Positions 1-64,000 of a DNA stretch of 64,000 bases are shown here, piece by piece (positions within the stretch are counted from its first letter, which is position 1; each line of letters starts with the position of its first letter). The DNA comes from Sphingobacteriales bacterium. Its GTDB lineage: Bacteria; Bacteroidota; Bacteroidia; Chitinophagales; UBA2359. The position numbers and the translations under genes were made by a program. Below the pieces are notes generated by a model. The model made no database searches. It was given only the letters and a program-made list of their open reading frames with translations, and was not told the origin of the DNA. Location of the stretch: positions 1,346,865-1,410,864 of the forward strand of contig CP064999.1 in the NCBI GenBank assembly GCA_016700115.1. Direction: 5' to 3'.

Positions 1-298
1 TGAAGTGAGTATCCCTTATGCCGTTTTAGAAACAGACCCAACCCAAAACAGAATCCTTTCTTTTAAAGAAAAACCTGTTTACACCTACCAATCCAACGCA
101 GGAATTTACCTCCTTAAACAAAGTATGTTGGCTTATATTCCTCATAACCAATATTACAACGCCACCGACCTGATCGAAACTTTAATTCTGGAAGGAAAAC
201 AAGTGGGGTATTATCCGATTTTGGGATATTGGTTAGATATTGGAAATCCCGCCGATTACAAAAAAGCTCAGGAGGATATAAAACATATCCGGTTTTAG
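1..298 (+). CDS. sugar-phosphate nucleotidyltransferase, C-terminal part (5' end lies upstream of window)
   Basis: The ORF track begins at 5 but the frame is open to the window edge. The C-terminal motifs GIYLL...YNATD...GYWLDIGNPADY are typical of NTP_transferase (G1P thymidylyl/guanylyltransferase-like) enzymes. Confidence 0.5.
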   Translation, partial: EVSIPYAVLETDPTQNRILSFKEKPVYTYQSNAGIYLLKQSMLAYIPHNQYYNATDLIETLILEGKQVGYYPILGYWLDIGNPADYKKAQEDIKHIRF

Positions 299-424
299 CT
301 TAAATTCTTTTCTTATATTCCAACAGCCTCTGATTGTTTTTCGGGGGCTGTTTTGCTTTTTGGAAAGGGGTATTTCCCGGCAAAATCACAGGGGTTTTAA
401 AAAAAAGTTGAAAAAAACCTCCAA

Positions 425-476
425 ACCACGGTTACGAAATTCCGCCCCAATGTACCAACCTACGAAAACCGAAAGC
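425..476 (+). promoter_or_regulatory. conserved upstream motif (TTCCGCCCCAATGTACCAACCTACGAAAACCGAAAG) 67 bp before the small secreted-protein gene
   Basis: The same ~40-nt motif sits at the same distance upstream of the paralogs at 12155 and 13368. It is followed by a G-poor A/C-rich leader. Its function is inferred only. Confidence 0.35.
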
Positions 477-541
477 AAACAAAAACCAAAAACAATATCA
501 ACTCTTTAAATTTAACAAAACCAAAAAACAAAACAATCACC

Positions 542-1075
542 ATGAGAAAGTTAATGAATTTCGCAGCAGTCGCTATCGCTCTTTTGAGCAGTTTCTTTGC
601 AACGTCTAACGCTCAGGCACAAACTATCCTTGCCACTCCGAGCCTTACTCCCGAACAAGTGGTGAACTATGTGGTTCAAAACTACAACAACGTGTCGTTT
701 TCAATCGCCACCAACGAAACCGCCGATGCCAAAATTATCCCCGTCAGCACTTGGGCAACCGGAAGCATGACCAAAACCAACGCCGCTTGTAAATCATTGA
801 AAAGCGCACCCACCAACCGCTACCACACGCAAGCCGACTACACCGATGATTTGTTCGACCAACAAGATCAGGTAGAACTGACCCTTAAAGGAACAGGCTG
901 TGCCGGCGAGGCTACGTTGAAAAGAGGAGCCACTGTGTTCAACATCACCATAATGGGCGTAATTAAAGGCACTCCCGGAGCAAACGGAAAAGACACTTAC
1001 CTGCTCTATGGTACTTACGGAAACGGCAGAAGCTTCATCACCATCAGTTTGTGGAACTATGTTCCGGTAGGATAA
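542..1075 (+). CDS. small secreted protein, paralog family member 1 (signal peptide MRKLMNFAAVAIALLSSFFATSNAQAQ, 2 Cys), unknown function
   Basis: Clear Sec signal peptide. Near-identical paralogs at 12155..12688 and 13368..13901 plus a 3' fragment at 11236..11490. A strong rho-independent terminator follows. Confidence 0.75.
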   Translation: MRKLMNFAAVAIALLSSFFATSNAQAQTILATPSLTPEQVVNYVVQNYNNVSFSIATNETADAKIIPVSTWATGSMTKTNAACKSLKSAPTNRYHTQADYTDDLFDQQDQVELTLKGTGCAGEATLKRGATVFNITIMGVIKGTPGANGKDTYLLYGTYGNGRSFITISLWNYVPVG

Positions 1076-1101
1076 TCTCCCCCCGCTAACCAAAATACCA
1101 A

Positions 1102-1137
1102 CAGCCCCCGACAGTTTTTGTCGGGGGCTGTTTTTGA
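1102..1137 (+). terminator. rho-independent terminator (CAGCCCCCGACA-GTTTT-TGTCGGGGGCTG + T5)
   Basis: Perfect 12-bp GC-rich stem with a T-run directly after the stop of 542..1075. The same hairpin recurs after each paralog. Confidence 0.8.
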
Positions 1138-1177
1138 TTTGGGGTGAGGTGTTGATGGTAACAATAAGCATTTCTCT

Positions 1178-3319
1178 CTACCGCACCACCGCCACCTTCC
1201 CCCGCGCCAAAACTGCACCGCCGCCATATCCGCCCTTGTCAGTGCCCCCGTTATTGCCATTGCCGCCGTTATTGCCGTTGTCGCCGTTGTCAGTGTCCCC
1301 ACTGACGACACCATCCGCACCACTCACAACATAAAAATACACCCCCACCGGCAAATGAGCAACCGAAAGGCTATGACTTGTCTGTCCTGCCGGAATGGTT
1401 GTGTGTAAAACTTGTTGACCGGTTGGGGAGAAGAGAGATATCTCTAAGACCCCTAAATCCCCTGAAGGGAACTTTGACCCTTCGGGTAGGGCAAAGGTTA
1501 TGGTGTTTGTGGCGGGGTTGGGATATACTACCACCCCTTGCCCCTCCGAAGGAGGGGAATTTTCAGGGATGCCCACCGGTTTTGCTATCGCTATTGTTTC
1601 GGTATAAACCGAAGTGTCCTGACACACGATAACTGTTAAGGTAACGGTAAAGTTGCCGTTGTCGGGGTAGGTGTGAACTGGGTGTTCTTCGGAAACCGGC
1701 GGGCTGCCGTCTCCGAAATCCCAGATGCAGTAGCCTCCTTGGGAGAAGTATGTGTTTTGGCTCAGGTTGGTGAACAACACGGTGTAATTTAATATTTCGT
1801 GACCGAAAGCTGCCTGCGGATTTGGCTCGAAATCTATGCACGCGGCACGGGTGAGAGTTGAAGTATCGTTGCAAACTATGGCTTGTAGGGTAACCGGGAA
1901 TAGCCCGGCGGACTGATAAGTATGAGTGGGCAGGCTGCCGCTGCAAGGTTCGTAGCCCTGACCACAAAGCAAGGGTGGGCTGCCGTCTCCCCAATCTAAA
2001 ATATAATGCCCCCCGTCTATACTGTCTGGATAAACATATTGACTTTGATTGGCAAAGGCTATGACATGGGGCATAGATAGATAAGGTAACGCTAAAAAAT
2101 CAGCCTTTGGCTCTGTAAGCAAACCCATGCAGTTTAAGCGCACCAACCAGGCGTCTGCCCCCCCTGAAGGTGCGCTACTTTCTGTTCTTCCACAAAGCAC
2201 ATAACCGCTTTTACCACTTTGGTCGTGGTTTTGGACTATGGCATCATAAACATAATCATCGCCATTTCCGCCAAATTGCCGTCGCCATAGTAAATTGCCC
2301 TCTTTATCTAACTTAACTATTTCGGCATCTAAATTGTATAAACCATTGTTCAAATAGAAACCATTAGCCAAAAAAAAGCTGCTGTCAGACAATTGAATTA
2401 AGGAAGGACCTATCCCACCTCTAAAGTATTGATCTTTTATCCATTCGGTTTGAAACTGGGCGTTGAGTTTGTGCGTGTAGCTTATGCGCGTGGAAATATC
2501 GGGTTTGTCTGCCACATAGCTAAACATGATGCCGCCATCGGAAGTGGAAATGATATTTCCTGCCACATCACGAGACATCCATGAAGAAGTAGTGGGATTA
2601 TATACCTGATGCCATTGCCAGTTGCCAAGAGAGTCTATTTTGATAAGGGCAATATCGCCAGTGTCACCAGCATAGTTGATAGTGGCAAGAAGATAGGCAC
2701 ATCCGTCGGGTGTGGCGGCTATATCTTGTATCCAGTTAGATTTATTAGTAGTGTTAAAGTAATAGTAAACTGTATCTAACATGACTTCGGCTGTGGTGGG
2801 GTATAGTTTAACTAATTGTAATCGCTTTCCTGGTGAGCTAATTTCGTTGTGATATCCCCCAACATATAATATGCCATTCGTACTTAAGGCAGATGTTATA
2901 CCATTATTGCTACTCCCTCCACCTCCAAACATAATATTTTCAAAATTACTATTGCTCTGAATTATTGATATGTTTAAATGCCAAGGCGTGTATTCATCAA
3001 CAGCTAAAGAACCAATAGCAATATAACTGCCTTGGAAAATTTCTAAATCTGTAAATTTCCCCTGTAAACTGTCCGGCGCTACACTTAATATAGAAACAAG
3101 ATTGCCTTCGGAATCTGTTTCTAATAAATATGGTTTCCATTTATTAGTCGTATTATTTCTTACTTCACATGAAAACGCATATCCACCATCTTCTTTTTGT
3201 TTAATGCTCCACGCATTATGAATATCCAACCAACTTACGCCTTTGCTAAAATACTTAGCGGGCTGTGCGTAGGAAAATAATGGAAGAACAATTAACCATA
3301 TTAACAATGACATTCTCAT
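1178..3319 (-). CDS. T9SS C-terminal-domain cargo protein A1 (beta-propeller-like N-half, two PKD-like GDGSPP modules, CTD with Gly/Asn-rich insert)
   Basis: Probable start at the internal MRMSLLIWLIVLPLFSYAQ signal peptide (the ORF track extends to 3379). The C-terminal ~330 aa are nearly identical to 3929..6061. The CTD is YPNPATNTITF...VAHLPVGVYFYVV...VLARGKVAVVR. Confidence 0.75.
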   Translation of the reverse strand: MRMSLLIWLIVLPLFSYAQPAKYFSKGVSWLDIHNAWSIKQKEDGGYAFSCEVRNNTTNKWKPYLLETDSEGNLVSILSVAPDSLQGKFTDLEIFQGSYIAIGSLAVDEYTPWHLNISIIQSNSNFENIMFGGGGSSNNGITSALSTNGILYVGGYHNEISSPGKRLQLVKLYPTTAEVMLDTVYYYFNTTNKSNWIQDIAATPDGCAYLLATINYAGDTGDIALIKIDSLGNWQWHQVYNPTTSSWMSRDVAGNIISTSDGGIMFSYVADKPDISTRISYTHKLNAQFQTEWIKDQYFRGGIGPSLIQLSDSSFFLANGFYLNNGLYNLDAEIVKLDKEGNLLWRRQFGGNGDDYVYDAIVQNHDQSGKSGYVLCGRTESSAPSGGADAWLVRLNCMGLLTEPKADFLALPYLSMPHVIAFANQSQYVYPDSIDGGHYILDWGDGSPPLLCGQGYEPCSGSLPTHTYQSAGLFPVTLQAIVCNDTSTLTRAACIDFEPNPQAAFGHEILNYTVLFTNLSQNTYFSQGGYCIWDFGDGSPPVSEEHPVHTYPDNGNFTVTLTVIVCQDTSVYTETIAIAKPVGIPENSPPSEGQGVVVYPNPATNTITFALPEGSKFPSGDLGVLEISLFSPTGQQVLHTTIPAGQTSHSLSVAHLPVGVYFYVVSGADGVVSGDTDNGDNGNNGGNGNNGGTDKGGYGGGAVLARGKVAVVR

Positions 3320-3385
3320 TTTAGTGAAATTAATTTTAAAGCCGGAGCTAAAATAACTCCGGCTATAAATGTTATACAATACTAA

Positions 3386-3850
3386 CTACTTAATCACAGA
3401 TAGTTTGCTGTTGCGGAAAACCGTACCATTTACGCTAAAAACACAGAAATATAAGCCGGTTTGAAAATTGCTTATATCAACATTTTGACTGGATTCGCCT
3501 ATAAAAACATAGTTACCCATTTCTTTGCCCATTAAAGAAAAGATTTGAAGTGTTCCTGTTTCTCCTGTTTGCAAATGATGACTAAAACTTACATTGTTTT
3601 GAGTTGGATTTGGATAAAGGGCAGATATCCTGTCCTGTCCGCCTTTAAACGAGCTATACCAGTTATCGCCTCCGCTTGCAAGGGCAGGCAACACTACCGG
3701 AAAATCTGTTCCCCGTGCGGCATATAAAATTGCTTGTGCCTTATAACTTGTCTTTGTCCCGCTTCCGGCTATTTCCAACAATTGTTCTTCTTCGGAATTT
3801 GTTATTGCAAATATGGTGCGGTTTCTTTGAGAGTCCATAATTTTCTGCAA
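3386..3850 (-). pseudogene. remnant/cassette: 154-aa T9SS CTD fragment paralogous to the C-terminus of the giant protein 6117..10958; no signal peptide
   Basis: The block SGTKTSYKAQAILYAARGTDFPVVLPALASGGDNWYSSFK is identical to the giant protein. It retains the YPNP...GLYF...KLSVIK CTD but lacks an N-terminal signal peptide. Confidence 0.5.
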
Positions 3851-3928
3851 TATGGTTTGGACAAAGATAATTGTTTTGATAATTGCCTGTATTTGCCAAA
3901 ACTATAAGGTTTAAACTCCAAATCAAAA

Positions 3929-6061
3929 CTACCGCACCACCGCCACCTTCCCCCGCGCCAACACTGCACCGCCGCCATATCCGCCCTTGTCAGTGCCCCC
4001 GTTATTGCCATTGTCGCCGTTATTGCCGTTGTCAGTGTCCCCACTGACGACACCATCCGCACCACTCACAACATAAAAATACACCCCCACCGGCAAATGA
4101 GCAACCGAAAGGCTATGACTTGTCTGTCCTGCCGGAATGGTTGTGTGTAAAACTTGTTGACCGGTTGGGGAGAAGAGAGATATCTCTAAGACCCCTAAAT
4201 CCCCTGAAGGGAACTTTGACCCTTCGGGTAGGGCGAAGGTTATGGTGTTTGTGGCGGGGTTGGGATATACTACCACCCCTTGCCCCTCCGAAGGAGGGGA
4301 ATTTTCAGGGATGCCCACCGGTTTTGCTATGGCAATGGTTTCGGTATAAACCGAAGTGTCCTGACACACGACAACTGTTAAGGTAACGGTAAAGTTGCCG
4401 TTGTCGGGGTAGGTGTGAACTGGGTGTTCTTCGGAAACCGGCGGGCTGCCGTCTCCGAAATCCCAGATGCAGTAGCCTCCTTGGGAGAAGTAAGTGTTTT
4501 GGCTCAGATTGGTGAACAACACGGTGTAATTTAATATTTCGTGACCGAAAGCCGCCTGCGGATTTGGCTCGAAATCTATGCACGCGGCACGGGTGAGAGT
4601 TGAAGTATCGTTGCAAACAACGGCTTGGAGGGTAACGGGGAACAGCCCGGCGGACTGATAAGTATGAGTGGGCAGGCTGCCGCTGCAAGGTTCGTAGCCC
4701 TGCCCGCAAAGCAGGGGCGGGCTGCCGTCGCCCCAATCCAAGATATAATGCCCCCCGTCTATACTGTCTGGATAGACATACTGGCTTTGATTGGCAAAGG
4801 CTATGACATGGGGCATGGACGGGTATGGCAGCGCCAAAAAATCAGCCTTTGGCTCTGTTAGCAAACCCATGCAGTTTAAGCGTACCAACCATGCATCTGC
4901 TCTGCCGGGGGGTAAATCGCTCTCGGTTCTGCCACATAAGACATAGCCACTTTTGCCGCTGTAATCGTGGTTTTGGACGATGAGGTCGTAAAAATAGTTG
5001 TTTTTATTGCCGCCATATACCCGCCGCCAGAGTGTATTTCCGTCTTCGTCTAATTTTGTAATCTCTCCTTGTGCCTTTTGGTTATTCGGATTCATACTCC
5101 AACCTCCAATTACAATGCTTTGGTCTGTTATTTCTACTAGTCCAATAGGCTCTCCTTTATGAAAATTAACTTGATTATGCCACTGTGTCGTAAATTGTGG
5201 TGTAAGTTTAAATATTTCACCAAAAGCCTGTGAGTTACTTGATTGTTTTCCCGAAAAGACTAATCCTCCATCTTGAGTAGTGATTATACTACCTGCCACA
5301 TCACGAGAAAGCAATGAAGAGATGTTGAGGTTATACACCTGATGCCACTGCCAGTTACCAAGCGAATCTATTTTTATGAGGGCAATATCACCAGTACCAC
5401 TGACATTATAATTTACAGTAGCCAGTAAGTAAGCACCTCCATCGAGGGTTGTTGCTATATCTTGTATCCAGTTTAAGGTGTATTGAGTGTTGAAGTAGGT
5501 ATAGATGGTGTCAATTAGAGGCATGCCTGTTGCTAAACTAATTTTATTAAAATATAAGTTAAAGCCGTCTGAATCTAGCTTTTCAATCCAGCCACCTACT
5601 AATATCAAACTATCGTAAGTTACTGATGCACAATAGGTTTGATTCTGTTGTAATTGCCATTCCTCATTCGAGATGCTATTACTAATCTCCAAATTTTCAT
5701 TTAACAGGAAAAACAAACTAAATCCGGTTTCGGTATTTAGATTTTTTGCAGCATTTACCAAAAAGTAATTGTTGTTGTTGTTATAGGCTATTAAATCCTG
5801 CACATTGCTTTCAAAAAAGGATCCTATATAGTCTGTTCTATTCCAGTTCGTTCCGTCAATATTAACATTAGCAGTGAAAGAAACTACTAATTCTGTAGAT
5901 AGGCTTCTGAATGAACCGCCTAAAACATAAACAGAGTCTCTTTGTAATATTTTTTTAGCTTGTTGCACATCTACCCATGAATAATTTTGCATAAAATAGG
6001 GCTGTGAATTTGCTATGAAAACATTCAATAAGCATAAAACAAGAAAAATTAAAATTTGCAT
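3929..6061 (-). CDS. T9SS C-terminal-domain cargo protein A2 (paralog of 1178..3319)
   Basis: Signal peptide MQILIFLVLCLLNVFIANSQ. The C-terminal half is almost identical to A1, including the PKD-like modules and the G/N-rich CTD insert. The N-terminal half is diverged. Confidence 0.8.
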   Translation of the reverse strand: MQILIFLVLCLLNVFIANSQPYFMQNYSWVDVQQAKKILQRDSVYVLGGSFRSLSTELVVSFTANVNIDGTNWNRTDYIGSFFESNVQDLIAYNNNNNYFLVNAAKNLNTETGFSLFFLLNENLEISNSISNEEWQLQQNQTYCASVTYDSLILVGGWIEKLDSDGFNLYFNKISLATGMPLIDTIYTYFNTQYTLNWIQDIATTLDGGAYLLATVNYNVSGTGDIALIKIDSLGNWQWHQVYNLNISSLLSRDVAGSIITTQDGGLVFSGKQSSNSQAFGEIFKLTPQFTTQWHNQVNFHKGEPIGLVEITDQSIVIGGWSMNPNNQKAQGEITKLDEDGNTLWRRVYGGNKNNYFYDLIVQNHDYSGKSGYVLCGRTESDLPPGRADAWLVRLNCMGLLTEPKADFLALPYPSMPHVIAFANQSQYVYPDSIDGGHYILDWGDGSPPLLCGQGYEPCSGSLPTHTYQSAGLFPVTLQAVVCNDTSTLTRAACIDFEPNPQAAFGHEILNYTVLFTNLSQNTYFSQGGYCIWDFGDGSPPVSEEHPVHTYPDNGNFTVTLTVVVCQDTSVYTETIAIAKPVGIPENSPPSEGQGVVVYPNPATNTITFALPEGSKFPSGDLGVLEISLFSPTGQQVLHTTIPAGQTSHSLSVAHLPVGVYFYVVSGADGVVSGDTDNGNNGDNGNNGGTDKGGYGGGAVLARGKVAVVR

Positions 6062-6116
6062 TTTAGTTTATGAAATGCCACGCAATTTTTAATTGCGTGG
6101 CATTAATTTAAAGATG

Positions 6117-9100
6117 TTATTTAATGACTATAAACTTGTTATTAACAACCGGTTTTCCATTAATACTAACCGTATAAAAATACAAGCCTGAGGTGTATTT
6201 ATGAATATCCAACAGATAATTACCACTATGAGTAAATACAGTAGTTTCCAAAATCTGCCCTAAAGGACTATAAAAAGAAAATATTGCCTCTTCTCCTGTT
6301 TGCAATTCATAACTAATGGTTGCAGTATAGTTTGATGGGTTGGGATAAAGTGGCGATATTTTGCTATTTACACTTTTAAAGGAACTATACCAGTTATCGC
6401 CCCCGCTTGCCAAGGCAGGAAGCACCACCGGAAAATCTGTACCTCGAGCAGCATATAAAATTGCTTGTGCCTTATAGCTTGTCTTTGTCCCGCTTTCGGC
6501 TATGTCTAAAAGTAGGTCTTCTTCTGCCTGAGAGATTTCAAAAATAGTTCTGTTATCGGCACGCAGGTCTAAAAGCAGTTGGTTTAGCTCAGTAAATCGG
6601 ATGTCTTCCTCTTTATCAGCACTAATCTGGTCAAGCAGGTTCTGAGCTATGACAAGGCTATCAACGCCTATATAATAAGGGATAAGGCGGCGTTGGGCTA
6701 TAAGACTTGTATTATGCCGGCGCAACAAATCTATGGCTTCGGTATAGCTGCTATCTGCCAATAGGCGCAAAATTTCTTGCGCAAGGTCGCGGTCGTCCAT
6801 AATTTCCAATCCTACATATTCGCTTACATCTTCAAAGGGAGTATATCCTTGGTTTGAACAATAAGGATTTAAGTCAATGGGGTTACAATCAAACGCTGAA
6901 AAACCACCTAAAGAGGAGAGGTCTGTTACTGAGAGCGTAGTAGCATCTACATCGTAATATATGAGGGTTTCTACACCAAACCCACCGAAAAGTTCGGGAC
7001 CAAGTCTTACATCCGAAACGCCCATGCCTGCGGCAGCCATAAAGGTGTTGGCGGCTGGGATTTGGTCAAAATCATCACACAATCCTTGTTGTGGCAAGAT
7101 GCCATTGGAAGAGGAGAATGCCCGATGATCTAATCCGTGCAGGAGGTAATCTAAAAGGTGGTTGCACCATAGTTGTGCCTGTGAGTTGTCACCCTCTGTA
7201 ATGATAGCTTCCATGGTGTTGTTTACCAAATTACCGGCTATTAGTGTGCCAGTAACATCGCTTTGGTTGAGAATAATGCCAAAATGGGTGCGGTGCAAAA
7301 AGTTGTTTACACAATATACATTAGATCCTCGGAAGTAAAATCCGGCGGTAAGATCTGCAAAAGCGAGGATGCTGTTGCCGGTTTCGTTTACGATGTTGTC
7401 CGTTATTCTGCAAAACTCATTACCATCCACTTGTACTGAGAGTTGGCAGTCGGTAAACTCGTTGTCTGAAATAGTGCTGTACTGGGACATTAAGTCCTTA
7501 TAGTGTCTGGAAGAAATACCCACTACATCGTTTTCAAATTTGCTTCCGGAGACTACCAAACTGTTTATAAAATTAGCCCTTACTCCATACTTCTGTTTTT
7601 CGAAAAAACAATTGATGATGCCCACCCTGTCGCACCAATGGGCATAGATACCTGCTTCGGGTTGTGTGGTGATGGCATTAAAAGGGAACCAAAGCGTTGA
7701 GGATGGGTAGAGAAACTCATTATCCTGAAAAGTATAAGGCAACAAATTGTTCCAACTGACATTGATGCCTTGGAAACAACCGGTAAAGCTGGAGGAAATT
7801 ATGTTGAGCAAGCCACCTGATGTAGATTTGGCGGGAACATCTTCAAATAATGAAGGCAATACCAGCGAAGAAATGTTAAAATAAGGGTTATTGGGTGGCG
7901 AAATATCGGCCATTTCGGCATTGTTGAGCGGGGCTAAGTTCATATTGACAACACCTAATACGGCATTTTTCACGTGAGACTGTTCCATAGATAATTTACC
8001 CGCATTGTTAGAATTGGGTTGAATGTCCATGCCTGGTCCTTCTACCTGTATTCCTGTCCACATCACTTCACACACTCCGTCAATAATGGTATTCTTGAGA
8101 GCTAAAGTGGCACCGGGTTGTACTAAAATTCGTTTATCCGGGGCAAATAAGAGTTGCATACCGTCAATTGTCAGGTCTATTCCTTGCGGAATTACCAAGT
8201 CCACATTAAAGGAAATAACAGGCAAAGAGCCGGTAATACTGACAAAGGGGTGTGAACCGGGTTCCCATGTTTGAGAAGAGGAAGGTGCATAACTGATTCT
8301 ATCTTCACCATACTCGCTCAGGGTATATACTTCGGGATTACCGGTGTTTACGGTGAAGAAGTTGGTCATATCAAGGCAATCATAAGGAGGATCTATGGGG
8401 CCGCAGTCTATAATGGTTAGAACAACCTCCAATCCCTCGCTGTTTGGAAAAGTACAGTAAAGTTGATTGGTGGAAGCATCAACATTGGTAAGTTCCGCAG
8501 TAATAGTAACCTGTTGTCCGTCGGTAAAAGCTATACCCACTAATAGGTTGAGGTCAATCGTAATGCATGGATCGTCATAAGAAAGGGTAACTTCTGCTGT
8601 TCCTGTTTCGGTGAATAAGCCGCCCGGTATGACAGATATTCCGGGAATTGCGGACACATTGGTTTGAATTGTGGTATTGACGACACTCCCAATGTCGGAA
8701 TTTTCGAAGCAGAGGGTATATGGAATACTCACCGAAGTGCCTCGGCAAATTTCATCGGGATCGTCAGCAGCAATGTTCACTTTACCCTTACATTCTAAAT
8801 AGGCTTCGAGGTTGTCAATAACAAGGTATTGAGTCTGAATGTTTCCATCTACAAAATTACCAACAGAATTGTTTCCGGTAAGCAGTAAAGTTGTAATATC
8901 AAAACCGGTATTATTTGTCCATGTAAAAGTATAAAATGGCGTTTGGGTGAAATCTAGTGTACTGAGCGTTGGGTTGATTATAGAACTAAGTGGAGAACTT
9001 GTTACAATGGGATCTTGAAGTTCTATACCACAAGGTTCTGTGGTCATATTGAAATGATAAACAGGTGGCGTACAAATTGATGATGTCGGCGTTATACAAT

Positions 9101-10958
9101 TTATACTTTCATAAGGGAAAGCAGGGCATGGATAATCTGTAAGGGCAGTAATTAATAATGTTGGGGCAGCAGTAAGACCAGAAGCAGAGATGGTTTGCTG
9201 AAATGCAAATGCATTAAAACTGACCGTTACTGTGCACTGATCAGGTATAGGGTCAGAAAGTGGAATGCTTGCAGATTCTTTATGACAACCTGTACAGTCA
9301 ATCCAGCCTATACCTAAGACATTATTATCAGTGTTGGCAATTTTAACATCTGGGGTATTACCACTAAATAAATCAGAAAAAACAAAATTGTCAACACCAA
9401 GTCCAGGATAATAGTTTGAAGAGTTATCATCATTATCAGGAAAAGTTTCAAAGTCCTCAAAATCGCCAAAGCAAATAATATTGCAGTATGGATCGTAACA
9501 TTGAATTTCTACCGGACTATTATTAACCAACACAGTCACTTCTTCTATCTGACAGATTCCGTTGCAATTTTCAACTGTATAGCAAAACTTATAGATGCCG
9601 GGTTCGAATGCTTCAATTTCTATAGAGATCGGAAAGTTTGAAACATCAATGTCAAGGCTGCCAATATACATACAATCAAAGTCAAAGCTAAAAGGAGCGC
9701 CTACAGGTACGACATCGTTGGCAAGTAAGCTGGATATAGGTATAACAAGAGGATTGTTGGCATCTTCGCCTTCTAAATAGATTTGGTAGGTATCAGGGTT
9801 GGTGAAAACCTCACAGGGTTGATCGCAGTTTTCTACACCAGGTAGGTCTATAATATGGTAGCCCAATGCACAAAGGATGTGGAGTTCTGCATCGGTAAGT
9901 GTTCTTCTTATTTCTCCAGCACTGATTGCAGGGTGCATAACATAGTTCATTGTGCCGGTTATACCAATTTCATCTGCACAAGAATTATCCAAGTGAGACA
10001 ACTTATTAAGGAAAATATTTTCGCCTGAACCTCCCGAAAAATTGGAATAATTAGCCACATTCACTGGCGCTAAAATAACCTGATCGTCATTGCGAAAGGC
10101 AAGTTCTAATGGACACCCATAAGCAAAATCATTGGGCATATAGTCAAAGTCAATATCATTAAACTCATAAGCGTTGCAACATTCGGTTATTGGTGCATGG
10201 TAGATAAGTCGAGAATCCTCGACTACGGAATAAAGAAATCTGTCCCATTGCGAGTAAAATCCATTCATGGCTGCACCGGTTGTACTAATACGCGAACCAA
10301 AGCCCAAAATATGTAAGGCTTCGTGCAGGGCAACTGAATACAAATCGTAATTGTTGGGATTAATACCTAAATTAGGGTCTCCCGTATCATCCTCTGGATA
10401 TGTATGCCATTGCCATTGGTCGGGTTCATGTATCTGCATCAATCCCAAATACCCTTCAGGATATTCATCCACAAAAATATTGTTGAGTCGTTCTATTATC
10501 CTGCTGTCAGCAATTCCACATTCTGCTTCCCATACTGGAGATCCTGTACCCAATATACCATTATTTAAAGGTGTTTTTTCTATCAACAGATTTATAGATT
10601 CCCCTGAAGGGTTGTCTATCGCTGCCGACAAATCAAAAAATACCCGACAGATAGTTGCTTCCTCGTTAGGTGTCCAAGTGCCTATAAAGACTAGGTTAAA
10701 ATAACTATCTATGCACGTTAGTTTGTACGCACCCGAACCATCTCCCGGATATGGGAAACCATATTCAGTATATTCATTACCGAACCGGTCGTAAAATCGG
10801 GCTACTTGTCCATTTTCTAAAGGCGGCTTTACAATCACCCCGCAAAATTCAATCGGTGTTTGCCCCATTAACACATTACCCCCCCCCCCATATATATAGG
10901 GAAAGCAAAACAAACAAGACCATAGTTTTGCAAAGAAAGCTGTTCTGAAATTGAACAT
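6117..10958 (-). CDS. giant (1613 aa) T9SS cargo protein with zincin-like HEALHILGFG motif and beta-helix-like region; G11 tract at residues 24-27
   Basis: Long uninterrupted ORF. It contains an HExxH motif and a WTGIQVEGPG block shared with 24585..28067 and 62077... The T9SS CTD is ...YTSGLYFYTVSINGKPVVNNKFIVIK. A poly-G(11) tract encodes GGGG right after the signal-like N-terminus. Confidence 0.8.
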   Translation of the reverse strand: MFNFRTAFFAKLWSCLFCFPYIYGGGGNVLMGQTPIEFCGVIVKPPLENGQVARFYDRFGNEYTEYGFPYPGDGSGAYKLTCIDSYFNLVFIGTWTPNEEATICRVFFDLSAAIDNPSGESINLLIEKTPLNNGILGTGSPVWEAECGIADSRIIERLNNIFVDEYPEGYLGLMQIHEPDQWQWHTYPEDDTGDPNLGINPNNYDLYSVALHEALHILGFGSRISTTGAAMNGFYSQWDRFLYSVVEDSRLIYHAPITECCNAYEFNDIDFDYMPNDFAYGCPLELAFRNDDQVILAPVNVANYSNFSGGSGENIFLNKLSHLDNSCADEIGITGTMNYVMHPAISAGEIRRTLTDAELHILCALGYHIIDLPGVENCDQPCEVFTNPDTYQIYLEGEDANNPLVIPISSLLANDVVPVGAPFSFDFDCMYIGSLDIDVSNFPISIEIEAFEPGIYKFCYTVENCNGICQIEEVTVLVNNSPVEIQCYDPYCNIICFGDFEDFETFPDNDDNSSNYYPGLGVDNFVFSDLFSGNTPDVKIANTDNNVLGIGWIDCTGCHKESASIPLSDPIPDQCTVTVSFNAFAFQQTISASGLTAAPTLLITALTDYPCPAFPYESINCITPTSSICTPPVYHFNMTTEPCGIELQDPIVTSSPLSSIINPTLSTLDFTQTPFYTFTWTNNTGFDITTLLLTGNNSVGNFVDGNIQTQYLVIDNLEAYLECKGKVNIAADDPDEICRGTSVSIPYTLCFENSDIGSVVNTTIQTNVSAIPGISVIPGGLFTETGTAEVTLSYDDPCITIDLNLLVGIAFTDGQQVTITAELTNVDASTNQLYCTFPNSEGLEVVLTIIDCGPIDPPYDCLDMTNFFTVNTGNPEVYTLSEYGEDRISYAPSSSQTWEPGSHPFVSITGSLPVISFNVDLVIPQGIDLTIDGMQLLFAPDKRILVQPGATLALKNTIIDGVCEVMWTGIQVEGPGMDIQPNSNNAGKLSMEQSHVKNAVLGVVNMNLAPLNNAEMADISPPNNPYFNISSLVLPSLFEDVPAKSTSGGLLNIISSSFTGCFQGINVSWNNLLPYTFQDNEFLYPSSTLWFPFNAITTQPEAGIYAHWCDRVGIINCFFEKQKYGVRANFINSLVVSGSKFENDVVGISSRHYKDLMSQYSTISDNEFTDCQLSVQVDGNEFCRITDNIVNETGNSILAFADLTAGFYFRGSNVYCVNNFLHRTHFGIILNQSDVTGTLIAGNLVNNTMEAIITEGDNSQAQLWCNHLLDYLLHGLDHRAFSSSNGILPQQGLCDDFDQIPAANTFMAAAGMGVSDVRLGPELFGGFGVETLIYYDVDATTLSVTDLSSLGGFSAFDCNPIDLNPYCSNQGYTPFEDVSEYVGLEIMDDRDLAQEILRLLADSSYTEAIDLLRRHNTSLIAQRRLIPYYIGVDSLVIAQNLLDQISADKEEDIRFTELNQLLLDLRADNRTIFEISQAEEDLLLDIAESGTKTSYKAQAILYAARGTDFPVVLPALASGGDNWYSSFKSVNSKISPLYPNPSNYTATISYELQTGEEAIFSFYSPLGQILETTVFTHSGNYLLDIHKYTSGLYFYTVSINGKPVVNNKFIVIK

Positions 10959-11235
10959 TTTTTTTCATTTTTTTTGAATTTTAAATTAAAAATCAGTTAG
11001 CTTTTAGATGATGAAAAAAGTGTCCCATAGTTGTTGTATCCCTTGTGTTGGCAATATACAAAACAGCTTTATTACTTGTAATGAAAAAAATAGAAATAAA
11101 ACCGGGTTTCTTGAAAATTTCAGCGATTTTCAGTTGTTTTTTAGCGGGTTTGGTGTGAAAATGTATTGATTTTCAGGGAGTTACATTATCTCCCTGTCTA
11201 TTGAGGAGAGAGGGTTACGAACAAAAAAAATTTCC

Positions 11236-11490
11236 TACCACACCCAAGCCGACTACACCGATGATTTGTTCGACCAACAAGATCAGGTAGAACTGACCCT
11301 TAAAGGAACAGGCTGTGCCGGCGAGGCTACGTTGAAAAGAGGCGCTACCGTGTTTAACATCAATATTATGGGCGTAATTAAAGGTGCACCCGGCGTTGGC
11401 GGAAAAGACACTTACCTGCTCTACGGCACTTACGGAAATGGTAAAAGCTTCATCACCATCAGTTTGTGGAACTTCATCCCCGTAGGATAA
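11236..11490 (+). pseudogene. 3' fragment (last ~85 codons) of small secreted-protein paralog; first unit of tandem array
   Basis: Homology to the paralogs begins abruptly at HTQADYTDDLFDQQDQ. There is no start or signal peptide. The downstream terminator stem is degraded (CAGCCTTCGACA). Confidence 0.6.
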
Positions 11491-12050
11491 TCTCCCCCTG
11501 CTAACCAAATTACCAACAGCCTTCGACAGTTTTTGTCGGGGGCTGTTTTGTTATGGAGAGGTTCCATCGAAACACTTTCTACCGAGGATTTCCACAATCT
11601 ATCCTACGATGTGCATCCTTAACTTCAGTTTGCAGAATTTATAGATTAGAAAATTGACTAAAAGAGTTAAAGACTAAATTTTCAATGTTTTCTGTAAGAG
11701 TTCAATTTAACCCTTGAATGTGGTTTGAAAAACAGGTAGTGACGGAACTTGTTCCGTCTGATGTTAATAACGGAACAAGTTCCCTTGCTACCGGTATAAA
11801 ACAGATTTAGCCACTCTTTTCTAAAGGAACGACTACGGAAATTTGAATTTATAAAAGCATAAAAGAGGGGGGCGTAAAGTGATATCTATTACCCCTCAAA
11901 AACCACCGTTCAAAATCTTTTTTCAAAAAAACTTCCAACCCACGGTTACGAAATTCCGCCCCAATGTACCAACCTACGAAAACCGAAAAAACAAATCGTA
12001 AATCGTTGTTTCGACAAGCTCAACAACCAATCGTAAATCGTAAATCGTAA

Positions 12051-12088
12051 AATTCCCCCCGATGTACCAACCTACGAAAACCGAAAGC
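12051..12088 (+). promoter_or_regulatory. conserved upstream motif copy (AATTCCCCCCGATGTACCAACCTACGAAAACCGAAAGC) 67 bp before ATG
   Basis: Same motif and spacing as 437..475. It is preceded by an (ATCGTAA)x3 heptamer run. Confidence 0.35.
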
Positions 12089-12154
12089 AAACAAAAACCA
12101 AAAACTAAATCAAAACATAAAATTTAACAAAAACCAAAAAACAAAACAAACACC

Positions 12155-12688
12155 ATGAAAAAGTTAATGAATTTCGCAGCAGTCGCAATCGCTCTTTTGA
12201 GCAGTTTTTTTGCAACGTCTAACGCTCAGGCACAAACTATCCTTGCCACTCCGAGCCTATCTCCCGAACAAGTGGTGAACTATGTGGTTCAAAACTACAA
12301 CAACGTGTCGTTTTCAATCGCCACCAACGAAACCGCCGATGCCAAAATCATGCCCGTCAGCACTTGGGCAACCGGAAGCATGACCAAAACCAACGCCGCT
12401 TGTAAATCTTTGAAAAGCGCACCCACCAACCGCTACCACACGCAAGCCGACTACACCGATGATTTGTTCGACCAACAAGATCAGGTAGAACTGACCCTTA
12501 AAGGTACAGGCTGTGCCGGCGAGGCTACGTTGAAAAGAGGTGCCACCGTGTTCAACATCAACATTATGGGCGTAATTAAAGGCGCACCCGGCGTTGGCGG
12601 AAAAGACACTTACCTGCTCTATGGCACTTACGGAAACGGTAAAAGCTTCATCACCATCAGTTTGTGGAACTTCATCCCCGTAGGATAA
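12155..12688 (+). CDS. small secreted protein, paralog 2
   Basis: About 95% identical to 542..1075. It has a signal peptide and is followed by a terminator at about 12706..12740. Confidence 0.75.
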   Translation: MKKLMNFAAVAIALLSSFFATSNAQAQTILATPSLSPEQVVNYVVQNYNNVSFSIATNETADAKIMPVSTWATGSMTKTNAACKSLKSAPTNRYHTQADYTDDLFDQQDQVELTLKGTGCAGEATLKRGATVFNINIMGVIKGAPGVGGKDTYLLYGTYGNGKSFITISLWNFIPVG

Positions 12689-12705
12689 TCAAACTCTCAA
12701 CAAAC

Positions 12706-12740
12706 CTTTTTACTAACAGCCTCCGACAGTTTTTGTCGGG
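12706..12740 (+). terminator. rho-independent terminator (one stem mismatch)
   Basis: CAGCCTCCGACA-GTTTT-TGTCGGGGGCTG followed by T5. Confidence 0.65.
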
Positions 12741-13250
12741 GGCTGTTTTTGGTTTGGAGAGGTTCCATCGAAACACTTTCTACCGAGGATTTCCACAATC
12801 TATCCTACGATGTGCATCCTTAACTTCAGTTTGCAGAATTTATAGATTAGAAAATTAACTAAAAGAGTTAAAGACTAAATTTTCAATGTTTTCTGTAAGA
12901 GTTCAATTTAACCCTTGAATGTGGTTTGAAAAACAGGTAGTGACGGAACTTGTTCCGTCTGATGTTAATAACGGAACAAGTTCCGTTGCTACCGGTATAA
13001 AACAGATTTAGCCACTCTTTTCTAAAGGAACGACTACGGAAATTTGAATTTATGAAAGCATAAAAGAGGGGGGCGTAAAGTGATATCTATTACCCCTCAA
13101 AAACCACCGTTCAAAATCTTTTTTCAAAAAAACTTCCAACCCACGGTTACGAAATTCCGCCCCGATGTACCAACCTACGAAAACCGAAAAAGCCAATCGT
13201 AAATCGTTGTTTCGACAAGCTCAACAACCAATCATAAATCGTAAATCGTA

Positions 13251-13289
13251 AAATTCCCCCCGGATGTACCAACCTACGAAAACCGAAAG
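13251..13289 (+). promoter_or_regulatory. conserved upstream motif copy
   Basis: Same motif, 79 bp upstream of the ATG at 13368. Confidence 0.3.
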
Positions 13290-13367
13290 AAAGCCAAGAA
13301 AAAACCAAACCAAAAACAAAATCAAAACATAAAATTTTTTAAAAACAAAAAACCAAACCAAAACACC

Positions 13368-13901
13368 ATGAAAAAGTTAATGAATTTCGCAGCAGTCGCT
13401 ATCGCCGTTATCGGCAGTTTTTTTGCAACCAACCACGCTAACGCACAAACCATCCTTGCTTCTCCGAGCCTTACTCCCGAACAAGTGGTAAACTATGTGG
13501 TTCAAAACTACACCGTTGTTCACTTTACCATCGCCTCCAATGAAACAGCCGACAACAAAATTATGCCGGTAAGCACCTGGGCAACAGGCAGCATGGCAAA
13601 AACCAACGCCGCTTGCAAATCGCTCAAAAGCGCAGCAACGAACCGCTACCACACGCAAGCCGACTACGCCGATGATTTGTTCGACCAACAAGATCAGGTA
13701 GAACTGACCCTTAAAGGTACAGGCTGTGCCGGCGAGGCTACGTTGAAAAGAGGTGCTACCGTGTTTAACATCAACATTATGGGCGTAATTAAAGGCGCAC
13801 CCGGCGTTGGCGGAAAAGACACTTACCTGCTCTATGGCACTTACGGAAACGGTAAAAGCTTCATCACCATCAGTTTGTGGAACTTCATCCCCGTAGGATA
13901 A
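13368..13901 (+). CDS. small secreted protein, paralog 3 (N-terminal half more diverged)
   Basis: Signal peptide MKKLMNFAAVAIAVIGSFFATNHANAQ. The C-terminal ~90 aa are identical to paralog 2. A terminator follows at about 13930..13965. Confidence 0.75.
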   Translation: MKKLMNFAAVAIAVIGSFFATNHANAQTILASPSLTPEQVVNYVVQNYTVVHFTIASNETADNKIMPVSTWATGSMAKTNAACKSLKSAATNRYHTQADYADDLFDQQDQVELTLKGTGCAGEATLKRGATVFNINIMGVIKGAPGVGGKDTYLLYGTYGNGKSFITISLWNFIPVG

Positions 13902-13929
13902 TCAAACTCTCAACAAACCTTTTTACTAA

Positions 13930-13965
13930 CAGCCTCCGACAGTTTTTGTCGGGGGCTGTTTTTGT
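13930..13965 (+). terminator. rho-independent terminator
   Basis: Same hairpin followed by T5. Confidence 0.65.
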
Positions 13966-14015
13966 GTTAGCGTTATTCCGGTAAAACAATTTAGTTCAGG
14001 CAGACAAAGCGCCAC

Positions 14016-15302
14016 TCAAACTAATTCAGAATGTAGTGAGGAGGGTTCGGTATCTGCTTCCTGCTGTTGAAGGGCATGATAATATAAAACCGAGCAGTTT
14101 TGCGGTGTAAAAATCTGACGCGACAGCCGCTGAACTTCACCTGCAGTTATTTTATCGTACTTTTCAATTTCCTGGTTGATTCCATTAGCATCTCCCAAAA
14201 CCTCATAAAAGGCCAAGGTAAATGCCTTCATCCACAGGTTGGTTTCTGAGAAAATGATGGAAGATTCCACGCGGTTTACTACTTTTTGTAGTTCTTCAGA
14301 CGGAACAGGTTGGTTAATCAGCGTTTCCAATTCAATCCAAATGGCAGCTTCTGTTTGTTCAAGCTTGATTCCTTTGTTCAATTTGGCTTCTATAATCAAA
14401 GCACCTTCGTCAAACTCTCCGTAACAATGAGTGCTTATAGAGTTGCAAAGTTGTTGTTCTTTGACCAAAGCGCGGTATAATCTTGCAGATGAGCCGGTTG
14501 AAAGCAGGTCATTGACAACATCTGTAGCAGGAAAATCGGGATGAGTGCGGTTGCAGACATGAAAACTCATATACAAAGCATCTAACGGAACATCCGCATT
14601 GACATGAAGGGTTCGTTTTTCGGTTTGGGGAAGTTCTTTGGGCAGATTCCGGTTGTTGGGAACACCGGCGGGAATATCACCAAACCATTTTTCTATTAAA
14701 GGCAGGATAGTTTGGGCCTCAATGCCTCCTGCTATACACAAAATGGCATTGTTGGGGCGGTAATACCGGTAGAAGAATGCTTCGACATCGGCTAATTCAG
14801 CCTGTTCAATATGTTCGGGAATCAAACCTATGACCGGCCATTGGTAAGGATGCCTTTTGTAACTCAAGGCGCGGAGCTTATGCCATACATCACCATAAGG
14901 TTGGTTGAGGCTCGTTTCTTTAAATTCTTCGACTACCACACTTTTCTGAACATCTAACGAAGCCTGACTGAAATTGAGCTGCATCATGCGGTCAGATTCG
15001 ATCCAAAAGGCAGTTTCGATATTTGCAGCTGGCAACTGTACGTAGTAATTTGTCATATCGGGGCTGGTAAATGCATTGCACTCGCCTCCCGCATGGTGAA
15101 TTACTTTGTCGTAATGCGGCACATTGGCCGAACCGCCAAACATCAGATGCTCAAACAGGTGGGCAAATCCCGTTTTGTCGGGTGTTTCATCTCTTGACCC
15201 CACATCATACAAAATATTGACGACTGCCAAAGGAGTGGTCGGGTCTTCATGAATCAGTACGCGCAAACCGTTGGATAGTGTAAACCTCTGAAAACTAATC
15301 AT
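14016..15302 (-). CDS. M16 (pitrilysin/insulinase) family zinc peptidase
   Basis: Inverted zinc motif HLFEHLMF followed by GGxxNAFT. The 428-aa length is typical. Confidence 0.8.
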   Translation of the reverse strand: MISFQRFTLSNGLRVLIHEDPTTPLAVVNILYDVGSRDETPDKTGFAHLFEHLMFGGSANVPHYDKVIHHAGGECNAFTSPDMTNYYVQLPAANIETAFWIESDRMMQLNFSQASLDVQKSVVVEEFKETSLNQPYGDVWHKLRALSYKRHPYQWPVIGLIPEHIEQAELADVEAFFYRYYRPNNAILCIAGGIEAQTILPLIEKWFGDIPAGVPNNRNLPKELPQTEKRTLHVNADVPLDALYMSFHVCNRTHPDFPATDVVNDLLSTGSSARLYRALVKEQQLCNSISTHCYGEFDEGALIIEAKLNKGIKLEQTEAAIWIELETLINQPVPSEELQKVVNRVESSIIFSETNLWMKAFTLAFYEVLGDANGINQEIEKYDKITAGEVQRLSRQIFTPQNCSVLYYHALQQQEADTEPSSLHSELV

Positions 15303-15450
15303 ATTGACATCCCTGTATTAAAAAAAAGAACCGCAAATATAAGAAGATTGACTTAATATGAGGGGTAAAGCTCGGTACAGATAAAGTCCACCGGTTTTTT
15401 ACTTACATTTCGGGCTTGTTTGTAACCCTAAAAATTGCAGGATTGTTTGG

Positions 15451-16080
15451 ATGAAAGTGATTTCTGTTAATATAGGTCGGACTCAATCAACAATATGGGA
15501 AGGGAAAGCAGTGCGAACCGGGATCTTTAAAACTCCGGTAAGCGGGGCTCAGATGGTTACTTTCAATGGTTTTAAAAATGATGAACAAGCCGATCTGAAA
15601 CACCACGGCGGTGCCGATAAAGCCGTTTACTCTTATGACCTGGATTATTACTCCCATTGGCAGCAACACCTACAACGACATGAGTGGGAGGCGGGTTTGT
15701 TTGGTGAAAACCTGACCACACAAGGATTGTATGACAGCGATGTTTTTATTGGAAGTGTCTATCAAATCGGAAGTGCTATTTTACAAGCTGTTCAGCCGCG
15801 TATTCCATGTTTTAAACTCAGTATCCGATTTGGAGTGCCCGACATGGTAACGAAATTTTTTGAACACAAAAGGCATGGAGTATATTTTAAGGTACTGCAA
15901 GAAGGAGCTATTGCACCGGGCAATGCCATTGAACTGATTAAAGCACCAGACTCTGCAATCACCATCACAGATGTGGTAGAATGTTTAACCTCAAAGGGGG
16001 AAGACCGCCAGAAATTAAGTCTGATTTTGGAAAATCCGGTAATACCGGACACACTGAAGGATGTGTTTGGCCGGTTCTAA
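15451..16080 (+). CDS. MOSC domain protein (YiiM-like)
   Basis: The N-terminal pattern ...SVNIG...GIFK.PV and the ADLKHHGG.DKAVY motif are MOSC-like. Confidence 0.65.
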   Translation: MKVISVNIGRTQSTIWEGKAVRTGIFKTPVSGAQMVTFNGFKNDEQADLKHHGGADKAVYSYDLDYYSHWQQHLQRHEWEAGLFGENLTTQGLYDSDVFIGSVYQIGSAILQAVQPRIPCFKLSIRFGVPDMVTKFFEHKRHGVYFKVLQEGAIAPGNAIELIKAPDSAITITDVVECLTSKGEDRQKLSLILENPVIPDTLKDVFGRF

Positions 16081-16173
16081 ATTTTTTTTCAGCCTTTACT
16101 TTTTTCATAAAATAGAGGGGACTTCATGCATCTGGGAGTTGATTATTAAGTTCCGTAATAATTTTTTAGAAAT

Positions 16174-17340
16174 ATGGCAGTCAGTTTATTGCCGGATGAA
16201 GCGAGGAAGTTAGTGTTAGTGTCCCAACTGCTGTACCAATCTTTGGACGGATTGGGTAAATCAGCCGTTTTAAGCGTTATAGAACAATTGGGCTATGTGC
16301 AGATTGACACTATTTCGGTGGTTGCGAGAGCACATCATCATACACTTTGGTCAAGGCTTCCCGGCTGTTATTCAGAAGAGCATTTACATGAATTGCAGGC
16401 AACAGACAAGACCATTTTTGAATATTGGAGTCATGCGGCATCTTACCTGCCTATGCGCGATTTCCGGTTTTCGTTGTTAATCAAAGAACATTATGCAAGC
16501 GGGCAATCGCATTGGTTTGAACAGGACAAGCGCATGAATCGGTTTGTGTTAGACCGTATTACGGCAGAGGGCGAACTGCAAAGTAAAGACTTTGAAGGGG
16601 ATGAAGGCCGAAACGGCCAAACCTGGTATGAGTGGAAATCTGCCAAACGCGCCCTTGAGCAATTGTTTATGGAAGGACGGTTAATGGTTAGCCGGAGGCA
16701 AGGGTTTCAAAAAGTATATGACCTTAGTGAGCGGGTTTTGCCTGCCGGAATCAACACAAGTCGCCCCTCACCCCTTGAATATGGACAGTATCTTGTCCAA
16801 ACCGCTTTAAAGGCACATGGAATATGCACCGAGGCGGAAATATACTATCTGCGTCCGAAATGGAAAAAAACAGTTCAACAAGTGCTGCAGCAAGCTGTAG
16901 AATCCGGCAAAATCAAAGAAGTTGCCGTAACCGGTTTTGAAAAAGAACGTTTTTATGCAGTTCCGGAGGTATTGGAAAGCGTGTTGAACAATCCGGCACC
17001 TGTGCCATCATTTCCGCAATTACACCTGCTTTCACCATTTGACAATTTAGTAATTCAGCGCAAACGCCTCCTGCGTTGGTTTGGGTTCGACTATCAGATT
17101 GAGTGCTATGTGCCGGAGCCGAAACGAAAGTTTGGTTATTTTGTCCTTCCTGTACTTTGGGGAGATTCATTTATAGGAAGACTCGACTCAAAAGCTGACA
17201 GGAAGTCTGGTACGCTGTTTGTCAAAAAATGGTTTACCGAATCCGGCGCACCATCTGAAACAGAATGGATGCCCCGACTAAAAGTAAAACTCCACGAGTT
17301 CGCCCGATTTAATGCTTGCAAAGAAGTCATATTTGAATAA
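16174..17340 (+). CDS. winged-helix DNA glycosylase YcaQ-family (DUF1006) protein
   Basis: 388 aa with the conserved ...GYVQIDTISVV.RAHHH.LWSR... block characteristic of the YcaQ/crosslink-repair glycosylase family. Confidence 0.6.
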   Translation: MAVSLLPDEARKLVLVSQLLYQSLDGLGKSAVLSVIEQLGYVQIDTISVVARAHHHTLWSRLPGCYSEEHLHELQATDKTIFEYWSHAASYLPMRDFRFSLLIKEHYASGQSHWFEQDKRMNRFVLDRITAEGELQSKDFEGDEGRNGQTWYEWKSAKRALEQLFMEGRLMVSRRQGFQKVYDLSERVLPAGINTSRPSPLEYGQYLVQTALKAHGICTEAEIYYLRPKWKKTVQQVLQQAVESGKIKEVAVTGFEKERFYAVPEVLESVLNNPAPVPSFPQLHLLSPFDNLVIQRKRLLRWFGFDYQIECYVPEPKRKFGYFVLPVLWGDSFIGRLDSKADRKSGTLFVKKWFTESGAPSETEWMPRLKVKLHEFARFNACKEVIFE

Positions 17341-17440
17341 ATACCTCAGAGTTTGTTTAGATTTAAGTCCGACCCTCAACTTCAAAATAGGTTTTTCACT
17401 CATTTCCGCAGGTTTCACATACGGCTATTCATGTTTCTTG

Positions 17441-17745
17441 CAATTAACAATTAACAATTAACAATTAACAATTAACAATTAACAATTAACAATTAACAAT
17501 TAACAATTAACAATTAACAATTAACAATTAACAATTAACAATTAACAATTAACAATTAACAATTAACAATTAACAATTAACAATTAACAATTAACAATTA
17601 ACAATTAACAATTAACAATTAACAATTAACAATTAACAATTAACAATTAACAATTAACAATTAACAATTAACAATTAACAATTAACAATTAACAATTAAC
17701 AATTAACAATTAACAATTAACAATTAACAATTAACAATTAACAAT
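17441..17745. repeat. perfect octanucleotide microsatellite (AATTAACA)~38
   Basis: 305 bp of uninterrupted CAATTAACAATTAACA... lying between the convergent 3' ends of 16174..17340 and 17835..19595. Confidence 0.95.
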
Positions 17746-17840
17746 GGCTATTCATATTAACTCTTTCAGGTTTTTCACTTTTCACTTTTAGTTTTTCACT
17801 TTTTTGCTTTTCACTTTTAGTTTTTCACTTTTCACTATCT
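17746..17840. repeat. intergenic repeat family member (GTGAAAAGTGAAAAAC-type with CTGAAAG/ATATGAATAGCCATTGTTAA core)
   Basis: Reverse-complement match to units of the 130-bp tandem repeat at 50645..51010. A copy is also at 22735..22785, directly 3' of paralog B2. Confidence 0.7.
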
Positions 17841-19595
17841 AACCACCGCCACCTTCCCCCGCGCCAACACACTGCCCGCCTGCTCGGCCACATAGAGATA
17901 CATCCCAACCGGAAGGTGTGCTACCGAAATGGTTTTGTTTGTTTCACCCGCCGCAAGGGTGGTTTGCAATACCATTTGACCGGTGAGGTTGTAGATGCTT
18001 ACCCCTAAATCCCCCTCTACCCCCCAGCCCCCTGAAGGGGGAGTTAAGCCTTCGGGTAGGGCAAAGGTAAGGGTGTTTTGTGCGGGATTGGGATAGACGA
18101 GGATGGAAGAACCCCCTGACCCCTCCCAAGAGCTATCGGGGATGCCTACCGCAATACCGCTCCCCGAACGTGCATATACAAGCTGTTGGGTAACACTGGT
18201 ATCGGAACAAACTATGGCGGTGAGGGTAACGAGGTAGTGGCCTTCTTCGGGATAGATGTGAGTGGGGTGGGTTGAGTTGCTGACAGCCCCGTCGCCAAAT
18301 TCCCAGATATAATGCCCGCCGTCTATGCTGTCGGGATAAACATATTGGCTTTGATTGAAGAAGGTGAACAATGCCGGCGGGGTGGTATCTTGCACGAATG
18401 TAAAATCTGCCTGCGGAAGACTGAGCAGCCCCATACAGTTGGTTTTAACGACCAACATATTGGCGGAACCGACCGGCTCGGTGCGGCCCACGCACAGAAA
18501 GCCTCCATCGGGGGCAGGGGTGAAATTGTAAAAATAATCGTTATTGGGTTCTGCGTCAAAATAGCGCACCCATAACGGCTCGCCGTCCGAGCCGCGCACT
18601 TTCATCAGAAAGGCTTCAATTTTTGCTCCGTCACGTTTGCTGCTTCCTGAACATACAATATTTTCACCCACTTGAAAAACAGCAGAAGCTTCATTAAAAC
18701 CATTGCCAAGTTGATAATGTCTGTCCCAAATAGTATTTCCAAGCGTGTCAACTCTTAACAAAAGTACTCGACCACTATAATAATCCATATAACTTGTACC
18801 GGCTATTATAAAATTATTTTCGTTGAAGCTGTTAAAACGATTGGCTAGTGCTTTTTTCCCTCCCCAATCATTAATTGTGCTGTGAAGAATATCGCCATCG
18901 TTGTTTATACGCATAAACAGCACATCTCCTTCAGAACTCATTATATTTCCATGATTTACCATTCCAACTAGAAAACATCCTCCGTCTGAGGCTGGCTGTA
19001 AGTCCGTAATCTTATTTTTGTTGGTAAAATTGTCATAATACCTGCGCCAAACCATTTCACCATCGGTTATTTTGGTCATCATTAAACGGTAGGGGTCGGA
19101 GGCGGTGGTTGCTGACTCGCCACCAAAATAGTAAGTGTTCGATTCTGGATAATATAAAAGTGCTCTGCCATTTGACAAAATTGGAGGATCGGGAAATTGG
19201 TAGAGGTTTAACACCTCTCCTGCGTGGTTGACTTCCATTAAAAAGGGATAACCGGTAGGAGGATAAGTGCCATAAGGATCATTATTTATTTGACCGCTAA
19301 ATGCATAGCCAAATGGTGTAATTACTAATCCTTGTAAGATAAATATTCCAAATTCTAAACCGTAATTTAGTTTATCAAAACTGCTTACTTCGCTATCTGA
19401 AAAAAACAGAAATGACTTAATATGGGATTCGGTAGTTAATTGAGTGGCTCCCCCGATAATTAACGTGCTGTCTGTCGTGTAATATGTTTTTAATGCAGAA
19501 GAATTAAAGGCATCAATACCTAACGATTTGATGAAATACTTTTCCTGTGCGTGTACAATTTGTGCGAACAAAAATATAATTATTATACGAAACAT
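17835..19595 (-). CDS. T9SS C-terminal-domain cargo protein B1
   Basis: Signal peptide MFRIIIIFLFAQIVHAQ. The C-terminal ~230 aa are nearly identical to 22775..24562. The CTD is YPNPAQNTLTFALPEG...VLARGKVAVVR. Confidence 0.8.
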   Translation of the reverse strand: MFRIIIIFLFAQIVHAQEKYFIKSLGIDAFNSSALKTYYTTDSTLIIGGATQLTTESHIKSFLFFSDSEVSSFDKLNYGLEFGIFILQGLVITPFGYAFSGQINNDPYGTYPPTGYPFLMEVNHAGEVLNLYQFPDPPILSNGRALLYYPESNTYYFGGESATTASDPYRLMMTKITDGEMVWRRYYDNFTNKNKITDLQPASDGGCFLVGMVNHGNIMSSEGDVLFMRINNDGDILHSTINDWGGKKALANRFNSFNENNFIIAGTSYMDYYSGRVLLLRVDTLGNTIWDRHYQLGNGFNEASAVFQVGENIVCSGSSKRDGAKIEAFLMKVRGSDGEPLWVRYFDAEPNNDYFYNFTPAPDGGFLCVGRTEPVGSANMLVVKTNCMGLLSLPQADFTFVQDTTPPALFTFFNQSQYVYPDSIDGGHYIWEFGDGAVSNSTHPTHIYPEEGHYLVTLTAIVCSDTSVTQQLVYARSGSGIAVGIPDSSWEGSGGSSILVYPNPAQNTLTFALPEGLTPPSGGWGVEGDLGVSIYNLTGQMVLQTTLAAGETNKTISVAHLPVGMYLYVAEQAGSVLARGKVAVVR

Positions 19596-19735
19596 GATTG
19601 TATTAGTTTTTGATGAACACTAAAGTTTGAGAATGATTTTTGACCTACTTCTTTAAGAAAAAAGAAGAATAAGAAAATAGAATTATCTAACCTGCCAAGC
19701 TCGAATTTAAACATGGCAGGTTAGATACAATAATA

Positions 19736-20428
19736 TTACTTTACGACCAAAATTTTACTGCTGCTTATTATTGCTCCGTTACTGGTAACCCGACAAAAAT
19801 ATAGCCCGTTTGGCCAATCGCTCATGGGTACGAATGTTTTACCGCTTTCTGTAACTGAAAGGCTGAATGTTAATTTGCCCAAGGCATCATATATGTTAAT
19901 GTCGGCGGTCGTTCTTGAAGGCAGGTTAGCGTTAATTTGTAGATACTCTGATGCCGGATTGGGCGTAATGCTGATGTTTGGAGCATCAAAAACACCGGTT
20001 TTAAACTGAATCGGCATCCCTTCCGTCAGGTCTTCGGGCAACGGGGGCAGTTCAACTATTATCTCTTCGCCATAAGCTAAATAGCGCAGCACTTTGGCAC
20101 TCATTGCTGAGGTGGTCTGACTTTGGGCAATCTGGCTCAAGAGGGCATCTTCTTCGGGGCTGAATTGTGTGTAGCTGCGGTTGTTTTGTGACATTTCTAT
20201 CTGCAAAGTCAACAATTGGCGGAAATGTTGATTGTCCAATCCCGTCTGCGGCAGGGTGTTACATATACTGTCTGCTTTGCTATACTGCCCTTGCTGCATA
20301 GACAGTGCAATTTTCATGCGTTTTGCAGTTTGAGTGTTAACACTTTCCAACAGCGACATGGCTTCAGCAGTATCGGAGGTTTCGGTCATGTAAAATAAAG
20401 TTTGGGTGGTGGTAAAAAATAATCGCAT
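19736..20428 (-). pseudogene. remnant/cassette: 230-aa C-terminal fragment paralogous to residues ~930-1160 of giant protein 24585..28067; no signal peptide
   Basis: Collinear with giant2 from ...YMAETSDTAEAMSLLESVNTQTAKRMKIALSMQQGQYS... through the T9SS CTD. Homology breaks exactly where the upstream repeat R abuts. Confidence 0.5.
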
Positions 20429-20577
20429 CTTCTTAGTTTTATCAATCGGCTAAGACAGGGTTTTGGGTTGCTTTACTTATTTTATTCCTTTTCACAGAAA
20501 AAAATCAGCTTAAAATCGCACTTTTTTTCATTTTTTTTGAAAAAAAGTTTTTTTGAGCATCAGATGCCTGCTTTTCT
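20416..20577. repeat. 162-bp direct repeat, left copy (candidate long target-site duplication of the IS1634-family element)
   Basis: AAAAATAATCGCATCTTCTTAG...CAGATGCCTGCTTTTCT is identical to 22427..22589, and the two copies immediately flank the IS inverted repeats. Confidence 0.75.
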
Positions 20578-22426
20578 CCTGACTTTGACAGTTAAATGAG
20601 ATAACCCGTTAATAATCAATGATAATAAGAAATAAGAAACCGCAATTGTAGTGGCAACTTTTTTTCTTAGGCTATTGTTTTTAAGACAATATGCTTACAT
20701 TTGCGGTATGTTTGTAAAAGCCACTAAATCTAAAAACCATACGTATATTCAGTTAGTGGAATCTTTTCGTGAAGGAAAGACTACCAAGCACAAGGTAATT
20801 GCCAACTTTGGTCGCCTTGACCAGTTGCGTGATTCAGGATTCCTACTATCAGTTGGGCAGAAATTGCTGTCATTGAATAACACGCCTTGCATTGGGGCAG
20901 AGAATTTGCAGGAAACTGCACGCTTCTGTTATGGTCATTTGGTCTATAAAAAAGTATGGGAGCAACTTGGCATCGGAGAAATTATCAAAAAATGTGCTAA
21001 GGGAACAAGGATAAAGTTCGATATAGAAGAGGTGATTTTCTATTGTGTGATTCATCGTCTGTTGAAAAGCAAATCAAAACATCAAGCATTTAAAGATCAG
21101 AAATTGTTTTATGGGCTAGGAAACATAATTGGGTTGCAAGAAATTTACCGAAGTTTAGATTTTTTGTGTGATAAAAAGCAGGCAATTGAGACACAACTGT
21201 TTTACCATAAAAAAGGCGTTTATGCTAAGCCCATCGAAGTTGCTTTTATGATGTAACGAATTATCACTTTGAGACAAACAGAGCAGATGCTTTACGCGAA
21301 TTTGGGTTTAGCAAAGCTGGAAAGTTTAATGAAGTACAAGTGGTGATGGGCTTATTTATAGATAGCACAGGCAGACCGATAGGCTACGATCTTTTTCCGG
21401 GTAATACTTTTGATGGTCAGACGATGGTAGATGCGCTGAAAATGTTAGAAAAGCAGTTTAATATAAGAAAAGTCATTGTAGTAGCCGACAAAGGTCTCAA
21501 CTCGAAAGAAAATTTTAATTTAATACGTCAAGCGGGCTATGACTACATTGTTAGTGCCCGCTTAAAATCGATGCCCCAAAAGTTGGTACAAAAGATTTTG
21601 GCAACTAATGATATGGAGACAAAGACTGTGTGCGAGGATACGGGTGAAGTAACATTTAGCTGGAAAGTGTTGGATTACGAAACAACCTACAGCGATGCCA
21701 ATAAAAAGAAACAAAATTGCAAGATAAACTCCTAATTACTTGGAGTGCCAAAAGGGCAGCCAAAGACGCAAGAGACAGGGAAAGACAAATACAAAAAGCA
21801 AAAGTCAAATTAGACAACGGAGCGGACTTGCAAAACAAAAAGGGGGCTAACCGATTCCTGAAAATGGCGGAGAGTACCAATACAAAAGCTGCTGAAATAG
21901 ACCAAGAACGAATAGATGAAGATGCAAAATGGGATGGTTACTACGGCATACAGTATAGTAAAACGGATATGACGAACGAAGAAGTCTTGGCAAACTACCA
22001 TCAATTATGGAAAATAGAAGAAAGTTTCCGGGTATTGAAGACCACCCTATCCACTCGACCAATTTTTCATTGGACACCCAAAAGGATAAAAGGACATTTC
22101 ATGACCTGTTTTTTAGCATTCATGCTCGAACGGACGGTGGAACTAACCCTAAAGTTTGCAAACATCAACTTAAGTCCATGCAGTATTAAAGAAGAACTCA
22201 ATCAAATGCAATTGTCTGAACTAACAATTGATGATAAAAAGTACTTGCTGAAAGGTGCTGACACAGCATTAACCAACAAAATCCTTTCGGCATTTCGTAT
22301 CCCTCCGTTCAAAGACTTAACTCCAGCGAACTAAATAACCCGTTTTGTAGTGGCAACTATGCCATTTTGAGAAAACTTAACTCGCTGATTATCAATGGTT
22401 TGTGAAATTTAACTGTCAAAGTCAGG
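20578..22426 (+). mobile_element. IS1634-family (IS4 superfamily) insertion sequence, transposase disrupted into three ORFs
   Basis: 20-bp terminal inverted repeats CCTGACTTTGACAGTTAAAT (20578..20597, inverted at 22407..22426). The N-terminus ...KSKNHTYIQLVESFREGKTTKHKVIANFGRLDQL is typical of IS1634 transposases. The ORFs 20651..21256, 21340..21735 and 21717..22334 are collinear but frame-broken. Confidence 0.75.
20651..22334 (+). pseudogene. IS1634-family transposase, interrupted by at least 2 frameshifts/stops
   Basis: Three consecutive ORFs totalling about 537 aa in different frames, which matches the ~540-600 aa of intact family members. Confidence 0.65.
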
Positions 22427-22589
22427 AAAAATAATCGCATCTTCTTAGTTTTATCAATCGGCTAAGACAGGGTTTTGGGTTGCTTTACTTATTTTATTCC
22501 TTTTCACAGAAAAAAATCAGCTTAAAATCGCACTTTTTTTCATTTTTTTTGAAAAAAAGTTTTTTTGAGCATCAGATGCCTGCTTTTCT
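22427..22589. repeat. 162-bp direct repeat, right copy
   Basis: See 20416..20577. The sequence continues (22590..22640) into TAACGAAAAATAATTTACCTGGGTTGCCTGAAAC, which matches the third copy at 28210..28355. Confidence 0.75.
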
Positions 22590-22774
22590 TAACGAAAAAT
22601 AATTTACCTGGGTTGCCTGAAACTCTTTAAACATAGGATGTTTCTGAATCATCCTATGTTTTTGCTGATTGCCTGTATTTGTCAATCCTTATAGGTTTGC
22701 CAAACCTATAAGGATTTTAAACACTACCACCTTTCAGGGTTTTTCACTTTTCACTTTTAGTTTTTCACTTTTCA

Positions 22775-24508
22775 CTACCTAACCACCGCCACCTTCCCCC
22801 GCGCCAACACGCTCCCCAATTGCTCAACGGAATACAAATACACCCCCTCTTGCAAATGGGCTATTGAAATGGTTTTATGCGTTTCCCCAGCACCGAGAGT
22901 AGTTTGAAGCACGGTTTGACCGGTGAGGGAGAGGAGTTTTACCCCTAAATCCCCTGAAGGGGACTTTGACCCTTCGGGTAGGGCAAAGGTCAGCGTGTTT
23001 TGTGCGGGGTTGGGGTAAACTTGGATGAAGTTCTCACCCTTCAGGGGGTTGGGCGGCAGCCCCACCGCAATACCACTCCCCGAACGTGCATATACAAGCT
23101 GTTGGGTAACACTGGTATCGGAACAAACTATGGCGGTGAGGGTAACGAGGTAGTGGCCTTCTTCGGGATAGATGTGAGTGGGGTGGGTTGAGTTGCTGAC
23201 AGCCCCGTCGCCAAATTCCCAGATAAAATGCCCGCCGTCTATGCTGTCGGGATAAACGTATTGGCTTTGATTGAAGAAGGTGAACAATGCCGGCGGGGTG
23301 GTATCTTGCACGAATGTAAAATCTGCCTGCGGAAGACTGAGCAGCCCCATACAGTTGGTTTTGACAACCAACACATTGGCAGCACCGACCGGCTCGGTGC
23401 GGCCCACGCACAGAAAACCTCCATCGGGAGCAGGGTTAAAATCGTAAAAAAAATCGTTATTGGGTTCTGCGTCAAAATAGCGCACCCATAACGGTTCGCC
23501 ATCCGAACCTCTTACCTTCATAAGTAAGGCTTCTATTTTATCACTCGTTTGTCTTTTAGCACTTCCTATCATGATATAATTTTCTCCCAATTGATATATT
23601 TTGTCAAATACACTTTGTTGATAATCAGGGAAATACTGCCTTGTCCATAAGTTTTCTCCTGCTTTACTTATTTTTAAAAGCCTTGCATACTTGCCGGTTA
23701 CACCGGCAAGCATAATGCAAGAATCATTTGTAAATGTAAATGTACCGGCACCAGCTTTTTGACCTGCAAAATATGTGTTGAGATTAACGATATTCCCTTC
23801 AGGGTCAATACACATAAACAACATATCCGCATTCAAAGTATTGGGTATCAAATTTACACAACCTGTCGCATAACACCCACCGTCGGCAGTGGGAAGCAAG
23901 TCCAATATATAATTTCGATTGGAAAAGTTGTCGTAATATCTGCGCCAAACTATTTCACCATCTGTTATTTTGGTAATGACCAATCGGTAAGGTTCGGCTG
24001 CTGTTGTAAAGGCATTACCACCCAAATAATAGGTATTGGTTTCGGGGTAATATAACAAAGTGTAGCCATTTCCCTCATAAGGAGGATCGGGCAACTGAAA
24101 GTGATTTATTACCTCGCCGGCATGATTAACCTCTATAATGTATGGGTAGCTGTATATATCCCAAGGAAGCGTTTCATAAGGTTCGTTGTTCATCCACCCG
24201 CAAAAGGCATAACCAAATGGCGTAGTAATCAAATCTAACACCCCAAAAGTGCCAAAATCTTCGCCATAAGTCAACAGTGTTTGGTTTTCGGCATATTGAT
24301 CGGTAAAGAGTAAAAATGTTTTTTCTAATGATGTAGTCGTCAATGCTCCGCCACAACCTAAAACCAATAGCGTATCATTAATATAATATACTTTGTTTGA
24401 ACTCTGTCCATAACCCCAACCGATAGATTTTTCGAAATACTTTTCCTGTGCTGTCAGCCTAATACATCCATACAGACATAGACATATTATTATGATTAAT
24501 TGTTTCAT
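22775..24508 (-). CDS. T9SS C-terminal-domain cargo protein B2
   Basis: Probable start at MKQLIIIICLCLYGCIRLTAQ (the track ORF extends to 24562). Paralog of B1. Confidence 0.75.
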   Translation of the reverse strand: MKQLIIIICLCLYGCIRLTAQEKYFEKSIGWGYGQSSNKVYYINDTLLVLGCGGALTTTSLEKTFLLFTDQYAENQTLLTYGEDFGTFGVLDLITTPFGYAFCGWMNNEPYETLPWDIYSYPYIIEVNHAGEVINHFQLPDPPYEGNGYTLLYYPETNTYYLGGNAFTTAAEPYRLVITKITDGEIVWRRYYDNFSNRNYILDLLPTADGGCYATGCVNLIPNTLNADMLFMCIDPEGNIVNLNTYFAGQKAGAGTFTFTNDSCIMLAGVTGKYARLLKISKAGENLWTRQYFPDYQQSVFDKIYQLGENYIMIGSAKRQTSDKIEALLMKVRGSDGEPLWVRYFDAEPNNDFFYDFNPAPDGGFLCVGRTEPVGAANVLVVKTNCMGLLSLPQADFTFVQDTTPPALFTFFNQSQYVYPDSIDGGHFIWEFGDGAVSNSTHPTHIYPEEGHYLVTLTAIVCSDTSVTQQLVYARSGSGIAVGLPPNPLKGENFIQVYPNPAQNTLTFALPEGSKSPSGDLGVKLLSLTGQTVLQTTLGAGETHKTISIAHLQEGVYLYSVEQLGSVLARGKVAVVR

Positions 24509-24584
24509 TTTACAGTAGATTTTACCATCGTATTGGCGGCTAATATTAATATTAGCCGCCAATACGATGGAGGATTAACAAATA

Positions 24585-27500
24585 TTACTTGGATACTAAT
24601 ATTTTACCGGTAGAAAGCAGGTGTCCGTTTTGCACTAAGCGGTAGAAGTAGATGCCGTTTGTCCAGTCCTCAATACTGAGTTGCAGGTTGCCGGTTTGAG
24701 ATACTGCTTGGCGATAGACACGTTTGCCCGTTGTGTTGTATATTTCTAAATCTGCCAATGTTTTGTCTGGCAGACGATACTGTATCTGTAATTGTGTGGC
24801 GGCGGGATTAGGTGCAATGCTAATTAAACTGGAATTTGCCTCTCTGGTTTTAAACTGTATGGGCATTCCTTCCGTCAGGTCTTCGGGCAGCGGGGGCAGT
24901 TCTACCAATATGTCTTCGCCGTAAGCTAAATAGCGTAGTACTTTGGCACTCATTGCCGAGGTAGTCTGACTTTGAGCAATCTGACTTAACAGGGCATCTT
25001 CTTCAGGGCTGAATTGGGTGTAGCTTCGGTTGGTTTGTGCCAACGCTATCTGCAAAGACAATAACTCACGGAAATATTGATTGTCCAATCCCGTCTGTGG
25101 CAGAGTGTTACATATACTGTCTGCTTTGCTATACTGCCCTTGCTGCATAGACAGTGCAATTTTCATGCGTTTTGCAGTTTGAGTGTTAACACTTTCCAAC
25201 AGCGACATGGCTTCAGCAGTATCGGAGGTTTCGGCCATATAATGCCAGAATTTTTGTACCAACAAACGGTCTGCCTGTTTTTCGTCTGTCATTTCGGCTA
25301 TCTCTTCTTTGGGTATTTCCTGCCAGGTTTCACAATCTACGGTTTCACCGGCACTCCAACACGGCACCAAAGTTACCACCCCGCCTGCGGCATTGCTGAC
25401 ACTGGGAGTTAGTGGGGATATTGGCCGGTGTACATAATCGAAATTGTCGTTTATCACCGAGCGGATATCTACCAAAGTAGAGTTGATAAAGAGGTTGTCA
25501 GCGGGTTCATCAACTAATGGTGGCAAAAAATAACACTCCCCCTGATCGTCTAGTTCACCTGCAACCGGGGTAGTGCTATCATCAATCAGATATATGGCAA
25601 CATATTGTTCATAAAATTGGTTGCAATAGATATAAGTGCCATCGTTGTCGCCAATCATCCAGGCGCCGAGAAAATTGTCGGTAAAAATGTTTTCGTGGGC
25701 GATATTTGTTTCGTGGTCACTGTTCATAATGACCAAACCTGCCGTTACATGACTGATGTCGTCGTTATAGATATTGAAGCGTGACTGCACGGAGGCTATG
25801 CCATAGGAAGGCGAGCTGTATCCAAAGCCCGTGATGGTGTTTTGACTGGTTACAAGACGGTTGCCGAGTGTTTGGGCGGCAAAGACACAATTGGTAAACG
25901 TATTTGAATTTAAGAAAGTGGACAACAGGGTAAAAGTAAAGGTGCCGGCAGACGACATGCCGACCGCACAGTCGGAAAAATCATTGTTGTTAAAAACCCA
26001 ACTTGATATTTCAAAACCCCTTGCGCCAAACTTGGAAGTGGTAAAATTGTTTCCGTTCAAGACTAAGCGATGGTAGTCTTCGCCATAAATACCTGCTTCG
26101 GAATCGAAAAATGTTGTACCCGAGAGAACATTGAAGGGATATAAAACTAAAGGTGCTCCCCAAAACTTAACCGTATTTATGTAGGTAACGGCTGAGGGAA
26201 TGGGGGTGTTTGTGTTTACATACCAACTCAAATTAACACCCTGAAAACATTCGAATATATAACCCTCGTCTAACTGAATAACCCCTCCGGCAGTATTGAC
26301 AGCCGATGCGGAATTGGTGCTTGGTTTCAACAATAACGGCGTAAGCGTTGGGCAGTTTGTATCAAAAGGATCGTCGCATAACAGATAAGGATGGGTTTGT
26401 AGTTCATCGGCTATATTGGCAATATCTATCATGGGCACAAACATGCCGGCAATGCCGATCAGGGCACTTTGCAATTTCAGGTCATCACAAATATACCCTT
26501 CCAATTTACCGTAATTGGGCAACGCATCGGGCATAATCGCCCGTAAAACAGTCTTTCCGGGTCCCAAAACCCTGATGCCCTGCCACATGCTGCAAACAGG
26601 TTTCAACTCAACCCCTTTATTGAAGGTCAAAACAGCACCTTGCTCTACGATTATTCTTCCGCGAGGGCCGAAGTTTATATTTAATCCGGTACCGCTTGAG
26701 CCGGTAAATCCCATAACAATATGGATGCCTCTCGGAATAATGATATCGGTATTGACCAAAAATGGAACGGCAGTACCACCAAAAACTGTTTTCAATTCAT
26801 TGCTTGCATCTGTCCATGTGCCCGAAACGGTTACGGTATAGGCCATATTGTCATAAACGAGTGATAGCCCCGATGAATTCTGGTCTATGCGAAACGCGGT
26901 TTCATGCAAACAGCATTGAAAATCTTCTTGAGACAATATTTCCGTGATTTCAAGCGGCGGCTCCGGTGGTTCGGGGCAACAATCTGCTGGAGCATTTATT
27001 TTAATTATAACAAAATCATCAATACAATTACTGCTGGTTTCGTGTTCAAAAACGGCATAGTTGGGGTTGTTTGCCAATGAACGGATAAGCCTGTACCAGG
27101 TTGGTTGAACTGGGTAAACGGTTATTTCGGGTTGAGTTTCAGACATTGGTAGCCATGTAAAGCCGTAATTGGTCGAATATTCCCAAGTAAACTGCAAATC
27201 GGTCATAAGGTCGCAATGCCACCCTATAGCAATTCCGTTTTCAGCCTGTTCGCAGGAAGCATTTATTTCTGTATTTATATCCATAAAGTCATCTTCTATC
27301 AGGTGAACTTGGTCAATATAAGCAAAAATCAATTCGTGGCAGTCGTCTTGTTGCGGGTAAATGTATAGTGTGTTCCAAGTTTTTTCGGGAGTGAAGCATT
27401 GGAATACTTTTTGCCAGTTGGTGATGGTTATACTGGTTTCATGTAGCACGTTTTCAAAGTTCGCAGGGTCTGGCTGTAAGTAATGATCGGTGTTCCACGT

Positions 27501-28067
27501 AATTTCGTCCCAATTAGTAAGTTTGATGTACATATTATCCAATTCGTTGGTAAAGGGTCCTGAATATCCGGCATAAGTTCCTACACATTCTCCCGGTGGC
27601 ATTAAAAACTCAGATCCGTCACCAACAAAATCACCACCTCCCGGATCACAATACAACAATATTCTCCTTAAATAGCTCATTATATATGGCGTTCCGCTCT
27701 GTAAATCTACCTCTGCCATAATGCCTTCACCCCGTTGGCAACATTCTGCCGGTTCGTCCACTTCGTTATCGGTTGCCCACATTCTTATCTGTGTATCGTC
27801 CGTTGGAGTATCATTCACATCACTAAAATCGGGAGAACCATAAATATTTCTCCATCCCGGAAAGTTGTAACAAGTAGTAGGGGGGGTAGTTGCAAATTTC
27901 ATTTGCTCCCAAGACAAACAATCATAATCATTTATACTGGCTGCAACAATACATGAAGGCGGAATAACTAACTCCGGATTGCAAAGCAACATACAATTAG
28001 CTGCCGGAGTACAATAGTCATCCGGCCATGTGCCTTGGGCTAAGAGGTGGTTTACCCCCCCCCCCAT
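24585..28067 (-). CDS. giant (1160 aa as read) T9SS cargo protein; 5' end lies in a G11 tract, and an upstream out-of-frame signal peptide begins at 28130
   Basis: Long ORF with the beta-helix-like WQGIRVLGPG block and a canonical T9SS CTD (...WTNGIYFYRLVQNGHLLSTGKILVSK). The ATG sits inside ATGGGGGGGGGGG. The frame MKTNQNPFFRFVAIVCISLIFNGGGG starting at 28130 is +1 relative to the body. Confidence 0.75.
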   Translation of the reverse strand: MGGGVNHLLAQGTWPDDYCTPAANCMLLCNPELVIPPSCIVAASINDYDCLSWEQMKFATTPPTTCYNFPGWRNIYGSPDFSDVNDTPTDDTQIRMWATDNEVDEPAECCQRGEGIMAEVDLQSGTPYIMSYLRRILLYCDPGGGDFVGDGSEFLMPPGECVGTYAGYSGPFTNELDNMYIKLTNWDEITWNTDHYLQPDPANFENVLHETSITITNWQKVFQCFTPEKTWNTLYIYPQQDDCHELIFAYIDQVHLIEDDFMDINTEINASCEQAENGIAIGWHCDLMTDLQFTWEYSTNYGFTWLPMSETQPEITVYPVQPTWYRLIRSLANNPNYAVFEHETSSNCIDDFVIIKINAPADCCPEPPEPPLEITEILSQEDFQCCLHETAFRIDQNSSGLSLVYDNMAYTVTVSGTWTDASNELKTVFGGTAVPFLVNTDIIIPRGIHIVMGFTGSSGTGLNINFGPRGRIIVEQGAVLTFNKGVELKPVCSMWQGIRVLGPGKTVLRAIMPDALPNYGKLEGYICDDLKLQSALIGIAGMFVPMIDIANIADELQTHPYLLCDDPFDTNCPTLTPLLLKPSTNSASAVNTAGGVIQLDEGYIFECFQGVNLSWYVNTNTPIPSAVTYINTVKFWGAPLVLYPFNVLSGTTFFDSEAGIYGEDYHRLVLNGNNFTTSKFGARGFEISSWVFNNNDFSDCAVGMSSAGTFTFTLLSTFLNSNTFTNCVFAAQTLGNRLVTSQNTITGFGYSSPSYGIASVQSRFNIYNDDISHVTAGLVIMNSDHETNIAHENIFTDNFLGAWMIGDNDGTYIYCNQFYEQYVAIYLIDDSTTPVAGELDDQGECYFLPPLVDEPADNLFINSTLVDIRSVINDNFDYVHRPISPLTPSVSNAAGGVVTLVPCWSAGETVDCETWQEIPKEEIAEMTDEKQADRLLVQKFWHYMAETSDTAEAMSLLESVNTQTAKRMKIALSMQQGQYSKADSICNTLPQTGLDNQYFRELLSLQIALAQTNRSYTQFSPEEDALLSQIAQSQTTSAMSAKVLRYLAYGEDILVELPPLPEDLTEGMPIQFKTREANSSLISIAPNPAATQLQIQYRLPDKTLADLEIYNTTGKRVYRQAVSQTGNLQLSIEDWTNGIYFYRLVQNGHLLSTGKILVSK

Positions 28068-28209
28068 TAAAAATTAAACTAATGCAAACAATCGCTACAA
28101 AGCGGAAAAACGGGTTTTGGTTTGTTTTCATACAAAAATAAAAGTTTTGGTTTAAAATTCTGCATCATCTTAAGTTTATCTTTCTCTCAGGAAAGAGTTT
28201 ATCTGGTGC

Positions 28210-28355
28210 CTTACTTATATTATTCCTTTTCACAGAAAAAAATCAGCTTAAAATCGCACTTTTTTTCATTTTTTTTGAAAAAAGTTTTTTTTAACATCAA
28301 ATGCCTGTTTTTGTTAACGAAAAATAATTTACCTGGGTTGCCTGAAACCGGATCT
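28210..28355. repeat. third copy of the ~150-bp upstream element R (5' region of giant2)
   Basis: CTTACTTATATTATTCCTTTTCACAGAAAAAAATCAGCTTAAAATCGCACTTTTTTTCATTTTTTTTGAAAAAAG... matches the repeats flanking the IS. Confidence 0.7.
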
Positions 28356-28398
28356 GTCGGGGATATATTGTACCCCCCAATAATGCTTGTCAACGGTC

Positions 28399-30438
28399 TC
28401 AGACGGAATATGGGTTGGGGATTTTTATTTCATAAAAAGCACTTGCCCACTTTGGCGGTTGGGGAGCTTCTCTTTCTTGTACAGGCAACAGGGCAGATTC
28501 TCTTGTTTCGGTTACAGGTGGCGGAAGAGCATCCTGATCGAAACTTTTGAGTGAAACGGACTTATCACTCACCACCAATAAAAATCCGAGCATGGCATTT
28601 GGGTAATTATAGTGCTTGATAAAGGCATCCTGCACAAAGTTTATCCATTCTGTACGTCCGCCACCGGGCAGGGGTACGGAAGCATAAACCGTAGCTCCCG
28701 GAAATAACGTAACGGAGGTTTCCGACAAAGTATCGGTAAACACATCGAACAGTTGCCCCAGATAAACCAAAGAACAAAAAAACACCTTAAAAGACGAAGG
28801 ATTGGTCAGGGCAATTTTTAAGGCACCCGAAGGCAGTTTGGTCAGGCTTTCTTTGGGAGGCACCTGGGCGTAGTTAACGACACCCCTGTTTTTGGGATCG
28901 AAAACAACCGGCTGTTCGTTTCCCGAAGAGGTTTTGAAATAAACTTTGAGGGTGATGTCTTTAGGAGAAATAAACGCTGAGGGAGCGTCGTTTTGAAAAC
29001 CCTTGATATAATTCCATCGGGCAATATGCTTTAAATAGCTGAAAACCGCATGTGCCGATGCCTCGTTAAAACCTTCAACCTGCCGGGCAACGGGTAGTTT
29101 ATGGGCATTGTAAACCAACTCATATTGGTTGTTTTTAGCAATAATCCGGTAAGCATTCAGGATATTTCCGCGGTTGGTTGCAAAAACGTTGGCGTGATGC
29201 AGTCCTTGTTTATGCTTGTTATAGTATTGGGCAAGTTGTTGCACTCCCGAATTTTCACCGGACATGGTAAAAAGCAAAGGTACGGAAAACAGGTTTCTGA
29301 CAACGGCCGGGTAGGTTTTGGATTTATCCAATCCGGAGCTGCTTTCAAATTTAAGGTTGGAATGACTGGCAAATACTTCAGAAATTTGTGCCGATGCGAG
29401 CACTGTTTTACTTTCTGCATCGAGAATATCCACTTTTACCTTATCGAGGCCAAAGGTCAGGATTCCGTGAATAGCCCCAAGCCCTAATTGCCAAACAGTC
29501 TTGTAAGGGTGATAATTGACACTGCCCTGAACAGGTTCTCCTTCTACCAATCCGCCCAAAAAACGCTGATACAAAACAGCAGGAGACTGGTTCAACGGGG
29601 TTTGCTTGTTCTGTTCCACCGCATAAATTTGCGGAATTTGCCGTACAGAATTTCCGTCGGCATCCTGATACCAAACATCTGAAACAGACATCAGCCGGTT
29701 ATACAAATCCTGATAGGTGATATTGCCGGAAGATTGTTGCAGCACCTCGATCAGTTTGCCGGTAAAAACACTGCCTTCTTCAAAGGCAAAAGCCAACTGA
29801 TTGGCTTCACAAGCAGCAAAATGAATATGATCGCCCTGTGGCAACACCTTATCTAATGATGACGCAGCAAGTGCCTGTGCTTCGGTTATTTCATTGGCAA
29901 AGATATACTCATGCCATTTTCGCTGACCAAAACGTTGACCCGATTTCGATTGGTTCGGCAATTGCTTCACCATTGCGCGGTTTCCACGGGTAATATCACC
30001 CGAATGACAACAATCGGTAATCACTACTACATGCGGTTTTTGTCCCGAAATCTTCTTAATCAGATACCGCAACTCTTTATCGGCCAAACCATTCACGTTA
30101 AAAAAGTCATGGCAAACTAATGTTTCGATGGCCTCATCTGTTTCTGTTTGCTTAAAAGCAGCATGAGCTCCTTCCAGAGTACCATGTCCTGAAAAATAAA
30201 ACAGGGCGACATCGCCTTCCCCTGCCTGCCCTAAATGTTGTAAAAAGGCGTTGACAATTGCATTTTTTGTAGCCTGTGAATCTGTCAGCATTTTTACTTT
30301 CAGCGTTGCCCTTGTGCGGGCAGATGCTTCTTCAAGAAAAGTTTTTATATTGTTGGCATCATTCACACAACCGGACAGCGCAGAAGATGTTTGATACTGA
30401 TTGATGCCGACCAATAAGGCATAGATGGTTTTAGCCAT
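28399..30438 (-). CDS. caspase-family (peptidase C14) protein with ~430-aa C-terminal region of unknown function
   Basis: The N-terminus YALLVGINQYQ...LSGCVNDA, the catalytic His in FSGHGT and the Cys in ITDCCHSGD form a caspase/orthocaspase His-Cys dyad arrangement. Confidence 0.7.
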   Translation of the reverse strand: MAKTIYALLVGINQYQTSSALSGCVNDANNIKTFLEEASARTRATLKVKMLTDSQATKNAIVNAFLQHLGQAGEGDVALFYFSGHGTLEGAHAAFKQTETDEAIETLVCHDFFNVNGLADKELRYLIKKISGQKPHVVVITDCCHSGDITRGNRAMVKQLPNQSKSGQRFGQRKWHEYIFANEITEAQALAASSLDKVLPQGDHIHFAACEANQLAFAFEEGSVFTGKLIEVLQQSSGNITYQDLYNRLMSVSDVWYQDADGNSVRQIPQIYAVEQNKQTPLNQSPAVLYQRFLGGLVEGEPVQGSVNYHPYKTVWQLGLGAIHGILTFGLDKVKVDILDAESKTVLASAQISEVFASHSNLKFESSSGLDKSKTYPAVVRNLFSVPLLFTMSGENSGVQQLAQYYNKHKQGLHHANVFATNRGNILNAYRIIAKNNQYELVYNAHKLPVARQVEGFNEASAHAVFSYLKHIARWNYIKGFQNDAPSAFISPKDITLKVYFKTSSGNEQPVVFDPKNRGVVNYAQVPPKESLTKLPSGALKIALTNPSSFKVFFCSLVYLGQLFDVFTDTLSETSVTLFPGATVYASVPLPGGGRTEWINFVQDAFIKHYNYPNAMLGFLLVVSDKSVSLKSFDQDALPPPVTETRESALLPVQEREAPQPPKWASAFYEIKIPNPYSV

Positions 30439-30697
30439 AGCTGTAATTAATTAAGAAAAGACAAAGCCGTGAAAGATAGAAACGGGGGCTTTCGGTAATG
30501 GGTAAAGTTAGCATTTTATTGTTCAATTGATACGGGTATTAAATTGCCAAAAAAATATAAAAGGTAAATTCAGTATAAAACCGGCGTAATTTGTCTTTCT
30601 TTTTAAAAAAAATGAATTTTTTATCCCGATAATGAGTTACAAAAAAAGAAGAACAACTAAATTGGCTGATCAATATTTTTAACCAAACCCGTAACCC

Positions 30698-31273
30698 ATG
30701 GAATGGTGGAATGCCTTAGATTTTCAGATGCAGTTTTTCTGGACTGTATCAATAATTGGTACTGTCTTGTTTGTGATTCAACTGGCACTTAATTTTCTTG
30801 GACACGATTTTGGCGCTGATGATATCACCACAGACTTTGAACTGACCGCCGAATTTGGTATTTTTTCTTTGCGCAGCCTGCTGGCCTTTGCCACATTATT
30901 CGGTTGGACGGGCATTGTCCTGCTCAACGAGGGTTATTCGCTTCCGGTGGTCATACTTTCCTCACTTATTGCCGGCGGGGTAGCCATGTTTTCGGTAGCC
31001 TATCTTTTTTTTCTGTTTTTGAAAATGCAGCATAAGGGCAGTGTATTCGACCCCTACGCCACCTTGGGGCAAGTGGCCGATGTTTACCTCACAATTCCGG
31101 CCGATATGAAGGGAATGGGTAAAATCCATATCACTATCGAAGGGAGTTTTAAAGAGTTGGATGCAGTAAGCGCGGAACTCCATCCCATTGCAACCGGCCA
31201 AAAAATCAGGATTATTGACATTAAATCGGACAATGTGGTGGTGGTTGAGCCGCTGCTGTCTCTCGAAGAATAA
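30698..31273 (+). CDS. NfeD-like (YqiJ-type) membrane protein with C-terminal OB-fold
   Basis: Three or four N-terminal TM helices followed by a ~70-aa beta-rich C-terminus. It lies immediately upstream of a flotillin gene, which is the canonical nfeD-SPFH pairing. Confidence 0.55.
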   Translation: MEWWNALDFQMQFFWTVSIIGTVLFVIQLALNFLGHDFGADDITTDFELTAEFGIFSLRSLLAFATLFGWTGIVLLNEGYSLPVVILSSLIAGGVAMFSVAYLFFLFLKMQHKGSVFDPYATLGQVADVYLTIPADMKGMGKIHITIEGSFKELDAVSAELHPIATGQKIRIIDIKSDNVVVVEPLLSLEE

Positions 31274-31300
31274 TCTATTTATACATCAAATATCCACATT

Positions 31301-32701
31301 ATGGAAGCACTTTTTTCAATTTTTGGTATCACCGCCCTACTACTGTTTGGCGTTTTGAGTTTTCTGATTTCACGCTACAAACGCTGTCCATCCGACAAAA
31401 TTCTGGTGATTTACGGAAAAACCGGAGGCAACCATGCATCCCGTTGTATCCATGGAGGGGCGGCATTTATCATTCCGGTTTTTCAGGATTATGCCTTTTT
31501 AGACCTTACCCCCCTTTCCATAGATGTTGACTTGAAAAGTGCCCTGAGCAAGCAAAACATACGGGTAGATGTGCCTTCCCGTTTTACGGTGGGGGTCTCT
31601 AAAGAAACCGGAGTGATGGAAAACGCCGCCGACCGCCTGCTGCATCTGAACATGGATACTGTCAGGTCTTTGGCTCATGATATTATTGTCGGGCAAATGC
31701 GTTTGGTGATTGCTACCATGCAGATTGAAGAAATCAATGCCGACCGCGACAAATTTGTTTCTTACGTTTTTTCCAACGTGGGGATAGAGTTGAAAAAAAT
31801 AGGGCTCGACCTGATCAATGTTAATGTTACCGACATTAAAGACGAATCGGGTTATATCACGGCCCTGGGGCGTGAAGCTGCCGCTCAGGCCATTAATGAA
31901 GCCAAAAAAATAGTGGCAGAAAAAAACAGGGATGGCGCTATTGGGGAAGCCAACGCCAAACAGGATGAACGGGTAAAAGTGGCAGATGCCGAATCAAAGG
32001 CTAAGGTGGGGGAGGCAGAAGCCAATGCAGAAATGATTAAAGGGCAAAACCTGACAAAAATTGCCATTGCCAACTCGGAGGCCGAGAGGCGGGAAAGGGA
32101 AGCGGAAGCTCAGCGCAGAGCCAGTATTGCCGAGAATGTGCAGGCGGCAGAAGCCCTTGAAGCGACCTATATTGCCCAACAAAAAGCAGAGTTAGCCCGT
32201 ATCGAATTAGAAAAAACCACTTTGAGCGCCAACGAATTGGTTCAGGCGGATATTGACAAACAAAAAATTCAAATAGAAGCAGAAGCTCATGCCGAACAAA
32301 TCCGCCGTCTTGCACAGGGTGAAGCCGATGGTATTCTGGCAAAAAGACGCGCCGAAGCTTTAGGTTTGTATGAAATTTTGAGCAAACAAGCCGAGGGGTT
32401 TGCCAAAATAATTGAAGCAGCAGGAAACAATTCACAGGATGCCGTGCTGATGATGATTACCGACAAACTGCCCGAACTGGTCAAAACTCAGGTGGAGGCC
32501 ATTAAAAACATTAAGATAGACAAAGTTACCGTTTGGGATAACGGCGGCGGAGAATCTGACGGCAATGCGACTTCCAAATTTGTGTCGGGACTTTATAAAT
32601 CCATCCCCCCTTTACAAGATTTGTTCAAAATGGCCGGCATGAACCTGCCTACTTATCTCGGTGAAAGTGCGGAAACCGGCAAAAAGGAAACGGAAAAGTA
32701 A
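31301..32701 (+). CDS. flotillin-like SPFH/band-7 protein (YqiK-type) with Ala/Glu-rich coiled coil
   Basis: N-terminal TM helix, an SPFH core (ILVIYGKTGG...) and a long EA-rich heptad region (AEAQRRASIAENVQAAEALEA...). Confidence 0.75.
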   Translation: MEALFSIFGITALLLFGVLSFLISRYKRCPSDKILVIYGKTGGNHASRCIHGGAAFIIPVFQDYAFLDLTPLSIDVDLKSALSKQNIRVDVPSRFTVGVSKETGVMENAADRLLHLNMDTVRSLAHDIIVGQMRLVIATMQIEEINADRDKFVSYVFSNVGIELKKIGLDLINVNVTDIKDESGYITALGREAAAQAINEAKKIVAEKNRDGAIGEANAKQDERVKVADAESKAKVGEAEANAEMIKGQNLTKIAIANSEAERREREAEAQRRASIAENVQAAEALEATYIAQQKAELARIELEKTTLSANELVQADIDKQKIQIEAEAHAEQIRRLAQGEADGILAKRRAEALGLYEILSKQAEGFAKIIEAAGNNSQDAVLMMITDKLPELVKTQVEAIKNIKIDKVTVWDNGGGESDGNATSKFVSGLYKSIPPLQDLFKMAGMNLPTYLGESAETGKKETEK

Positions 32702-33091
32702 GCCATCGTCTTTTCAGTTTTAACAAGAGTTGTAGTTTCTACTGTTATTGTCAAACATAAAACACAGCACTGCCCGATGTTGGTCAATGCTGTGTTTTTA
32801 CTTTGCAGTCAGTTATTTAACCAGCTTCAACATTTAAGGAAGGGCTAACAGATTTTGACAAAGTACGGCAACATTGGGAATATTGCTGTTAACAGAAGCA
32901 TTGCTCTCCCCCCTCCTGTAATCCCTAAACTTAAACCTTAATACCTAAACTCACCTCAAAGGATGTATATTTGTGCTTTCATATTTAGCAGACAGTAACT
33001 GTGTTCGCCATTGGTGTGTTAAACTGTTAAGTCTGAAACTGATGCTTTTAACCTGAAGCCCCTGTTACCAACTGCCCCTAAAAAAGACTCC

Positions 33092-35194
33092 ATGACTGCC
33101 ACAAAACGCTACTTAGTTACTGCTGCCCTGCCCTATGCCAACGGGCCTCTTCATATCGGACATCTTACAGGTGCCTATATTCCTGCCGATATTTATGTTC
33201 GATACCTCCGGCTGACCGGTGAAGATATTGTGTTTGTTTGCGGCTCGGACGAGCATGGCGCAGCAATTACCATCCGCGCCAAACAGGAAGGAATTACCCC
33301 GCGCCAGATTATTGACAAATATCACGAAATCAACAAAAAGGCTTTTGAGCAAATCGGCATCTCTTTTGACATTTACCACCGCACCTCCGACCCGCTGCAT
33401 CACCAAACCTCGCAGGCAGTTTTTAAACAACTGTTCGACCAGGGGGTGTTTACCGAAGTCAGTGCCGAACAATATTTCGACGAAGAATTTCAGCAGTTTT
33501 TAGCCGACCGTTATATCGTTGGAACTTGTCCTAAATGCTATAACCCCAATGCCTATGGCGACCAATGCGAAAAATGCGGCAGCAGCCTCAGCCCTACCGA
33601 GCTGATTGAACCCCGTTCGACCCTTAGCGGCAAACCTCCGGTTCTGAAACCAACCACTCATTGGAACCTGCCCATGAACCGGTATGAAACCTGGGTAAAA
33701 AACTGGATCGAAGACATCCAACTTAAAGAACCCTGGAAAAAACACGTTATAGGCCAATGCCGCTCATGGATTGAGCAAGGACTTCAGGAGCGCGCCATGA
33801 CCCGCGATCTGGATTGGGGTGTGCCTGTTCCTCTGCCGGATGCAGACGGCAAGGTGCTGTATGTTTGGTTAGATGCCCCTATCGGTTATATTTCTGCCAC
33901 CAAAGCCCTGTTGCCCGAAAAGTGGCAAACTTACTGGCAGGACGACCAAACCAAATTAGTCCATTTTATCGGGAAAGATAATATTGTGTTTCACTGCATC
34001 ATCTTTCCGATTATTTTACATGCCTTAGGCAATTATACCCTTCCTCTGAACATACCGGCCAATCAGTTTATGAATCTGGAAGGTGAAAAAATGTCCACCT
34101 CGCGCAACTATGCCGTTTGGCTTCACGAATATCTCCACGATTTTCCGGATAAGGAAGATGTGCTGCGTTTTGTGCTGACCGCCAACATGCCCGAGCAAAA
34201 AGACAGCGATTTTAGCTGGTCAGATTTTCAGGCAAGAAATAACAATGAACTGGTAGCAATACTCGGAAATTTAGTCAACCGTGTTCTGGTACTGATTCAT
34301 AAATATTACAACGGTATTTTACCCCAGATTTCTCAGGAAGCCAAACAGGCCATACATGCTCAGTCCGCAGAGGTGTATCAGGTTTTGCAACATGCCCCCG
34401 GACAACTGCACACCTATATTCACCAATATGAGTTCCGCAACGCCCTCAACGTGGTGTTGGATATGGCCCGCACCGGAAACAAGTTTTTAACCGACACCGA
34501 ACCCTGGAAACTATACAAAATACATCCTGAACAAACGGCTGCCGTTTTGGAAACCTGCCTGACTTTAATTGCCTGGCTGGGAGTGTTTTGCGAGCCATTT
34601 TTACCATTTACCGCCGCCAAAATCTGCCGCCTGATAAACCTGAATGAGGCAGACAAACAGGCTGTTTTGCAGGGCACTTACCGCGTGTCGGCCGGAAAAA
34701 CAGTAAACCCGCCCGAACTGTTGTTTGAAAAAATAGAAGATGCCGCCATTCAAACCCAGACAGACCGGTTAGCCCGTGCTAAGAACGGGGTTCAACAAGG
34801 TTCCGGCACAGAGCATCAGGAAACAACCACTGCCGGAGAAACAGAAACGGGAAATGTGGTGCCTTTGAAAGACCTGATTCAATACGATGACTTTGCCAGA
34901 TTAGATTTTCGAATTGCGACGGTGAAGTCTGCAGAAAAAGTGCCCAAAGCCGATAAACTGCTGAAACTAACCCTCGACCTCGGATTTGAAGAGCGAACAG
35001 TAGTATCAGGAATTGCCGAACATTATCAACCTGATGAAGTAGTAGGGCGGCAAATTCTCTTATTGGCAAACCTCGCCCCCCGAAAACTGCGCGGAATTGA
35101 AAGCAACGGCATGATTTTGATGGCTGATAGTGGGGGAAAACTGATTTTTGTTTCACCGGCGGAAACTGCCATAAACGGAAGTACGGTAAATTAG
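33092..35194 (+). CDS. metG: methionine--tRNA ligase with C-terminal EMAP/tRNA-binding domain
   Basis: The motifs ALPYANGPLHIGHL (HIGH), the CxxC knuckles and KMSTS are present, followed by a C-terminal tRNA-binding domain. Confidence 0.9.
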   Translation: MTATKRYLVTAALPYANGPLHIGHLTGAYIPADIYVRYLRLTGEDIVFVCGSDEHGAAITIRAKQEGITPRQIIDKYHEINKKAFEQIGISFDIYHRTSDPLHHQTSQAVFKQLFDQGVFTEVSAEQYFDEEFQQFLADRYIVGTCPKCYNPNAYGDQCEKCGSSLSPTELIEPRSTLSGKPPVLKPTTHWNLPMNRYETWVKNWIEDIQLKEPWKKHVIGQCRSWIEQGLQERAMTRDLDWGVPVPLPDADGKVLYVWLDAPIGYISATKALLPEKWQTYWQDDQTKLVHFIGKDNIVFHCIIFPIILHALGNYTLPLNIPANQFMNLEGEKMSTSRNYAVWLHEYLHDFPDKEDVLRFVLTANMPEQKDSDFSWSDFQARNNNELVAILGNLVNRVLVLIHKYYNGILPQISQEAKQAIHAQSAEVYQVLQHAPGQLHTYIHQYEFRNALNVVLDMARTGNKFLTDTEPWKLYKIHPEQTAAVLETCLTLIAWLGVFCEPFLPFTAAKICRLINLNEADKQAVLQGTYRVSAGKTVNPPELLFEKIEDAAIQTQTDRLARAKNGVQQGSGTEHQETTTAGETETGNVVPLKDLIQYDDFARLDFRIATVKSAEKVPKADKLLKLTLDLGFEERTVVSGIAEHYQPDEVVGRQILLLANLAPRKLRGIESNGMILMADSGGKLIFVSPAETAINGSTVN

Positions 35195-35263
35195 CAAAAC
35201 GTTATTGGGGTGGATTGGTAAATAAATGTGTATAACCATAAAGTGAAAGTAGGCGATTAGTCA

Positions 35264-37441
35264 TTGAAAACTAATTCCAAAAATCAGGTAAATGATTACC
35301 AACCTGTATCAGACACCATGAGCGACAACCGGCAACATCATATATTGGACACCCCAATTGAGTACCTGAAAGGCGTTGGCCCTAAACGGGGAGATGTGTT
35401 GCGCAAAGAGGCGGAAATATTTACCTTTGGCGACCTGCTGGAATATTATCCCTTCCGCTATATTGACAAAACCGAGCTACATACCATAGCCAATATCACC
35501 CCCGAACAAACCACCGTTCAGTTGAGAGGGGTACTGACCAACCTTCAAACTACCGGCGACCAACGTGCCAAGCGACTAACCGCCTTGTTTAATGACGGAA
35601 CCGGCAGCATCGAACTGGTATGGTTTCAAAACGTCTCTTACCAACGCGCTGCTCTAAAAGAAGAGAAAGCCTATTTGGTTTTTGGAAAACCTGTGTTTAA
35701 GTATGGCAGAATCAGCATCGTGCATCCTGAAATGCAGGCTGCTGATGAAGAGGCAGACTTTGACAGCCGCCTGGAACCGGTGTATAACAGTTCCGAAAAA
35801 ATGAAAAAAAACGGACTGACCAGCCGGGGGATTTATAAACTAATGCAGGTGCTGTTTGAAAAACTCCACCTTTTCGATGTGCCCGAAATTTTACCGCCTT
35901 TTATCCTTGATCAATACCGGCTCGCCGGCCGATTCGATGCGCTGAAAAACATACATCTGCCATCTGAAACCAATCAGGTTGCTCAGGCGCGCCTCCGTTT
36001 GATTTTCGACGAGTTCTTTTTTATTCAATCAAGGCTGCTTCAGCGTAAAAACAACCGCAAAACAGTGTCCCAGGGGTTTGTTTTTTCCGAAATCGGGCAT
36101 TATTTCAACACATTTTACCACCAATACCTGCCCTTTGAATTAACCGGCGCTCAAAAACGGGTGGTCAAGGAAATCCGGAAAGACACCCTTACCGGTCATC
36201 AGATGAACCGGTTGGTACAGGGAGATGTGGGCAGCGGTAAAACGGTGGTAGCTCTTCTGACCGCTTTAATTGCCATGGACAACGGGTTTCAGGCCTGCAT
36301 GATGGCCCCCACCGAAATTTTGGCACAGCAGCACTTTAACAACATGACCGCTTTGTTAAAAGACACAGACGTTAACATTGAATTGCTGACCGGCTCGGTA
36401 AAAGGGAAACAACGCCGCACCCTGCTCGAAAACCTTGAACTTGGGAGGATACATATTCTAATCGGTACTCATGCCCTGATTGAAAACACCGTAGTTTTTC
36501 AAAATCTCGGTTTGGTCATCATTGACGAACAACACCGGTTTGGAGTCGCTCAGCGAGCAAGCCTTTGGGAAAAAGCACAAGACAAATATCCGCATATCTT
36601 GGTCATGACCGCTACCCCGATTCCCCGAACACTGGCAATGACCGTTTATGGCGACCTCGATGTTTCCGTCATAGACGAACTGCCGCCCGGCCGCAAACCC
36701 ATCATTACCCGTCATGCCACAGACAAACACCGGCTGGAAATCTTTGAGTTTATGCGCAAACAAATTGCCGAAGGAAGGCAGGTGTATGTTGTCTATCCCC
36801 TCATTCACGAATCGGAAGCCCTCGATTACAAAGACCTTATGGACGGATATGAAAGCATCAGCCGCGCTTTCCCGATGCCGGACTATCAACTGAGCATTGT
36901 TCACGGAAAAATGAGTGCGCAAGACAAAGAATACGAGATGCAGCGCTTCAAACAGGGAATTACCCATATCATGGTTGCCACCACTGTTATCGAAGTCGGG
37001 GTTGATATTCCCAATGCCTCGGTCATGATCATCGAAAGTGCCGAAAGATTCGGGCTTTCTCAGCTCCACCAGTTGCGCGGACGGGTAGGAAGGGGCGGAA
37101 GCCAATCTTATTGCATTTTGGTAACCGGACATAAAATGACCAAGGAAGGTAAAGTGCGTATGAATACCATGGTCGAAACATCGGACGGGTTTAAAATTGC
37201 TGAAGTGGATTTAAAACTTCGCGGCCCCGGCGACATAGAAGGTACTCAGCAAAGCGGTATTCTCAATCTGAAATTAGCCGATATTGTTCGTGACTCTAAA
37301 ATTCTTCAGGCTGCAAGAGATGCTGCCACACAACTCATTCAAAAAGACCCCAACCTGAACTTCCCGGAACACAGACCTCTAAAACAGTATTTAGAAGCGC
37401 AAAGCAAAAATACACGAAGCCGGTGGAGTAAAATTTCTTAA
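35264..37441 (+). CDS. recG: ATP-dependent DNA helicase RecG (true start may be the internal MSDNRQ at 35318)
   Basis: Helicase motif I GDVGSGKT, then DExH, and the wedge domain pattern LKGVGPKRGDVL... The length is about 700 aa. Confidence 0.9.
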   Translation: MKTNSKNQVNDYQPVSDTMSDNRQHHILDTPIEYLKGVGPKRGDVLRKEAEIFTFGDLLEYYPFRYIDKTELHTIANITPEQTTVQLRGVLTNLQTTGDQRAKRLTALFNDGTGSIELVWFQNVSYQRAALKEEKAYLVFGKPVFKYGRISIVHPEMQAADEEADFDSRLEPVYNSSEKMKKNGLTSRGIYKLMQVLFEKLHLFDVPEILPPFILDQYRLAGRFDALKNIHLPSETNQVAQARLRLIFDEFFFIQSRLLQRKNNRKTVSQGFVFSEIGHYFNTFYHQYLPFELTGAQKRVVKEIRKDTLTGHQMNRLVQGDVGSGKTVVALLTALIAMDNGFQACMMAPTEILAQQHFNNMTALLKDTDVNIELLTGSVKGKQRRTLLENLELGRIHILIGTHALIENTVVFQNLGLVIIDEQHRFGVAQRASLWEKAQDKYPHILVMTATPIPRTLAMTVYGDLDVSVIDELPPGRKPIITRHATDKHRLEIFEFMRKQIAEGRQVYVVYPLIHESEALDYKDLMDGYESISRAFPMPDYQLSIVHGKMSAQDKEYEMQRFKQGITHIMVATTVIEVGVDIPNASVMIIESAERFGLSQLHQLRGRVGRGGSQSYCILVTGHKMTKEGKVRMNTMVETSDGFKIAEVDLKLRGPGDIEGTQQSGILNLKLADIVRDSKILQAARDAATQLIQKDPNLNFPEHRPLKQYLEAQSKNTRSRWSKIS

Positions 37442-37843
37442 AAAGTACCGGTTTGAATGACAGGGTAACCAAATTCCTCAGTACCTGATTTTCCTTTGTT
37501 TAAGCGTGTTTGGCGGGTACGGGAATCCTGAACCGGCATATACGTAACCAGCATCCTTTCTTATCTAACCACCTTGTCAACAATGGGTTGGAAAGAATTT
37601 TCAGAATGTTATAAGTCTATGTCAAAGTGCCAAGACAGTTCAAGCACTTTCAGCAGACCTTTGCCGTCATTCATTTTATTTTTGACATAGCCATTAAAAA
37701 CTGAAAATCCGTATTAGCTGCATTCAGTAGGGTGGTCAATTTCCAACAACATTATTTCCGAGCTTTATTATTATTATTAATTGGTACTATAAGAATTTCT
37801 AAAATTTTCATATTAAAAAAGTGCCTATAATTAAAGCAATTAT

Positions 37844-40800
37844 TCAAAATTTATCAAGTAAGGTTTCTACAACGGAAGGTAGGAGTCTGAATGAAAGCTT
37901 GTGTTGCCTAAACTTTTTTGCATTACTCACCTCTGTAAAATGCTTAATGGCTTTTTCCTCAATTTCTGTTTCTAACATGATCAGTTTTTCTTTCCAGGTA
38001 GGTTTCCATTCATCATACCAATGCTTCAAACCCAAATCTAACAGACTGATGCGAATAATGTAGTAATGGATATTGGGGTTATTATTAATGTAGTTGAGTT
38101 GAGACGTTTTTACATAAAACGGAACGGTATCTGCTCCTTCTTTTATAGATTTAATAGTGGTTTTAACATCAAAATAGAATGTTCGCTCAGTATAGTCGAA
38201 TAAAATATCATATTCAGGAGTACTTTTTGCTGTATATTCTACCTTAGCCCCTGGATATTGATTTTTTAAATAGGTATATACCAACATTTCTCCAATATAC
38301 CCAATTAAACCATTAGGGGTTGAACGGTCTTCTTTTTCTAAGTATTTCATGATTTCATCCAGGTTTTCATATATTTTTTTCAGCATTTCATCGGATTTGA
38401 TATTTTCCAATAAGCTTTGTGCAGTTTTTTTATCCATGTTTGGTGGAACATCAATATCTCCTTTTCCTATATTGGTGCCAATACCTATACTAGGTATAGT
38501 AGAAGTTTCACCGCTACCTGTAACAATAACAGGATTAGGGGAGTTAGTTTCATCTTGGGGTTTGTAAAACCTGCGTACTAATTTAACCAATACATTTCCA
38601 TCATTGGGGAATAAATCGGTTTCTTTGTCCATTAAAAATTTCACAACATCTTCTTGATGTGGATAGATATAAATATTGTACAGGTCTTTACCGTTTAATC
38701 GTTGGGCATTCCCTTTGTTGTGTACCTGCTCGTATAAAATGGAACTGCCAGCTTGCAAGATGTAGGTAAATGGTATTTCGTTGGTGCTAATGTATATATG
38801 GTAGTCTTTGGCATCTTCTTCTTTCCACTTTTGGTAATGGTGGTTTTCCCACTCATTTTTTTCTGCTTCCTTTTCGGCAAAACTGGTGTTTAGAGTAAGC
38901 TTAGTGCCTAAATGGACTTTTATGTTGTTGGTATAACTGTAGTAGGTGGCATCAATTATAGCATATTGCTTTCGGGCCTTGTCAAGGGCTTCTATCCATA
39001 TCTTTTCGGGGTGGTCAACAAGTTTTTCGTCTATATAAGCAGGGTTTTTGCTTGTATTTCGGAGGTAGATTGTAAGTATTGAAAGACTATCTGGCTTATC
39101 GAGATACATAGCCAATTGGTAATCATTTCCCTTCCTTGTAATATAGTCGGCAAGAAGTTTTTGTAGGGTGTAATAACGATAGCTGTTTCGCTCTATGTTG
39201 TTGTGCCAATCTTGTCGGCTTGACCAAAGCAGGGTATTATCGGCAAAATAGGAGATTGCTTTAAGTTGATTTAAATGAGTTTCATCAGTGTGGTCATTAT
39301 CGCGCAAATGTCGGCGTATGGTTAGTATAACAGATGAAGCAGTATGCAAACCTGCTTGTATTAAAAAGTTGCTTTTATCGTCAATTTTTCCTTCTTTAAG
39401 CCATGTTCTTATATTATCAGGTACTTTTTCGATTTCTAACAATAGTGCTGTATCTGGAGTTTCAATGCAAAGGCGGGGATTGAACCATGTATTAGGCAAT
39501 GGATAATCTGGATAAAATGACAGTTTTTTCTCAAAAACATTGCTCAATACCATTATTTCATTGAGATGAGAAAATTTTTCGATGGAGGGTTTATATGCAT
39601 CTTGGCTTAGCTGTCCACTTAAGCTCTGTGTGTAAGCCCAAATAAAACAAACTTGTTCGCTGTTTGTATAGGTTATAACAGTTTTAAGTTGGTTAGCTAT
39701 TTGGTTTATCGGAAATTTTCTGGTTTCGAATAGCTTATTGTAACGATCGTAGCCTACTCCAGCAGTACTCAACATTTTTTTAACTTTTTCCACAGTTTCA
39801 CCCTCCTCCTGATATTCCGGCAACAAAAGCGAAAGTTTAAACTGTGCGCTTTGTCCTTGAGCATGTTCTACGTACACATTGTTATTATAGATATAGTGCG
39901 ATAAGGGTTTCCCATCAATACGTATTTTTTCTCTGAACTGCTCTACCCAATTATCCTGCGAGAAATGGGAAATAACTTTTGCAGTGAGTACAGGTATGGT
40001 GGTTTGGGATGAGGATATTTCTATGTTTTCTAACCTGCTCAGGTATAATTCCTGAATATCATGGCTCCTTTTTATAATTACTTCAATAAAATCATGAGGC
40101 GCTCCATAAGTATTGATTAGGTCTCTGGCAAAATTGTCATCTTCACGAAGCAGTTGGTCATCGTGCTCATAAATTGGAAGTAATTCTTTTGGCAACAGGT
40201 AGTATTTGGGAGTAATGTTTCCACCTAATTGTTTGTGGAGATAGCTGTTCAACGGCTGATTTTGTGAGTGGTATTGTTTGTTTTTTCCTCGCGAGCTGAT
40301 GGTATATTCTTCATCGGGATTGGGCTGTAAAATGAAAGCACTTAGGAAGCTACTGCCAGATTGGATTTTGTCCAATATCTTGAGTTGAGTGAGTGAAACA
40401 GTAAAACTGTTTACCGTCCAATGGTCAATTATGTCAGCATTTTTTATGTGTAGCAATTCGGCAAACCCGATGCCGGCAAGCAGGGTTATATCAGTAAATT
40501 GGCAAACCTGTAAATCGGTACAGATCTGAATAAAATCGCTCAAATCAGCAAATTCAGATTCTGTAAGCCGAGACATTAACGGATTAAAATATACCTCCCC
40601 CATCGGATGGATTTGCCTGTCTTGGCAACGAATCCATGAGTAATCATTGGGTATAGAGGTTTCATTGGCATTTCGTGCTTTTGCAGTTTGATGCAGTTTG
40701 TTCAAATCGGTTATAACTTTTTCATAACATTGGGTGAAACGAGGCAACACCTGCACGTTCCAGTCTTGCAACAGGTTCTGCCATATTTCGTGGGGTTGCA

Positions 40801-42901
40801 TTAGAAGGCTGTCTAACTCGGGTATATCTTCGGAGGCTTTGAGGCTGTAATTTTCCAGAATACCGCTTGGGGCAATACCGGCACTGTTTTTGATTAGTTT
40901 GGATAAAGGTCTTTTCTGTTCGGAACAATTTTCAAACAACACTAATTTTGTGCGCAAATGAGGCTTGGCTTCCTGTATGTACAATAAAGTTTTGAGGATT
41001 TGGTGCTTGCTATTTCGGGTAAAATTTTTGTCGGGTAAAGAAAGAATATCGCCCAAAAACCATTCATAGTATTTATCAAGTAATTGAAAAAGTTGGTGTA
41101 AATGAGTGGCGTGGAATAGCTCAGCACCGCCATGCACAATGCCAGCTTGGTCTAATACTAAAGCCAGCTTTACAAAAGGCGGGTACAGAAAAACGATAGT
41201 TTCGTGATTTAAAATTTCATCAGGTGTTAATATACTATTATCAGTACAACGAATAAAGGGAAGGTTTTGAATCTTGGGATATTCTTTAGCTTTTTTTTGT
41301 ATTTCCTTTAACAAACTAACATATTCCTTATCAGACAGGGAAAGTAACCATTTTTCTAATCTATTGCGTTCGGCTTTGTTGAGTAATTTTAGTATAGAAA
41401 TGCGTTTAACTTTCAAATGCTCTTCAACTAAATCATAGTAATCTTCCAATGAGGGGTCTAACCAATCCCAATCGGTAATTCCTAATTTTTTGGGTGATAC
41501 TGTAAAAGGAGTATCATTTATACGCGTGTCGTCAGATTTGTCAGCATATCCTTTACTCGTGAGTAAGTTGCAGTTAAGTGTTTGTATCAGGTTTTCAAAA
41601 AAGAGTATGCGTATTTCGTTACCTTTCGGCAAATTAGACGTAACTGTTGCCAATAAGCATTTGGTAAAGGAAAGTAGTTCATCTCTTTGGTTGTTTTTGC
41701 GAAGATTTACAATGTATTCTTGAATACCTTTGCTGATTTCTAGTAGTGCTTTTTTGCTTTGAGGACGGTCTAACTGAATATCTTGACGTGCAGAATCAAT
41801 TTCGTAGGCAGCCGAATGGATAATAAACTTTAGCCCGAAATTAGTTTTTGTAATAGGGAAGAATTGGTAAAAGTTGTAAAGTTGTTGTTGGTTGTTAAGT
41901 GGGTTGTTGAGGTATAAAAGGCGGGTGAGGCAATCTCGTCCATCTCTTTTTACAAAGGGCAGCCCGTTTGCTTCTAAAAAATCTGGCTTTTCAATCTGTT
42001 TGCCATTAATAAAAACTCGTTTTAAATTTTTCAAAAACGCCAAAGAAGAAGCAATACCGATTTGTAGGTTGCCCTCTTCTAAGAGTTGATTAAGTGATTT
42101 GGCATGGCCTTGACCTAAAGGTAGATATAATAAAGTGCCGTTCTGAAAACTAAAGCCGTTAAAATGTTTCCCTCGTTCATTCAAAAAAGTTACACAGTTT
42201 TGTAGTTCTTTCTTTGAAAACAACACAATATTGTTGCCAGCAATAGTACTTCTACTTTCTTCCAAAGTTGCCGGATAGTAAGTGAAAATAGTTTTGGTTA
42301 ATAAGGGAGCATTGCTATTGCAATCTTCGGTAAAGCTTATTTTTTCGCCTCCCCAATTTTTAAATACTTCCCATTTGTTTAAATCGGACCATGAAAATAA
42401 AATGGGCGCTTTGTTTTCGTCAATAATGGCAATTTGTAACTCTTTTTCAGTTGTCTTTATTTCCTCTTTTTGTATTTTTTCCAAGGGTATTAAAAGGTCA
42501 TACATCAGTTTTGAACCTTGGCCATACTTGCCTATACTTTCAGGGTCCTCGTATTTTTCGCTTTTGTTTTTGGCAAGAAAATTTAGCAGCTGCCCTTTGC
42601 GTTCTTTGCTACCAAAGGTATCGGTATAAAAAGGCCTGCCATTGTTGATAACTGCCATTTGGTCTTTATCAAAAACAAAATATATTCTATCGGCTTCTGA
42701 ATCATCAGCATTTTGCAAAAATTCAAAGAAAATCTGTGCATTGGTTTTTATTGCAAAATTAGAAATTGTGCCCACTAATTGATCGACATTAGCCTCTACT
42801 CCGTATAGCTCTTTTAACCACTTATCTTCCGCAGATCCTAATTTATCCGGTAGATATGAGATATAAGATTTCAGATATTGTTCAATATTGCGTACTTTCA
42901 T
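37844..42901 (-). CDS. 1685-aa sacsin/NOV-like protein: N-terminal GHKL (HATPase_c_3-like) ATPase, C-terminal DUF3883-like (PD-(D/E)xK-like) domain; candidate effector of a Zorya-like system
   Basis: Bergerat-fold motifs are present: EFLQNADDSEA (N-box), VINNGRPF (G1) and GKYGQGSKLMY (G2). The C-terminus GYIGEMLVYTYLKNQY...EYDILFDYTERTFYFDVKTTIKS resembles DUF3883. It is the last gene of a tight three-gene operon with low GC. Confidence 0.65.
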   Translation of the reverse strand: MKVRNIEQYLKSYISYLPDKLGSAEDKWLKELYGVEANVDQLVGTISNFAIKTNAQIFFEFLQNADDSEADRIYFVFDKDQMAVINNGRPFYTDTFGSKERKGQLLNFLAKNKSEKYEDPESIGKYGQGSKLMYDLLIPLEKIQKEEIKTTEKELQIAIIDENKAPILFSWSDLNKWEVFKNWGGEKISFTEDCNSNAPLLTKTIFTYYPATLEESRSTIAGNNIVLFSKKELQNCVTFLNERGKHFNGFSFQNGTLLYLPLGQGHAKSLNQLLEEGNLQIGIASSLAFLKNLKRVFINGKQIEKPDFLEANGLPFVKRDGRDCLTRLLYLNNPLNNQQQLYNFYQFFPITKTNFGLKFIIHSAAYEIDSARQDIQLDRPQSKKALLEISKGIQEYIVNLRKNNQRDELLSFTKCLLATVTSNLPKGNEIRILFFENLIQTLNCNLLTSKGYADKSDDTRINDTPFTVSPKKLGITDWDWLDPSLEDYYDLVEEHLKVKRISILKLLNKAERNRLEKWLLSLSDKEYVSLLKEIQKKAKEYPKIQNLPFIRCTDNSILTPDEILNHETIVFLYPPFVKLALVLDQAGIVHGGAELFHATHLHQLFQLLDKYYEWFLGDILSLPDKNFTRNSKHQILKTLLYIQEAKPHLRTKLVLFENCSEQKRPLSKLIKNSAGIAPSGILENYSLKASEDIPELDSLLMQPHEIWQNLLQDWNVQVLPRFTQCYEKVITDLNKLHQTAKARNANETSIPNDYSWIRCQDRQIHPMGEVYFNPLMSRLTESEFADLSDFIQICTDLQVCQFTDITLLAGIGFAELLHIKNADIIDHWTVNSFTVSLTQLKILDKIQSGSSFLSAFILQPNPDEEYTISSRGKNKQYHSQNQPLNSYLHKQLGGNITPKYYLLPKELLPIYEHDDQLLREDDNFARDLINTYGAPHDFIEVIIKRSHDIQELYLSRLENIEISSSQTTIPVLTAKVISHFSQDNWVEQFREKIRIDGKPLSHYIYNNNVYVEHAQGQSAQFKLSLLLPEYQEEGETVEKVKKMLSTAGVGYDRYNKLFETRKFPINQIANQLKTVITYTNSEQVCFIWAYTQSLSGQLSQDAYKPSIEKFSHLNEIMVLSNVFEKKLSFYPDYPLPNTWFNPRLCIETPDTALLLEIEKVPDNIRTWLKEGKIDDKSNFLIQAGLHTASSVILTIRRHLRDNDHTDETHLNQLKAISYFADNTLLWSSRQDWHNNIERNSYRYYTLQKLLADYITRKGNDYQLAMYLDKPDSLSILTIYLRNTSKNPAYIDEKLVDHPEKIWIEALDKARKQYAIIDATYYSYTNNIKVHLGTKLTLNTSFAEKEAEKNEWENHHYQKWKEEDAKDYHIYISTNEIPFTYILQAGSSILYEQVHNKGNAQRLNGKDLYNIYIYPHQEDVVKFLMDKETDLFPNDGNVLVKLVRRFYKPQDETNSPNPVIVTGSGETSTIPSIGIGTNIGKGDIDVPPNMDKKTAQSLLENIKSDEMLKKIYENLDEIMKYLEKEDRSTPNGLIGYIGEMLVYTYLKNQYPGAKVEYTAKSTPEYDILFDYTERTFYFDVKTTIKSIKEGADTVPFYVKTSQLNYINNNPNIHYYIIRISLLDLGLKHWYDEWKPTWKEKLIMLETEIEEKAIKHFTEVSNAKKFRQHKLSFRLLPSVVETLLDKF

Positions 42902-42925
42902 AAAAAAGTATATTTATTAGAATAA

Positions 42926-43594
42926 TTACTTTTTGCGCAGAAGGATTCGAAACTCTACTCGCTTCGATTTGACTGTATCTGGCTTTGATTGTGTTAAGTT
43001 ACCTTTACTGTCTAACATACGTGAAAAAGAATATCCACAGGATATAGAATTCATCTTAATAAATTGCACAAAACTTTTACTAAAATTACCATCATTTTCT
43101 AACTTATTTATTATATATTTCTGCACCTCCAAAGCTCGATTACTAGATAGATTTAGGTTAAAAAGATAACTACCAACTTGGTTTGTATGACCCTCTATTC
43201 GTACTTCGCTGATTTCAAATTTAGCATCTTTTTGTTTGCTTTCTTTATAAAATTTTTGTAACTCGCCATAAAAGATTGGAATAAACACATCTATAGCTTT
43301 TAATATTTTGGGTTGGGGATTGGCATCACCGTCTAAAAACAAAGCACTTTTTACATTATCAGTGGCAAAACGTATGGTAGCATTGTCGGCTACGCTGACC
43401 ATACTTCGAATGCTTGATGATTCTAACTTGTTTTTAAATACAGTTGCCAATTCGTGATATTTCGCTTGTTCCAATTCCGTGTCTCGCTGAAACAGGGCTA
43501 AAGACACGACAATGAATATGACCATAAACCCCGAAAACAAATCGGCAAAACTTATCCAAACATTGTGTTCATCGGGTTGGTTGCGGGTAAACAT
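42926..43594 (-). CDS. MotB/ZorB-like protein: N-terminal TM helix with conserved Asp plus C-terminal OmpA-family peptidoglycan-binding domain
   Basis: WISFADLFSGFMVIFIVVSL matches the MotB plug/TM signature (W..yADlmT.lmaFF.V). EGHTNQVGSYLFNLNLSSNRALEV matches the OmpA motif (GHTD..G....N..LS..RA..V). Confidence 0.7.
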   Translation of the reverse strand: MFTRNQPDEHNVWISFADLFSGFMVIFIVVSLALFQRDTELEQAKYHELATVFKNKLESSSIRSMVSVADNATIRFATDNVKSALFLDGDANPQPKILKAIDVFIPIFYGELQKFYKESKQKDAKFEISEVRIEGHTNQVGSYLFNLNLSSNRALEVQKYIINKLENDGNFSKSFVQFIKMNSISCGYSFSRMLDSKGNLTQSKPDTVKSKRVEFRILLRKK

Positions 43595-43612
43595 GTTGTA
43601 GTAGGGTTTTTA

Positions 43613-44911
43613 TCATTGGTGGTTGGCAGATTGTTGAAGGGTGTGTAACAGACGGTCTATTTTATCGGTCATATTGGCAATGGCATTTGTGCGGTCTTGC
43701 ATTTGCTTCATTTCATCTTCCTGCAATCTCCAATTATCATACAACTGACGGGTATTTTCAAGCAATTCTTCTAATAAGGTAAATTGCTTTTGTAGCTGTT
43801 CTGTTATTGCTGAATTGCTATGACTAGCATTGCTATATTGGTCAACAGCATCTTTAAATTTTTGACTGCTTTCTTCTAATGCTGTTTGGGCACGTTGTTG
43901 TAATTCCGCTATTTTTTCAAATGTTTTACTCAGATTTTCTGTATTGTTTTTCAGGATTTCCCCTATTTTTTCCTGAATATTAGCATCTATAATGCCTAAT
44001 GTATTTTCTAAATTGGTGTAGCTATTTTTTAAATTGTTTATTTGGTTTTCAGAAGTAGTTTTAAATTCTGTAGCTATCTTTTCTTGGAGTTCCAGTGCTG
44101 CAATAGTATTATCTTTAATGCTGTCTCCAAATGTTTTGACAACTGCTTCTACCAGTTCTTTAGATTTTGTTAATTCTTCTGTCATATACACTCTCAAAGT
44201 AGTTGTTAGCTTTACAAACTCATCATTTATTGTCTTAGCTTGCTCTTTGGTTAGACTTAGAGTTTGATCACCCATAATTTTAATATATGCTTCAAGACTT
44301 ACTTTCAAATCATTAATCATTTCTCCCAATTGCTCCCGCATATATTCTCCGGCAGTAGTCATTACCCCTAATAGGTCTTTTAATTTTTGCAGTTGTTCGA
44401 AAGTTGTTTCCTTTATTGTATGACGAACAGACATTAACGCTTCATTTACATCATGACTAAAGTTGCGTAATAATCCATTGTCGGAAATTAATCTTTCTTT
44501 GACATCATGTATTAGCTCATTATTATTTTCTTGTAATTCTACCATATCCCACAAAAGTTGTTGTGGATTTTTTTTCATATACTCTTCATTCAATTCTATC
44601 TGCTCTTCCAAAGTAATCCGGTATTTAATTATGGAACTCCAAATAATACTCGCCAAAATGCCTATAAGAGAAAATAAAAATTTGTTTGACAATTGACGTA
44701 CAATTTCCGATAGATCTCCGCCGAGTTTAAAATCTTTCAGTACCCACCATAAGACCCCGAATGAAAAGAACACGCCTGTTGAAGTACAAAAAGTGGGAAT
44801 ATAACTAACAAGAGTACTCCTTATCGAATGCCTTTTGAAGACTAAATAATAAGGTACAGCAAAACATATAATTATAACAATAGGAGACAAAAACAAAGTG
44901 ATTAAATCCAT
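43613..44911 (-). CDS. membrane protein with 3 N-terminal TM helices and ~330-aa cytoplasmic coiled-coil tail (ZorA-like partner candidate)
   Basis: The hydrophobic segments span 5-25, 37-58 and 77-98, followed by an uninterrupted heptad-rich sequence. It lies 19 bp upstream of the MotB-like gene. Its topology differs from canonical MotA/ExbB. Confidence 0.6.
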   Translation of the reverse strand: MDLITLFLSPIVIIICFAVPYYLVFKRHSIRSTLVSYIPTFCTSTGVFFSFGVLWWVLKDFKLGGDLSEIVRQLSNKFLFSLIGILASIIWSSIIKYRITLEEQIELNEEYMKKNPQQLLWDMVELQENNNELIHDVKERLISDNGLLRNFSHDVNEALMSVRHTIKETTFEQLQKLKDLLGVMTTAGEYMREQLGEMINDLKVSLEAYIKIMGDQTLSLTKEQAKTINDEFVKLTTTLRVYMTEELTKSKELVEAVVKTFGDSIKDNTIAALELQEKIATEFKTTSENQINNLKNSYTNLENTLGIIDANIQEKIGEILKNNTENLSKTFEKIAELQQRAQTALEESSQKFKDAVDQYSNASHSNSAITEQLQKQFTLLEELLENTRQLYDNWRLQEDEMKQMQDRTNAIANMTDKIDRLLHTLQQSANHQ

Positions 44912-45194
44912 GCCAAAAATTTAATTTAGTTGTATCTATCAACTTTAAGTTAAAAAAATCTCACAAGATAACAAAAAGTACTTAACTTTATTTTGTTACT
45001 ATAAAAATAAAATGGCACAAGCCTCAATACTTAAGTATGCACAATTTAGAAAAACTAAACATAAAGCAATTTTTGATTAAATTAACCTGAATTATGATTA
45101 AGTGTAAAATGGTATTAGTGTTTTGTTTTTATTGTAAATTGAAGTGATTTTTAGATTTTCCTTAGGAAGTGTTAAAATCACCTACTGACATTGA

Positions 45195-45480
45195 ACTATT
45201 GTTCCTCTGCATCAAACCATCTAACCTCTGCAATGAACCATCGCACCCTTGCATTGAACCAAATCGCCCCTGAATTGAACCGTTGCATCCCTGCAATGAA
45301 CCATTGCATCCCTGCAATGAACCGTTGTGCCTCGGCATTGAACCATTGCGACTATGTTTAGAGACGTTGTGCCCTTGCATTGAACCATATCGCCCCTGCA
45401 AAGAACTATTGCGCCTCTGCATTGACTGATTGCACCTCTGCAATGAACCAATGTACCCCTGCAATAAACCATTGCACCCC
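45195..45480. repeat. degenerate 21-bp tandem repeat array (~13 units), each unit containing the palindrome TGCAATG-AAC-CATTGCA
   Basis: CCCTGCAATGAACCATTGCAT units lie head-to-tail. The two overlapping ORFs on the minus strand (45162..45464 and 45221..45472) are translation artefacts of the 7-aa periodicity. Confidence 0.85.
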
Positions 45481-45910
45481 TTGTTTTTTGCCCCGAACAG
45501 CGTTTAAATGGGGTAATCAGGCAACTTTTTGTTCATCACGTTCGCAAGTTAAAGGCGGGCAAACAGACGGTAACCAAAAATCCGGTTAATGCAAATTACC
45601 CTGTTATACCTAACCCTAAACAACACAAAATACCCGGATAAATACTTTTTGGAAATAACAACACTTCCAATTCAGATATATGGCAGGTCGGTCATTGGCT
45701 TCATATTGCCGACAACCAACAGTCTGTTTGTTCTTAAAACCTGACCTGAATAGCTCGCCTTCTTGCCTGATAGCAGCAGAAAAAGTAAACCGCCGGGTAA
45801 TTTTACAAAACCGGCAGTTTCAAAAAATTTATCCGGCATTGTAATCCTGCCGTTTGTTTTTTTGCGATGAGTGTGGGTACAGGGGATATTTCCCACCCGT
45901 TAATTTAAAA

Positions 45911-47443
45911 CTATTCCCCTTCTTTATCAAAATTGTACAAACCTTCACCGTCCGAAAATTCTTCGGAGTTTTTGGGAGTAACCTCTTTTTGTTCCTCAAA
46001 CAACTCCATATCACTTTCCTCGATAGGGCTGTAAAAATGATGATGGTTATCGGAAACGCTGTGATGGGCAGGGGTTCCGTCAGAAGGGGGTGTTTCCGAT
46101 TCGGAATTTTCGGAAATATCCTGAGTTTCTGTTTTGTCTTCAACGGTAGTTGTTTCTTCAGATACCTGTTCGGCATTATCTCCGGCAATGGTTTCTTCGT
46201 TGCCCGATTCCTGAGTTGTTGCTATGTCAGGGGCAGGCATGCTGTTCGCGTTTTCCTCATTTTCAAAGTCTTCAAGCACCGGCACAACCGGATTTTCTGA
46301 CGAAGAAACGGCTTCTTTGCTCTCGTCTTTGTTTTGCTTTACCGGCTTTTTGTTTTTTTGGTGATGTTTGTTGCCTTCGGGTTGTTTTACCGGTTCCGGC
46401 TTTTCTTTTTCTTTTGGTTGGACTTTCTCCAATTTTTTCTGTTCCTGCTGCAATTGTCTGTTCAGGTCGTTCAACACCTCCTGCATTTCTTTCAGTTTAG
46501 CTTCATTCGCCTCTAATTGGGTGGTAATCATTTTAATTTTGGCTTCCCGAAGTTGCGCTTCTAATTTGCCATCGGTAGTTTTGAGGCGGTTATGCTGAAA
46601 CTGTAGGTCGTTTCTGTCGTCTCTGATTGTTTTTTCGCTTCTCGCAATAATATCTTTCACCCCTCTAATCCGGTGTTCAATCCGGCGGAGGTTGCCTTTT
46701 TGCCTTTCTTCTTTCACTAAGGTAAAGGCATCATTAAACAGCACCCTCAGTTGTTCGCGTAAAGCTCCGGCAAGTCTTAGCCGGTTGGATTCATCCTGCA
46801 ATCCCTTTAGTTTATCAAAAATGACATTCAGGTTTTGGTTCGGTGAAACAGATTCCATGATTTTCTGAATCCGGGCTTGTATGGTTTCGACGGCTTGTCT
46901 GGCCTCGTGGTTGGCTTCTTTGCGCAGGGATTTCAATATATCAAACGCCTCGTTTATCTTGTCGCGCAACCACCCTGTATGTTCGCGGGTCAGGTCTTTT
47001 TCCTGAAAATAGTTGTTCACCTTGTCCCAAAAGGCTTTGGTGAGTTGCCACATTTCGTTGTCGTATTCGGTCAGAGATTTTACCTGTTCTACAAGCCCGT
47101 CAATTTCCTTGGTCAGTTTCTGGGATAATTTGTTCGACAAAACCCTTACCCGCCATTGGGTTTCGGCAAGTTTGACCAAATCGGTGTTCCGGGTTTTAAC
47201 CTCGTCCGGCAGCAGGTTTTCTTCCATCACCGAGCGTTCGATATAGGTGTGGTTTTCGGGCAGTTGTGTCAAATCAATCTGATCCGTGTTTTCCAATGCC
47301 TTTTTCTCAAACTCGTCTGTGATGGTTTCTTTGGGAAGTGTCCATACATCTATAATATCATCGGCAAGCCGAAGACGGACAATCACCAAACATTCTGCAT
47401 CATTTTCGTTTGCGCCCCAAAAGGCTATTTTATCCTTAATCAT
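45911..47443 (-). CDS. hypothetical coiled-coil protein with acidic C-terminal tail
   Basis: 510-aa ORF with extended heptad regions and a Glu/Asp/Ser-rich C-terminus. No motif was recognised. Confidence 0.5.
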   Translation of the reverse strand: MIKDKIAFWGANENDAECLVIVRLRLADDIIDVWTLPKETITDEFEKKALENTDQIDLTQLPENHTYIERSVMEENLLPDEVKTRNTDLVKLAETQWRVRVLSNKLSQKLTKEIDGLVEQVKSLTEYDNEMWQLTKAFWDKVNNYFQEKDLTREHTGWLRDKINEAFDILKSLRKEANHEARQAVETIQARIQKIMESVSPNQNLNVIFDKLKGLQDESNRLRLAGALREQLRVLFNDAFTLVKEERQKGNLRRIEHRIRGVKDIIARSEKTIRDDRNDLQFQHNRLKTTDGKLEAQLREAKIKMITTQLEANEAKLKEMQEVLNDLNRQLQQEQKKLEKVQPKEKEKPEPVKQPEGNKHHQKNKKPVKQNKDESKEAVSSSENPVVPVLEDFENEENANSMPAPDIATTQESGNEETIAGDNAEQVSEETTTVEDKTETQDISENSESETPPSDGTPAHHSVSDNHHHFYSPIEESDMELFEEQKEVTPKNSEEFSDGEGLYNFDKEGE

Positions 47444-47644
47444 TTGAAAAAAGTTAGGTCTGTAAAATCGTTTTTGCCGGATATTCAGACTATAAATTTA
47501 AAAAACTGATCGCATGGTTTCAAGGTTAATCCGGCAGGTTGTAAGATTTGTGCATGTTTGTTGAAAAAACTTACCCCTTAAAGGTTTGCAAAGATAGCAG
47601 ATAATTGTTGAACCGAGTTACAAAACAGCCTGTAAAATGGGGTT

Positions 47645-48847
47645 TTAGCATTTTTCGTAGATAACGGCGGCACCCTGGCCCACCCCGATACACATAGTCG
47701 CCAAACCATATCGGGCATTTGGCCGCCTTTGAAGTTCATGCAATAGGGTTGCACTAATCCTGGCTCCCGAACATCCGAGGGGATGCCCCAGGGCGATTGC
47801 TCCGCCATTCACATTGACAAGGCCGGGGTTCAGATTCAGGTCGCGCATACAGGCAATGGCTTGCGCTGCGAATGCCTCGTTCAGTTCTATCAGGTCAATA
47901 TCAGATATGGTTAGCCCGGCTCGTTGAAGGGCTTTGTTGGTTGCCGGAACCGGCCCTATGCCCATATATTGGGGATGTACTCCTGCCACAGCCATGCTGA
48001 CAACCCTTGCTAAGGGGGTCAATTGATGTTGTTTGACCATCGCTTCATTCACAATGAGCAACGCAGCAGCACCGTCGTTAATGCCCGATGAGTTGCCTGC
48101 CGTTACCGTTCCGTCTTTGATAAAAGCAGGAGGGAGTTTTGCCAGCTTTTCGGCAGATGTTTGGCGGGGATGTTCATCGGTGGCGATATATGAAGGGGGA
48201 ACTTTCTTGTTTAGCTGTACTTCCACGGGCACTATTTCGGAGGTAAACTTCCCTTCGGCAAAAGCTTTCCAGTATTTTTCCTGAGAAGCTAAGGCAAATT
48301 CGTCTTGTTCCAATCTGCTGATGTTCCATGCCTTGGCCACATTTTCGGCGGTTTCGCCCATTGTATAAGGATGGTACAATCTCGAAAGTTCGGGGTTTAT
48401 AAACCTCCATCCCATCGTGGTGTCGTAAATATGGGCTTGCCTGCTAAAAGGAGTATCGGACTTTGGCATCACAAAAGGCGCGCGGCTCATGCTTTCCGAG
48501 CCTCCTGCAATAAAGGCCAACCCTTCTCCCAATTTGGCTGCTCTTGTTGCATCCATAATTGCCTGCAATCCCGAAGCGCAAAGACGGTTGACCGTAACAC
48601 CGCCGGTTTCTATGGGCAAACCGGCCAAAAGCAGCGCCATTCTGGCCACATTGCGGTTATCTTCGCCCGCCTGATTGGCCGCACCCAAAATCACATCTTC
48701 AATATCTGCCGGTCGTATAGCGGGGTTTCGCTGCAACAGAGCTTTTATCACAGTTGCCGCCAAATCGTCAGGGCGAACACTGCTGAGTACTCCTCCATAA
48801 CTTCCAATCGGAGTGCGCACTGCATCAATCACATAGGCATCGAACAT
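47645..48847 (-). CDS. acetyl-CoA C-acyltransferase (thiolase)
   Basis: [11 protein letters not shown], the [11 protein letters not shown] active-site Cys region and the C-terminal [12 protein letters not shown] are present. The likely start is MFDAYVID (the track ORF extends to 48901). Confidence 0.85.
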
Positions 48848-49287
48848 GGTAAAAGTCCGGTTTGATGGAAATATGTGGCCAAGATACACTGTTTTAGGCA
48901 TTCAGGGGATATGAAGTTTACAGATGGCGGCAAAATGTCATTCTGTTTTTAGCTGTTTTGAGAAAGAACTGAAGGCAAAACTTCAAGATAACAAACCGTT
49001 TTTAGTCTGGCAACAACAACCTGCAAGTCTGCCATACATCGGATTTTTGCACTTTTTACAAGGATTTGAACACTGCCATATAGACTGAAAAAACATGCTT
49101 GCTCAATATGAATGGCCTGTATAAGTAAAAACCATCACTCTTTATTGTTGAAATTCTAAAATGTGATAAGTTGGAACAGGGGTGGGAAAGAAAAATAAAG
49201 TCAGTCCAAAGGCTTACTTTTTATTATTGTTTGTCAGATTATATCCGTACATTTGCCCTCGTTTAGTCAAAGCATAACTTTACTATC

Positions 49288-49746
49288 ATGGGCAAAAAGT
49301 CATTACAGATACAGCAACTTAACAGTAAAATGCGGGCTTATGCAAGCCTGCAAAAGGTAGCCCCACCGCCTACAGGGTGGATAAAAGCTATCCGTACTGC
49401 ACTTGGAATGAGTATGCAGCAGTTGGGCAACCGCCTTTCCATTACCAAACAAAGTGTGCAGGATGTTGAACGCAGAGAAAAAAACGGCTCCATTACCATC
49501 AAATCCCTTCGGGAAGCGGCTAAGGCTTTGGATATGCAGTTGGTATATGGTTTTGTTCCGGTTGATGGCAGTTTGGAAGAACTGATAGACCGCAAGGCAA
49601 AAGAACTGGCAATACAAATTGTTTTGCGTACCAGCAACACTATGAAACTGGAAGACCAGGAAAATACAAAGCAACGCATTGAAAAAGCAATTCGGGAAAT
49701 GGCAACAACCCTTAAAAACGAAATGCCTAAAACTTTATGGGATTAG
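49288..49746 (+). CDS. mobile mystery protein A (XRE-type HTH, Fic-partner/antitoxin-like)
   Basis: HTH ...ALGMSMQQLGNRLSITKQSVQDVE... and a 10-bp overlap with the downstream Fic gene. The pairing matches TIGR02612/TIGR02613. Confidence 0.6.
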   Translation: MGKKSLQIQQLNSKMRAYASLQKVAPPPTGWIKAIRTALGMSMQQLGNRLSITKQSVQDVERREKNGSITIKSLREAAKALDMQLVYGFVPVDGSLEELIDRKAKELAIQIVLRTSNTMKLEDQENTKQRIEKAIREMATTLKNEMPKTLWD

Positions 49747-50333
49747 ATTTAGAGTACATATACGGGCAAACACCGTTGGATGAAGACGAAAAAGAAGGGT
49801 TGCTAATCCCCACCATTGCTACACGCGGCGAGTTGGACGAGTTTGAACAGCAAAATATTGAACAAGCAGTATTGTGGTCACTCAATCGTTCTTTCAAAGC
49901 AGAAAATGTGTTCACCGAAGAATTTTTGGAAGCAGTGCATAAGCGTATGTTTGGCAACTTATGGGCATGGGCAGGCGAGTTTCGCAAAACGAATAAAAAT
50001 ATTGGAGTTGACAAATGGCAAATTCCTGCTGCGCTATGGACATTGCTTGATGATGTAAAGTTTTGGTATGCCAACGGAATTTACAGTCCCGATGAAATTA
50101 CCATACGCTTTAAGCACCGTTTGGTAAGCATACATTGTTTTCCTAACGGCAACGGCAGGCATAGCCGCCTGATGGCTGATATTGTGATTGAGAAGATTTA
50201 CAAACAGCCGCATTATACATGGGGTGCCGGCAATTTGGTTAAGCAGGGCGACCAACGCAGCAATTACCTCAGTGCCATTAAAGCAGCCGACAGCGGAGAC
50301 ATTAAACCATTGATAAATTTTGCAAGGTCTTAA
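49737..50333 (+). CDS. Fic/Doc family protein (mobile mystery protein B)
   Basis: Fic motif HCFPNGNGRHSRL (HxFx[DN]GNGRxxR). Confidence 0.75.
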   Translation: MGLDLEYIYGQTPLDEDEKEGLLIPTIATRGELDEFEQQNIEQAVLWSLNRSFKAENVFTEEFLEAVHKRMFGNLWAWAGEFRKTNKNIGVDKWQIPAALWTLLDDVKFWYANGIYSPDEITIRFKHRLVSIHCFPNGNGRHSRLMADIVIEKIYKQPHYTWGAGNLVKQGDQRSNYLSAIKAADSGDIKPLINFARS

Positions 50334-50644
50334 CTAAAATTCAATTCCATCGGGTTTAGCTCTAAGGAACGCAGTATCACATTTTCGATCAATGCCTTGG
50401 CTGAAGTTGTTTTTTTGTCCATGTTTTTGTCTTCTTTTTTTAATAGGCTCTCCTTTTCTACCCCGGTTAACATCCGCCAACATAACCTCTGTATTTGATT
50501 TTCCATAAAAAGTTTTGTTTGATATTCCTCTTTTTTCACGCTACTTTATGCTTGGATGAATGGGTTACCTCCCGGCATACAGGTATCTATGGCGGTTGGC
50601 ATTTCCGGGCGGGTTTGATCGGTATGAGAGTACAGGGAAGATTT

Positions 50645-51010
50645 TGGTAAATGAAAAGTGAAAAACTAAAAGTGAAAAGTGAAAAACCTGAAGGGTTGAA
50701 TATGAATAGCCATTGTTAACTGTCAATGGTTAATTGTCAATTGTCATTTGCAAAAAACCCTGAAGGGGTTAAATTTGATTAGCCGTATGTGAAACCTACG
50801 GGAATATGTGAAAAGTGAAAAGTGAAAAACCTGAAGGGTTGAATATGAATAGCCATTGTTAATTGTCAATGGTTAATTGTCAATTGTCATTTGCAAAAAA
50901 CCCTGAAGGGGTTAAATTTGATTAGCCGTATGTGAAACCTACGGGAATATGTGAAAAGTGAAAAACCTGAAGGGTTGAATATGAATAGCCATTGTCAATG
51001 GTCATTTGCA
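50645..51010. repeat. ~130-bp tandem repeat, about 2.7 copies, with internal GTGAAAAGTGAAAAAC direct repeats and CCATTGTTAACTGTCAATGG palindrome
   Basis: Units begin near 50672, 50808 and 50943. The last is truncated at the IS256-like left end. It is related to the sequences at 17395..17440, 17746..17840 and 22700..22785. Confidence 0.8.
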
Positions 51011-51019
51011 AAAAACCTT

Positions 51020-52541
51020 GGGGGAATGTTCAAAAAAGTGTGTCAACACAAATTACAGAAATAAAAATTTTAATTATGAAAAAGGACAAGAGAGAAAGTA
51101 GATCAGCTTCCCCATTGGAAGACTTTGATTATCCGTCATTTGAAAAGAAGCGATAAAACGCCTCACGTCTGGGGATCGGTTATTAGGCAAAGAAGGCGTA
51201 TTAACGGGTATGGTACAGCGTTTGGTGAATGCAGCTTTATCAGGCGAGATAGACAACCACATCAAGACCGACCGTTCGCAGGGTGTTAGCAATCGCAGGA
51301 ACGGCTATACTTCGAAGACCTTAAACACGGAGTTAGGGGCAGTGCAGATTTCGCCTCCTCGGGACAGGCGTGGCGAGTTCAGTCCGATTATTGTAGGGAA
51401 ATGGGAGCGTGAGTTGGGTACAGGCTTAGAGCAACAGGTTCTGATGATGTATGCTTATGGGAACAGTTATCGGGATATTCAGCTGCAACTTATGGAGCTA
51501 TACGGTGTAGAGTTTGGGGTATCGTGGATAACAGAGATAACAGACCAGGTACATGTGGAGGTGTCATCGTGGCAGCAGCGCGCCTTATTACCCTTTTATG
51601 TGGTGGTCTATTTAGACGGCATTTATTACACAAGTCGGGAAAGTGGTCGGTCAGCTAAGAGAGCTGTTTATTCGGTCTATGGAATAGACGCAGAGGGAAA
51701 TCGATGTATTGGGCATTTACGTTCGCAATACAGAGGGGGCTTCTGAGTGGGGTCTGATTCTGGAAGACTTAAAAAACGAGGTGTTGAAGATGTGCTATTC
51801 TTTTGTATAGACGGGCTTAGCGGTTTAGATGAGGCCATACTTTCGGTTTTTCCTCAATCCTTCGTCCAACGCTGTATTGTCCATATGCTCCGCAGCAGCA
51901 CTAAATTTGTTGCCAGAAAAGATATTAAGCAAGTCAGTGCAGACCTTAAAAAGATATACAATGCTGCCGGCGAACCCGAAGCGAGAGCAGCCTTAGCAGG
52001 TTTTGAGCAAACCTGGGGAAAGAAATATCCCGGTATCGCAAGGGCTTGGGAACAAGAATGGGCAAATTTAATGGTGTTTATGGATTTCGGAGCAAATATC
52101 CGCCGAATGATTTATACGACTAATCCTGTGGAAGGTTTGCACCGGCAAATACGCAAAGTAACGAAAAGCAAAGGTTCATGGGTAAACGACAAGGCTTTAG
52201 TCAAACAAATTTATCTCATCCTGATATATGGGAGAGGCGGGTGGAAAACTAAAGTTACAAATTGGACCTCAGTATCACACGAATTGCGTACCCGCTTCGA
52301 AGACCGTTTTACAAAGCATGTGGATGTTTAACTAACCGATGAGTAGGAAGTAAAGGAATTGAAAACAGCGTTGTTTCCCACATTCCAACAGCCTTTACTA
52401 CTCAAAAAAAAGAAGGGTTTGAGTAGTAGGCTATTGAAATGTGGAAAACTATATAACTAAAGTACTCTTAAATTTAACATGTTAAATCCACTCTTGATTT
52501 TCAAAAATAATCGCTTTTGACACACTTTTTCGAACATTCCC
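51020..52541 (+). mobile_element. IS256-family insertion sequence, degraded
   Basis: Imperfect terminal IRs GGGAATGTTCAAAAAAGTGTGTCAACA and, inverted at the right end, GGGAATGTTCGAAAAAGTGTGTCAAAAGCG. The internal IS256-type transposase is split over at least 3 frames. Confidence 0.65.
51075..52331 (+). pseudogene. IS256-family (Mutator-like) transposase, frameshifted
   Basis: The segments MKKDKRESRSASPLEDFDYPSFEKKR*, LGKEGVLTGMVQRLVNAALSGE...LRSQYRGGF* and then MGSDSG...FCIDGLSGL...VQRCIVHMLR... are collinear with IS256 transposases but lie in different frames. Confidence 0.65.
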
Positions 52542-52645
52542 AGTTTATTGCGATAAAACCTACTATTTGGAGGTGGGTTCGGGTTAAAAACTTGCAGAGC
52601 GAATAAAAGGAACAGGTAAAACCGGAAACGTAAAATTTCAAGGAT

Positions 52646-52981
52646 ATGAAATTTATCATGAGTACCAATATTGCAGTTCAGACAACCCAACCAAACGAAG
52701 CGGTTGAGTTTTATACCAATGTACTTGGTTTTAAAAACAGAACAGACGAGCCGGATTTTTTCGGAATAGATGCAAACTCTTTGCGGATGTTTATCCAAAA
52801 AGACGAACAGGTTTCGGGTTTGGTCATGGAGTTGTTTGTGGAAGATTTGGAACAAGCAAAGGAATATTTGCTGAATAATGGCTGTAAAATCATACGTTGG
52901 GAAGGGATTGGCAGGGATTGTTATGTGGAAGACCCTTTTGGGTTGAGGTTTAATATTTGGCAGATTAGAAATCAAGGGTAA
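52646..52981 (+). CDS. VOC/glyoxalase-bleomycin resistance family protein
   Basis: 111 aa. The blocks VEFYTNVLGF and the C-terminal EDPFGLRFNIWQ are typical of the betaalpha-betabetabeta glyoxalase fold. Confidence 0.6.
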   Translation: MKFIMSTNIAVQTTQPNEAVEFYTNVLGFKNRTDEPDFFGIDANSLRMFIQKDEQVSGLVMELFVEDLEQAKEYLLNNGCKIIRWEGIGRDCYVEDPFGLRFNIWQIRNQG

Positions 52982-53034
52982 ACATTGCCTGTATTTTTGT
53001 TCAGCATCATGCTGTTCTGTAATTGGTTCATTGC

Positions 53035-53892
53035 TCACTTTCTTTTCTTAATTTTCTCTATCATTTGTTTGACCTCCGAAACCGGCAGATTTACAATCTT
53101 TGATATAAATTCGGGCGACATGTTTTCTTCAAGACATCTTTCTACCACTCCTTCCTTTTCTTCTAACTTACCCTCTGTCTTGCCCTTCTTTTCTGCTGCT
53201 ATCAATCTCCCCCGTTCATCCTGTTCGGCAATCGAAGCGTTGTCATACGCTATCAGTTCCTCTTTCTTCCAACTATGTTTATCCGCATCTTTATACGCTT
53301 CTACCAGACCTTCGTCATCTGTATTCTCCGGAATAACCTCCAGTTTCTCTGCATTCTTGATAAAAAATATCCACTTATCTGTCAGTGTTTCCATTTCATC
53401 TGCCTTTTTATCAAATTTCCTCAACTCGATAAACGTGAACTGAATATCTTTCAATTTGTGTTCATAGGTCTTTTCGTTCAAAATTAAATGGTTGGACAAA
53501 TATTCGGCACTTTCAAAAAAATCAAAGTCCAATATCCCTATAAAATAGGTCGGTTTCAACAGTGGATATTGTTCACCTCGGTCAATTTGCGTCGAATAGT
53601 CTTTGGATGCGTAGTATTGTACCCTTTTGTCGAACCCGTCAACATCAGCCATTTGCATCTCAATCACAAACTGTCTCACTTTTTTATCTTTTGCCCTTAT
53701 AGCTATGACGGATGCATTTTCTCCTGCTACCCTCGGCAAAAGATACGGGTTGATGATCGTTACCTCTTCTATTCTTTGGTCGCCTTCCAATTTCAGAACG
53801 GCATTTAGAAACGAAATCAGAATGTTGGTCTTTTTCTCGTTGCCGAACATCTTTCTGAAGGCTATATCATTTTTGACATCTACAAATTTCAT
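53035..53892 (-). CDS. Rpn-family recombination-promoting nuclease / PD-(D/E)xK putative transposase (YhgA-like)
   Basis: The N-terminus MKFVDVKNDIAFRKMFGNE...ILISFLNAVL and the central IEMQ motif are hallmarks of the TIGR01784 family. Confidence 0.65.
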   Translation of the reverse strand: MKFVDVKNDIAFRKMFGNEKKTNILISFLNAVLKLEGDQRIEEVTIINPYLLPRVAGENASVIAIRAKDKKVRQFVIEMQMADVDGFDKRVQYYASKDYSTQIDRGEQYPLLKPTYFIGILDFDFFESAEYLSNHLILNEKTYEHKLKDIQFTFIELRKFDKKADEMETLTDKWIFFIKNAEKLEVIPENTDDEGLVEAYKDADKHSWKKEELIAYDNASIAEQDERGRLIAAEKKGKTEGKLEEKEGVVERCLEENMSPEFISKIVNLPVSEVKQMIEKIKKRK

Positions 53893-54042
53893 CCTGCATT
53901 TTTAGTTTGAACCCAAATTTGCTGAGTTTTTCCTTTGATTGTTGTCTGATTTTTTCATTTGTTTTTTTTGGGGTGCAAGTTGGCAGAAGCATGTAGTCCA
54001 TAAGGAGTCTTTTCTTAAAGCTATGCCAATTCAATATTCACC

Positions 54043-56226
54043 TTACCGCATTTCCGAAACGCCTATGATGCCTGCATTTTGACGGAACAGGGTAAAATCC
54101 TGAAGATTGATGTTCCCATCTAAATTACAATCGGCCGGGTCATAAACAGGAGGGGTTGTACTGACCTGAACCGCATACTGGTCGTAGTCGTGAACGTTGA
54201 TGATGGCGTTGGCATTGATATCGGCTGCAAATAAAGCATAATCGGAATTGCCCATAAAAACAAGTTGGGAACTGCCCATTTTTACCTGTGCGGGGTTGGT
54301 GAAATCGTGGGGCACAAGATTGGGCAGGTTGACCGGATTGGCACTCATAACCGGCAGATGATTGCGGGTTCGGACAGAAATATAATAAGGGGCGTTTTGG
54401 GTCAGGGTATAAAATACGACTCCATCGGGTTCGTTGTCCAAATCGGCGATCGTTCCGTTTTGGAGCAGCCATGCGGCGCGGCGCTCTATGACCTGATAGG
54501 GGTTGGAAGGATTCCGCACTTCCAGCAAAACCCAATCGGTGGTGTTGGCGGGGATTTCGCTTGCAGAAATGACACTCTCTTCGCCGGCATAGTTCCAGGG
54601 CGGGCGGTTAAAAGGTTGTTGCAAAGGCAACAGATTGTTGGTGCGAAGGGTGTTGTGCATTTGGCCTTCGGTAATATAGGCTCCCTGAAGCAACACCTGA
54701 GCCTGCACCCTGACAGGAGGAATATGGACAGGGCAAACGGTCAGTTCACCGGCCAAAAAACGGGTTTTTGCCGGATTGGTTCCACTGTTGAGGGCGTTGG
54801 GATACCCAATTGTAGGCCAGGTACCGGCAATGTTCCAATATTCAGGAGCCTGAGTCAGGTAATAAGAAATATCATTCACCGTTCCGGTGCCCGAAGGGGT
54901 TGCCGTTCCTTTGATGTTGTTGCCGTGTTGAATATGATTGCTGCCGGTGATGGTATAAAAACCCTGAAGAAGGGCGGTGCTTGTTACTTCGTTGCCCACA
55001 AAATGCTGCATATTCGAGCCTGATGAGGACATATAAATCCCATAGGTGGTAAACCGGTTTCTAAACATGGTATTGTATGGGCCGGATGGACCCCAATAAT
55101 CGTCAATCCAAAACAGTTCACAAATATTACCTTCAAACAAATTGGCAAAAGCATAATGGCCATGCAAAGAAATATCGGCGGCAAAATTGTTGGGGAACTC
55201 GCTTCTGTACCCGTCAAAGGCATAGTTGTAGGCTAACACATTTCCGTTTGCCCCCTGTTTGATGGACATGGCATGGCGCAAATGTTCAAACACGTTGTTT
55301 TCAATCAGACATTGCCCGCTATGATGGTTGAGCATCACCCCATAACCCCGGGTTCCGCTGCCGTCGTAGGTAAAGGCATGGTGAAAATAAGACCCCGATA
55401 CTTCGATATCGGTACTTGCGGTGATAGAAATATGAGCGCCTACACTTTTGTTGCTATGTACCCCTTTTACCCAGCAATTTGCCGAAAAATTAAAACTGAT
55501 ATTGTATCCGGCACCGGTTCCGCTGTCGGCAACCCGCTCTAAGTACAAACATTCAATCCCGATATTGGAAGCAGGAGTGATCGGTCTGATTCGGGGAGCA
55601 AATCCGGCATCATAATCTATCCTCAGCGCATACGCCAAATTCAATACATTCCCTTCTATTCCCGAAATTCTGACGATTTGACCTTTTGAGTTGTCCGCCC
55701 ATGATGCCGGTGCTGTATCCCATGCCGGATTGTTGTCCTGAACCAGTTCGGCATAGCCTCCAACAGTAAAAGAAGCCGCGTTTTCGACAGTAATTGCAAC
55801 AGAGCCTTTGGTATAGCCCGAAGAAATGGCCACAAAACTGCCGGAAGCCGAACCGCCAATGTTGATTCCATTGACCCCTGAACTGGACTGGTCAAATAAA
55901 AGCCTCGAAGTTTGCGCACTTTCACCCCGCAACACCACACCGGAGGGCAAAGAAATGGTTGACAATAAACGGTAATTTCCTGCCGGAAAATAAACCACCC
56001 CCGGCGCACCGGACAAAGAAGCGATGGCAGCGGCAATGGCAGGAGAATCGTTGGTTGTTCCGTTTCCGGTTGCGCCGAGTTCAATCACATTGACTATGGT
56101 TTGCGGATTGGGCAACATAAAATCAAGCCCTGATATGGTCCAGTCCACCTGCCTGTTGATGGGTATGATTTGAGCAAAAACCTGAAATCCCGATAACAAA
56201 ACAAGCAGTATGGATAACTTTTTCAT
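54043..56226 (-). CDS. secreted right-handed beta-helix (pectate-lyase-superfamily) protein with dockerin-like C-terminal repeat
   Basis: Signal peptide MKKLSILLVLLSGFQVFAQ. NDSPAIAAAIASL...VVYFPAGNYRL is the Pectate_lyase_3-type N-cap. The C-terminus DCNLDGNINLQDFTLF resembles a dockerin Ca-binding repeat. Confidence 0.55.
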   Translation of the reverse strand: MKKLSILLVLLSGFQVFAQIIPINRQVDWTISGLDFMLPNPQTIVNVIELGATGNGTTNDSPAIAAAIASLSGAPGVVYFPAGNYRLLSTISLPSGVVLRGESAQTSRLLFDQSSSGVNGINIGGSASGSFVAISSGYTKGSVAITVENAASFTVGGYAELVQDNNPAWDTAPASWADNSKGQIVRISGIEGNVLNLAYALRIDYDAGFAPRIRPITPASNIGIECLYLERVADSGTGAGYNISFNFSANCWVKGVHSNKSVGAHISITASTDIEVSGSYFHHAFTYDGSGTRGYGVMLNHHSGQCLIENNVFEHLRHAMSIKQGANGNVLAYNYAFDGYRSEFPNNFAADISLHGHYAFANLFEGNICELFWIDDYWGPSGPYNTMFRNRFTTYGIYMSSSGSNMQHFVGNEVTSTALLQGFYTITGSNHIQHGNNIKGTATPSGTGTVNDISYYLTQAPEYWNIAGTWPTIGYPNALNSGTNPAKTRFLAGELTVCPVHIPPVRVQAQVLLQGAYITEGQMHNTLRTNNLLPLQQPFNRPPWNYAGEESVISASEIPANTTDWVLLEVRNPSNPYQVIERRAAWLLQNGTIADLDNEPDGVVFYTLTQNAPYYISVRTRNHLPVMSANPVNLPNLVPHDFTNPAQVKMGSSQLVFMGNSDYALFAADINANAIINVHDYDQYAVQVSTTPPVYDPADCNLDGNINLQDFTLFRQNAGIIGVSEMR

Positions 56227-56405
56227 AATGAGTTCGTTTTAATACTAAAATTCCGGAACAATTTTAAGCCAATTATCCGAAATACTAAACAATTATATTT
56301 GTCTGTTTTAACAAATCGCTTTACTTTTACGTACCGGATTAAACTATTATCCAAAAAATACTATCTACTTACCTTGTCTTTATCACTTCTCTCATCCTAA
56401 ACCTT

Positions 56406-57044
56406 TTGTATTTTCTCATGAATCCATCTGTTTCGTTTCGCTCCCTTGTTTTATTGTTAATCGTCAGCAGTTTTGCCCTTGCATTTACAGTTTTGCCCCA
56501 AAACGACTGGGAAATTGCCAAAGAACAAAACGGGATAAAAGTGTTTACCCGAAAAAACAGCGGCGAAATGAAAGAATACAGAGGAGAAACCACCATTTCA
56601 GCCTCTGTAAATGATGTGTTTACCCTGCTCAGCAATTTTGAAAACTACGCTTCCTGGATGCCGAGTTGTATTGAAAACAAAGTGCTCAAACGCATTTCAG
56701 ACACCGAATTATACCAGTACAACGTTACTGATGCCCCTTGGCCGGTAAATGACAGGGACAGTGTGATTAAAACAAAAATTACCAAACAAACAACGGGGGT
56801 CATTTTGATAGAATTAGCCGCAGCTCCCGACTATATACCGGCTAAAAGCGGAAGGGTACGGGTTCCAAGTTTTAAGGGTTATTGGAAACTGACCCCCAAA
56901 GATGCCAAAAGCACCCAAATAGTTTACGAAGGCAAACCCAGTGCCGGAGGAAGTATTCCCGCATGGTTGGCCAATTCTTCGGTCATTGACGTTCCGTTTA
57001 ACACCCTGGCTAAAATGAAATCGCTTTTAAACGGAAAAAATTAA
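56406..57044 (+). CDS. START/SRPBCC lipid-binding domain protein, secreted
   Basis: Signal peptide MNPSVSFRSLVLLLIVSSFALA. The W-rich core ...FENYASWMP... is START-like. Confidence 0.5.
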   Translation: MYFLMNPSVSFRSLVLLLIVSSFALAFTVLPQNDWEIAKEQNGIKVFTRKNSGEMKEYRGETTISASVNDVFTLLSNFENYASWMPSCIENKVLKRISDTELYQYNVTDAPWPVNDRDSVIKTKITKQTTGVILIELAAAPDYIPAKSGRVRVPSFKGYWKLTPKDAKSTQIVYEGKPSAGGSIPAWLANSSVIDVPFNTLAKMKSLLNGKN

Positions 57045-57112
57045 AAGCCCGTCTGCCGTGATTGTTGAAAACGAACCGGTTAGAACAAATCTGACATACA
57101 AAATCAAATATT

Positions 57113-58000
57113 ATGCGAACATCTTTTATTACAACCGGCGAAAAAAGATTAAACCACCGTCTTCCTGCCATGCGGTTATGGCAAAAAGCAAAACGCTACG
57201 GGATATGGAATCCCAACGACCTCGTTTTTGATCAGGACGCAGAAGACTGGAAACATTTGGATGACCTTGAAAAAGATGTGGTGTTGAGGTTGACAACCCT
57301 GTTTCAGGCAGGTGAAGAAGCTGTTACGCTCGATTTGTTACCCCTTATCATGGTCATTGCAAAAGAAGGAAGGTTGGAAGAGGAAATGTTTCTGACCTCG
57401 TTTTTGTGGGAAGAAGCCAAACATGTAGATGGGTTTAACCGCTTTTTTTCCAAAGTTTGTCCCGATGCCGGAGATTTAAGCCGTTATTATACACCGAGTT
57501 ATCATACCATTTTTTCGCAGGAATTGCCGCAGGTGATGAGTGCTTTGCAATATGACAGCTCCCCCATTGCTCAGGCCAGGGCTTCTGTTACCTACAACAT
57601 GATTGTCGAAGGGGTTTTAGCCGAAACAGGTTACCATGCCTACTATTCGGTATTGAAAAACATGAATATTTTTCCGGGGATGCTCGATTTTGTCGGAAAA
57701 CTGAAACAAGATGAATCCCGTCATATTGCCTACGGGGTTTTTCTGCTTTCAAGACTGACGGCCGAACATGGCGAAACGGTATGGAAAGCCATCGAAGACC
57801 GCATGAACGAACTGCTCGAACCGGCCATTGGAGTAATTATGGAAGGCATCGGCGTTTATGAAGTATTGCCTTTTGGCTTAAAATTGGAAATGTTTTTAGA
57901 CTATGCCATGGATCAGTTCCAAAAACGAATGGATCGGATCGAAAAAGCAAAATCACAAACGCTGGAAGAGATTTGTAACATCTCCATTTCGGAACTTTAG
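57113..58000 (+). CDS. R2-like ligand-binding oxidase (ferritin-like di-metal, RNR-R2 relative)
   Basis: The metal-ligand helices are present (FLWEEAKHVDGF and QDESRHIAYG). The length is about 290 aa. Confidence 0.65.
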   Translation: MRTSFITTGEKRLNHRLPAMRLWQKAKRYGIWNPNDLVFDQDAEDWKHLDDLEKDVVLRLTTLFQAGEEAVTLDLLPLIMVIAKEGRLEEEMFLTSFLWEEAKHVDGFNRFFSKVCPDAGDLSRYYTPSYHTIFSQELPQVMSALQYDSSPIAQARASVTYNMIVEGVLAETGYHAYYSVLKNMNIFPGMLDFVGKLKQDESRHIAYGVFLLSRLTAEHGETVWKAIEDRMNELLEPAIGVIMEGIGVYEVLPFGLKLEMFLDYAMDQFQKRMDRIEKAKSQTLEEICNISISEL

Positions 58001-58026
58001 GTCAACATTCTCCCATACAGGAGCTA

Positions 58027-58818
58027 TTATATCAATGCCTGTTCCAAAATTTCAGACAGTGCGTTTTGGGTGATGTTCATTGTCAGTTTTCCTTTTTGAG
58101 CCGCCGAAATACGTCCGGTTTGTTCAGAAATAACCACCACAAAAGCGTCAATTTTTTCGGTAATGCCCGTAGCGGCGCGATGTCTCATACCGACTCGTGT
58201 GGGCAAATCGGGATTTTCAGAAACCGGCAACACACATCCGGCGGCCAAAATTCTGTTTTCGGCAATCACCATCGCCCCATCGTGAAGGGGGCTGCCTTTG
58301 TCAAATATGCTTTCAATCAGTTTACTGCTGATTTCCCCGTTAATGGTTACCCCGGTGTCGGAAAAGAAATTTTTCTCTGAAGCATCGGTAAATACCAACA
58401 GCCCCCCTGTTTTGGTGTTCGACATATTGTTGATTGCCCGCATCACCTCTTCTTTTAGCTCTTGTTTTTGAGTTGGGGCATCACGGTTTAAAAACCATAG
58501 CCAAACTTTGTTTTTTCCGATTCCACTGCCCCGACCAAGGTAAAACAAGAACCGGCGGATTTCCTGTTGAAACAAAATGACCAACAAAATAAAACCGGCT
58601 TCGACAAACTGCCCCAAAATATTGGTCAGCATTTTCATTTCCAGCAAACCTACGATTGCCGACATCAGGTAAATCAATAAGACCCCAATCAGAATATTGA
58701 ATGCCAAAGTGCCCCTGAGCAGTTTGTACAGCCGGAAGATGAGCAAGCCCACCAACACAATGTCAATCAAATCCCAGATATGGAATTCCAAAAAACCGAT
58801 GCCCGGATTAGTTTGCAA
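58027..58818 (-). CDS. cdaA: diadenylate cyclase (c-di-AMP synthase) CdaA
   Basis: Three N-terminal TM helices plus a DAC domain with the motifs ...GSPLHDGAMVI... and RHRAATGITE. Confidence 0.8.
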   Translation of the reverse strand: MQTNPGIGFLEFHIWDLIDIVLVGLLIFRLYKLLRGTLAFNILIGVLLIYLMSAIVGLLEMKMLTNILGQFVEAGFILLVILFQQEIRRFLFYLGRGSGIGKNKVWLWFLNRDAPTQKQELKEEVMRAINNMSNTKTGGLLVFTDASEKNFFSDTGVTINGEISSKLIESIFDKGSPLHDGAMVIAENRILAAGCVLPVSENPDLPTRVGMRHRAATGITEKIDAFVVVISEQTGRISAAQKGKLTMNITQNALSEILEQALI

Positions 58819-59022
58819 GCAAAATCAACTTTAGATGAATAAATGAACCTTGATAAGGTAACAATGTTGTATAAAACACAAAGAAAAAAACCACATCATT
58901 CCTGTTCAGCTAAAAAAACAGCGCAAAACCAACTCTCTAAACAATTAGCCGCCGTTTGGCAAACCGCCGCTAAAATACTAATTTTGAGCCATCCTATTCA
59001 TTATTTTACCACATCCCGCAAT

Positions 59023-59244
59023 ATGAGTCCTCAAAAAGTAATAATTAAAGTTGATACAATGACCTGCAAGCACTGTACCAACTATGTCAGCAATAGCATA
59101 AATACGTTAAACGGAATCCTAAAAACCGAAACCGATATCCCTTCAAGTACCGCTACGGTAGAGTTTGATGCCGATATTGTCAGTAAAGAATCCATCATCA
59201 GTGCCATTAATGAAACGCATTACAAAGCGGTGGAACTGGTATGA
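59023..59244 (+). CDS. heavy-metal-associated (HMA) domain protein / metallochaperone
   Basis: MTCKHC metal-binding motif. The probable start is the internal MSPQK of the track ORF 58843..59244. The exact start coordinate is uncertain by 1-2 nt from my reading. Confidence 0.55.
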   Translation: MSPQKVIIKVDTMTCKHCTNYVSNSINTLNGILKTETDIPSSTATVEFDADIVSKESIISAINETHYKAVELV

Positions 59245-59372
59245 TTTGTCCATAGTTTTTGTCTGACTATTAAATCCCAAATCTTCTATCGGTTTTTAAG
59301 GTCGGTTTTCGCAAAATCCGGAATATACTCAAGAATAACTCCACAAGATTAGAACACTCCTACTTCTTTAAC

Positions 59373-59876
59373 ATGAAAAAAATCACCTTTAATGCGGTAT
59401 ATGTACTACACGAACAATACAGCGCATTTGATCAGGAAGAGATAACCCTGTTCAGATTAGCACAACAAGCCTGTTTTCAGGCCTATGCTCCCTACTCAAA
59501 ATTTCAGGTAGGCGCTGCCGTTTTGCTGGAGAACGGGGTGATGATTTCGGGCAATAATCAGGAAAATGCAGCCTATCCCAGCGGTTTATGCGCCGAGCGG
59601 GTGGCTTTGTTTTATGCTTCGGCAACCCATCCCGAAGTGCCGGTTAAAGCCCTTGCAGTTACGGTAAATTATTCCCATACCGATTTTGATCAGGTGGTTG
59701 CACCTTGCGGAGCCTGCCGGCAGGTAGCTGCTGAATATGAGCAAAAAACAGGGCAAAACATCAAGGTTTACCTGTTGGGTAAACACGAAAAAGTGTTGGT
59801 TATTCCTTCCGTAAAAACCCTCCTCCCCTTGTTGTTCAGCGGAGATGTGCTGAGCAAATTCGGCACATTAGAATAA
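59373..59876 (+). CDS. cdd: cytidine deaminase
   Basis: The zinc-ligand motifs CAER (CAERVALF) and PCGACRQ are present in a ~160-aa protein. Confidence 0.8.
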   Translation: MKKITFNAVYVLHEQYSAFDQEEITLFRLAQQACFQAYAPYSKFQVGAAVLLENGVMISGNNQENAAYPSGLCAERVALFYASATHPEVPVKALAVTVNYSHTDFDQVVAPCGACRQVAAEYEQKTGQNIKVYLLGKHEKVLVIPSVKTLLPLLFSGDVLSKFGTLE

Positions 59877-59927
59877 TTGCCCCCTTTACCAAAATCCAAT
59901 CAACCGGCTTTGACCGGTTTGTTTTAT

Positions 59928-61814
59928 TTAAACCTTTCCGTTTTCCACAGGCTGTACCGAAAGAATAAAACTCAAATATCTTTCTGCGGTTTTCCCGTCT
60001 ATTTTATAGGCGCGATTGGCGATAAACTGCTCCTGTTTTTCAGGATCTATTTTACGGCGCTGATGTATTACATCACCCAAAAGCGCGGTCAGCTCCCCGC
60101 CATTATGAAACCCCAAGCCCACTCCTTCTTTGATATATCCGGCAGCATCGTTGTGATGATAGTCGGCCACTAAAAGCGGTTTTTTGAAATAAACCGCTTC
60201 GGCACCTGCCGTGCTGTGATAGGTAATGACAATATCGGCCACAGCCAAAAGCAGATAAAGTTCCTGTGTGAGCAGCAACAAGGGTTGGTGTCCGGTTTGT
60301 TGGGCAATCTGATAAAAAAAGCGATGATCGGTTTCCAAAGGGTGGGGTTTGATGGCAAACTGAAAATCGGGATAATGTTGTTTGAGGAGTAAAAAATCGG
60401 TGGCAAGTGTTTGGCGCAAAGGCTGTTCAGTGCCTACCAAAGGTTGGGAAAGGTAAAGAATTAAAGGGCGGTCATCCTCTAATTGAGGATGTATCCTGCT
60501 TTTTTTTGCTGTTTGCGCAAGCGAAGCAATGGCATCGGTTCTCAATTGACCAAGGCATACGGAGTTTTCGGAATGATAGTCCGGGTTGATATTCCTGACT
60601 TGTCGAAGATATTCTTCACCCCAAAAAATGGTATGATGCGGAAGATGTTGATAGCCCCTGTCGGACGGATGATGGCATTGGTAAAAAACCGAAAGCGTGC
60701 CGTGTTGTATGCCAATAGTTGTTGCACCGTTTTTTTTTACCTCGTTCATAATGGGTTTGTTGTTAACGGCATGTTCGTTTGGTGAGCAAATCGCACTAAC
60801 CTTTGCAAGACGGGCAAACAAACGGGCTGCTCTGTGCCGGAAAACCCCCTGCAATATTAGCGGATAAGCACCCGGTAATAACCGGTACAAACATTGGTTT
60901 GCCGGACTTAAACCGAGGTGAGGTTGTATTGCTTTCAGCTTTCGATAAACCCGGTAGAGTTGAATATAGGTCAGTGGATTTAGCAATGTTAGAAAGGTAA
61001 ATACATCAAAGTTCAACGTTTTACCGCGGTATGCAGGAAAGATTAGTTTTCGGGAAAATTGGCGCAGACGTGCATTTTCTAACCTTGGCGGTTGAATTTC
61101 AGAGAGGATTAAAAAATCGGAACGGTTTTTAACGGTTTCCAACAGGTAGCTAAAATAAGTATCGGTTAGGATGGTTGAATCGGGCGAATTAATGGAAGCC
61201 ATCTCCTGAAGCAGTTCGGGGTCTGTTACCAATATGTTTTTGGGTGTTCGGGAAATCAAGAGCCTTAATTGCCAAAAACCCAAAATTGCACGAATTAAAA
61301 ACAGGATCAGGTAATGCAATATTTGCCCTGAAGAAGTCTTTTGGGTAGCAGGTTTTGCCGGTAAATGGTTTTGAACCGGTAAACCGGGAAGCAGTGAAGG
61401 CAGGGAAGTGTGAACATGAAAAACATGCAAGTTTTCGACTTGTATTTGTTCGGGTATCACCTTAAAGAGCGCATTTTTCACCCTTTCGGCTGCTACAACC
61501 ACACTTTGGTAGCGGTAAAACAACGACATGCGGAGGTAAAACCAATGTTCGGTTTGTTCAAAAGACAAATTTTCGATCAAGGTTTGCCCGTTGTTGGTGA
61601 TCGTATAAGCTAATGCAGCAACGTCCTTAAGGCATTGTTGATGGATAGCGGCAGATTGGTTAGTCAGGGCAGGAGAGAGGGAGCTTTTCAAAGGCTGAAG
61701 CCCTTCGGGGATAAAAGTTTCGTCTTCGTATATCACCCAGTCAGGTTGAAGGCTCAAACCTAAAGCTTGCCACTCATTAAGGCTGACTTTTCGCGCAAGG
61801 TAATATACGTACAT
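59928..61814 (-). CDS. hypothetical protein, possibly CDP-glycerol glycerophosphotransferase-like (TagB/TagF family)
   Basis: The C-terminal half (...FAIKPHPLE...ITYHSTAGAEAVYFKKPLL...) resembles the Glyphos_transf region. The N-terminal half is unassigned. Confidence 0.3.
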   Translation of the reverse strand: MYVYYLARKVSLNEWQALGLSLQPDWVIYEDETFIPEGLQPLKSSLSPALTNQSAAIHQQCLKDVAALAYTITNNGQTLIENLSFEQTEHWFYLRMSLFYRYQSVVVAAERVKNALFKVIPEQIQVENLHVFHVHTSLPSLLPGLPVQNHLPAKPATQKTSSGQILHYLILFLIRAILGFWQLRLLISRTPKNILVTDPELLQEMASINSPDSTILTDTYFSYLLETVKNRSDFLILSEIQPPRLENARLRQFSRKLIFPAYRGKTLNFDVFTFLTLLNPLTYIQLYRVYRKLKAIQPHLGLSPANQCLYRLLPGAYPLILQGVFRHRAARLFARLAKVSAICSPNEHAVNNKPIMNEVKKNGATTIGIQHGTLSVFYQCHHPSDRGYQHLPHHTIFWGEEYLRQVRNINPDYHSENSVCLGQLRTDAIASLAQTAKKSRIHPQLEDDRPLILYLSQPLVGTEQPLRQTLATDFLLLKQHYPDFQFAIKPHPLETDHRFFYQIAQQTGHQPLLLLTQELYLLLAVADIVITYHSTAGAEAVYFKKPLLVADYHHNDAAGYIKEGVGLGFHNGGELTALLGDVIHQRRKIDPEKQEQFIANRAYKIDGKTAERYLSFILSVQPVENGKV

Positions 61815-62076
61815 AGTTTCTTGTTTACTTCCGGCACAAAGATAGGTTGGCCTCAGTGGATTTTAACCTTACCGACACCTTTCCCATTTTTAAACTTGCA
61901 TTTGAAGGCCGGTAAGAATTGGCCATGTTATGAAATCGCAAATAAAGTGTAAAAAGAAACATGCGGCCATATAAACGACAATGCTTTTTTGTGCAGGTAT
62001 AGTTTTTCTCAAAATGTTGAAGTAGTTTTGTAAGGTGTAAAATATTTTTATTTTTTACCACAAACATTGCTTTATT

Positions 62077-64000
62077 ATGAAAAAGACACTAACTTTAATG
62101 AGTCCGACCTGCCGACGAAATTGTTTTAATTCAATCCGATTCCTCATTTTGTTATTGATTTTGCCCAATTTATTTATAAGAGCGCAAGAGAGTGGATATT
62201 GTTATACTACACCATCATTATCCAATTATTTGGAAACAATAAGTACTTCTACACCACCTGCGAGCATCCAGCAATCTGCCTATACTTTTCGTATTTATGT
62301 TCATATTATAAGAAATAACGACGGCACGGGAGGGAGGTCTGTTAAAGATGTAAAAAGCGCAGTAGAAAAGCTGAACGAAGACTTTAGCCCTCACAATATT
62401 CAATTCGATTTGTCCTGCATAGAATATCTGGATAACAACATATTTTTCAATATTCCGGAATTGTTGCCTTGCGATGAATCTAATGTTTGGATACTTGTAC
62501 TTGGACTGTATCCGATTTTCTTACAAAATACTCATACTGACGGGCTGGACATATATTTATTGCCAGAAAGCAGCAATTTTAAGGGCGGATTGGCAAATGG
62601 TGTTCCTGGGACAGCTTTTGTTGTTGGAGGAACAACTTCTATGGACAATGTTGATGTAGGCTTATCGAGTGCGCTCTCTCATGAAATGGGGCATTGTTTG
62701 GGTTTGTTTCATACTTTTCATGGCTCTATAGCTGAACCTTATGGATGTCCGGAATTAGTTAACCAACCTATTTCTTCCTTATATTGTCAACCCGATGTTG
62801 TTGAGCCAAACTGTTGTGACTGTGGAGATTATGTTTGCGACACACCGGCAGATCCATTCTTAGGGTTTAATGTAGATCTTGTAACCTGTAATTGGCTCGA
62901 GCCTGTAACTTTTTGCGATGGTAGCACAGTACCAATTCAAGATGCAGAGGGCAACTATTATAGTCCTTCAACTACAAACATAATGGCTTATTCCCCTATC
63001 TCTTGTTATGAAGGTTTTACATTAGGGCAAGAAATACGGATGAAGATGCACATTTTGTATAATCCTGACTTACAGGCAAGATTAACGAACTCCCCGCAGC
63101 AAAACCTGCTTGTTGATGATAATTGGGATATAGTTTGGAACACCCCTACGAGAGTGTTTGAAACAATTAATATTCTCGCAGGAAGCACATTAACTATACA
63201 GAACACAAACGTTGTATTTGAGGGTGATGATGCCGGCCTTCTTGTCATGCCTGGAGGGAAACTATTAGTTTCAAATTCTACTTTATCAAATGACATTTGC
63301 TTAAACACTCACTGGAAAGGCATTCAAGTCTTGGGCAACCCCGACGAACCGCACCCCGCCGAGCCATTCAACCCGCAGACTGGTACAGCACTATCGCATG
63401 GGATTGCATACCTATACAACAACACCAAAATAGAAAACGCCAGAATAGGCGTAGCAACTGCTATGTTGGACAATGAGGACAAGATAATTGCCAATACAGG
63501 CGGTATCGTATGGGCAGAGGGCAATACCTTGTTTAAAAACAACCAAGTGGGAACCCTGATTGCAAACCCGAACAATGCCCTTTTGCGCATCAGCCGCATG
63601 CAAAATTGCCGTTTTGAAACTACAGACGACTATATAGAAGGTAGTATCGGCATATACGGAAACGGACGACCGGTAGGCATAGTAAGCAGAGGCGGCAAAC
63701 TTTCTGCGGTCATAAAAAACAATGTTTTTATCAATTTACAAAGCACGATTGAAACAAAAGAACGAGGTATTGGTATATATAATGCCAGTACAGGTATGCG
63801 GATAGGAGAACCCGGTGCCGGCAATCGTTTTGAAAATCTGTATAAAGGAATTGACTATTACGCCGGACCTTCATTGATTTCTGTCATTAGCATAAATAGC
63901 AATGAATTTATACATACAAACAAAGAGGTTACTTTAAACGGAGGCATTTTTGCCCAAATAGAGAACAACCATTTTGATGTAACCCACTTTGGCAATAACA
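62077..64000 (+). CDS. large secreted metzincin-like (M43/pappalysin-type HEXXHXXGXXH) protein with beta-helix-like region; 3' end beyond window
   Basis: I translated this frame by hand from the ATG at 62077 and found no stop before the window end. It is absent from the ORF track because it has no stop. The signal-like N-terminus is MKKTLTLMSPTCRRNCFNSIRFLILLLILPNLFIRAQE. The metzincin motif is SHEMGHCLGLFHTFHG. The block WKGIQVLGNPDEP is shared with both giant T9SS proteins. Confidence 0.6.
   Translation, partial: MKKTLTLMSPTCRRNCFNSIRFLILLLILPNLFIRAQESGYCYTTPSLSNYLETISTSTPPASIQQSAYTFRIYVHIIRNNDGTGGRSVKDVKSAVEKLNEDFSPHNIQFDLSCIEYLDNNIFFNIPELLPCDESNVWILVLGLYPIFLQNTHTDGLDIYLLPESSNFKGGLANGVPGTAFVVGGTTSMDNVDVGLSSALSHEMGHCLGLFHTFHGSIAEPYGCPELVNQPISSLYCQPDVVEPNCCDCGDYVCDTPADPFLGFNVDLVTCNWLEPVTFCDGSTVPIQDAEGNYYSPSTTNIMAYSPISCYEGFTLGQEIRMKMHILYNPDLQARLTNSPQQNLLVDDNWDIVWNTPTRVFETINILAGSTLTIQNTNVVFEGDDAGLLVMPGGKLLVSNSTLSNDICLNTHWKGIQVLGNPDEPHPAEPFNPQTGTALSHGIAYLYNNTKIENARIGVATAMLDNEDKIIANTGGIVWAEGNTLFKNNQVGTLIANPNNALLRISRMQNCRFETTDDYIEGSIGIYGNGRPVGIVSRGGKLSAVIKNNVFINLQSTIETKERGIGIYNASTGMRIGEPGAGNRFENLYKGIDYYAGPSLISVISINSNEFIHTNKEVTLNGGIFAQIENNHFDVTHFGNN

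Follow-up and report, generated by a model that had tools for sequence, protein, structure and literature searches.

What are the short open reading frames that stand beside giant type IX secretion system (T9SS) cargo genes in this bacterium, and do they serve to diversify them? The window, the whole 64-kb stretch analysed, comes from a 5.97-Mb Sphingobacteriales metagenome-assembled genome (MAG) and holds four units of a two-gene T9SS cargo family that is lineage-restricted and comprises at least six. Birth-and-death of units, combined with gene conversion and phase variation at G-runs and with the short forms (minis) as by-products, is the explanation we favour, at a probability of about 65%.

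Organization of the units

A full unit consists of a giant (signal peptide, poly-G tract, large body with HExxH and beta-helix, a conserved helical module of ~70 aa termed H, and a type A CTD), then a hairpin, then a partner (signal peptide, variable N-half, PKD, CTD). All eight ORFs of the region (8/8) contain a Por_Secre_tail/TIGR04183 CTD, with PKD additionally in the A and B proteins and a NosD-type beta-helix in the giants, G1 and G2, which are 26% identical. ORFs and gene order were recovered as given in the first-pass annotation. The locus of G1 reads as follows.

10879..10889, minus strand: poly-G tract of G1, 11 nt, at the signal-peptide/mature junction
6117..10958, minus strand: G1, giant T9SS cargo, 1613 aa (QQS30251), with signal peptide, G11 tract, HExxH region, beta-helix, H module and CTD
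6074..6104, minus strand: perfect 14-bp stem-loop in the G1-A2 spacer (z -5.3)
3929..6061, minus strand: A2, partner protein, 710 aa, with signal peptide, variable N-half, PKD and CTD
3851..3928, minus strand: A2/F1 inter-unit spacer, in which a degraded version of the hairpin element downstream of B2 is present
3386..3838, minus strand: F1, mini ORF, 150 aa from ATG (QQS30249)
1178..3319, minus strand: A1, partner paralog, 713 aa

F1, whose ORF reaches a TTG at 3850 (3386..3850), is composed of H (3626-3838) and CTD and has no signal peptide. Residues 1469-1613 of G1 are collinear with residues 10-154 of F1 at 57% identity (blastp), so that F1 matches the last 145 residues of G1; self-blastn aligned 3560-3793 with 6291-6524 at 80%, and 42 residues of H, which is conserved more than any other part, are amino-acid-identical in both. 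An R-like region, as described below for G2, is not retained in locus 1, and F1 may go back to deletion of a full copy or to a partial tandem duplication.

28148..28348, minus strand: R', 5' regulatory region upstream of G2, 83-87% identical to R1 and R2
28018..28131, minus strand: signal-peptide ORF of G2 (MKTNQNPFFRFVAIVCISLIFNGGGG...), crossing the G11 run in another frame and stopping 12 codons on
28055..28065, minus strand: poly-G tract of G2, 11 nt, in OFF configuration
24585..28067, minus strand: G2 main ORF, 1160 aa, first residues MGGGVNHLLAQ, with beta-helix, H module and CTD
24525..24570, no strand: perfect 46-bp palindrome in the G2-B2 spacer (z -8.7)
22775..24508, minus strand: B2, partner protein, with signal peptide, variable N-half, PKD and CTD
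22427..22589, minus strand: R2, giant upstream region repeated over 163 bp, with 100% identity to R1
20578..22426, plus strand: IS element between R1 and R2, DDE_Tnp_1 transposase in three ORFs
20415..20577, minus strand: R1, copy of the giant upstream region, directly 5' of F2
19736..20428, minus strand: F2, mini ORF of 230 aa, shortening to 217 aa if counted from the ATG at 20389 (QQS30259)
19684..19727, minus strand: stem-loop with U-rich tail in the F2-B1 spacer (z -6.1)
17835..19595, minus strand: B1, partner paralog, 586 aa (QQS30258)

F2 likewise comprises H (19985-20392) and CTD and is collinear with the last 218 residues of G2 (G2 943-1160 with F2 13-230, 72% identity by blastp; 19997-20393 with 24846-25242, 91% by self-blastn). 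The proposal that giant and partner were duplicated and one giant was truncated to its CTD tail is borne out. The IS, which has perfect 18-bp terminal inverted repeats, was inserted into R with a target duplication of 163 bp; a second IS interrupts a family member in contig L013. The deletion junction of locus 2 can be seen as claimed, except that R and the ORF are not in immediate contact: between R1 and the start of F2 collinearity lie ~37 nt more of giant-5'UTR homology, followed by the ATG at 20389, which marks the junction of the 5'UTR with Met944, an internal residue of G2. As the upstream region of the giant and a start codon have been kept, F2 is, judged from its sequence, not a promoterless cassette.

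The truncations are real, but their number was set too low at two, as a third locus of the same genome contains two more short forms with the junction of F2 (QQS29475, QQS29477). The junction of F1 recurs in a related strain (L006), and minis sharing a junction with F1 or F2 include P0002 and P0012 from this genome and P0009 from a related strain. Among relatives the deletion junctions differ, with the signal peptide kept in P0008 and P0010 and a decayed G-run in one case; the mini deletions are in frame and preserve a start codon.

Sequence exchange between copies

A1 and A2 are 65.5% identical and B1 and B2 62% (blastp), and the 3' parts of both pairs are nearly identical next to diverged 5' parts, as first described. 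Self-blastn aligned 1178-2314 with 3929-5056 at 91.5% (A1/A2) and 17800-18623 with 22740-23539 at 85% (B1/B2). The last ~260 codons of A1 (about 1178-1960) are 97-100% identical to A2 at the nucleotide level, and codons ~340-484 of B1 (18144-18578) are 91-99% identical to B2; the CTD of B1 has a dS of ~0.6. The N-halves of A1 and B1 are saturated; dS falls from saturation in the 5' halves to 0-0.1 in defined tracts. The longest identical runs extend over 201 nt (A1/A2), 150 nt (B1/B2) and 130 nt (F2/G2; 20256-20385 and 25105-25234, 100%).

Exchange was analysed by a synonymous-only max-chi2 test with permutation, restricted to codons specifying identical residues. Such codons differed in 46% (5') versus 4% (3') of cases for A1/A2, 53% versus 17% for B1/B2, and, in the same 5' to 3' order, 19% versus 69% for F2/G2 (permutation p<=0.002 for each pair). 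Because the contrast is seen in codons for the same amino acid, the mosaic reflects different coalescence times, beyond differing constraint, and sequence has recently been exchanged between copies; to this extent the first-pass annotation is supported. Conversion tracts are strongest between A1 and A2 and between B1 and B2, full-length paralogs that each carry a signal peptide of their own. Similarly, the motif ALSMQQGQ is common to G2 and F2 alone and YFRELLSLQI to G2 and P0012 of the third locus alone, and P0016 and P0017 share 480 aa at 100% identity, followed by a CTD at about 50%. CTD type and N-half type of the downstream partner co-vary in 5/5 relatives.

Constraint on the minis

Both F1 and F2 are intact, annotated ORFs. 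H has a dN/dS of 0.06-0.10 in minis, and a neutrally evolving fragment was rejected with p=1.5e-5 for F2 and p=0.002-0.008 for F1. Among F1-type minis, the CTD gave an omega of 0.17-0.24 at dS>1. In a census with an H-module profile, which favours sequences with an intact H, 55 of 112 clusters were minis (<=400 aa, Met start), and a Pfam-detectable CTD was present in 44 of 46 diverse minis. The minis are polyphyletic and interspersed with giants, the nearest neighbour being another mini in only 34% (p=0.89) and often a giant, with up to 87-91% identity. Most minis have no signal peptide, indicating that they are not ordinary T9SS cargo; in the canonical T9SS route a CTD is useless without one. 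The low dN/dS of the minis could also be due to conversion from functional donor giants instead of selection on the minis themselves.

A poly-G tract at the signal-peptide junction

Both giants carry a run of 11 G at the same position, the signal-peptide junction. No other G/C homopolymer in the 64 kb reaches 8 nt, and the expected number is 0.002 for each of the two. G1 is in frame in the assembly (ON). As assembled, G2 is itself devoid of a signal peptide due to a frameshift in its G11 run, which qualifies its earlier description as a full-length gene; signal-peptide ORF and main ORF would fuse at 10 or 13 G. In seven genes of the family the run measures 8, 9 or 11 G and a TAA follows; three of them are ON and four OFF, and many census giants are called from 'MGG...', without signal peptide. 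When the window was compared over 7.2 kb with L012, a metagenome contig of the same strain, one SNP and a 3-nt indel in the G-run were detected, leaving 8 G at the tract of G1. This looks like slipped-strand length change in a G8-11 run that sets whether the signal peptide is read in frame, a putative phase variation, and such slippage at the giants, rather than the fragments, is the likely source of surface variation. If the assembly was built from long reads, as its IPM47_ locus-tag series suggests, miscalling of the G11 lengths is conceivable; short-read-style assemblies are, however, among the four OFF cases. A literature search returned no paper joining T9SS cargo with SSR phase variation.

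Origin of the mosaic

In the favoured explanation, units duplicate in tandem and disperse, and deletions link the 5' end of a giant to sequence immediately before H, giving minis of 150-230 aa made up of H and CTD. Interlocus gene conversion repeatedly homogenises two arms, H and the partner C-half; between them, a linked, anciently diverged block is formed by the CTD of giant or mini together with spacer and partner N-half. Slippage in the G8-11 run would switch the giants, G1 then being ON and G2 OFF in the assembly. The minis, presumably by-products of birth-and-death, may stay intact partly via conversion from giants and probably via selection on a translated H-CTD product.

The first-pass annotation had suggested silent partial cassettes that donate to expressed giants and partners by conversion, yielding an antigenic-variation-like diversity of T9SS surface proteins. 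Exchange between F2 and G2 is indeed real (130-nt identical run, dS gradient), G2 has distinct tracts in common with F2 and P0012, and the giants resemble contingency genes, so the locus seems under pressure to vary. In relatives the fragments have stayed intact and sequence exchange does take place, so the refuting pattern named in the first-pass annotation, stop codons or frameshifts with no such exchange, was not observed. However, the shared region is H and CTD, and no fragment holds any giant body. As H is conserved, exchanges there are almost all synonymous, and the PorU sortase cleaves type A CTDs off during secretion. Fragments that can donate only a conserved H and a cleaved CTD store no surface-exposed variable information. 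F2 moreover has an upstream region and start codon, and one to three fragments per giant type do not form a cassette archive. Every copy is in direct orientation, the surroundings encode neither a recombinase nor an invertase, and 9.5 kb from two samples of the same strain revealed neither alternative junctions nor alternative tracts. We therefore consider silent cassettes highly improbable. A swap of orphan cassettes, in which H and the partner C-half act as homology arms and a block stored with a mini (CTD, spacer and partner N-domain) is recombined behind a phase-variable giant to alter the coupled partner variant, appears improbable too. It would account for an anciently diverged block between two conserved arms, for the co-variation of its two parts in 5/5 relatives, for the same block type behind giants (G1, L012) and minis (L006, L014), and for the layout of full-length gene, partner, orphan tail and partner. 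Against it, each partner copy carries a signal peptide and a hairpin lies in each spacer, so that the two copies are probably expressed anyway and it is not obvious what a swap would gain; the variable C-terminal part is a genuine CTD and no toxin, the partner is not immunity-like, and conversion confined to well-conserved stretches gives the same pattern passively.

The minis might instead be functionless remnants of redundant giants, either young or overwritten by conversion and eventually deleted, which we regard as rather unlikely. Their polyphyly and frequent proximity to a giant, the missing signal peptides, the IS elements in front of F2 and in the L013 family member, and the recent conversion tract of F2 from or to G2 would be expected of such remnants, as would P0009, whose degenerating H core has about 10 substitutions at otherwise invariant positions and looks to be under relaxed constraint. 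Yet in comparison with the resident giants the F1 and F2 CTDs have reached saturation, so they are not being refreshed by these giants, and they outscore the giants' own CTDs against the CTD model. Minis with the same junction have diverged to 73% (F2/P0002) and 55% (F1/P0009) identity without stops, purifying omega values were obtained at dS>1, the CTD is intact in 44/46 minis, and deletions are in frame with a start codon. Plain decay, the other option offered at first, fits poorly with intact minis and an H dN/dS of 0.06-0.10.

Comparison with known systems

Partial copies beside full-length genes and segmental exchange recall Neisseria pilE/pilS, Borrelia vlsE, Treponema tprK and Anaplasma msp2; here, however, the copies are few, span only the conserved or cleaved part and no variable exposed region, F2, if not F1, possesses both upstream region and start codon, and exchange is essentially synonymous. 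With Rhs/CdiA orphan modules the loci share a full-length giant and downstream gene followed by 5'-truncated tails with their own partner genes, the tails being a conserved homology stretch plus a divergent C-terminus. Unlike there, this C-terminus is a T9SS sorting domain and no toxin, the partner is a secreted PKD protein of 600-700 aa and no small immunity protein, and PAAR, VENN and a PxxxxDPxGL-type demarcation motif are absent. Patchy paralog identity with sharp changes in dS agrees with concerted evolution or interlocus conversion (e.g. mosaic-divergence models, bioRxiv 10.1101/2025.10.29.685298). As in tandem multigene families under concerted evolution, homogenised segments adjoin anciently diverged ones and birth and death includes truncation; different from those models, the arms reside in two adjacent genes (upstream tail, downstream C-half) and the diverged block crosses the gene boundary.

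SSR contingency loci have 5' homopolymeric G/C tracts in surface-protein genes, as in Neisseria, Haemophilus, Campylobacter and Helicobacter. The giants resemble them in a G8-11 tract in the 5' coding region whose length varies between samples, in in-frame and out-of-frame states with an immediate stop in an OFF frame, and in surface or secreted products encoded by several such genes per genome. They differ in their host, an environmental Bacteroidota known from apparently engineered or environmental metagenomes, and in being T9SS cargo whose tract occupies precisely the signal-peptide/mature junction throughout a diverged family.

Organization of the T9SS loci

The window is part of a 5,966,411-bp contig from a MAG that carries the label Sphingobacteriales bacterium, and our ORF map agrees with the gene order and anatomy that the first-pass annotation had claimed for its two T9SS loci:

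Locus 1
6117-10958, minus strand: G1, giant of 1613 aa (QQS30251)
3929-6061, minus strand: A2, partner paralog
3386-3850, minus strand: F1, fragment (QQS30249)
1178-3319, minus strand: A1, partner paralog

Locus 2
28148-28348, minus strand: R', region upstream of G2
24585-28067, minus strand: G2, giant with a 1160-aa body
22775-24508, minus strand: B2, partner paralog
22427-22589, minus strand: R2, copy of the giant upstream region
20578-22426: IS, between R2 and R1
20415-20577, minus strand: R1, copy of the giant upstream region
19736-20428, minus strand: F2, fragment (QQS30259)
17835-19595, minus strand: B1, partner paralog (QQS30258)

Both fragments are annotated as CDS and are intact, ATG-initiated ORFs. 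Their description as giant tails was borne out, F1 being collinear with G1 over the C-terminal 145 residues of the giant (57% identity) and F2 with G2 over the C-terminal 218 (72% identity). The paralogs A1/A2 and B1/B2 closely resemble each other in their 3' parts and differ strongly in their 5' parts. A third locus of the same genome, about 780 protein accessions away and compared as proteins only, encodes at least three family proteins, namely a short form of 231 aa (QQS29475, P0002) with the MRLFF..MTET junction of F2 but a G2-like C-terminal sorting domain (CTD), a 230-aa protein with 91% identity to F2 (QQS29477, P0012) and a B1-like protein (QQS29478, P0016). Contig L006 contains an A-gene end, the junction and the helical module H ahead of the CTD with 91% identity to positions 4168-3606, and the F1 junction is thus also present in a related strain. 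Two independent duplication-plus-deletion events had been proposed for the window; the truncations themselves stand, but a count of two understates the situation, since the F2 junction recurs at the third locus and the F1 junction in L006. The F2-type truncation arose once, the unit being copied afterwards. Searches for relatives gave the contig of P0003 as the sole match among genome contigs and one IS-disrupted locus among metagenome contigs.

On its 5' side, F2 is homologous to the upstream region of G2 through R plus approximately 37 nt more, and this homology stops at an ATG aligned to the giant start context and likewise to the internal Met944 of G2 (F2 junction, TTTTAC-ATG-ACCGAAACC; internal counterpart in G2, CATTAT-ATG-GCCGAAACC; 5' end of G2, TTTTGT-ATG-AAAACAAACC). 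F2 is an in-frame deletion that kept the 5' region. The presence of the giant 5' region upstream of F2 was therefore confirmed, but not the direct abutment of R on the ORF, as the 37 nt of homology and the ATG intervene. Relatives have other junctions: P0008 kept the signal peptide and a decayed G-run (ATGGGGGTGAGGGTGGGT), and P0010 the signal peptide and about 60 further residues. F1 is separated from the A2 stop by only 78 nt, which include a degraded copy of a hairpin element found after B2, and may have originated either by deletion or by partial tandem duplication.

Domain content and signal peptides

All eight ORFs exceed the curated cut-offs for the CTD (Pfam PF18962 / TIGR04183). The A and B proteins also contain PKD domains and the giants a NosD-type beta-helix, with an additional HExxH motif in G1. 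The part common to fragments and giants consists of H, a module of approximately 70 aa, and the CTD. H shows the motif NR[ST]..[FL]..[IL][ST]..EE..LL..IA.S.T..A..A..L.Y.A.G....V.LP, conserved in G1-type and G2-type sequences alike, and no model in Pfam, NCBIfam or PHROGs matched it, the first IS ORF or a 177-aa repeat ORF described below. An AlphaFold model of F1 (46 sequences; pLDDT 85, CTD part >95) predicts a helical hairpin followed by an extended linker and then a CTD beta-sandwich of canonical type, which matches the solved T9SS CTDs 8qb1 and 8glk_D; a structural search with the hairpin gave no informative match. The F2 model is weak (pLDDT 61), being built from a 5-sequence alignment. 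As judged by eye and hydropathy, A1, A2, B1, B2 and G1 have typical hydrophobic N-termini, no Sec signal peptide was found in F1 and F2, where a hydrophobic core is missing from the N-terminus (MDSQRNRTIF... and MRLFFTTTQTLFYMTETSD..., respectively), and G2 as assembled has none on its main ORF.

Maintenance of the H-CTD minis

That the fragments are plain decaying remnants was the alternative offered in the first-pass annotation, and the evidence is mostly against it. In H, dN/dS is 0.06-0.10, and a binomial test against a neutral fragment facing a fully constrained giant gave p=1.5e-5 for F2 and 0.002-0.008 for F1. The CTDs of F1 and F2 are saturated relative to those of the resident giants, with CTD-model scores at least as high as the giants' own, and CTD omega among F1-type minis, i.e. 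short ORFs of H and CTD, is 0.17-0.24 at dS>1. An H-only profile derived from the window sequences was run against 1.84 billion representatives and yielded 112 clusters, in which H almost always lies about 150 residues from the C-terminus. Almost half of them (55/112) are at most 400 aa long, all Met-initiated and about 8 with a signal-peptide-like N-terminus, and the CTD was detectable by Pfam in 44/46 minis, though the query contained none. Wherever the context of a mini is known, an A/B-like gene follows it, and another precedes it wherever upstream sequence exists.

The nearest neighbour of a mini is another mini in 34% of cases only (p=0.89). Given such interspersion with giants, minis arise repeatedly or exchange sequence and do not form an old separate clade. 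Their low dN/dS could also be imported from donor giants via conversion, and the H core of P0009 looks relaxed. A further caveat to selected minis is that a CTD without signal peptide has no canonical use. H-CTD minis are best regarded as recurrent and long-lived, and as probably under selection.

Gene conversion between paralogs

Windows of dS were calculated by the Nei-Gojobori method, and a second test was limited to codons for the same amino acid (max-chi2 with permutation). Between A1 and A2, dS is saturated in codons 1-385 and declines from there to the 3' end, starting at 0.8 and reaching 0.0; between B1 and B2, it is 0.03-0.14 at codons 360-484, approximately 0.6 in the CTD and saturated upstream. 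F2 and G2 are 100% nt-identical in codons 16-45, with dS reaching about 0.9 by codon 120 and a saturated CTD, and F1 and G1 share a 42-residue core that is identical in amino acids at dS of approximately 0.5, again with a saturated CTD.

Same-amino-acid codons that differ in the 5' and 3' parts of each pair, permutation p and longest identical run
A1/A2: 46% 5', 4% 3'; p<=0.002; 201 nt
B1/B2: 53% 5', 17% 3'; p<=0.002; 150 nt
F2/G2: 19% 5', 69% 3'; p<=0.002; 130 nt
F1/G1: 31% 5', 67% 3'; p ~0.06, not significant; 26 nt

Protein tracts are incongruent as well: 'ALSMQQGQ' is found in F2 and G2 only, 'YFRELLSLQI' in G2 and P0012 only, and P0016 and P0017 are identical over the first 480 aa, followed by CTDs with only about 50% identity, a clean CTD swap. 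Taken together, the synonymous-codon contrast and the incongruent tracts make interlocus gene conversion, as proposed earlier from the mosaic, a well supported reading that includes a fragment-giant pair; the mosaic reflects sequence exchange beyond constraint alone. The main conversion tracts link full-length paralogs. Two near-identical metagenome contigs (L001 and L012) showed no alternative junctions or conversion tracts, their differences being 2 SNPs and a G-run indel. No invertase or other recombinase was found within the window, and inversion of the shufflon type was rejected because the paralogs are all in direct orientation.

In 5/5 relatives, the N-half type of a partner can be told from the CTD type of the gene before it, the g1-type CTD pairing with an A2-like and the f1-type CTD with an A1-like N-half, and the diverged block accordingly comprises the giant or mini CTD, the spacer and the partner N-half. 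The architecture is therefore one of two homogenized arms (H and the C-half of the partner) on either side of a linked block of ancient divergence, which crosses a gene boundary. Speculatively, H might interact with the C-half of the partner (both would be close to the membrane once anchored), which would explain the within-genome uniformity of exactly those two segments. The mosaic is a clean natural case of interlocus conversion restricted to conserved arms across a gene boundary.

Poly-G tracts at the signal-peptide junction

Both giants carry a run of 11 G directly behind the hydrophobic signal-peptide core (10879-10889 in G1, 28055-28065 in G2), and the 64 kb contain no other G/C homopolymer of >=8 nt, with 0.002 expected for each run. 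The run is in frame in G1 (…YIYGGGGNVLMGQT); in G2, the signal-peptide ORF (MKTNQNPFFRFVAIVCISLIFNGGGG…) crosses the tract in one frame and the 1160-aa body (MGGGVNHLLAQGT…) lies in another, and both would be joined with 10 or 13 G. G1 and G2 share only 26% identity, yet the position of the tract is the same. A check at the DNA level located it at this position in seven family genes (five beyond G1 and G2), with a TAA after each, and across every giant examined three were in frame and four out.

Tract length and state (ON/OFF, signal peptide in/out of frame with the giant body)
G1, window: 11 G, ON
G1 ortholog, L012: 8 G, ON
G2, window: 11 G, OFF
P0052, L016: 9 G, OFF
P0038, L017/L018 (two independent assemblies): 8 G, OFF
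P0077, L019: 9 G, ON
P0105, L020 (metagenome shared with L019): 8 G, OFF

Over 7,196 bp, one SNP and the 3-nt tract indel are all that distinguishes L012 from the window (99.94% identity, same strain). Like known SSR contingency loci, the family thus combines a homopolymer of at least 8 nt in the 5' coding region, far above chance, with a tract length that is polymorphic between samples and includes both ON and OFF frames. The two 11-G lengths may be homopolymer miscalls in the MAG. We regard the runs as a candidate slipped-strand contingency-locus signature and as putative phase-variation switches. Several census giants are called from 'MGG…', without signal peptide. A protein search for an ON version with the N-terminal 300 aa of G2 gave no match, not even G2 itself, and this absence from the protein collection is consistent with a pseudogene call. 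Annotation pipelines would turn such giants into pseudogenes or 'MGG...' starts, as apparently happened to G2, and the H-CTD minis into 'T9SS sorting domain proteins', so that knowing the pattern aids interpretation.

Possible roles of the family

The first-pass annotation had favoured antigenic variation through silent cassettes. Such cassettes carry a variable exposed segment, but the fragments contain only the conserved H (F2/G2 dN<=0.1) and the CTD, and as a type A CTD is removed on secretion, they hold nothing that would diversify the exposed protein. Silent cassettes also have neither promoter nor start, but F2 keeps the approximately 200-nt R as a putative promoter region, 5'UTR homology and an in-frame ATG, and is seemingly not promoterless. 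Segmental conversion, as expected of cassettes, was found for F2/G2, with either copy as the possible donor, and was not significant for F1/G1. Because of the fragment content, the upstream region of F2, the location of the tracts between full-length paralogs and the lack of a recombinase nearby, we reject this explanation. Orphan cassettes of Rhs/CdiA systems resemble the minis in that a conserved stretch precedes the variable part (H is 80-100% nt-identical, followed by a saturated CTD); they consist, however, of a toxin C-terminus and a small immunity gene, instead of a T9SS CTD and a partner of 586-713 aa with signal peptide, PKD and CTD.

The favoured account is that the region belongs to a birth-and-death multigene family with conversion restricted to conserved arms, in which giants would be switched individually by poly-G slippage. 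Going further, T9SS surface variation in environmental Bacteroidota might have two layers: slippage would toggle each giant, and the H-CTD minis with their linked partner N-domains would form a small archive of alternative cassettes that recombine behind a giant via the H and partner-C-half arms. As another option, the minis might act as selected H-CTD proteins modulating T9SS cargo handling. We consider this two-layer reading, in either form, unlikely, with a probability of roughly one in eight. Phase variation by homopolymers and concerted evolution are each known processes, and the large families of T9SS cargo are poorly understood beyond a few model species. In Bacteroidota, the known cases of phase variation involve mainly invertible promoters and shufflons. 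Our literature search gave nothing relevant that links T9SS to SSR phase variation or to gene conversion of CTDs. Within its scope, three features appear undescribed: both processes acting in one T9SS cargo family of uncultured Bacteroidota, the conservation of the tract at the signal-peptide junction, and the widespread H-CTD mini class. If true, a conserved homopolymer switch at the signal-peptide junction throughout a family of T9SS giants would extend contingency-locus biology to free-living, uncultured Bacteroidota, with phage or predator pressure as the likely driver instead of an immune system.

Mobile elements, repeats and neighbouring genes

The IS encodes a DDE_Tnp_1 transposase in three ORFs and has 18-bp perfect terminal inverted repeats. 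R1 and R2, 163 bp long, 100% identical and similar to the G2 upstream region, flank it as a direct target duplication (20415-22589) that is far longer than usual target-site duplications and through which F2 retains an intact copy of the upstream region. In the metagenome relative L013 (311-1885), a transposase-like ORF of 524 aa, encoded on the opposite strand, directly follows H at the H/CTD boundary and represents an independent IS hit in the family.

Each spacer between a giant or mini and its partner contains a strong stem-loop with a perfectly paired stem of 14-21 bp (z -4.4 to -8.7; 24525-24570, 6074-6104, 3340-3366 and 19684-19727) at the same position and with unrelated sequence; these may be terminators or processing/attenuation sites. 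A perfect array of (CAATTAA) x 43.6 (17441-17745, 100% matches) lies between an AlkZ-like gene and the B1 3' end and belongs to a composite intergenic element (GTGAAAA repeats ... AATAGCCATTGTTAATTG...) that recurs at 50667-51004, at 22729-22774 and 3' of an A-like gene in L014. On the plus strand, a repeat of about 0.7 kb (437-1142, 11235-11549, 12050-12757 and 13251-13964; copies 84-93% identical) codes for a protein of 177 aa that has a signal peptide and matches no known family. Its copies flank locus 1 in direct repetition, forming a tandem array of approximately 1.2-kb period upstream of G1, and might allow the locus as a whole to be lost or duplicated.

A 679-aa caspase-like protein (28399-30438; Peptidase_C14, EACC1-associated type) adjoins the G2 upstream region. 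Further along, a 1685-aa ORF (37844-42901) with only a weak sacsin-domain match, under the Pfam cut-off, precedes an OmpA-family gene and a gene for 432 aa, the surrounding 38-46 kb having a low GC content of 0.35-0.38. A degenerate 21-bp tandem repeat (45189-45481; 84-bp super-period, about 14 copies, 69% matches) overlaps sequence that lies in front of, or within, a 510-aa ORF (45911-47443).

Follow-up and report, generated by a model that had tools for sequence, protein, structure and literature searches.

In Neisseria gonorrhoeae and N. meningitidis, pilC1 and pilC2 are switched ON and OFF by RecA-independent frameshifts in poly-G runs, usually with a single copy ON (PMC5354566). The phasomes of Campylobacter, Helicobacter, Haemophilus and Neisseria consist of several independent loci per genome, in which G/C homopolymers of about 8-13 nt lie within the 5' portion of ORFs encoding surface structures and vary in length among close relatives (PMC6321876, PMC5084427, PMC2823697). 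A literature search returned no report tying SSR phase variation to type IX secretion system (T9SS) cargo or to Saprospiraceae. In host-adapted pathogens, homopolymer contingency loci are textbook knowledge; in free-living Bacteroidota they are, to our knowledge, hardly documented, and phase variation there is usually ascribed to invertible promoters. Capsule, SusC/D-like and surface-protein loci of Bacteroides vary in phase via invertible promoters or shufflons, which work through site-specific recombinases and inverted repeats. Here we analyzed a 64-kb stretch of DNA, referred to as the window, from an environmental Bacteroidota MAG. A run of 11 G (G11) within the part of a giant T9SS protein gene, gene 1, that codes for the signal peptide is likely a slipped-strand-mispairing switch of the contingency-locus type.

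Two paralogous giant T9SS cargo genes

Gene 1 (6117..10958, minus strand) encodes a giant T9SS cargo protein of about 1600 aa with an N-terminal HExxH domain, a NosD/beta-helix region (about 7188..7670, minus strand; Pfam scan) and a type A C-terminal domain (CTD; 6126..6350, minus strand), the latter matching PF18962 at residues 1537-1611 (E 5.5e-8). The mature ORF of gene 2 (24585..28067, minus strand; 1160 aa) comprises a NosD region and a T9SS CTD, which matches PF18962 at residues 1086-1156 (E 3.2e-10). Both genes had been described in the initial annotation as encoding T9SS proteins and as paralogs, and this description holds: each product carries a type A CTD (Por_Secre_tail / TIGR04183 type), and the two align over about 770 residues at 26% identity (E 8e-52). 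A partner gene (3929..6061, minus strand; 710 aa, PKD-like with T9SS CTD) is located 55 nt downstream of gene 1 and is probably co-transcribed with it. A second copy of the partner type is found at 1178..3379 (minus strand; 733 aa, T9SS CTD), and gene 2 has a partner of its own (22775..24562, minus strand; 595 aa, T9SS CTD) that is paralogous to 3929..6061. The same order of giant and partner genes is present in L082, L083, L085, L086 and L089, and many further CTD proteins are encoded within the window.

The assignment of the N-terminal domain of gene 1 to the metzincins is tentative. Its HEALH motif (10311..10325, minus strand) is part of the sequence HEALHILGF, invariant across the family, and the third-ligand position is occupied by S, not H/D. 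Pfam Peptidase_M10 gave E 0.005 and 17 bits, under the 24-bit cut-off, and karilysin gave E 0.55, below significance. The top Foldseek matches were all metzincins, with E of 0.27 or more for a query model of pLDDT 60.

A rare G11 tract within the signal-peptide coding region

Positions 10879..10889 are exactly 11 C on the plus strand, i.e. G11 on the coding minus strand of gene 1, and a second G11 occupies the equivalent place in gene 2 (28055..28065, minus strand). Two earlier statements, that 11 consecutive G are read as GGGG in ORF 6117..10958 and that the paralog carries a tract of the same length at the same place, are thereby confirmed. Apart from these two runs, the longest G/C run in the window (42% GC) is 7. 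In 100 dinucleotide-preserving shuffles of the window, G11 matches averaged 0.02 versus 2 observed, and none of the shuffles reached 2. Chance does not explain the two runs, and the one at 10879..10889 is of a length expected to be hypermutable (G/C runs of about 8 or more) and far above chance expectation. GGG accounts for 18% of the glycine codons in the long ORFs of the window. Both tracts lie 3' of the hydrophobic core of the leader, in paralogous T9SS cargo genes. The location at the signal-peptide/mature junction given in the initial annotation has to be revised, as the tract falls within the signal peptide, after the hydrophobic core and ahead of the 5-residue c-region NVLMG.

Two start codons and three reading phases

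The first ATG of gene 1 (10968..10966) lies 10 nt upstream of a second ATG in a different frame. It opens a leader ORF (10876..10968, minus strand), MKKNVQFQNSFLCKTMVLFVLLSLYIWGGG followed by a stop, that corresponds to the conserved hydrophobic signal-peptide frame; the signal peptide starting there reads MKKNVQFQNSFLCKTMVLFVLLSLYIW. At G11, this leader is terminated by the TAA at 10878..10876, directly 3' of the tract. When tract lengths of 7-14 were simulated, it joined the frame of the mature ORF at G7, G10 or G13. The second ATG (10956..10958, minus strand) is in the +1 frame, is the annotated start and yields MFNFRTAFFAKLWSCLFCFPYIY-GGGG, in a frame open at G8, G11 and G14. Translation of ORF 6117..10958 (minus strand) begins with MFNFRTAFFAKLWSCLFCFPYIYGGGGNVLMGQ, the N-terminus from ATG 10958, as distinct from the MKK leader from ATG 10968, is MFNFRTAFFAKLWSCLFCFPYIYGGGGNVLMG, and NCBI protein QQS30251.1 is gene 1 as annotated from this ATG. 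Gene callers at NCBI and JGI chose the alternative-frame ATG in both gene 1 and the L082 Ig-giant. The 3' flank of the tract, TAATGTGTTAATGGGGCAA (10860..10878, minus strand), is conserved in the alignment of 5' ends, its mature frame being (G)NVLMG followed by Q. The TAA in this flank is the stop codon in one OFF phase. A signal peptidase I site is predicted between G and Q, 5 codons past the tract, with a mature protein starting from Q (10862..10860). The basis for this prediction is the Q-rule of Bacteroidetes (PMC5837995). All family N-termini end with A or G before the Q.

Signal-peptide quality was expressed as simple hydrophobicity, the maximum 10-residue Kyte-Doolittle mean, and not by a trained predictor. 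This value is 2.88 for the ATG-10968 frame versus 1.47 for the ATG-10958 frame; on the same measure intact signal peptides of the family range from 2.2 to 3.6 and truncated, signal-less N-termini from 0.65 to 1.65. The same-genome paralog P0002, known from its protein alone, has an annotated in-frame N-terminus of intermediate hydrophobicity (2.02). The ATG-10968 frame has the 27-codon length, the LSLYIW end and the h-region of the paralog leaders, and 4-5 synonymous codon changes are seen among leaders in this frame versus 0-1 in the other. Judged by these sequence features, the ATG-10968 frame is probably the more convincing signal peptide.

A shift of +/-1 unit changes the frame, which gives three phases, and only G7/G10/G13 join the conserved leader to the mature ORF. 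At G11, the only candidate Sec signal peptide in frame is the ATG-10958 N-terminus, weak by the simple hydrophobicity measure. In L089 the corresponding leader is read in frame, its tract being G10. Since this N-terminus is weak, the conserved leader stops at TAA and the L089 leader is in frame at G10, gene 1 is probably OFF in the window; on balance, its G11 state is more likely OFF or leaky in function than fully ON. We thus depart from the earlier assignment of gene 1 to the ON frame: ATG 10958, the sole start from which the ORF is open, gives an N-terminus of low hydrophobicity, and the conserved leader is cut short. The deposited start (MFNF...) probably arose as an artefact of the frame that is open in the OFF phase. 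Gene 1 is probably in the same phase as gene 2, i.e. OFF (ON+1). The leader ORF of gene 2 (28018..28131, minus strand), MKTNQNPFFRFVAIVCISLIFNGGGGKPPLSPRHMAG followed by a stop, is its sole signal-peptide frame; this leader misses the mature frame at G11 and joins it at G7, G10 or G13, and the annotated start is the ATG abutting the tract (MGGGVNHLL...), hence without signal peptide. From its sequence, gene 2 looks OFF at G11, with G10 needed for the ON state.

Tract length differs between assemblies and relatives

L001 (JGI 3300009873), an independent metagenome contig with the same gene, was aligned to positions 4334..11529 of the window. Over 7196 columns (99.94% identity) there are one mismatch and one 3-nt gap, and this gap is the tract, G8 in L001 versus G11 in the window. 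The other homopolymers of 6 or more are all identical (16/16), including A8, A8 and T8. The window is part of a closed MAG of 5.97 Mb, in which homopolymer lengths could err if it was built from long reads, in which case part of the difference between G8 and G11 may be technical. The two lengths are exactly 3 apart; the ATG-10958 frame is open in both and is possibly the selected frame.

Among gene 1 relatives, the G run at the same site is G9 in L082 P0003 and in L083 P0010, G11 in L002 (TSM_CSM), G10 in L084 and G8 in L085. Gene 2 relatives have G8 (L086; L087/L088). Unrelated cargo genes with the shared leader have G11 (L082 Ig-giant) and G10 (L089). The 5' module common to such unrelated genes comprises the upstream region, the leader, the tract and the c-region, and near-identical copies of it (88-97% identity over 167-258 nt) have tract lengths of 9, 9, 10 and 11. 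Overall, tract lengths in homologs range from 8 to 12, with frame offsets of +1, -1 and 0, and in the consensus the signal peptide is in frame in one of about 17 tract-bearing 5' ends examined, a sample partly biased toward truncated gene calls. All these lengths are those of assembly consensus sequences. At this level, length differs among very close relatives with conserved flanks, as in contingency loci. The idea of a homopolymer switch put forward in the initial annotation is strengthened by the variation within the same gene (G8 versus G11) and among near-identical paralog modules (9, 9, 10, 11). An invariant tract across related strains, named there as evidence to the contrary, was not seen, lengths differing between related assemblies.

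We also searched for relatives elsewhere. A degenerate pattern matching both window tracts gave 0 matches in a metagenome contig collection, and a protein-guided scan likewise turned up no relatives there, which indicates that this collection does not contain the organism. In a set of 5.8 billion proteins, no protein shared three 5-mers with a 43-aa canonical in-frame N-terminus; this query was built from the shared JGI leader, not from the MKK leader of the window. An annotated ON allele of the shared-JGI-leader type is absent from that set.

Alternative explanations

G11 could already be the ON state of gene 1, with a start at ATG 10958 and MFNFRTAFFAKLWSCLFCFPYIY-GGGG-NVLMG as signal peptide; in a stronger form of this explanation the leader is dual-coded and an exportable protein is made from two of the three tract phases. 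The ORF is indeed open from this ATG, in agreement with the PGAP annotation, and both available alleles of gene 1 (G11, G8) keep this frame. An analogous shifted frame exists in the L082 Ig-giant (G11) and in L084/P0008 (G10), an A8 run precedes each of the two ATGs, and the N-terminus has R5 and K11 before a moderately hydrophobic stretch. However, the hydrophobicity of this N-terminus is under that of every intact family signal peptide and within the truncated range, and its composition rich in F/L/S/Y/C/W is the automatic product of a +1 shift of hydrophobic NTN codons. The frame displays neither sequence conservation nor a synonymous-change signal, and in gene 2 and L002 stop codons interrupt the shifted frame, which shows that the arrangement is not general. 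We consider this explanation unlikely, and favor G11 as an OFF or leaky state. Termination at TAA followed by reinitiation at the MGQ ATG was also considered as an ON route and rejected, as the product would be signal-less and cytoplasmic.

Two other explanations do without switching at the DNA level. The tract could be a fixed poly-glycine spacer in the signal peptide, with length differences due to sequencing or assembly error. Several platforms are prone to error in long G runs, the window belongs to a closed MAG whose sequencing technology is not stated, only consensus sequences were compared, and G8 is found in each of the Logan contigs L087 and L088, which stem from different runs. On the other hand, more than 10 independent assemblies (NCBI, JGI, ENA, Logan) share the tract at this site, and the two gene 1 assemblies agree at all other homopolymers. 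The in-frame length is missed in both directions (+1 and -1), which rules out systematic under-calling of G runs. Exclusive use of GGG, the rarest Gly codon, would be needless for a glycine spacer, and the tract is out of frame with the signal peptide in most assemblies; codon usage and frame disagreement together rule out a mere poly-Gly linker. More distant family members have C runs (poly-Pro) at other 5' positions. In all, an error-based explanation appears very improbable. Hardly any weight is left for the remaining explanation, in which RNA polymerase slips, or the ribosome shifts frame, on the G run, so that the frame is regained for some transcripts and expression is constitutive and low instead of heritably ON or OFF. 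Long homopolymers are sites of RNA polymerase slippage, established mainly for A/T runs, and the rarity of in-frame signal peptides among the consensus 5' ends would be compatible with such decoding. Yet programmed slippage sites normally conserve length and offset direction, and neither is conserved among the homologs here (8 to 12; +1, -1, 0). Moreover, the L089 allele is simply in frame.

Proposed mechanism and implications

We are confident, although short of certainty, that the gene 1 tract is a phase-variable switch. Replication slippage would add or remove one G and thereby change the frame of the upstream leader relative to the downstream mature ORF. At G7/G10/G13 (ON), MKKNVQFQNSFLCKTMVLFVLLSLYIW-GGG-NVLMG would be fused to the mature protein, and Sec would export the product, which would be cleaved ahead of Q and then, via its C-terminal domain, secreted by the T9SS. 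At G8/G11/G14, the state of the window, expression would be OFF or at most leaky: the leader would stop at the TAA past the tract, and the mature ORF could be started only at ATG 10958, with a weakly hydrophobic, non-conserved N-terminus. At G9/G12 (OFF), only the tract-abutting ATG (MGGG...) would be in frame, without signal peptide. Since the tract lies within the cleaved part, in-frame length changes would leave the mature protein unaltered. The choice of ATG and the export competence of each N-terminus in this scheme are predicted from sequence. If the gene 1 leader is dual-coded, the switch may be graded, with three states, rather than binary. A polar effect on the downstream partner gene would also be conceivable.

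The separate tract of gene 2 would need to reach G10. Because other paralogs, in the same genome and in relatives, have tracts of their own, each locus could switch independently, and the two giant proteins could be expressed in combinations. The near-universal out-of-frame consensus (1 of about 17 in frame) suggests a sparse expression of the opa/pilC type, or negative frequency-dependent selection; such selection could act against cells displaying a given giant protein, for instance by phage or grazers. It is possible, though doubtful, that this Sphingobacteriales/Saprospiria-like lineage has a large environmental phasome, i.e. a portable 5' switch module spread over many unrelated giant T9SS cargo genes. 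The module would consist of the upstream region, the signal peptide, the poly-G tract and the NVLMG c-region preceding Q, would have spread by duplication or gene conversion, and its carriers would include HExxH/beta-helix giants as well as Ig/PKD giants.

If the switch is real, an entire family of giant proteins, secreted or on the surface, would be stochastically expressed in uncultured Sphingobacteriales/Saprospiria-like bacteria, with consequences for models of surface phenotypes, of phage and predator susceptibility and of attachment in these communities. The reading of MAG annotations would also be affected, since giant genes labelled as "truncated" or "signal-less" may be OFF alleles, not pseudogenes.

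Comparison with known systems

The gene 1 protein shares with metzincins of the karilysin/fragilysin type an invariant HExxH..G motif and, with karilysin, a T9SS CTD. It differs by its size (about 1600 aa), its beta-helix/NosD region and extensive parts that match no assigned domain, and all metzincin matches are below significance. Invertible-promoter and shufflon systems belong to the same phylum and have the same outcome, a stochastic variation of surface proteins, whereas here, judging from alignment differences, the sole variable element is the homopolymer. With the contingency loci of phasomes, the window shares the size of the G/C tract, its 5' position, the presence of several loci and the length differences between relatives. 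Lineage and lifestyle are different, and here a whole 5' module is common to unrelated cargo genes.

The closest resemblance is with pilC1/pilC2, as in both cases two paralogous genes for large surface-associated proteins have a homo-guanine run within the signal-peptide region. This resemblance is mechanistic only, with no sequence relationship: PilC/PilY1 homology was not found in gene 1 or gene 2, for which the Pfam scan gave only NosD and Por_Secre_tail. Switching is known in Neisseria, a host-adapted proteobacterium, and inferred from sequences in the present environmental Bacteroidota MAG, the cargo of which would use Sec and the type IX secretion system. In contrast to pilC, gene 1 has a second ATG, so that a long ORF persists in one "OFF" phase. 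With these differences, the gene 1 tract probably joins the known homopolymer switches as a pilC1/pilC2-like mechanism, now in an environmental lineage of Bacteroidota.

Results

Gene 1, the giant T9SS cargo gene at 6117..10958 (-), carries eleven consecutive G on its coding (-) strand at window 10889..10879, within an ORF translated as MFNFRTAFFAKLWSCLFCFPYIY-GGGG-NVLMGQTPIEFCG..., and a second G11 is found on the same strand at 28055..28065 in its paralog, gene 2 (24585..28067, -). The initial annotation had described the run read as GGGG in gene 1 and an equal tract in gene 2, and both were retrieved exactly. There is no other run of G or C longer than seven in the window (42% G+C). Dinucleotide-preserving shuffles gave a mean of 0.02 G11 matches, none of 100 containing two, and the presence of these tracts is far beyond chance. 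GGG is the rarest of the glycine codons (18%) in the long ORFs of the window. The family N-termini all finish with ...[A/G]|Q, followed by a conserved xxFCG. Such endings match the Q-rule for signal peptidase I in Bacteroidetes (PMC5837995), which places the tract within the cleaved signal peptide, five codons 5' of the predicted cleavage site, and not at the signal-peptide/mature junction as had been stated.

Located 10 nt upstream of the annotated ATG of gene 1 (10958) and in another frame, an ATG at 10968 opens the frame MKKNVQFQNSFLCKTMVLFVLLSLYIWGGG, here called the MKK leader, which a TAA at 10878..10876 ends directly past the tract. When tract lengths 7-14 were simulated, the MKK leader was in frame with the mature ORF, i.e. 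the part 3' of the tract, at G7/G10/G13, and the MFNF N-terminus starting at the annotated ATG at G8/G11/G14; at G9/G12 only an ATG abutting the tract (MGGG...) was. The only signal-peptide frame of gene 2 is MKTNQNPFFRFVAIVCISLIFN (leader 28018..28131), and it requires G7/G10/G13 to be in frame. With G11 this gene is without signal peptide and its NCBI start is the tract-abutting ATG (MGGGVNHLL...); G10 would put the leader back in frame. Two A8 runs flank the first ATG of gene 1 (AAAAAAAATGAAAAAAAATG, window 10959..10976, - strand), the second inside the leader ORF, where A-run slippage could shift the frame too; both are alike in the two gene 1 assemblies.

The tract had been proposed to vary in length, and related assemblies agree with this. 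A JGI metagenome contig (3300009873, Ga0131077_10038076; locus L001) encodes an identical 1583-aa protein, and its alignment with window 4334..11529 shows over 7196 columns one mismatch and one 3-nt gap, which is the tract (G8 versus G11 in the window), with no difference in 16 other homopolymers of at least six nt, including two A8 and one T8. Relatives with a G run at the same site, drawn from NCBI, JGI, ENA and Logan assemblies, cover G8-G11: G9 for P0003 (L082, 51% protein identity to gene 1) and P0010 (L083, 36%), G11 for P0009 (L002, TSM_CSM, 49%), G10 for P0008 (L084, 45%) and G8 for P0011 (L085, 29%). The gene 2 relatives P0048 (L086, 68% over 29% of gene 2) and P0050 (L087/L088, 37%) have G8, an Ig/PKD giant of L082, an unrelated cargo, has G11, and another Ig/PKD giant, P0053 (L089), has G10. 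In distant family members (Saprospiraceae and Lewinella MAGs), G/C runs stand at other sites of the 5' coding region, between start codon and mature part (C9 at L003 2392-2400, C12 at L019 2156-2167, G9 at L021 2400-2408, C11 at L051 2398-2408), and in all four assemblies the start codon or leader does not share the frame of the mature ORF. Judged from sequence, these length differences and their recurrence are the signature of selected, hypermutable repeats and not of a fixed peptide feature. A C9 common to two MAGs (L046 1597-1605, L066 1612-1620) belongs to the upstream neighbour of the family member; it lies ~35 codons past that gene's signal peptide and at a frame break in both.

The hydrophobic leader is in frame at one of ~17 tracts (window, L001-L003, L019, L021, L051, L082-L089), that of L089 (G10). 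The rest are off by +1 or -1, and offsets in both directions make a systematic mis-calling of G runs unlikely. If phases were equally likely, the chance of at most one in-frame allele among ~17 would be ~0.01; as this sample was partly picked for gene calls starting at MGG or MGQ, the OFF bias is only suggestive. The OFF-heavy pattern may mean that a multigene family is expressed sparsely, as for pilC or opa, or that ON cells are selected against.

Four genes of the JGI sample (L089 1253-1509; L082 918-1173, - strand; L082 9798-10030; L083 1391-1556) have a common 5' module that comprises the upstream region, the leader, the tract and NVLMGQ. It spans 167-258 nt at 88-97% identity, with tracts of 10, 11, 9 and 9 G, respectively. 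An A7/A8 difference is also present upstream within the module. That it precedes cargo genes with no relation to each other, those of HExxH giants as well as of Ig/PKD giants, suggests a portable switch spread by duplication or gene conversion.

Gene 1 (QQS30251.1, 1613 aa) and gene 2 (identical to an 1160-aa NCBI protein of the same contig) both encode a T9SS type A sorting domain at the C-terminal end and a NosD/beta-helix region; their products share 26% identity (E 8e-52) across the C-terminal ~770 residues, the N-terminal parts being unlike. The source is a closed NCBI MAG of 5,966,411 bp ('Sphingobacteriales bacterium') with at least two more paralogs (QQS30037.1, QQS30992.1). A conserved domain at the N-terminus of the gene 1 family contains YDRFGN and HExxH..G as invariant motifs, the latter seen in gene 1 as HEALH (window 10311..10325) within the N-terminal ~260 aa. 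This domain matched Pfam M10 at E 0.005, under the cut-off, and karilysin at E 0.55, and the best Foldseek matches of its AlphaFold model (pLDDT 60) were all metzincins, all non-significant. A metzincin-type protease is only suggested, and the switched product, giant and secreted, may serve as protease or adhesin.

Downstream of each giant gene, 22-55 nt away on the same strand, lies a partner gene of 595-710 aa with a T9SS CTD, at 3929..6061 (-) for gene 1 and 22775..24562 (-) for gene 2. These partners are paralogous to each other, and the two-gene layout is repeated in relatives. Further T9SS type A CTD genes (3386..3850, 17835..19595, 19736..20428) have no long homopolymers, so the putative switch is carried by only part of the region's cargo genes. 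A gene for a 177-aa secreted protein (signal peptide end ...SNAQA|Q, no Pfam match) occurs in three full copies (542..1075, 12155..12688, 13368..13901, all +) and a truncated fourth (11266..11490, +), one copy being the close upstream neighbour of gene 1, in divergent orientation. A caspase-like protein gene (28399..30438, EACC1-associated type) lies directly upstream of gene 2, and 37844..42901 encodes a 1685-aa protein with a weak sacsin-domain match; both may be defence-related.

Discussion

The maximum 10-residue Kyte-Doolittle mean is 2.2-3.6 for intact signal peptides of tract-less family members and 0.65-1.65 for truncated signal-less N-termini. It reaches 2.88 for the MKK leader, 3.20 for the gene 2 leader and 2.46-3.08 for analogous leaders of relatives; the MFNF N-terminus has 1.47 and analogous shifted frames of relatives 1.47-1.91. 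The abundance of F, L, S, Y, C and W in the shifted frame would be an automatic product of the +1 shift of NTN codons. Set against the paralog leaders of L082 and L083, the MKK frame keeps its 27-codon length and LSLYIW end, with 4-5 synonymous codon changes versus 0-1 in the shifted frame. The homologous leader of L089, MRNEKSSFPVSCFKYLVVFVSLSLHIW-GGG-NVLMGQ, is in frame at G10 with a 1711-aa cargo. Hydrophobicity, conserved length and end, synonymous changes and the L089 frame together make it fairly probable that the true signal peptide is encoded in the MKK frame and that the G11 allele of the window has one G too many (ON+1), the same phase as gene 2.

Gene 1 had been annotated as being in the ON frame. 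This is probably wrong, the MKK leader being out of frame at G11, and the OFF phase is the likely source of an artefactual start codon in the deposited annotation. It seems unlikely that gene 1 is ON via ATG 10958, or its leader dual-coded: this frame is open in both known gene 1 alleles (G8, G11) and its analogue is also held by two other loci, but as a signal peptide the MFNF N-terminus is weak, it shows no conservation, and neither gene 2 nor L002 has its shifted frame open. A pure artefact or a fixed Gly spacer is very improbable in view of the recurrence of the tract across many independent assemblies, and codon usage and frame disagreements speak against it as well. Programmed slippage or recoding is likewise very improbable, since lengths and offsets vary.

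The tract is very probably a phase-variation switch, a mechanism already put forward in the initial annotation and supported by rarity, site, length variation and frame relationships. Replication slippage in the G run would put leader and mature ORF in or out of frame with each other, and only in the hydrophobic-leader phase would the protein be exported by Sec, cut before Q and secreted by the type IX system through its CTD. The two other phases would yield a 30-aa leader peptide and a poorly targeted or untargeted protein, and the early stop could cause polarity and maybe less expression of the downstream partner gene. With its own tract in each paralog, the states could in principle combine freely. 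The features that most merit follow-up are the putative switch module common to several 5' ends and the apparent strong bias towards OFF.

Full-text searches returned no paper combining phase variation, homopolymeric tracts and type IX secretion, and none combining Saprospiraceae and phase variation; T9SS and slipped-strand mispairing are both touched on in one general review. The mechanism is already known, and the lineage and cargo class are new. In its sequence features the gene 1 locus fits the SSR contingency loci of Campylobacter, Helicobacter and Neisseria, a class whose defining trait is reversible high-frequency switching. In Neisseria, the two paralogs pilC1 and pilC2 contain homo-guanine tracts in the signal-peptide region, where frameshifts result in ON/OFF switching (PMC5354566). 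Gene 1 is not homologous to PilC, but this pair is the closest analogue of gene 1 and gene 2, both being paralogs with G tracts inside the signal peptide.

Follow-up and report, generated by a model that had tools for sequence, protein, structure and literature searches.

Organization of giant T9SS gene 2

The DNA analysed here is a 64-kb stretch (the window) from an organism represented by a MAG. Giant T9SS gene 2 and its surroundings comprise the following features.

28205..28348, minus strand: conserved 5' block of gene 2, also present near the promoter of the in-frame paralogue P0005
28018..28131, minus strand: leader ORF of gene 2 as assembled (ATG 28131, the tract, an 11-codon out-of-frame tail and TGA 28020-28018)
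28055..28065, minus strand: poly-G tract G11 of gene 2 (C11 on the plus strand), the proposed slippage site
codon 28037-28035, minus strand: predicted SPase I site of gene 2, between A and Q, before Q11 (Q-rule)
24585..28067, minus strand: ORF for the body of giant T9SS cargo protein 2 (annotated as QQS30263.1, 1160 aa), with its start ATG in the tract
24600..24812, minus strand: T9SS type A C-terminal sorting domain (CTD) of protein 2, residues 1086-1156
22775..24562, minus strand: PKD + Por_Secre_tail partner gene downstream of gene 2 (ca. 577-595 aa; likely start ATG 24508)

The G11 tract at 28055-28065 is uninterrupted and lies within a reading frame near its 5' end, 64 nt past the leader ATG; the minus-strand reading across it is ATGAAAACAAACCAAAACCCGTTTTTCCGCTTTGTAGCGATTGTTTGCATTAGTTTAATTTTTAAT, G11 and TAAACCACCTC. 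The n and h regions of a predicted signal peptide, MKTNQNPFFRFVAIVCISLIFN, are encoded from ATG 28131, and the tract encodes the Gly3-4 hinge that joins the h-region to the c-region. As assembled, the frame of ATG 28131 translates as MKTNQNPFFRFVAIVCISLIFNGGGGKPPLSPRHMAG and reaches a stop codon 15 codons past the leader. The start codon of the body ORF is formed by AT and the first G of the tract, giving the N-terminus MGGGVNHLLAQGTW. Upstream, TAA 28076-28074 closes the body frame, and gene 2 therefore has no other in-frame start.

When the tract was rebuilt in silico with 6-16 G, ATG 28131 opened the long ORF only with 7, 10, 13 or 16 G, so that a change in repeat number would toggle gene 2 between a full-length and a truncated product. 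A G10 or G13 tract would give a fusion reading LIFNGGGVNHLLA and then QGTW, with a cleavage site at the junction that follows the Bacteroidota Q-rule for cleavage before Gln (PMC5837995, PMC10653852); the predicted mature N-terminal peptide, pyroGlu-blocked, is QGTWPDDYCTPAANC. The original prediction had described a G11 tract behind a leader with a stop codon soon after, an 1160-aa body starting from an ATG within the tract, and fusion in frame at 10 or 13 G, and all three descriptions were reproduced.

Identity of the cargo protein and of its 5' region

Protein 2 had been described as a T9SS cargo protein, and domain searches bore this out. Its CTD (residues ca. 1084-1158) matched Pfam PF18962 (Por_Secre_tail; E = 3e-10, above the cutoff) and TIGR04183 (E = 1.7e-11), with a match to the PDB CTD 8glj_D, and Pfam also indicated a NosD-like beta-helix. 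Beyond the CTD, the PDB and NCBIfam searches returned only a sub-threshold metalloprotease-like match, in giant gene 1. The window holds six other CTD-bearing genes, which imply that the organism is likely to have a working T9SS.

The hydrophobic core of the gene 2 leader has a KD10 of 3.20, comparable to the cores of the window's other T9SS cargo leaders, whereas the N-terminus of protein 2 as assembled (KD10 1.59) has no hydrophobic core. This agrees with the earlier view that the leader is a good Sec signal peptide and that the body is without one; a predicted Sec leader with its A-Q cleavage site is found on protein 2 only once the frame is restored.

The 5' block at 28205..28348 is 97.2% identical over 144 nt to positions 2822-2965 of locus L129. 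The leader/UTR segment 28066-28152 is 92% identical to that of the P0005 gene, and the protein bodies share 34% identity. The block is probably a promoter/5'UTR module, and the block, leader and tract together probably form a common expression cassette, judging by this pattern of identity. No RNA structure signal was found in the shared block (fold z = +2.05), the window gave no match to any Rfam family, and no σ70-type promoter or terminator of note was seen near the tract. The partner gene at 22775..24562 is probably co-transcribed with gene 2, and it may therefore suffer polarity while the giant gene is OFF. The pairing of a giant gene with a PKD/CTD gene recurs in L001, L002, L129 and L131, and the PKD/CTD partner genes are paralogous (37% identity).

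Occurrence of long G runs

The window has a GC content of 42%, and just two of its G/C runs exceed 7 nt, both of them 11-mers. The G9 pattern occurred 6 times, compared with a mean of 0.61 in 100 dinucleotide-preserving shuffles, none of which reached 6. In 847 kb of unrelated loci there was a single G/C run of at least 8, and in 75 kb of related DNA long G/C runs were almost confined to the leader tract site. Among Gly codons GGG is the least used (18%), giving a probability of 0.006 for three in succession; despite this rarity, the G run is unbroken in every member of the subclade. The tract of gene 2 is not a chance feature.

A second poly-G tract in giant T9SS gene 1

The other 11-mer lies in a second giant gene, with the following features.

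10876..10968, minus strand: gene 1 "frame A" leader, MKKNVQFQNSFLCKTMVLFVLLSLYIW followed by the tract and TAA, out of frame at G11
10879..10889, minus strand: second poly-G tract G11, of gene 1, at the same leader position as in gene 2
6117..10958, minus strand: giant T9SS cargo gene 1 as assembled (1613 aa, ATG 10958, "frame B")
3929..6061, minus strand: PKD + CTD partner gene downstream of gene 1
1178-3379: tandem second copy of the PKD + CTD partner gene of gene 1

The gene 1 product combines an N-region resembling metalloproteases with a beta-helix and a CTD, and it is 26% identical to protein 2 over the C-terminal ca. 770 aa. The frame A leader joins the body at G7, G10, G13 or G16. Its KD10 is 2.88, whereas the in-frame leader of frame B reaches 1.47, and the frame A peptide is kept in L001 and L128. 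The frame B start (MFNFRTAFFAKLWSCLFCFPYIY) was considered as a second functional leader, which would make two of the three phases ON; this is unlikely in view of its weak core, and the lack of a frame B start in L128 also counts against it. T-rich codons probably account for the hydrophobicity of frame B as a side effect, and the annotated in-frame start of gene 1 is probably not the real leader. Both the same putative switch in gene 1 and the doubtful start of that gene had been overlooked in the original prediction. Both tracts in the window are G11, and both genes would be ON at G10.

Tract length variation among paralogues and relatives

The genome has a third paralogue, P0005, which is in frame and reads LIFNGGGVNSLFAQ, matching the predicted fusion exactly; its G10 tract was deduced from the protein sequence. 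The P0005 gene has a G13 tract in JGI 3300009873, where it is in frame with one extra Gly, and a G14 tract in SRR6032603, where it is out of frame. Otherwise, 0 of 1167 aa differ, and in 4901 nt the single tract gap is the sole difference. The three datasets with this gene may stem from related samples. In addition, poly-G of at least 10 is hard for Illumina sequencing, and the 10/13/14 series could partly be assembly noise.

At the homologous codon, nine further loci carry tracts of G8 to G14 in all three phases; for these loci and for the P0005 gene, the lengths come from assembly consensus, not from reads.

L001: G9
L002: G8
L003: G14
L004/5: G8
L006 and L127: G9 each, out of frame
L128: G9 followed by C, in frame
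L131: G8
L132/3: G8

The genes in frame are P0005, L129, L128, P0014 and P0048, and those one G long are both window genes and L130. Roughly 4 out of some 12 genes have an in-phase tract, which is near the one third expected of an unselected switch; the same expectation has been stated for Neisseria autA (PMC5118866). The sign of the correction needed varies by locus (+1, -1 or 0), as expected of a drifting repeat. On the other hand, L006 and L127, which are 47 SNPs apart, share an identical out-of-frame G9, and short tracts are therefore not wildly unstable. In more distant members of the family, the leaders are of the ordinary kind and contain no Gly run. A metagenome search with the N-domain alignment returned one locus, L127, and the family is rare in the collection searched. 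Among the listed matches of the 18-mer ATTAGTTTAATTTTTAAT in genome contigs, hits were chance AT-rich sequences, and no G run came after any of them.

The out-of-frame state of the window genes might instead reflect a miscounted homopolymer: the tract of gene 2 (and that of gene 1) would truly be G10 and the genes ON, with the frameshift a consensus or polishing error in a tract that could still be mutable. The single 5.97-Mb contig suggests a long-read assembly, which is prone to errors in long homopolymers, and both window tracts are exactly one G above an in-frame length. The extreme G14 (L003, compared with G8 in L002) also sits in an indel-rich assembly, with 32 gap positions against L002 and the gene split in two. 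However, P0005 is in frame in the same assembly as the window genes, and there was therefore no uniform over-call of G runs. Apart from the tracts, ca. 14.5 kb of giant ORFs are intact, and although the 64 kb contain 21 A/T runs of 8-9, no indel disrupts any non-transposase gene there; the only interrupted genes are transposase genes. Several of the homologous loci are Illumina contigs (SPAdes NODE, coverage 14.6 and 57; MEGAHIT k141), and these independent short-read assemblies, at 14-57x coverage, also show out-of-frame tracts. We therefore regard a miscount as rather unlikely.

Permanent inactivation of gene 2 by a homopolymer frameshift, leaving a decaying pseudogene, would likewise account for its out-of-frame state in the assembly. 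No other lesion was found in the 1160-codon ORF, and ORFs of more than 1100 codons are intact even in the OFF copies, including out-of-frame orthologues. Synonymous sites are saturated among the orthologues (pS 0.75-0.81; pN 0.18-0.24), with pN/pS of ca. 0.24-0.29, and the body ORF of gene 2 is under purifying selection. The tract is kept across paralogues and species and is invariant in alignments A2 and A3. Decay is thus extremely improbable, and these sequences indicate that the tract and the intact gene are maintained by selection in OFF alleles.

Proposed switch mechanism and possible recoding

The G run is probably a slipped-strand on/off switch in the leader of a giant T9SS protein family. 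The paralogue tracts, the 10/13/14 length series and the G8-G14 range in nine loci all support the original proposal of a contingency switch that would be OFF as assembled. The run would act as a hypermutable simple-sequence repeat (SSR) sited in the Gly hinge of a Sec signal peptide, and slipped-strand mispairing at replication would add or remove G residues. With an in-phase tract of 10 or 13 G, ATG 28131 of gene 2 would give leader-GGG(G)-VNHLLA joined to Q-body. Such a protein would pass the inner membrane by Sec, be cut before Gln, and be exported and anchored via its T9SS CTD. In a tract one G short, the leader ORF would end directly after the tract (GGG-TAA/TGA), and in a tract one G long, the state of gene 2 in the window, it would end ca. 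12 codons later. Out of phase, the body would be made without a leader, and no surface protein would appear; this absence of export in the OFF state, a high slippage rate and reversibility are what we infer for the switch. The tract would lie in the cleaved-off part, and three or four Gly should therefore both be tolerated with the same mature protein. At least three paralogues in the genome would each have their own tract behind the common 5' cassette, and a population could therefore show varied protein combinations. Recoding the G run (GGTGGAGGC) should lock the gene ON.

It is also conceivable that the out-of-frame state is the normal one and that some full-length product arises, instead of or in addition to DNA switching, by RNA polymerase slippage on the G run or by -1 slippage of tRNA-Gly in the P site on G GGG GGG, stalled at the TAA/TGA adjoining a tract that is one G short. 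Transcriptional slippage on homopolymers, with selection keeping such frameshifts, is established, as outlined in PMC3711429 and its ref. 15. The tract is out of frame in most of the sampled loci and is followed by TAA or TGA in all of them except L128, where it is followed by C. Each of the loci without ascertainment bias (L002, L006 and L127) falls one G short of an in-frame tract, and G9 is retained in two divergent strains. However, the offset varies among loci (-1, +1 and 0), and one programmed shift cannot serve all of them. Folding of 27985-28070 revealed no significant downstream RNA structure (z = -1.0; 34 of 200 shuffles were as stable), and slippage is best documented on A/T runs (PMC3711429). 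The excess of tracts one G short was weighed as evidence for programmed -1 recoding and was discarded: it is largely a matter of ascertainment, in that an MGG... gene call is possible in just one OFF phase per leader type, and all three phases are about equally filled. The unbiased sample for the one-short state consists of 3 loci. We therefore consider recoding as the normal mode of expression improbable. When the tract is one G short, the in-frame stop codon behind it could nonetheless promote slippage in the P site. Similarly improbable is a DNA switch combined with a two-layer rheostat for the family behind the common 5' cassette, in which an out-of-frame genomic state would prevail by design, slippage of RNA polymerase or the ribosome would yield a set fraction of product and the DNA length would tune its efficiency. 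For a slipped-strand switch, RNA-level slippage may leave the OFF state leaky.

Comparison with known systems

In Campylobacter jejuni, poly-G tracts of G8-G13 in a low-GC genome act as intragenic translational ON/OFF switches, and many such loci generate combinatorial phenotypes. The tracts described here are similar to these in length, in their presumed intragenic translational action and in occurring at several loci per genome. They differ in that the C. jejuni tracts usually lie inside glycosyltransferase or surface-structure genes, with no particular placement at a signal-peptide hinge, and belong to Campylobacterota, which are not known to have a T9SS. Poly-G tracts in autotransporter and surface genes have also been described (PMC7168839, PMC7099621).

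A positional parallel is Gardnerella nanH3, in which a homopolymer of 8-14 bases (there poly-C) lies just past the signal-peptide coding region of an exported protein, out-of-phase annotations are without a signal peptide, and the tract differs in length both among strains and within them (bioRxiv 10.1101/2020.09.16.300947). Unlike nanH3, a single gene for a Sec/cell-wall-anchored protein of a Gram-positive actinobacterium, the genes described here form a T9SS multigene family with a common 5' cassette. Switching of nanH3 was demonstrated by clone sequencing, whereas here we infer it.

In Neisseria, the CTCTT leader repeats of opa (as summarized in bioRxiv 10.1101/2020.09.16.300947) and the AAGC repeats within the leader-coding DNA of autA and autB (PMC5118866) lie in a cleaved leader, so that the frame changes and the mature protein remains the same, as proposed here. 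The opa genes also encode surface proteins as a multigene family. In these Neisseria systems about one third of copies should be in phase in the absence of selection. In contrast to these penta- and tetranucleotide repeats of host-restricted pathogens, which control outer-membrane beta-barrels or autotransporters, the present repeat is a homopolymer in T9SS cargo genes. Homopolymer frameshifts maintained by selection across lineages in intact genes are also found in Blochmannia and Buchnera, insect endosymbionts in which transcriptional slippage rescues them (Wernegreen 2010, as cited in PMC3711429). Those frameshifts lie in poly-A tracts of essential genes, in genomes with reduced repair, and their offset is fixed; in the family described here, the offset varies and in-frame alleles exist. 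The class of mechanism is thus well known from Neisseria opa and autA/autB, Gardnerella nanH3 and Campylobacter poly-G. A literature search, of incomplete coverage, returned no direct precedent for SSR switches in T9SS cargo or in Bacteroidota.

Implications

The gene calls of NCBI, JGI and Logan start at MGGG... or at an internal Met, and the genes therefore seem to be without signal peptides. There is also a risk that polishing pipelines "correct" a frameshift with biological meaning.

In Bacteroidota, invertible promoters are the usual explanation for phase variation, and contingency loci based on repeat slippage are mostly known from host-adapted pathogens. A homopolymer switch built into the cleaved leader of a giant T9SS protein family of uncultured Chitinophagales/Sphingobacteriales-like bacteria, which are apparently environmental, would suggest stochastic, combinatorial control of very costly surface proteins outside the host-pathogen setting. 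The surface proteins under such control would possibly be adhesins, proteases or targets of phages or predators.

Reading frames at the leader of gene 2

On the minus strand, gene 2, a giant T9SS cargo gene, begins with ATG AAA ACA ... ATT TTT AAT, followed by a run of 11 G (G11; C11 on the plus strand) and TAAACC. The elements of this region are as follows.

28131 (−): leader ATG; as assembled, its frame reads MKTNQNPFFRFVAIVCISLIFN-GGGG-KPPLSPRHMAG up to the stop codon TGA at 28020-28018
28055-28065 (−): G11 tract
24585-28067 (−): body ORF, 1160 aa, whose ATG is AT plus the first G of the tract; N-terminus MGGGVNHLLAQGTWPDDYC...
28076-28074 (−): TAA shutting the body frame on its upstream side

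When the region was rebuilt in silico with 6 to 16 G, the leader ATG opened the long ORF only with G7, G10, G13 or G16. The frames and this series therefore demonstrate that the original prediction described the sequence, tract, leader and frames exactly, including the in-frame lengths of 10 and 13 G. Apart from two 11-mers, no G/C run in the window (GC content 42%) is longer than 7. Shuffled sequence did not reproduce these 11-mers; the gene 2 tract is far from chance.

Before T9SS can export them, cargo proteins have to pass the inner membrane through the Sec pathway. The gene 2 ORF encodes a right-handed, NosD-like beta-helix together with a C-terminal sorting domain (CTD) of T9SS type A, for which Pfam PF18962 and TIGR04183 both exceeded the cutoff and a PDB CTD was also matched. 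The NCBI entry (QQS30263.1, on a 5.97-Mb contig of a 'MAG: Sphingobacteriales bacterium') starts at the in-tract ATG. This N-terminus lacks a hydrophobic core (highest Kyte-Doolittle mean over 10 residues, KD10, 1.59), whereas the fused leader reaches a KD10 of 3.20 with two positive charges in its n-region, consistent with the earlier claim of a good Sec leader upstream and none on the body. The fused leader ends ...VNHLLA/QGTW (slash, predicted cleavage site), compared with LTA/QE, ANS/QP and SYA/QP in three other CTD proteins of the window, and the predicted site fits the Bacteroidetes Q-rule (PMC5837995, PMC10653852). The gene directly upstream (28399-30438, −) codes for a protein of 679 aa that carries a caspase (Peptidase_C14) domain at its N-terminus.

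Further copies in the same genome

The second G11 (10879-10889, −) occupies the matching position within the leader of another giant T9SS gene, gene 1 (6117..10958, −), which shares no more than 26% identity with gene 2, across the C-terminal ~770 residues. Two ATGs precede it. The one at 10968 starts a canonical leader, MKKNVQFQNSFLCKTMVLFVLLSLYIW (KD10 2.88), which is out of frame with G11 and fused with G10 or G13; the one at 10958, the start of the 1613-aa in-frame annotated ORF, gives a poor leader (KD10 1.47). With its canonical leader out of frame and its in-frame start so poorly equipped, gene 1, intact in appearance, is probably also functionally OFF as assembled.

A third paralogue, P0005 (QQS30583.1), lies ~320 genes away and has the N-terminus MNKNQNPFFRLVAIVCISLIFNGGGVNSLFAQ..., an exact match to the fusion predicted for gene 2; its tract must therefore be G10, a length deduced from the protein. 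Gene 1 residues ~194-367 matched the NF038122 metalloprotease family below threshold, and the variable N-terminal head domains of P0002 (from L001) and P0006 (from L004) carry the zinc-metalloprotease motifs HEALHILG and HELGHTLGLHH. The gene 2 head is Cys-rich and of no recognisable family.

Tract length in other datasets and relatives

The P0005 gene was also found in two other datasets, and further homologous loci each have a tract at the homologous codon.

Leader tracts at homologous loci
L129 (P0005 gene, JGI 3300009873): G13; in frame, NGGGGV, one extra Gly
L130 (P0005 gene, Logan SRR6032603): G14; out of frame, gene called from MGGGGV
L001: G9; in frame at 10
L002: T+G8; in frame at 9; SPAdes, 14.6x
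L003: T+G14; 94% identical to L002, whose homology implies in-frame lengths of 9, 12 or 15
L004/L005: G8; in frame at 9
L006 and L127: G9; in frame at 10; two strains separated by 47 SNPs
L128: G9+C; in frame
L131: G8; in frame at 9; MEGAHIT, 97-kb contig
L132/L133: G8; in frame at 9

The P0005, L129 and L130 proteins are identical across 1167 residues, and the sole difference between L129 and L130 in 4901 nt is one gap in the tract. The Logan contig of the G14 allele begins just 19 nt upstream of the tract (L130 1-33), as would be expected if the de Bruijn graph had broken at a repeat of mixed length, although this is suggestive only. L003 comes from an indel-rich assembly, and an extra downstream indel leaves its ORF closed whatever the tract length. 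L002 and L003 also share an internal in-frame G8 (3358-3365, part of the GGGG in ...CDPGGGGDLIG), which is of equal length in both while their leader tracts are 8 and 14; it offers a useful built-in check on sequencing error and on how stable such tracts are.

Counted by gene, ~4 tracts are in frame and ~8 out of frame, both OFF phases being represented. An unselected repeat should be in phase in one third of copies (compare autA, PMC5118866), and the observed fraction comes near that value. An exhaustive family search yielded 67 representatives with E≤1e-30. The tract footprint is seen in one subclade, in frame as ...FNGGGVNALYAQ (P0014) and ...ICIWGGVNAPLYGQ (P0048) and as in-tract starts in P0030 and P0050; in distant members the leader is of the ordinary kind and lacks a Gly run.

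A miscounted tract in the window assembly would also account for the apparent OFF state, since the contig probably derives from long reads and the tracts of genes 1 and 2 each exceed the in-frame length by one G. We regard this as unlikely: the third tract of the same assembly is in frame, the interrupted genes in the window are transposases only, and independent short-read assemblies commonly show out-of-phase tracts.

Conservation of the tract and ORF

Orthologous N-domains showed a pN of 0.18-0.24 with saturated synonymous sites (pS 0.75-0.81), and out-of-phase copies still have intact ORFs of >1100 codons. Both observations contradict the reading of gene 2 as a pseudogene, which is hardly credible. 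GGG is the rarest Gly codon in the window (18%), so that three consecutive GGG would have P ~0.006; the G run is nevertheless uninterrupted in all subclade members. In the gene 2 group it is flanked by the invariant ATTAGTTTAATTTTTAAT, and in 75 kb of related DNA long G/C runs are essentially confined to the leader tract site. This pattern points to a tract kept by selection.

Proposed switch and shared 5' region

A slipped-strand contingency switch, as originally proposed, is the best explanation of the tract, and a likely one, in view of the sister tracts, the G10, G13 and G14 of the P0005 gene, the conserved run and the intact ORFs. The tract would encode a Gly hinge joining the h- and c-regions of the cleaved leader; because it lies in the part removed, 3 or 4 Gly should be equally acceptable and leave the mature protein unchanged. 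One G short, the leader ORF would stop immediately because TAA or TGA directly follows the tract; one G long, the window state, it would stop after ~12 codons. Out of phase, the body would be made without an export signal.

Slippage at the RNA or ribosome level as the true route of expression is very unlikely. The tract followed by a stop codon in the one-short phase, and the G9 common to two divergent strains, would suit it, but the sign of the offset varies from locus to locus, in-frame alleles are present, and no downstream structure was detected in the fold after the gene 2 tract. The procedure for recognizing OFF alleles, moreover, biases which phase is sampled. Such slippage may render the OFF state of the contingency switch leaky.

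A PKD+CTD partner gene lies close behind each giant gene and may suffer polarity when the giant gene is OFF. Downstream of gene 1 are tandem paralogous PKD+CTD genes (1178-3379 and 3929-6061, −) with a short CTD-only ORF between them (154 aa, 3386-3850, −). In related contigs every giant gene has a PKD/CTD partner, the partners being divergent paralogues (37% identity).

A 144-nt block upstream of gene 2 (28205-28348, −) is 97% identical to L129 2822-2965, upstream of the P0005 gene. The UTR and leader of the two genes are 92% identical, whereas the proteins are just 34% identical. The block is probably a shared promoter/5'UTR module held alike by recombination; no RNA structure signal was seen in it. 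This shared expression cassette is reminiscent of other phase-variable multigene families. A comparable upstream block is present in L002 and L003.

Comparison with known systems

Invertible promoters predominate in the literature on phase variation in Bacteroidota. The gene 2 tract has all the defining features of a contingency gene that can be assessed in silico, and high-frequency, reversible switching is its predicted behaviour. Its architecture is that of Gardnerella nanH3, in which C8-14 lies directly behind the signal-peptide region and annotations lose the leader (bioRxiv 10.1101/2020.09.16.300947). It also matches Neisseria autA/autB (PMC5118866) and opa (bioRxiv 10.1101/2020.09.16.300947), with repeats within leader-coding DNA, and the Campylobacter poly-G contingency genes. 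The type of switch is thus already known; within an incomplete coverage of the literature, repeat switches were found described neither for T9SS cargo nor for Bacteroidota. For annotation, every public gene call for OFF alleles begins MGG... or at an internal Met.

Other features of the window

A 177-aa ORF without a Pfam match occurs in three copies (542-1075, 12155-12688 and 13368-13901, +), two of them within a ~1.2-kb tandem repeat with identical flanks around G6 runs at 11867 and 13068. A DDE_Tnp_1 transposase (20636-22331, +) is split into three overlapping ORFs (20636-21253, 21229-21732 and 21705-22331), with an A-rich stretch near 21700-21720 at the second junction; this reflects a programmed frameshift or else decay of the IS. 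A Mutator-family (IS256-like) transposase (51144-52328, +) is interrupted by one in-frame TGA at 51744-51746, and the two parts align with positions 15-197 and 217-372 of the profile.

Follow-up and report, generated by a model that had tools for sequence, protein, structure and literature searches.

The closest described relatives of the locus reported here are two kinds of anti-phage system, Zorya and Tiamat. Three Zorya types have been published, with ZorC and ZorD, ZorE, or ZorF and ZorG as the effector set, and they share ZorAB, a sensor of well-studied structure and mechanism. EcZorA has three transmembrane (TM) helices, and the published type II ZorA layout comprises three TM helices and a helical tail, with no membrane-proximal cytoplasmic domain; in the type II ZorA of S. 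kujiense the tail begins at about residue 100. In EcZorB, Asp26 is essential for defence and the peptidoglycan-binding residues N152 and R159 are required for it; published ZorB proteins lack a MotB-like plug. The tip of the ZorA tail is required for ZorD recruitment in type I (ZorABCD), while the type II effector ZorE is an HNH nickase, in published hosts that are mainly Escherichia and Campylobacter. The published Tiamat system consists of one gene, which encodes TmtA. In the literature we found neither a described mechanism for Tiamat nor a description of ZorAB combined with a giant protein of the Tiamat family.

The window analysed here, a stretch of 64,000 nucleotides of contig CP064999.1 from a Sphingobacteriales bacterium, carries a three-gene operon in which a ZorA-like and a ZorB-like gene precede the gene of a giant TmtA-like protein (Table 1). 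We consider it probable that the operon is a new Zorya subtype, a three-gene anti-phage system joining a ZorAB-like sensor to a Tiamat-family effector. The three minus-strand reading frames had been placed exactly in the first-pass annotation; their tight packing was also seen correctly, although the gaps are 18 bp (A-B) and 24 bp (B-giant) and not 19 and 25 bp. As had been noted, the operon is more AT-rich than its surroundings: its GC content is 0.31-0.40 over 38-45 kb, whereas the recG/metG side and the thiolase side have 0.46-0.49. The repeat array reported upstream exists as a degenerate tandem repeat; it is not CRISPR-like. The IS and Fic elements said to lie nearby were located as an HTH and Fic pair and a split transposase. 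The label of defence island remains weak for this window, since the housekeeping genes metG/recG and thiolase directly adjoin the operon; beside homologous loci, however, defence genes are common.

Table 1. Features of the operon and its surroundings (positions in the window; domain limits and functions are predictions).
Feature	Residues	Position	Strand	Remarks
Gene A, ZorA-like	432 aa	43613..44911	minus	
A, three TM helices	3-25, about 36-59, about 77-97	44621..44905	minus	AF2 secondary structure and hydropathy
A, cytoplasmic helical tail	98-432 (335 aa)	43616..44620	minus	
Gene B, ZorB-like	222 aa	42926..43594	minus	
B, single N-terminal TM helix	13-34	43493..43558	minus	
B, channel Asp	D18	43541-43543 (codon)	minus	invariant in alignment; aligns to EcZorB Asp26
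B, periplasmic OmpA-like peptidoglycan-binding domain	~112-218	42941..43261	minus	Pfam OmpA
Gene C, giant TmtA-like (Tiamat family)	1685 aa	37844..42901	minus	
Giant, sacsin-type GHKL (Bergerat-fold) ATP-binding domain	~54-135	42497..42742	minus	
Giant, C-terminal PD-(D/E)xK nuclease domain	~1529-1625	38027..38317	minus	DUF3883/NOV_C-like
Degenerate 21-bp tandem repeat		45189-45481		14 copies, 69% match; upstream of operon
HTH and Fic pair		49288-50333		
Split IS256/Mutator-family transposase		51210-52331		
PDDEXK_2 gene		53035-53892		

Judged from its PADLOC match, its profile matches to PDB structures and its TM layout, the product of gene A is a compact ZorA resembling type II. It matches PADLOC ZorA2 (PDLC00635, 3e-12), with residues 3-294 aligned collinearly to profile positions 11-303 starting at the N-terminal end, and a profile of its family matches the solved type I ZorA 8vvn_C (8VVN, 1.1e-12) and EcZorA 8qyh_A (0.008). 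These structural matches start at TM2, profile position 24 aligning to residue 133 of the type I ZorA chain. TM2 carries the motif P39-x3-T43-S44-x-G46 and TM3 the motif F78-x2-S81-x2-G84; across 15 sequences S81 is invariant, G46, F78 and G84 are conserved at 90% or above and T43 is the majority residue. The two helices align to TM2 and TM3 of ZorA, the bearers of the T147/S184 polar ring, and appear homologous to the channel helices of MotA/ExbB with polar-ring residues present, even though Pfam MotA_ExbB (PF01618) matched none of the window proteins. The spacing between TM1 and TM2 is only about 10 residues, so A lacks the membrane-proximal cytoplasmic domain. Three N-terminal TM segments followed by a long tail had been correctly recognised, but the view that this topology sets A apart from ZorA did not stand: EcZorA also has three TM helices, the A tail begins where that of the S. 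kujiense protein does, and only the membrane-proximal cytoplasmic domain of type I is missing.

The tail of A contains a single proline in its 335 residues and is almost entirely helical, with a near-continuous helix over residues 79-430 in the low-confidence AF2 model, of which the secondary structure alone was used; regions of it align to ZorA tails in both the PADLOC and the PDB profiles. Conservation of A peaks in TM2/TM3 and at the tail tip (residues 321-432) and is at its minimum in mid-tail. Homologues range from 398 to 634 aa in total length, with tails of variable length. The AF2 model of the A monomer is of low reliability (pLDDT 46), so homology is the basis for the proposed stoichiometry and tail architecture.

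Gene B encodes a ZorB homologue, as indicated by PADLOC and PDB profile matches and by invariant residues. It matches PADLOC ZorB1 (6.4e-28) and ZorB2 (2.1e-26) over the full length, and its profile finds type II ZorB as the best solved structure (8vvi_A of 8VVI, 1.4e-29), then EcZorB (8qyd_F, 1.8e-16); flagellar MotB matches at 4.6e-7 or worse, about 20 orders of magnitude weaker. Its divergence leaves it below the NCBIfam equivalog cut-offs of 400 bits (ZorB1 44.4 bits, ZorB2 37.1 bits). Both motifs quoted for B are present. The first, WISFADLF, contains D18, the counterpart of the essential Asp of EcZorB; the second is the OmpA motif EGHTNQVGSYLFNLNLSSNRALEV (residues 134-157). Y143, N146, R153 and R212-x-E214-F215-R216 are invariant in the alignment, and N146 and R153 align to the peptidoglycan-binding N152 and R159 of EcZorB. 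OmpA (31.0 bits, cut-off 27.2) is the sole Pfam family above cut-off on the window proteins. The MotB plug that had been read into B is not borne out, MotB_plug (PF13677) having no match on the window proteins, in keeping with published ZorB. The A and B pair resembles the 5:2 motors MotAB, ExbBD and TolQR in the universally conserved Asp of the B helix, the OmpA-like domain and the channel-type helices of A; it differs in the long A tail, missing from those motors, and in its gene context, in which no motility or Ton/Tol genes were found.

The giant is, by homology over its full length, a member of the TmtA family: residues 1-1627 of 1685 align with positions 1-1529 of 1552 of PADLOC TmtA (PDLC03970, 4.6e-153), and only TmtA models match it in PADLOC. 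We found 61 homologues. Its N-terminal domain matches the NCBIfam sacsin N-terminal ATP-binding-like domain (1.4e-9) and Pfam SACS (9e-6), in both cases below cut-off, and its relatives match HATPase_c_3. In 58 of 58 family members E60, Q63, N64, A65, D67, N86, G124, G127, G129 and K131 are invariant; the three boxes noted earlier (EFLQNADDSEA, VINNGRPF and GKYGQGSKLMY) are all there, and the profile matches the N-box of sacsin crystal structures (ExxQNAxDA). It is uncertain whether sacsin-type GHKL domains hydrolyse ATP. After an unassigned scaffold of about 1400 residues follows a predicted PD-(D/E)xK nuclease with putative active-site residues E1538, D1565 and D1578-x-K1580; it corresponds to Pfam NOV_C (NO VEIN, NOV), while no direct match to Pfam DUF3883/NOV_C was obtained on the window proteins. 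Tiamat TmtA has these same two terminal domains. Eukaryotic sacsin and NOV resemble the giant in single domains only; the giant is bacterial, has another architecture and is encoded next to the genes of a membrane motor. This GHKL and DUF3883 protein had been presented as an undescribed Zorya effector; the pairing does appear new, but the protein is not unclassified, and since it belongs to the published single-gene Tiamat family the novelty lies in the pairing and not in the giant.

In the tree of the giant one split separates a ZorAB-linked clade from a stand-alone clade. Genes A, B and giant keep this order in all 17 loci examined of the linked clade, among giants down to about 23% identity, with junctions of -20 to +31 bp (A-B) and -4 to +179 bp (B-giant), stop and start codons that often overlap, and flanks that differ between loci. 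Its stand-alone relatives lack both A and B in the five loci checked (0/5), and neither gene lies upstream in any of about 70 loci that match only the N-terminal sacsin-type domain. The three proteins co-diverge, with mirror-tree correlations, which shared phylogeny can raise, of 0.83 for giant and B and 0.87 for giant and A (Mantel p <= 0.0005). Giants of the linked clade score 478-633 bits on the TmtA model versus 1100-1345 bits for the stand-alone proteins and have extra segments at about residues 1251-1350 and 1451-1500; the nuclease motif is still conserved among them. Profile searches, synteny, co-divergence and the C-terminal nuclease fold all agree with the Zorya-like operon that the first-pass annotation had proposed.

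The triad hosts are mostly Bacteroidota, unlike the published type II hosts, and include human-gut Bacteroides. In a gut subclade, and not in the window, an SNF2-family helicase gene lies directly 3' of the giant; it recalls ZorD but is nearer to DISARM DrmD (1e-194 vs 1e-32 for ZorD). In the loci having listed genes, A and B are never accompanied by ZorC, ZorD, ZorE, ZorF or ZorG, so the operon has no defined Zorya effector set. It nevertheless follows type II in its order of A, B and effector, the effector being again a DNA nuclease, here by prediction, although an ATPase-nuclease of TmtA type is very different from ZorE. Related A/B modules also occur in other operons, some of which encode kinases, transglutaminase and zinc-ribbon proteins and others AAA+ ATPases. 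The neighbours of homologous loci include McrBC, HicA, HipA, Fic, an Eco57I-like methylase, MmeI, GmrSD, type I RM and IS66.

By analogy with the solved ZorAB, A and B would form an inner-membrane, ion-driven 5:2 complex, in which the ZorB-like dimer would contact peptidoglycan through its OmpA-like domain and the C-termini of A would bundle into a long cytoplasmic tail, about 50 nm if its 335 residues were fully extended. The giant would take the place of ZorCD, ZorE or ZorFG. Following the models for Zorya I and II, perturbation of the envelope by a phage would make ZorB bind peptidoglycan, ions passing D18 would turn or rearrange ZorA, and the tail, chiefly its conserved tip, which parallels the tip required for ZorD recruitment, would recruit or activate the giant at the entry site, where its nuclease, under control of the ATPase, would cut the incoming DNA. 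Since TmtA relatives of the stand-alone kind presumably function in the absence of ZorAB, the sensor may not be a strict requirement for the giant.

The same relatives leave room for an arrangement of opposite polarity, in which the giant is the cytoplasmic sensor and the ZorAB-like channel the effector, depolarising the membrane and killing or arresting the cell in an abortive infection. Because relatives without A and B exist, the giant family presumably senses infection alone; ZorAB conducts ions, and the essential Asp is conserved in B. However, published work on Zorya I and II places ZorAB upstream of nuclease effectors, with no evidence of membrane depolarisation, and a pure sensor would not need the nuclease motif kept in the linked clade, which makes this polarity unlikely. 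Similarly improbable is a role other than against phages, such as control of conjugative or transforming DNA, maintenance of a mobile element, or a DNA transaction coupled to envelope stress. The housekeeping neighbours in the window and the A/B modules of other operons would suit it, but the best-matching models of all three proteins belong to defence systems that have been validated by experiment, homologous loci adjoin genes of restriction, toxin-antitoxin and other defence functions, and low GC with patchy distribution is typical of defence cargo. That a complete single-gene Tiamat merely lies beside an orphan or degraded ZorAB, each working independently, is hard to believe, for although clustering is usual among defence genes and the giant by itself would be labelled Tiamat by PADLOC, the fixed order across unrelated flanks, the often overlapping codons, the absence of A/B from the stand-alone and sacsin-domain-only loci, the co-divergence and the lack of ZorC to ZorG all speak against it.

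If the operon is a Zorya subtype with a Tiamat-family effector, as we favour, Zorya would gain a structurally unrelated class of effector, and comparison of tail tip and effector across types could reveal the way in which the ZorA tail passes on its signal. For Tiamat, the coupling of a homologue to ZorAB suggests, for the linked clade only, that perturbation of the envelope as the phage enters is the trigger and that the membrane is the site of action; the linked and stand-alone clades offer a direct comparison of sensor-dependent and autonomous versions of one effector. Annotation tools probably mislabel the triad loci, the giant being likely called single-gene Tiamat and A/B left uncalled, so that such loci, including those of human-gut Bacteroides, may be misdescribed in censuses of defence systems.

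A broader reading, to which we give even chances, is that the ZorAB-type envelope sensor is a general-purpose module serving many more effector sets than those of the three published Zorya types. The present operon would then be a fourth type, with the motor tail controlling a Tiamat-family ATPase-nuclease and an SNF2 helicase added in the gut subclade, and in Bacteroidales the same A/B family would also be connected with at least two more gene sets that have not been described, one comprising kinases, a transglutaminase-like protein, zinc-ribbon proteins and DUF4407 and another including an AAA+ ATPase. If this is true, the linked and stand-alone TmtA clades constitute a natural experiment that could separate the sensor from the effector parts of a giant single-protein defence system, and could show how the ZorA tail addresses unrelated effectors.

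In a Sphingobacteriales metagenome-assembled genome, three minus-strand ORFs make up the operon; they are here called gene A (ZorA-like), whose product has the same sequence as IPM47_04795, gene B (ZorB-like) and the giant gene (TmtA-like). The coordinates and lengths reported in the first-pass annotation are confirmed, and all the motifs quoted there are found in the window proteins, while the intergenic gaps measure 18 bp (A-B) and 24 bp (B-giant) instead of 19 and 25 bp. The operon is also, as described, more AT-rich than its surroundings, with a GC content of 0.31-0.40 over 38-45 kb versus 0.46-0.49 in the metG/recG and thiolase flanks.

Features of the window and of homologous or related loci (L numbers, each with its own coordinates)
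Sequence	Feature	Position	Strand	Remarks
Window	Gene A	43613..44911	-	432-aa ORF
Window	Gene B	42926..43594	-	222-aa ORF
Window	Giant gene	37844..42901	-	1685-aa ORF
Window	Degenerate 21-bp tandem repeat	45189-45481		Intergenic, upstream of A; 14 copies, 69% match; consensus CATTGAACCATTGCGCCCCTG
Window	Orphan ORF	45911-47443	-	510 aa; coiled-coil middle, acidic low-complexity C-terminus
Window	Overlapping HTH_3 and Fic/DOC gene pair	49288-50333	+	Fic: PADLOC PDC-S04 3.3e-20, weaker SoFic 4.6e-6
Window	IS256/Mutator-family transposase	51210-52331	+	Split into two adjacent ORFs
Window	PDDEXK_2 transposase-like gene	53035-53892	-	Near the split transposase
Window	Caspase-like gene	28399-30438	-	679 aa; PADLOC 'caspase' PDLC02987 3.8e-40; ~7 kb from operon
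Window	Three paralogous 177-aa proteins	542-1075, 12155-12688, 13368-13901	+	Signal-peptide-like N-termini; 86-94% mutual identity
L014	SNF2-family helicase after giant	11051-13882		Gap 6-10 bp (range of L014, L015, L017, L018)
L015	SNF2-family helicase after giant	10972-13830		Gap as L014
L017	SNF2-family helicase after giant	10969-13824		Gap as L014
L018	SNF2-family helicase after giant	10963-13821		Gap as L014
L005	Similar SNF2 gene	13154-15973		72 bp downstream
L008	SF1 helicase	12999-14765		588 aa (AAA_11/AAA_12, SLFN-g3_helicase); no gap after stand-alone TmtA P0047
L111	Operon with distant ZorB/ZorA2-like pair	3787-14620		Order B then A
L123	ZorA-like, ZorB-like, AAA+ ATPase	6094-10816
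L109	ZorA-like, ZorB-like, AAA+ ATPase	5584-12611		DUF445 gene upstream

The direct neighbours of the operon are metG and recG on one side and the orphan 510-aa ORF and thiolase on the other. The orphan ORF was rejected as a member of the system, being without Pfam or PADLOC match and missing beside the operon's counterparts in other loci. The repeat array noticed upstream is present and is a degenerate tandem repeat, whose head-to-tail units without spacers led to rejection of a CRISPR reading. The IS and Fic elements reported nearby were both located; the split transposase is probably inactivated, and the caspase-like gene may be another defence-related gene. The proposed defence island is weakly supported in the window, which is not a dense one: the operon looks like a small AT-rich insertion, since it is flanked by metG/recG and thiolase and the Fic, transposase, PDDEXK_2 and caspase-like genes lie further out. 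No Rfam family reaches its gathering threshold anywhere in the window, and a scan which does not cover Bacteroidota promoters gave 35 promoter-like sites (29.8 expected) and 6 terminator-like sites (6.2 expected).

The B protein is ZorB-like rather than an ordinary OmpA protein. Its full-length PADLOC matches are ZorB1 (6.4e-28) and ZorB2 (2.1e-26), and a profile of five B proteins finds three solved ZorB structures, from S. kujiense (type II; 8vvi_A, 1.4e-29), E. coli (8qyd_F, 1.8e-16) and Shewanella (8vvn_B, 2.4e-14), versus 4.6e-7 or worse for flagellar MotB and PomB chains. The Pfam OmpA domain scores 31.0 bits (cut-off 27.2). D18 in the transmembrane helix is invariant and aligned to EcZorB Asp26, whose D26N mutation abolishes defence; N146 and R153, also invariant, are aligned to the peptidoglycan-binding residues N152 and R159 of EcZorB, which are needed for defence. 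Since these matches and conserved residues go together with NCBIfam equivalog scores of 44 (ZorB1) and 37 bits (ZorB2), well short of the cut-off of 400, B is by sequence a diverged ZorB outside the curated type I and II groups.

The best PADLOC matches of the A protein are ZorA2 models (3e-12 and 8e-11), collinear from the N-terminus, while ZorA1 models can be aligned only to the tail or when shifted by ~113 residues. The A-family profile matches type I ZorA 8vvn_C (1.1e-12) with profile position 24 at chain residue 133, so that TM2, TM3 and the tail are homologous to type I ZorA and the type I insert between TM1 and TM2 is missing. Helices at residues 3-25, 38-59 and 79-97 are followed by 335 residues of almost unbroken helix; from an AlphaFold2 model of the A monomer (9-sequence alignment, pLDDT 46) secondary structure alone was taken. 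The topology had been thought to differ from that of ZorA, which is not borne out. EcZorA also has three TM helices, together with a membrane-proximal cytoplasmic domain (residues 48-127), and in type II ZorA of S. kujiense the cytoplasmic extension runs from about residue 100 to 378. The layout of A, which matches the S. kujiense protein and lacks the EcZorA 48-127 domain, makes it a compact, type II-like ZorA. In an alignment of 15 sequences S81 does not vary and conservation is 90% or more at G46, F78 and G84, all in helices corresponding to those with the ZorA T147/S184 polar ring. TM2/TM3 and the last ~110 residues are the most conserved parts of A and the mid-tail is the least conserved; the conserved end fits the published need of the ZorA tail tip for effector recruitment. 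The proposed ZorA/ZorB-like membrane pair, with a long tail on A, is supported; a flagellar stator, ExbBD/TolQR or GldLM identity was rejected on the vastly better ZorB matches and the Zorya-specific tail.

The giant is a member of the TmtA family, matching PADLOC TmtA (PDLC03970) at 4.6e-153 with residues 1-1627 against profile positions 1-1529 of 1552. Tiamat, whose protein is TmtA, appears in the literature as a system of one gene with a PD-(D/E)xK domain; the main text of the preprint of the original Tiamat study contains neither the name Tiamat nor the domains. Its presumed single-gene status is taken from that literature and from PADLOC naming. At the N-terminus the NCBIfam sacsin ATP-binding-like domain (1.4e-9) and Pfam SACS (9e-6) are found below their cut-offs, HATPase_c_3 is matched by relatives, and matches to solved structures are confined to the sacsin N-box. 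All 58 aligned family members share E60, Q63, N64, A65, D67, N86, G124, G127, G129 and K131. Pfam has no match on the C-terminus of the window protein itself; NOV_C/DUF3883 of the stand-alone homologues P0035, P0036 and P0041 corresponds to its residues 1538-1619, and E1538, D1565, D/E1578 and K1580 are conserved in both clades, ZorAB-linked and stand-alone. The GHKL plus DUF3883 architecture assigned in the first-pass annotation is right, but that annotation had missed that it belongs to an already named family.

Conservation of the gene neighbourhood had been set beforehand as a test, and the giant always occurring alone elsewhere as the refuting outcome. The order A, B, giant is found in 17/17 linked-clade loci, with junctions of -20 to +31 bp (A-B) and -4 to +179 bp (B-giant). 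Giants of 62%, 31%, 29%, 28%, 25%, 23% and 23% identity are all immediately preceded, in the same orientation, by A-like (398-509 aa) and B-like OmpA genes (213-248 aa), and the flanks of these seven loci are unrelated. When one genome of each GTDB species was scanned, the giant was matched over its full length in eight loci (Bacteroides thetaiotaomicron, Bacteroidales, Saprospiraceae, Mediterranea and two Bacillota bins), all with A and B upstream; A and B are upstream in none of the ~70 loci matching only the N-terminal domain. A metagenome scan queried with the B alignment added one further triad. Five more distant giants (P0036, P0038, P0040, P0046 and P0047) stand alone, all without A and B; these carry the explicit NOV_C, SACS or HATPase_c_3 matches and score 1100-1345 bits with the TmtA model versus 478-633 bits for linked proteins. 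A neighbour-joining tree of 58 giants places them within one clade of 21, which contains none of the 16 linked giants. Distances within 16 complete triads are correlated (giant-B r = 0.83, giant-A r = 0.87, A-B r = 0.66; Mantel p <= 0.0005), to which shared phylogeny can contribute. Given the constant order, the separate stand-alone clade and the co-divergence, chance adjacency can in effect be dismissed. The system is rare, as B has 11 relatives in a set of 1.84 billion cluster representatives at a cut-off of E <= 1e-30, rising to 76 at E <= 1e-10. PLSDB plasmids and INPHARED phages, searched with the giant by tblastn, gave no match.

Neighbours in the homologous loci include HicA, McrBC, HipA, Fic, an SNF2 plus Eco57I-like pair, MmeI, GmrSD, type I RM and IS66, which support a defence role for the family. 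The triad is extended to four genes in L014, L015, L017 and L018, which are gut or rumen loci, by an SNF2 helicase (943-952 aa; DISARM DrmD about 1e-191 to 1e-195, ZorD 1e-32 to 1e-36) that is absent from the window. The stand-alone P0047, which is followed by an SF1 helicase, adjoins conjugative-transposon Tra genes. TmtA-family proteins may often be paired with helicases. Linked-clade segments around residues 1251-1350 and 1451-1500 of the giant, the latter predicted to be disordered, are mostly missing from stand-alone proteins and would be candidate adaptations to ZorAB coupling. Triads are also found in a Lachnospiraceae bin (L014) and an Anaerovoracaceae bin (L016), both Bacillota, with giants clustering with that of Bacteroides thetaiotaomicron. 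As ZorB has been described as an inner-membrane protein anchored to peptidoglycan in Gram-negative bacteria, these cases could reflect mis-binning or horizontal transfer.

Other ZorAB-like gene sets were also met with. More distant ZorB/ZorA2-like pairs (PADLOC 1e-29 and 8e-15), with B ahead of A, occur in L111 and also in L096, L099 and L112-L122, inside long co-directional operons on gut and rumen metagenome contigs, next to two Ser/Thr kinases (STK_OB 9e-44), a protein resembling transglutaminase, several zinc-ribbon proteins, one BACON-domain protein and DUF4407. These operons contain neither TmtA nor ZorC-G and may represent another undescribed ZorAB-based system. In L123, L109 and L126 a ZorA-like gene (633-799 aa) and a ZorB-like gene are followed by a ~700-aa AAA+ ATPase (Pfam AAA 1e-25; PADLOC IetA-like 9e-13).

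By analogy with Zorya I and II, A and B would form an A5B2 complex in the inner membrane, in which envelope perturbation at phage entry would let the B dimer bind peptidoglycan and ZorA would be driven by ions passing D18. Next, the A tail would recruit the giant or activate it, and the PD-(D/E)xK domain of the giant would cut DNA under control of the GHKL domain. In the main rival reading the same parts have reversed roles, in which the giant senses infection and ZorAB acts by depolarising the membrane; this we consider improbable, as published Zorya data speak against it and the giant retains its nuclease motif. The preferred reading is a ZorAB membrane sensor coupled to a Tiamat-family effector.

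The literature searched describes three Zorya types, with ZorCD, ZorE and ZorFG effectors, and treats Tiamat as a single gene. No description of the Zorya-Tiamat pairing, also as a fourth Zorya type or a Zorya-like system, was found in the literature accessible without subscription, 2025-2026 included. Modular exchange of effectors is an accepted theme of Zorya. The ZorAB sensor module and the TmtA effector family are both known; what is apparently new, and undescribed in the literature searched, is their conserved coupling.
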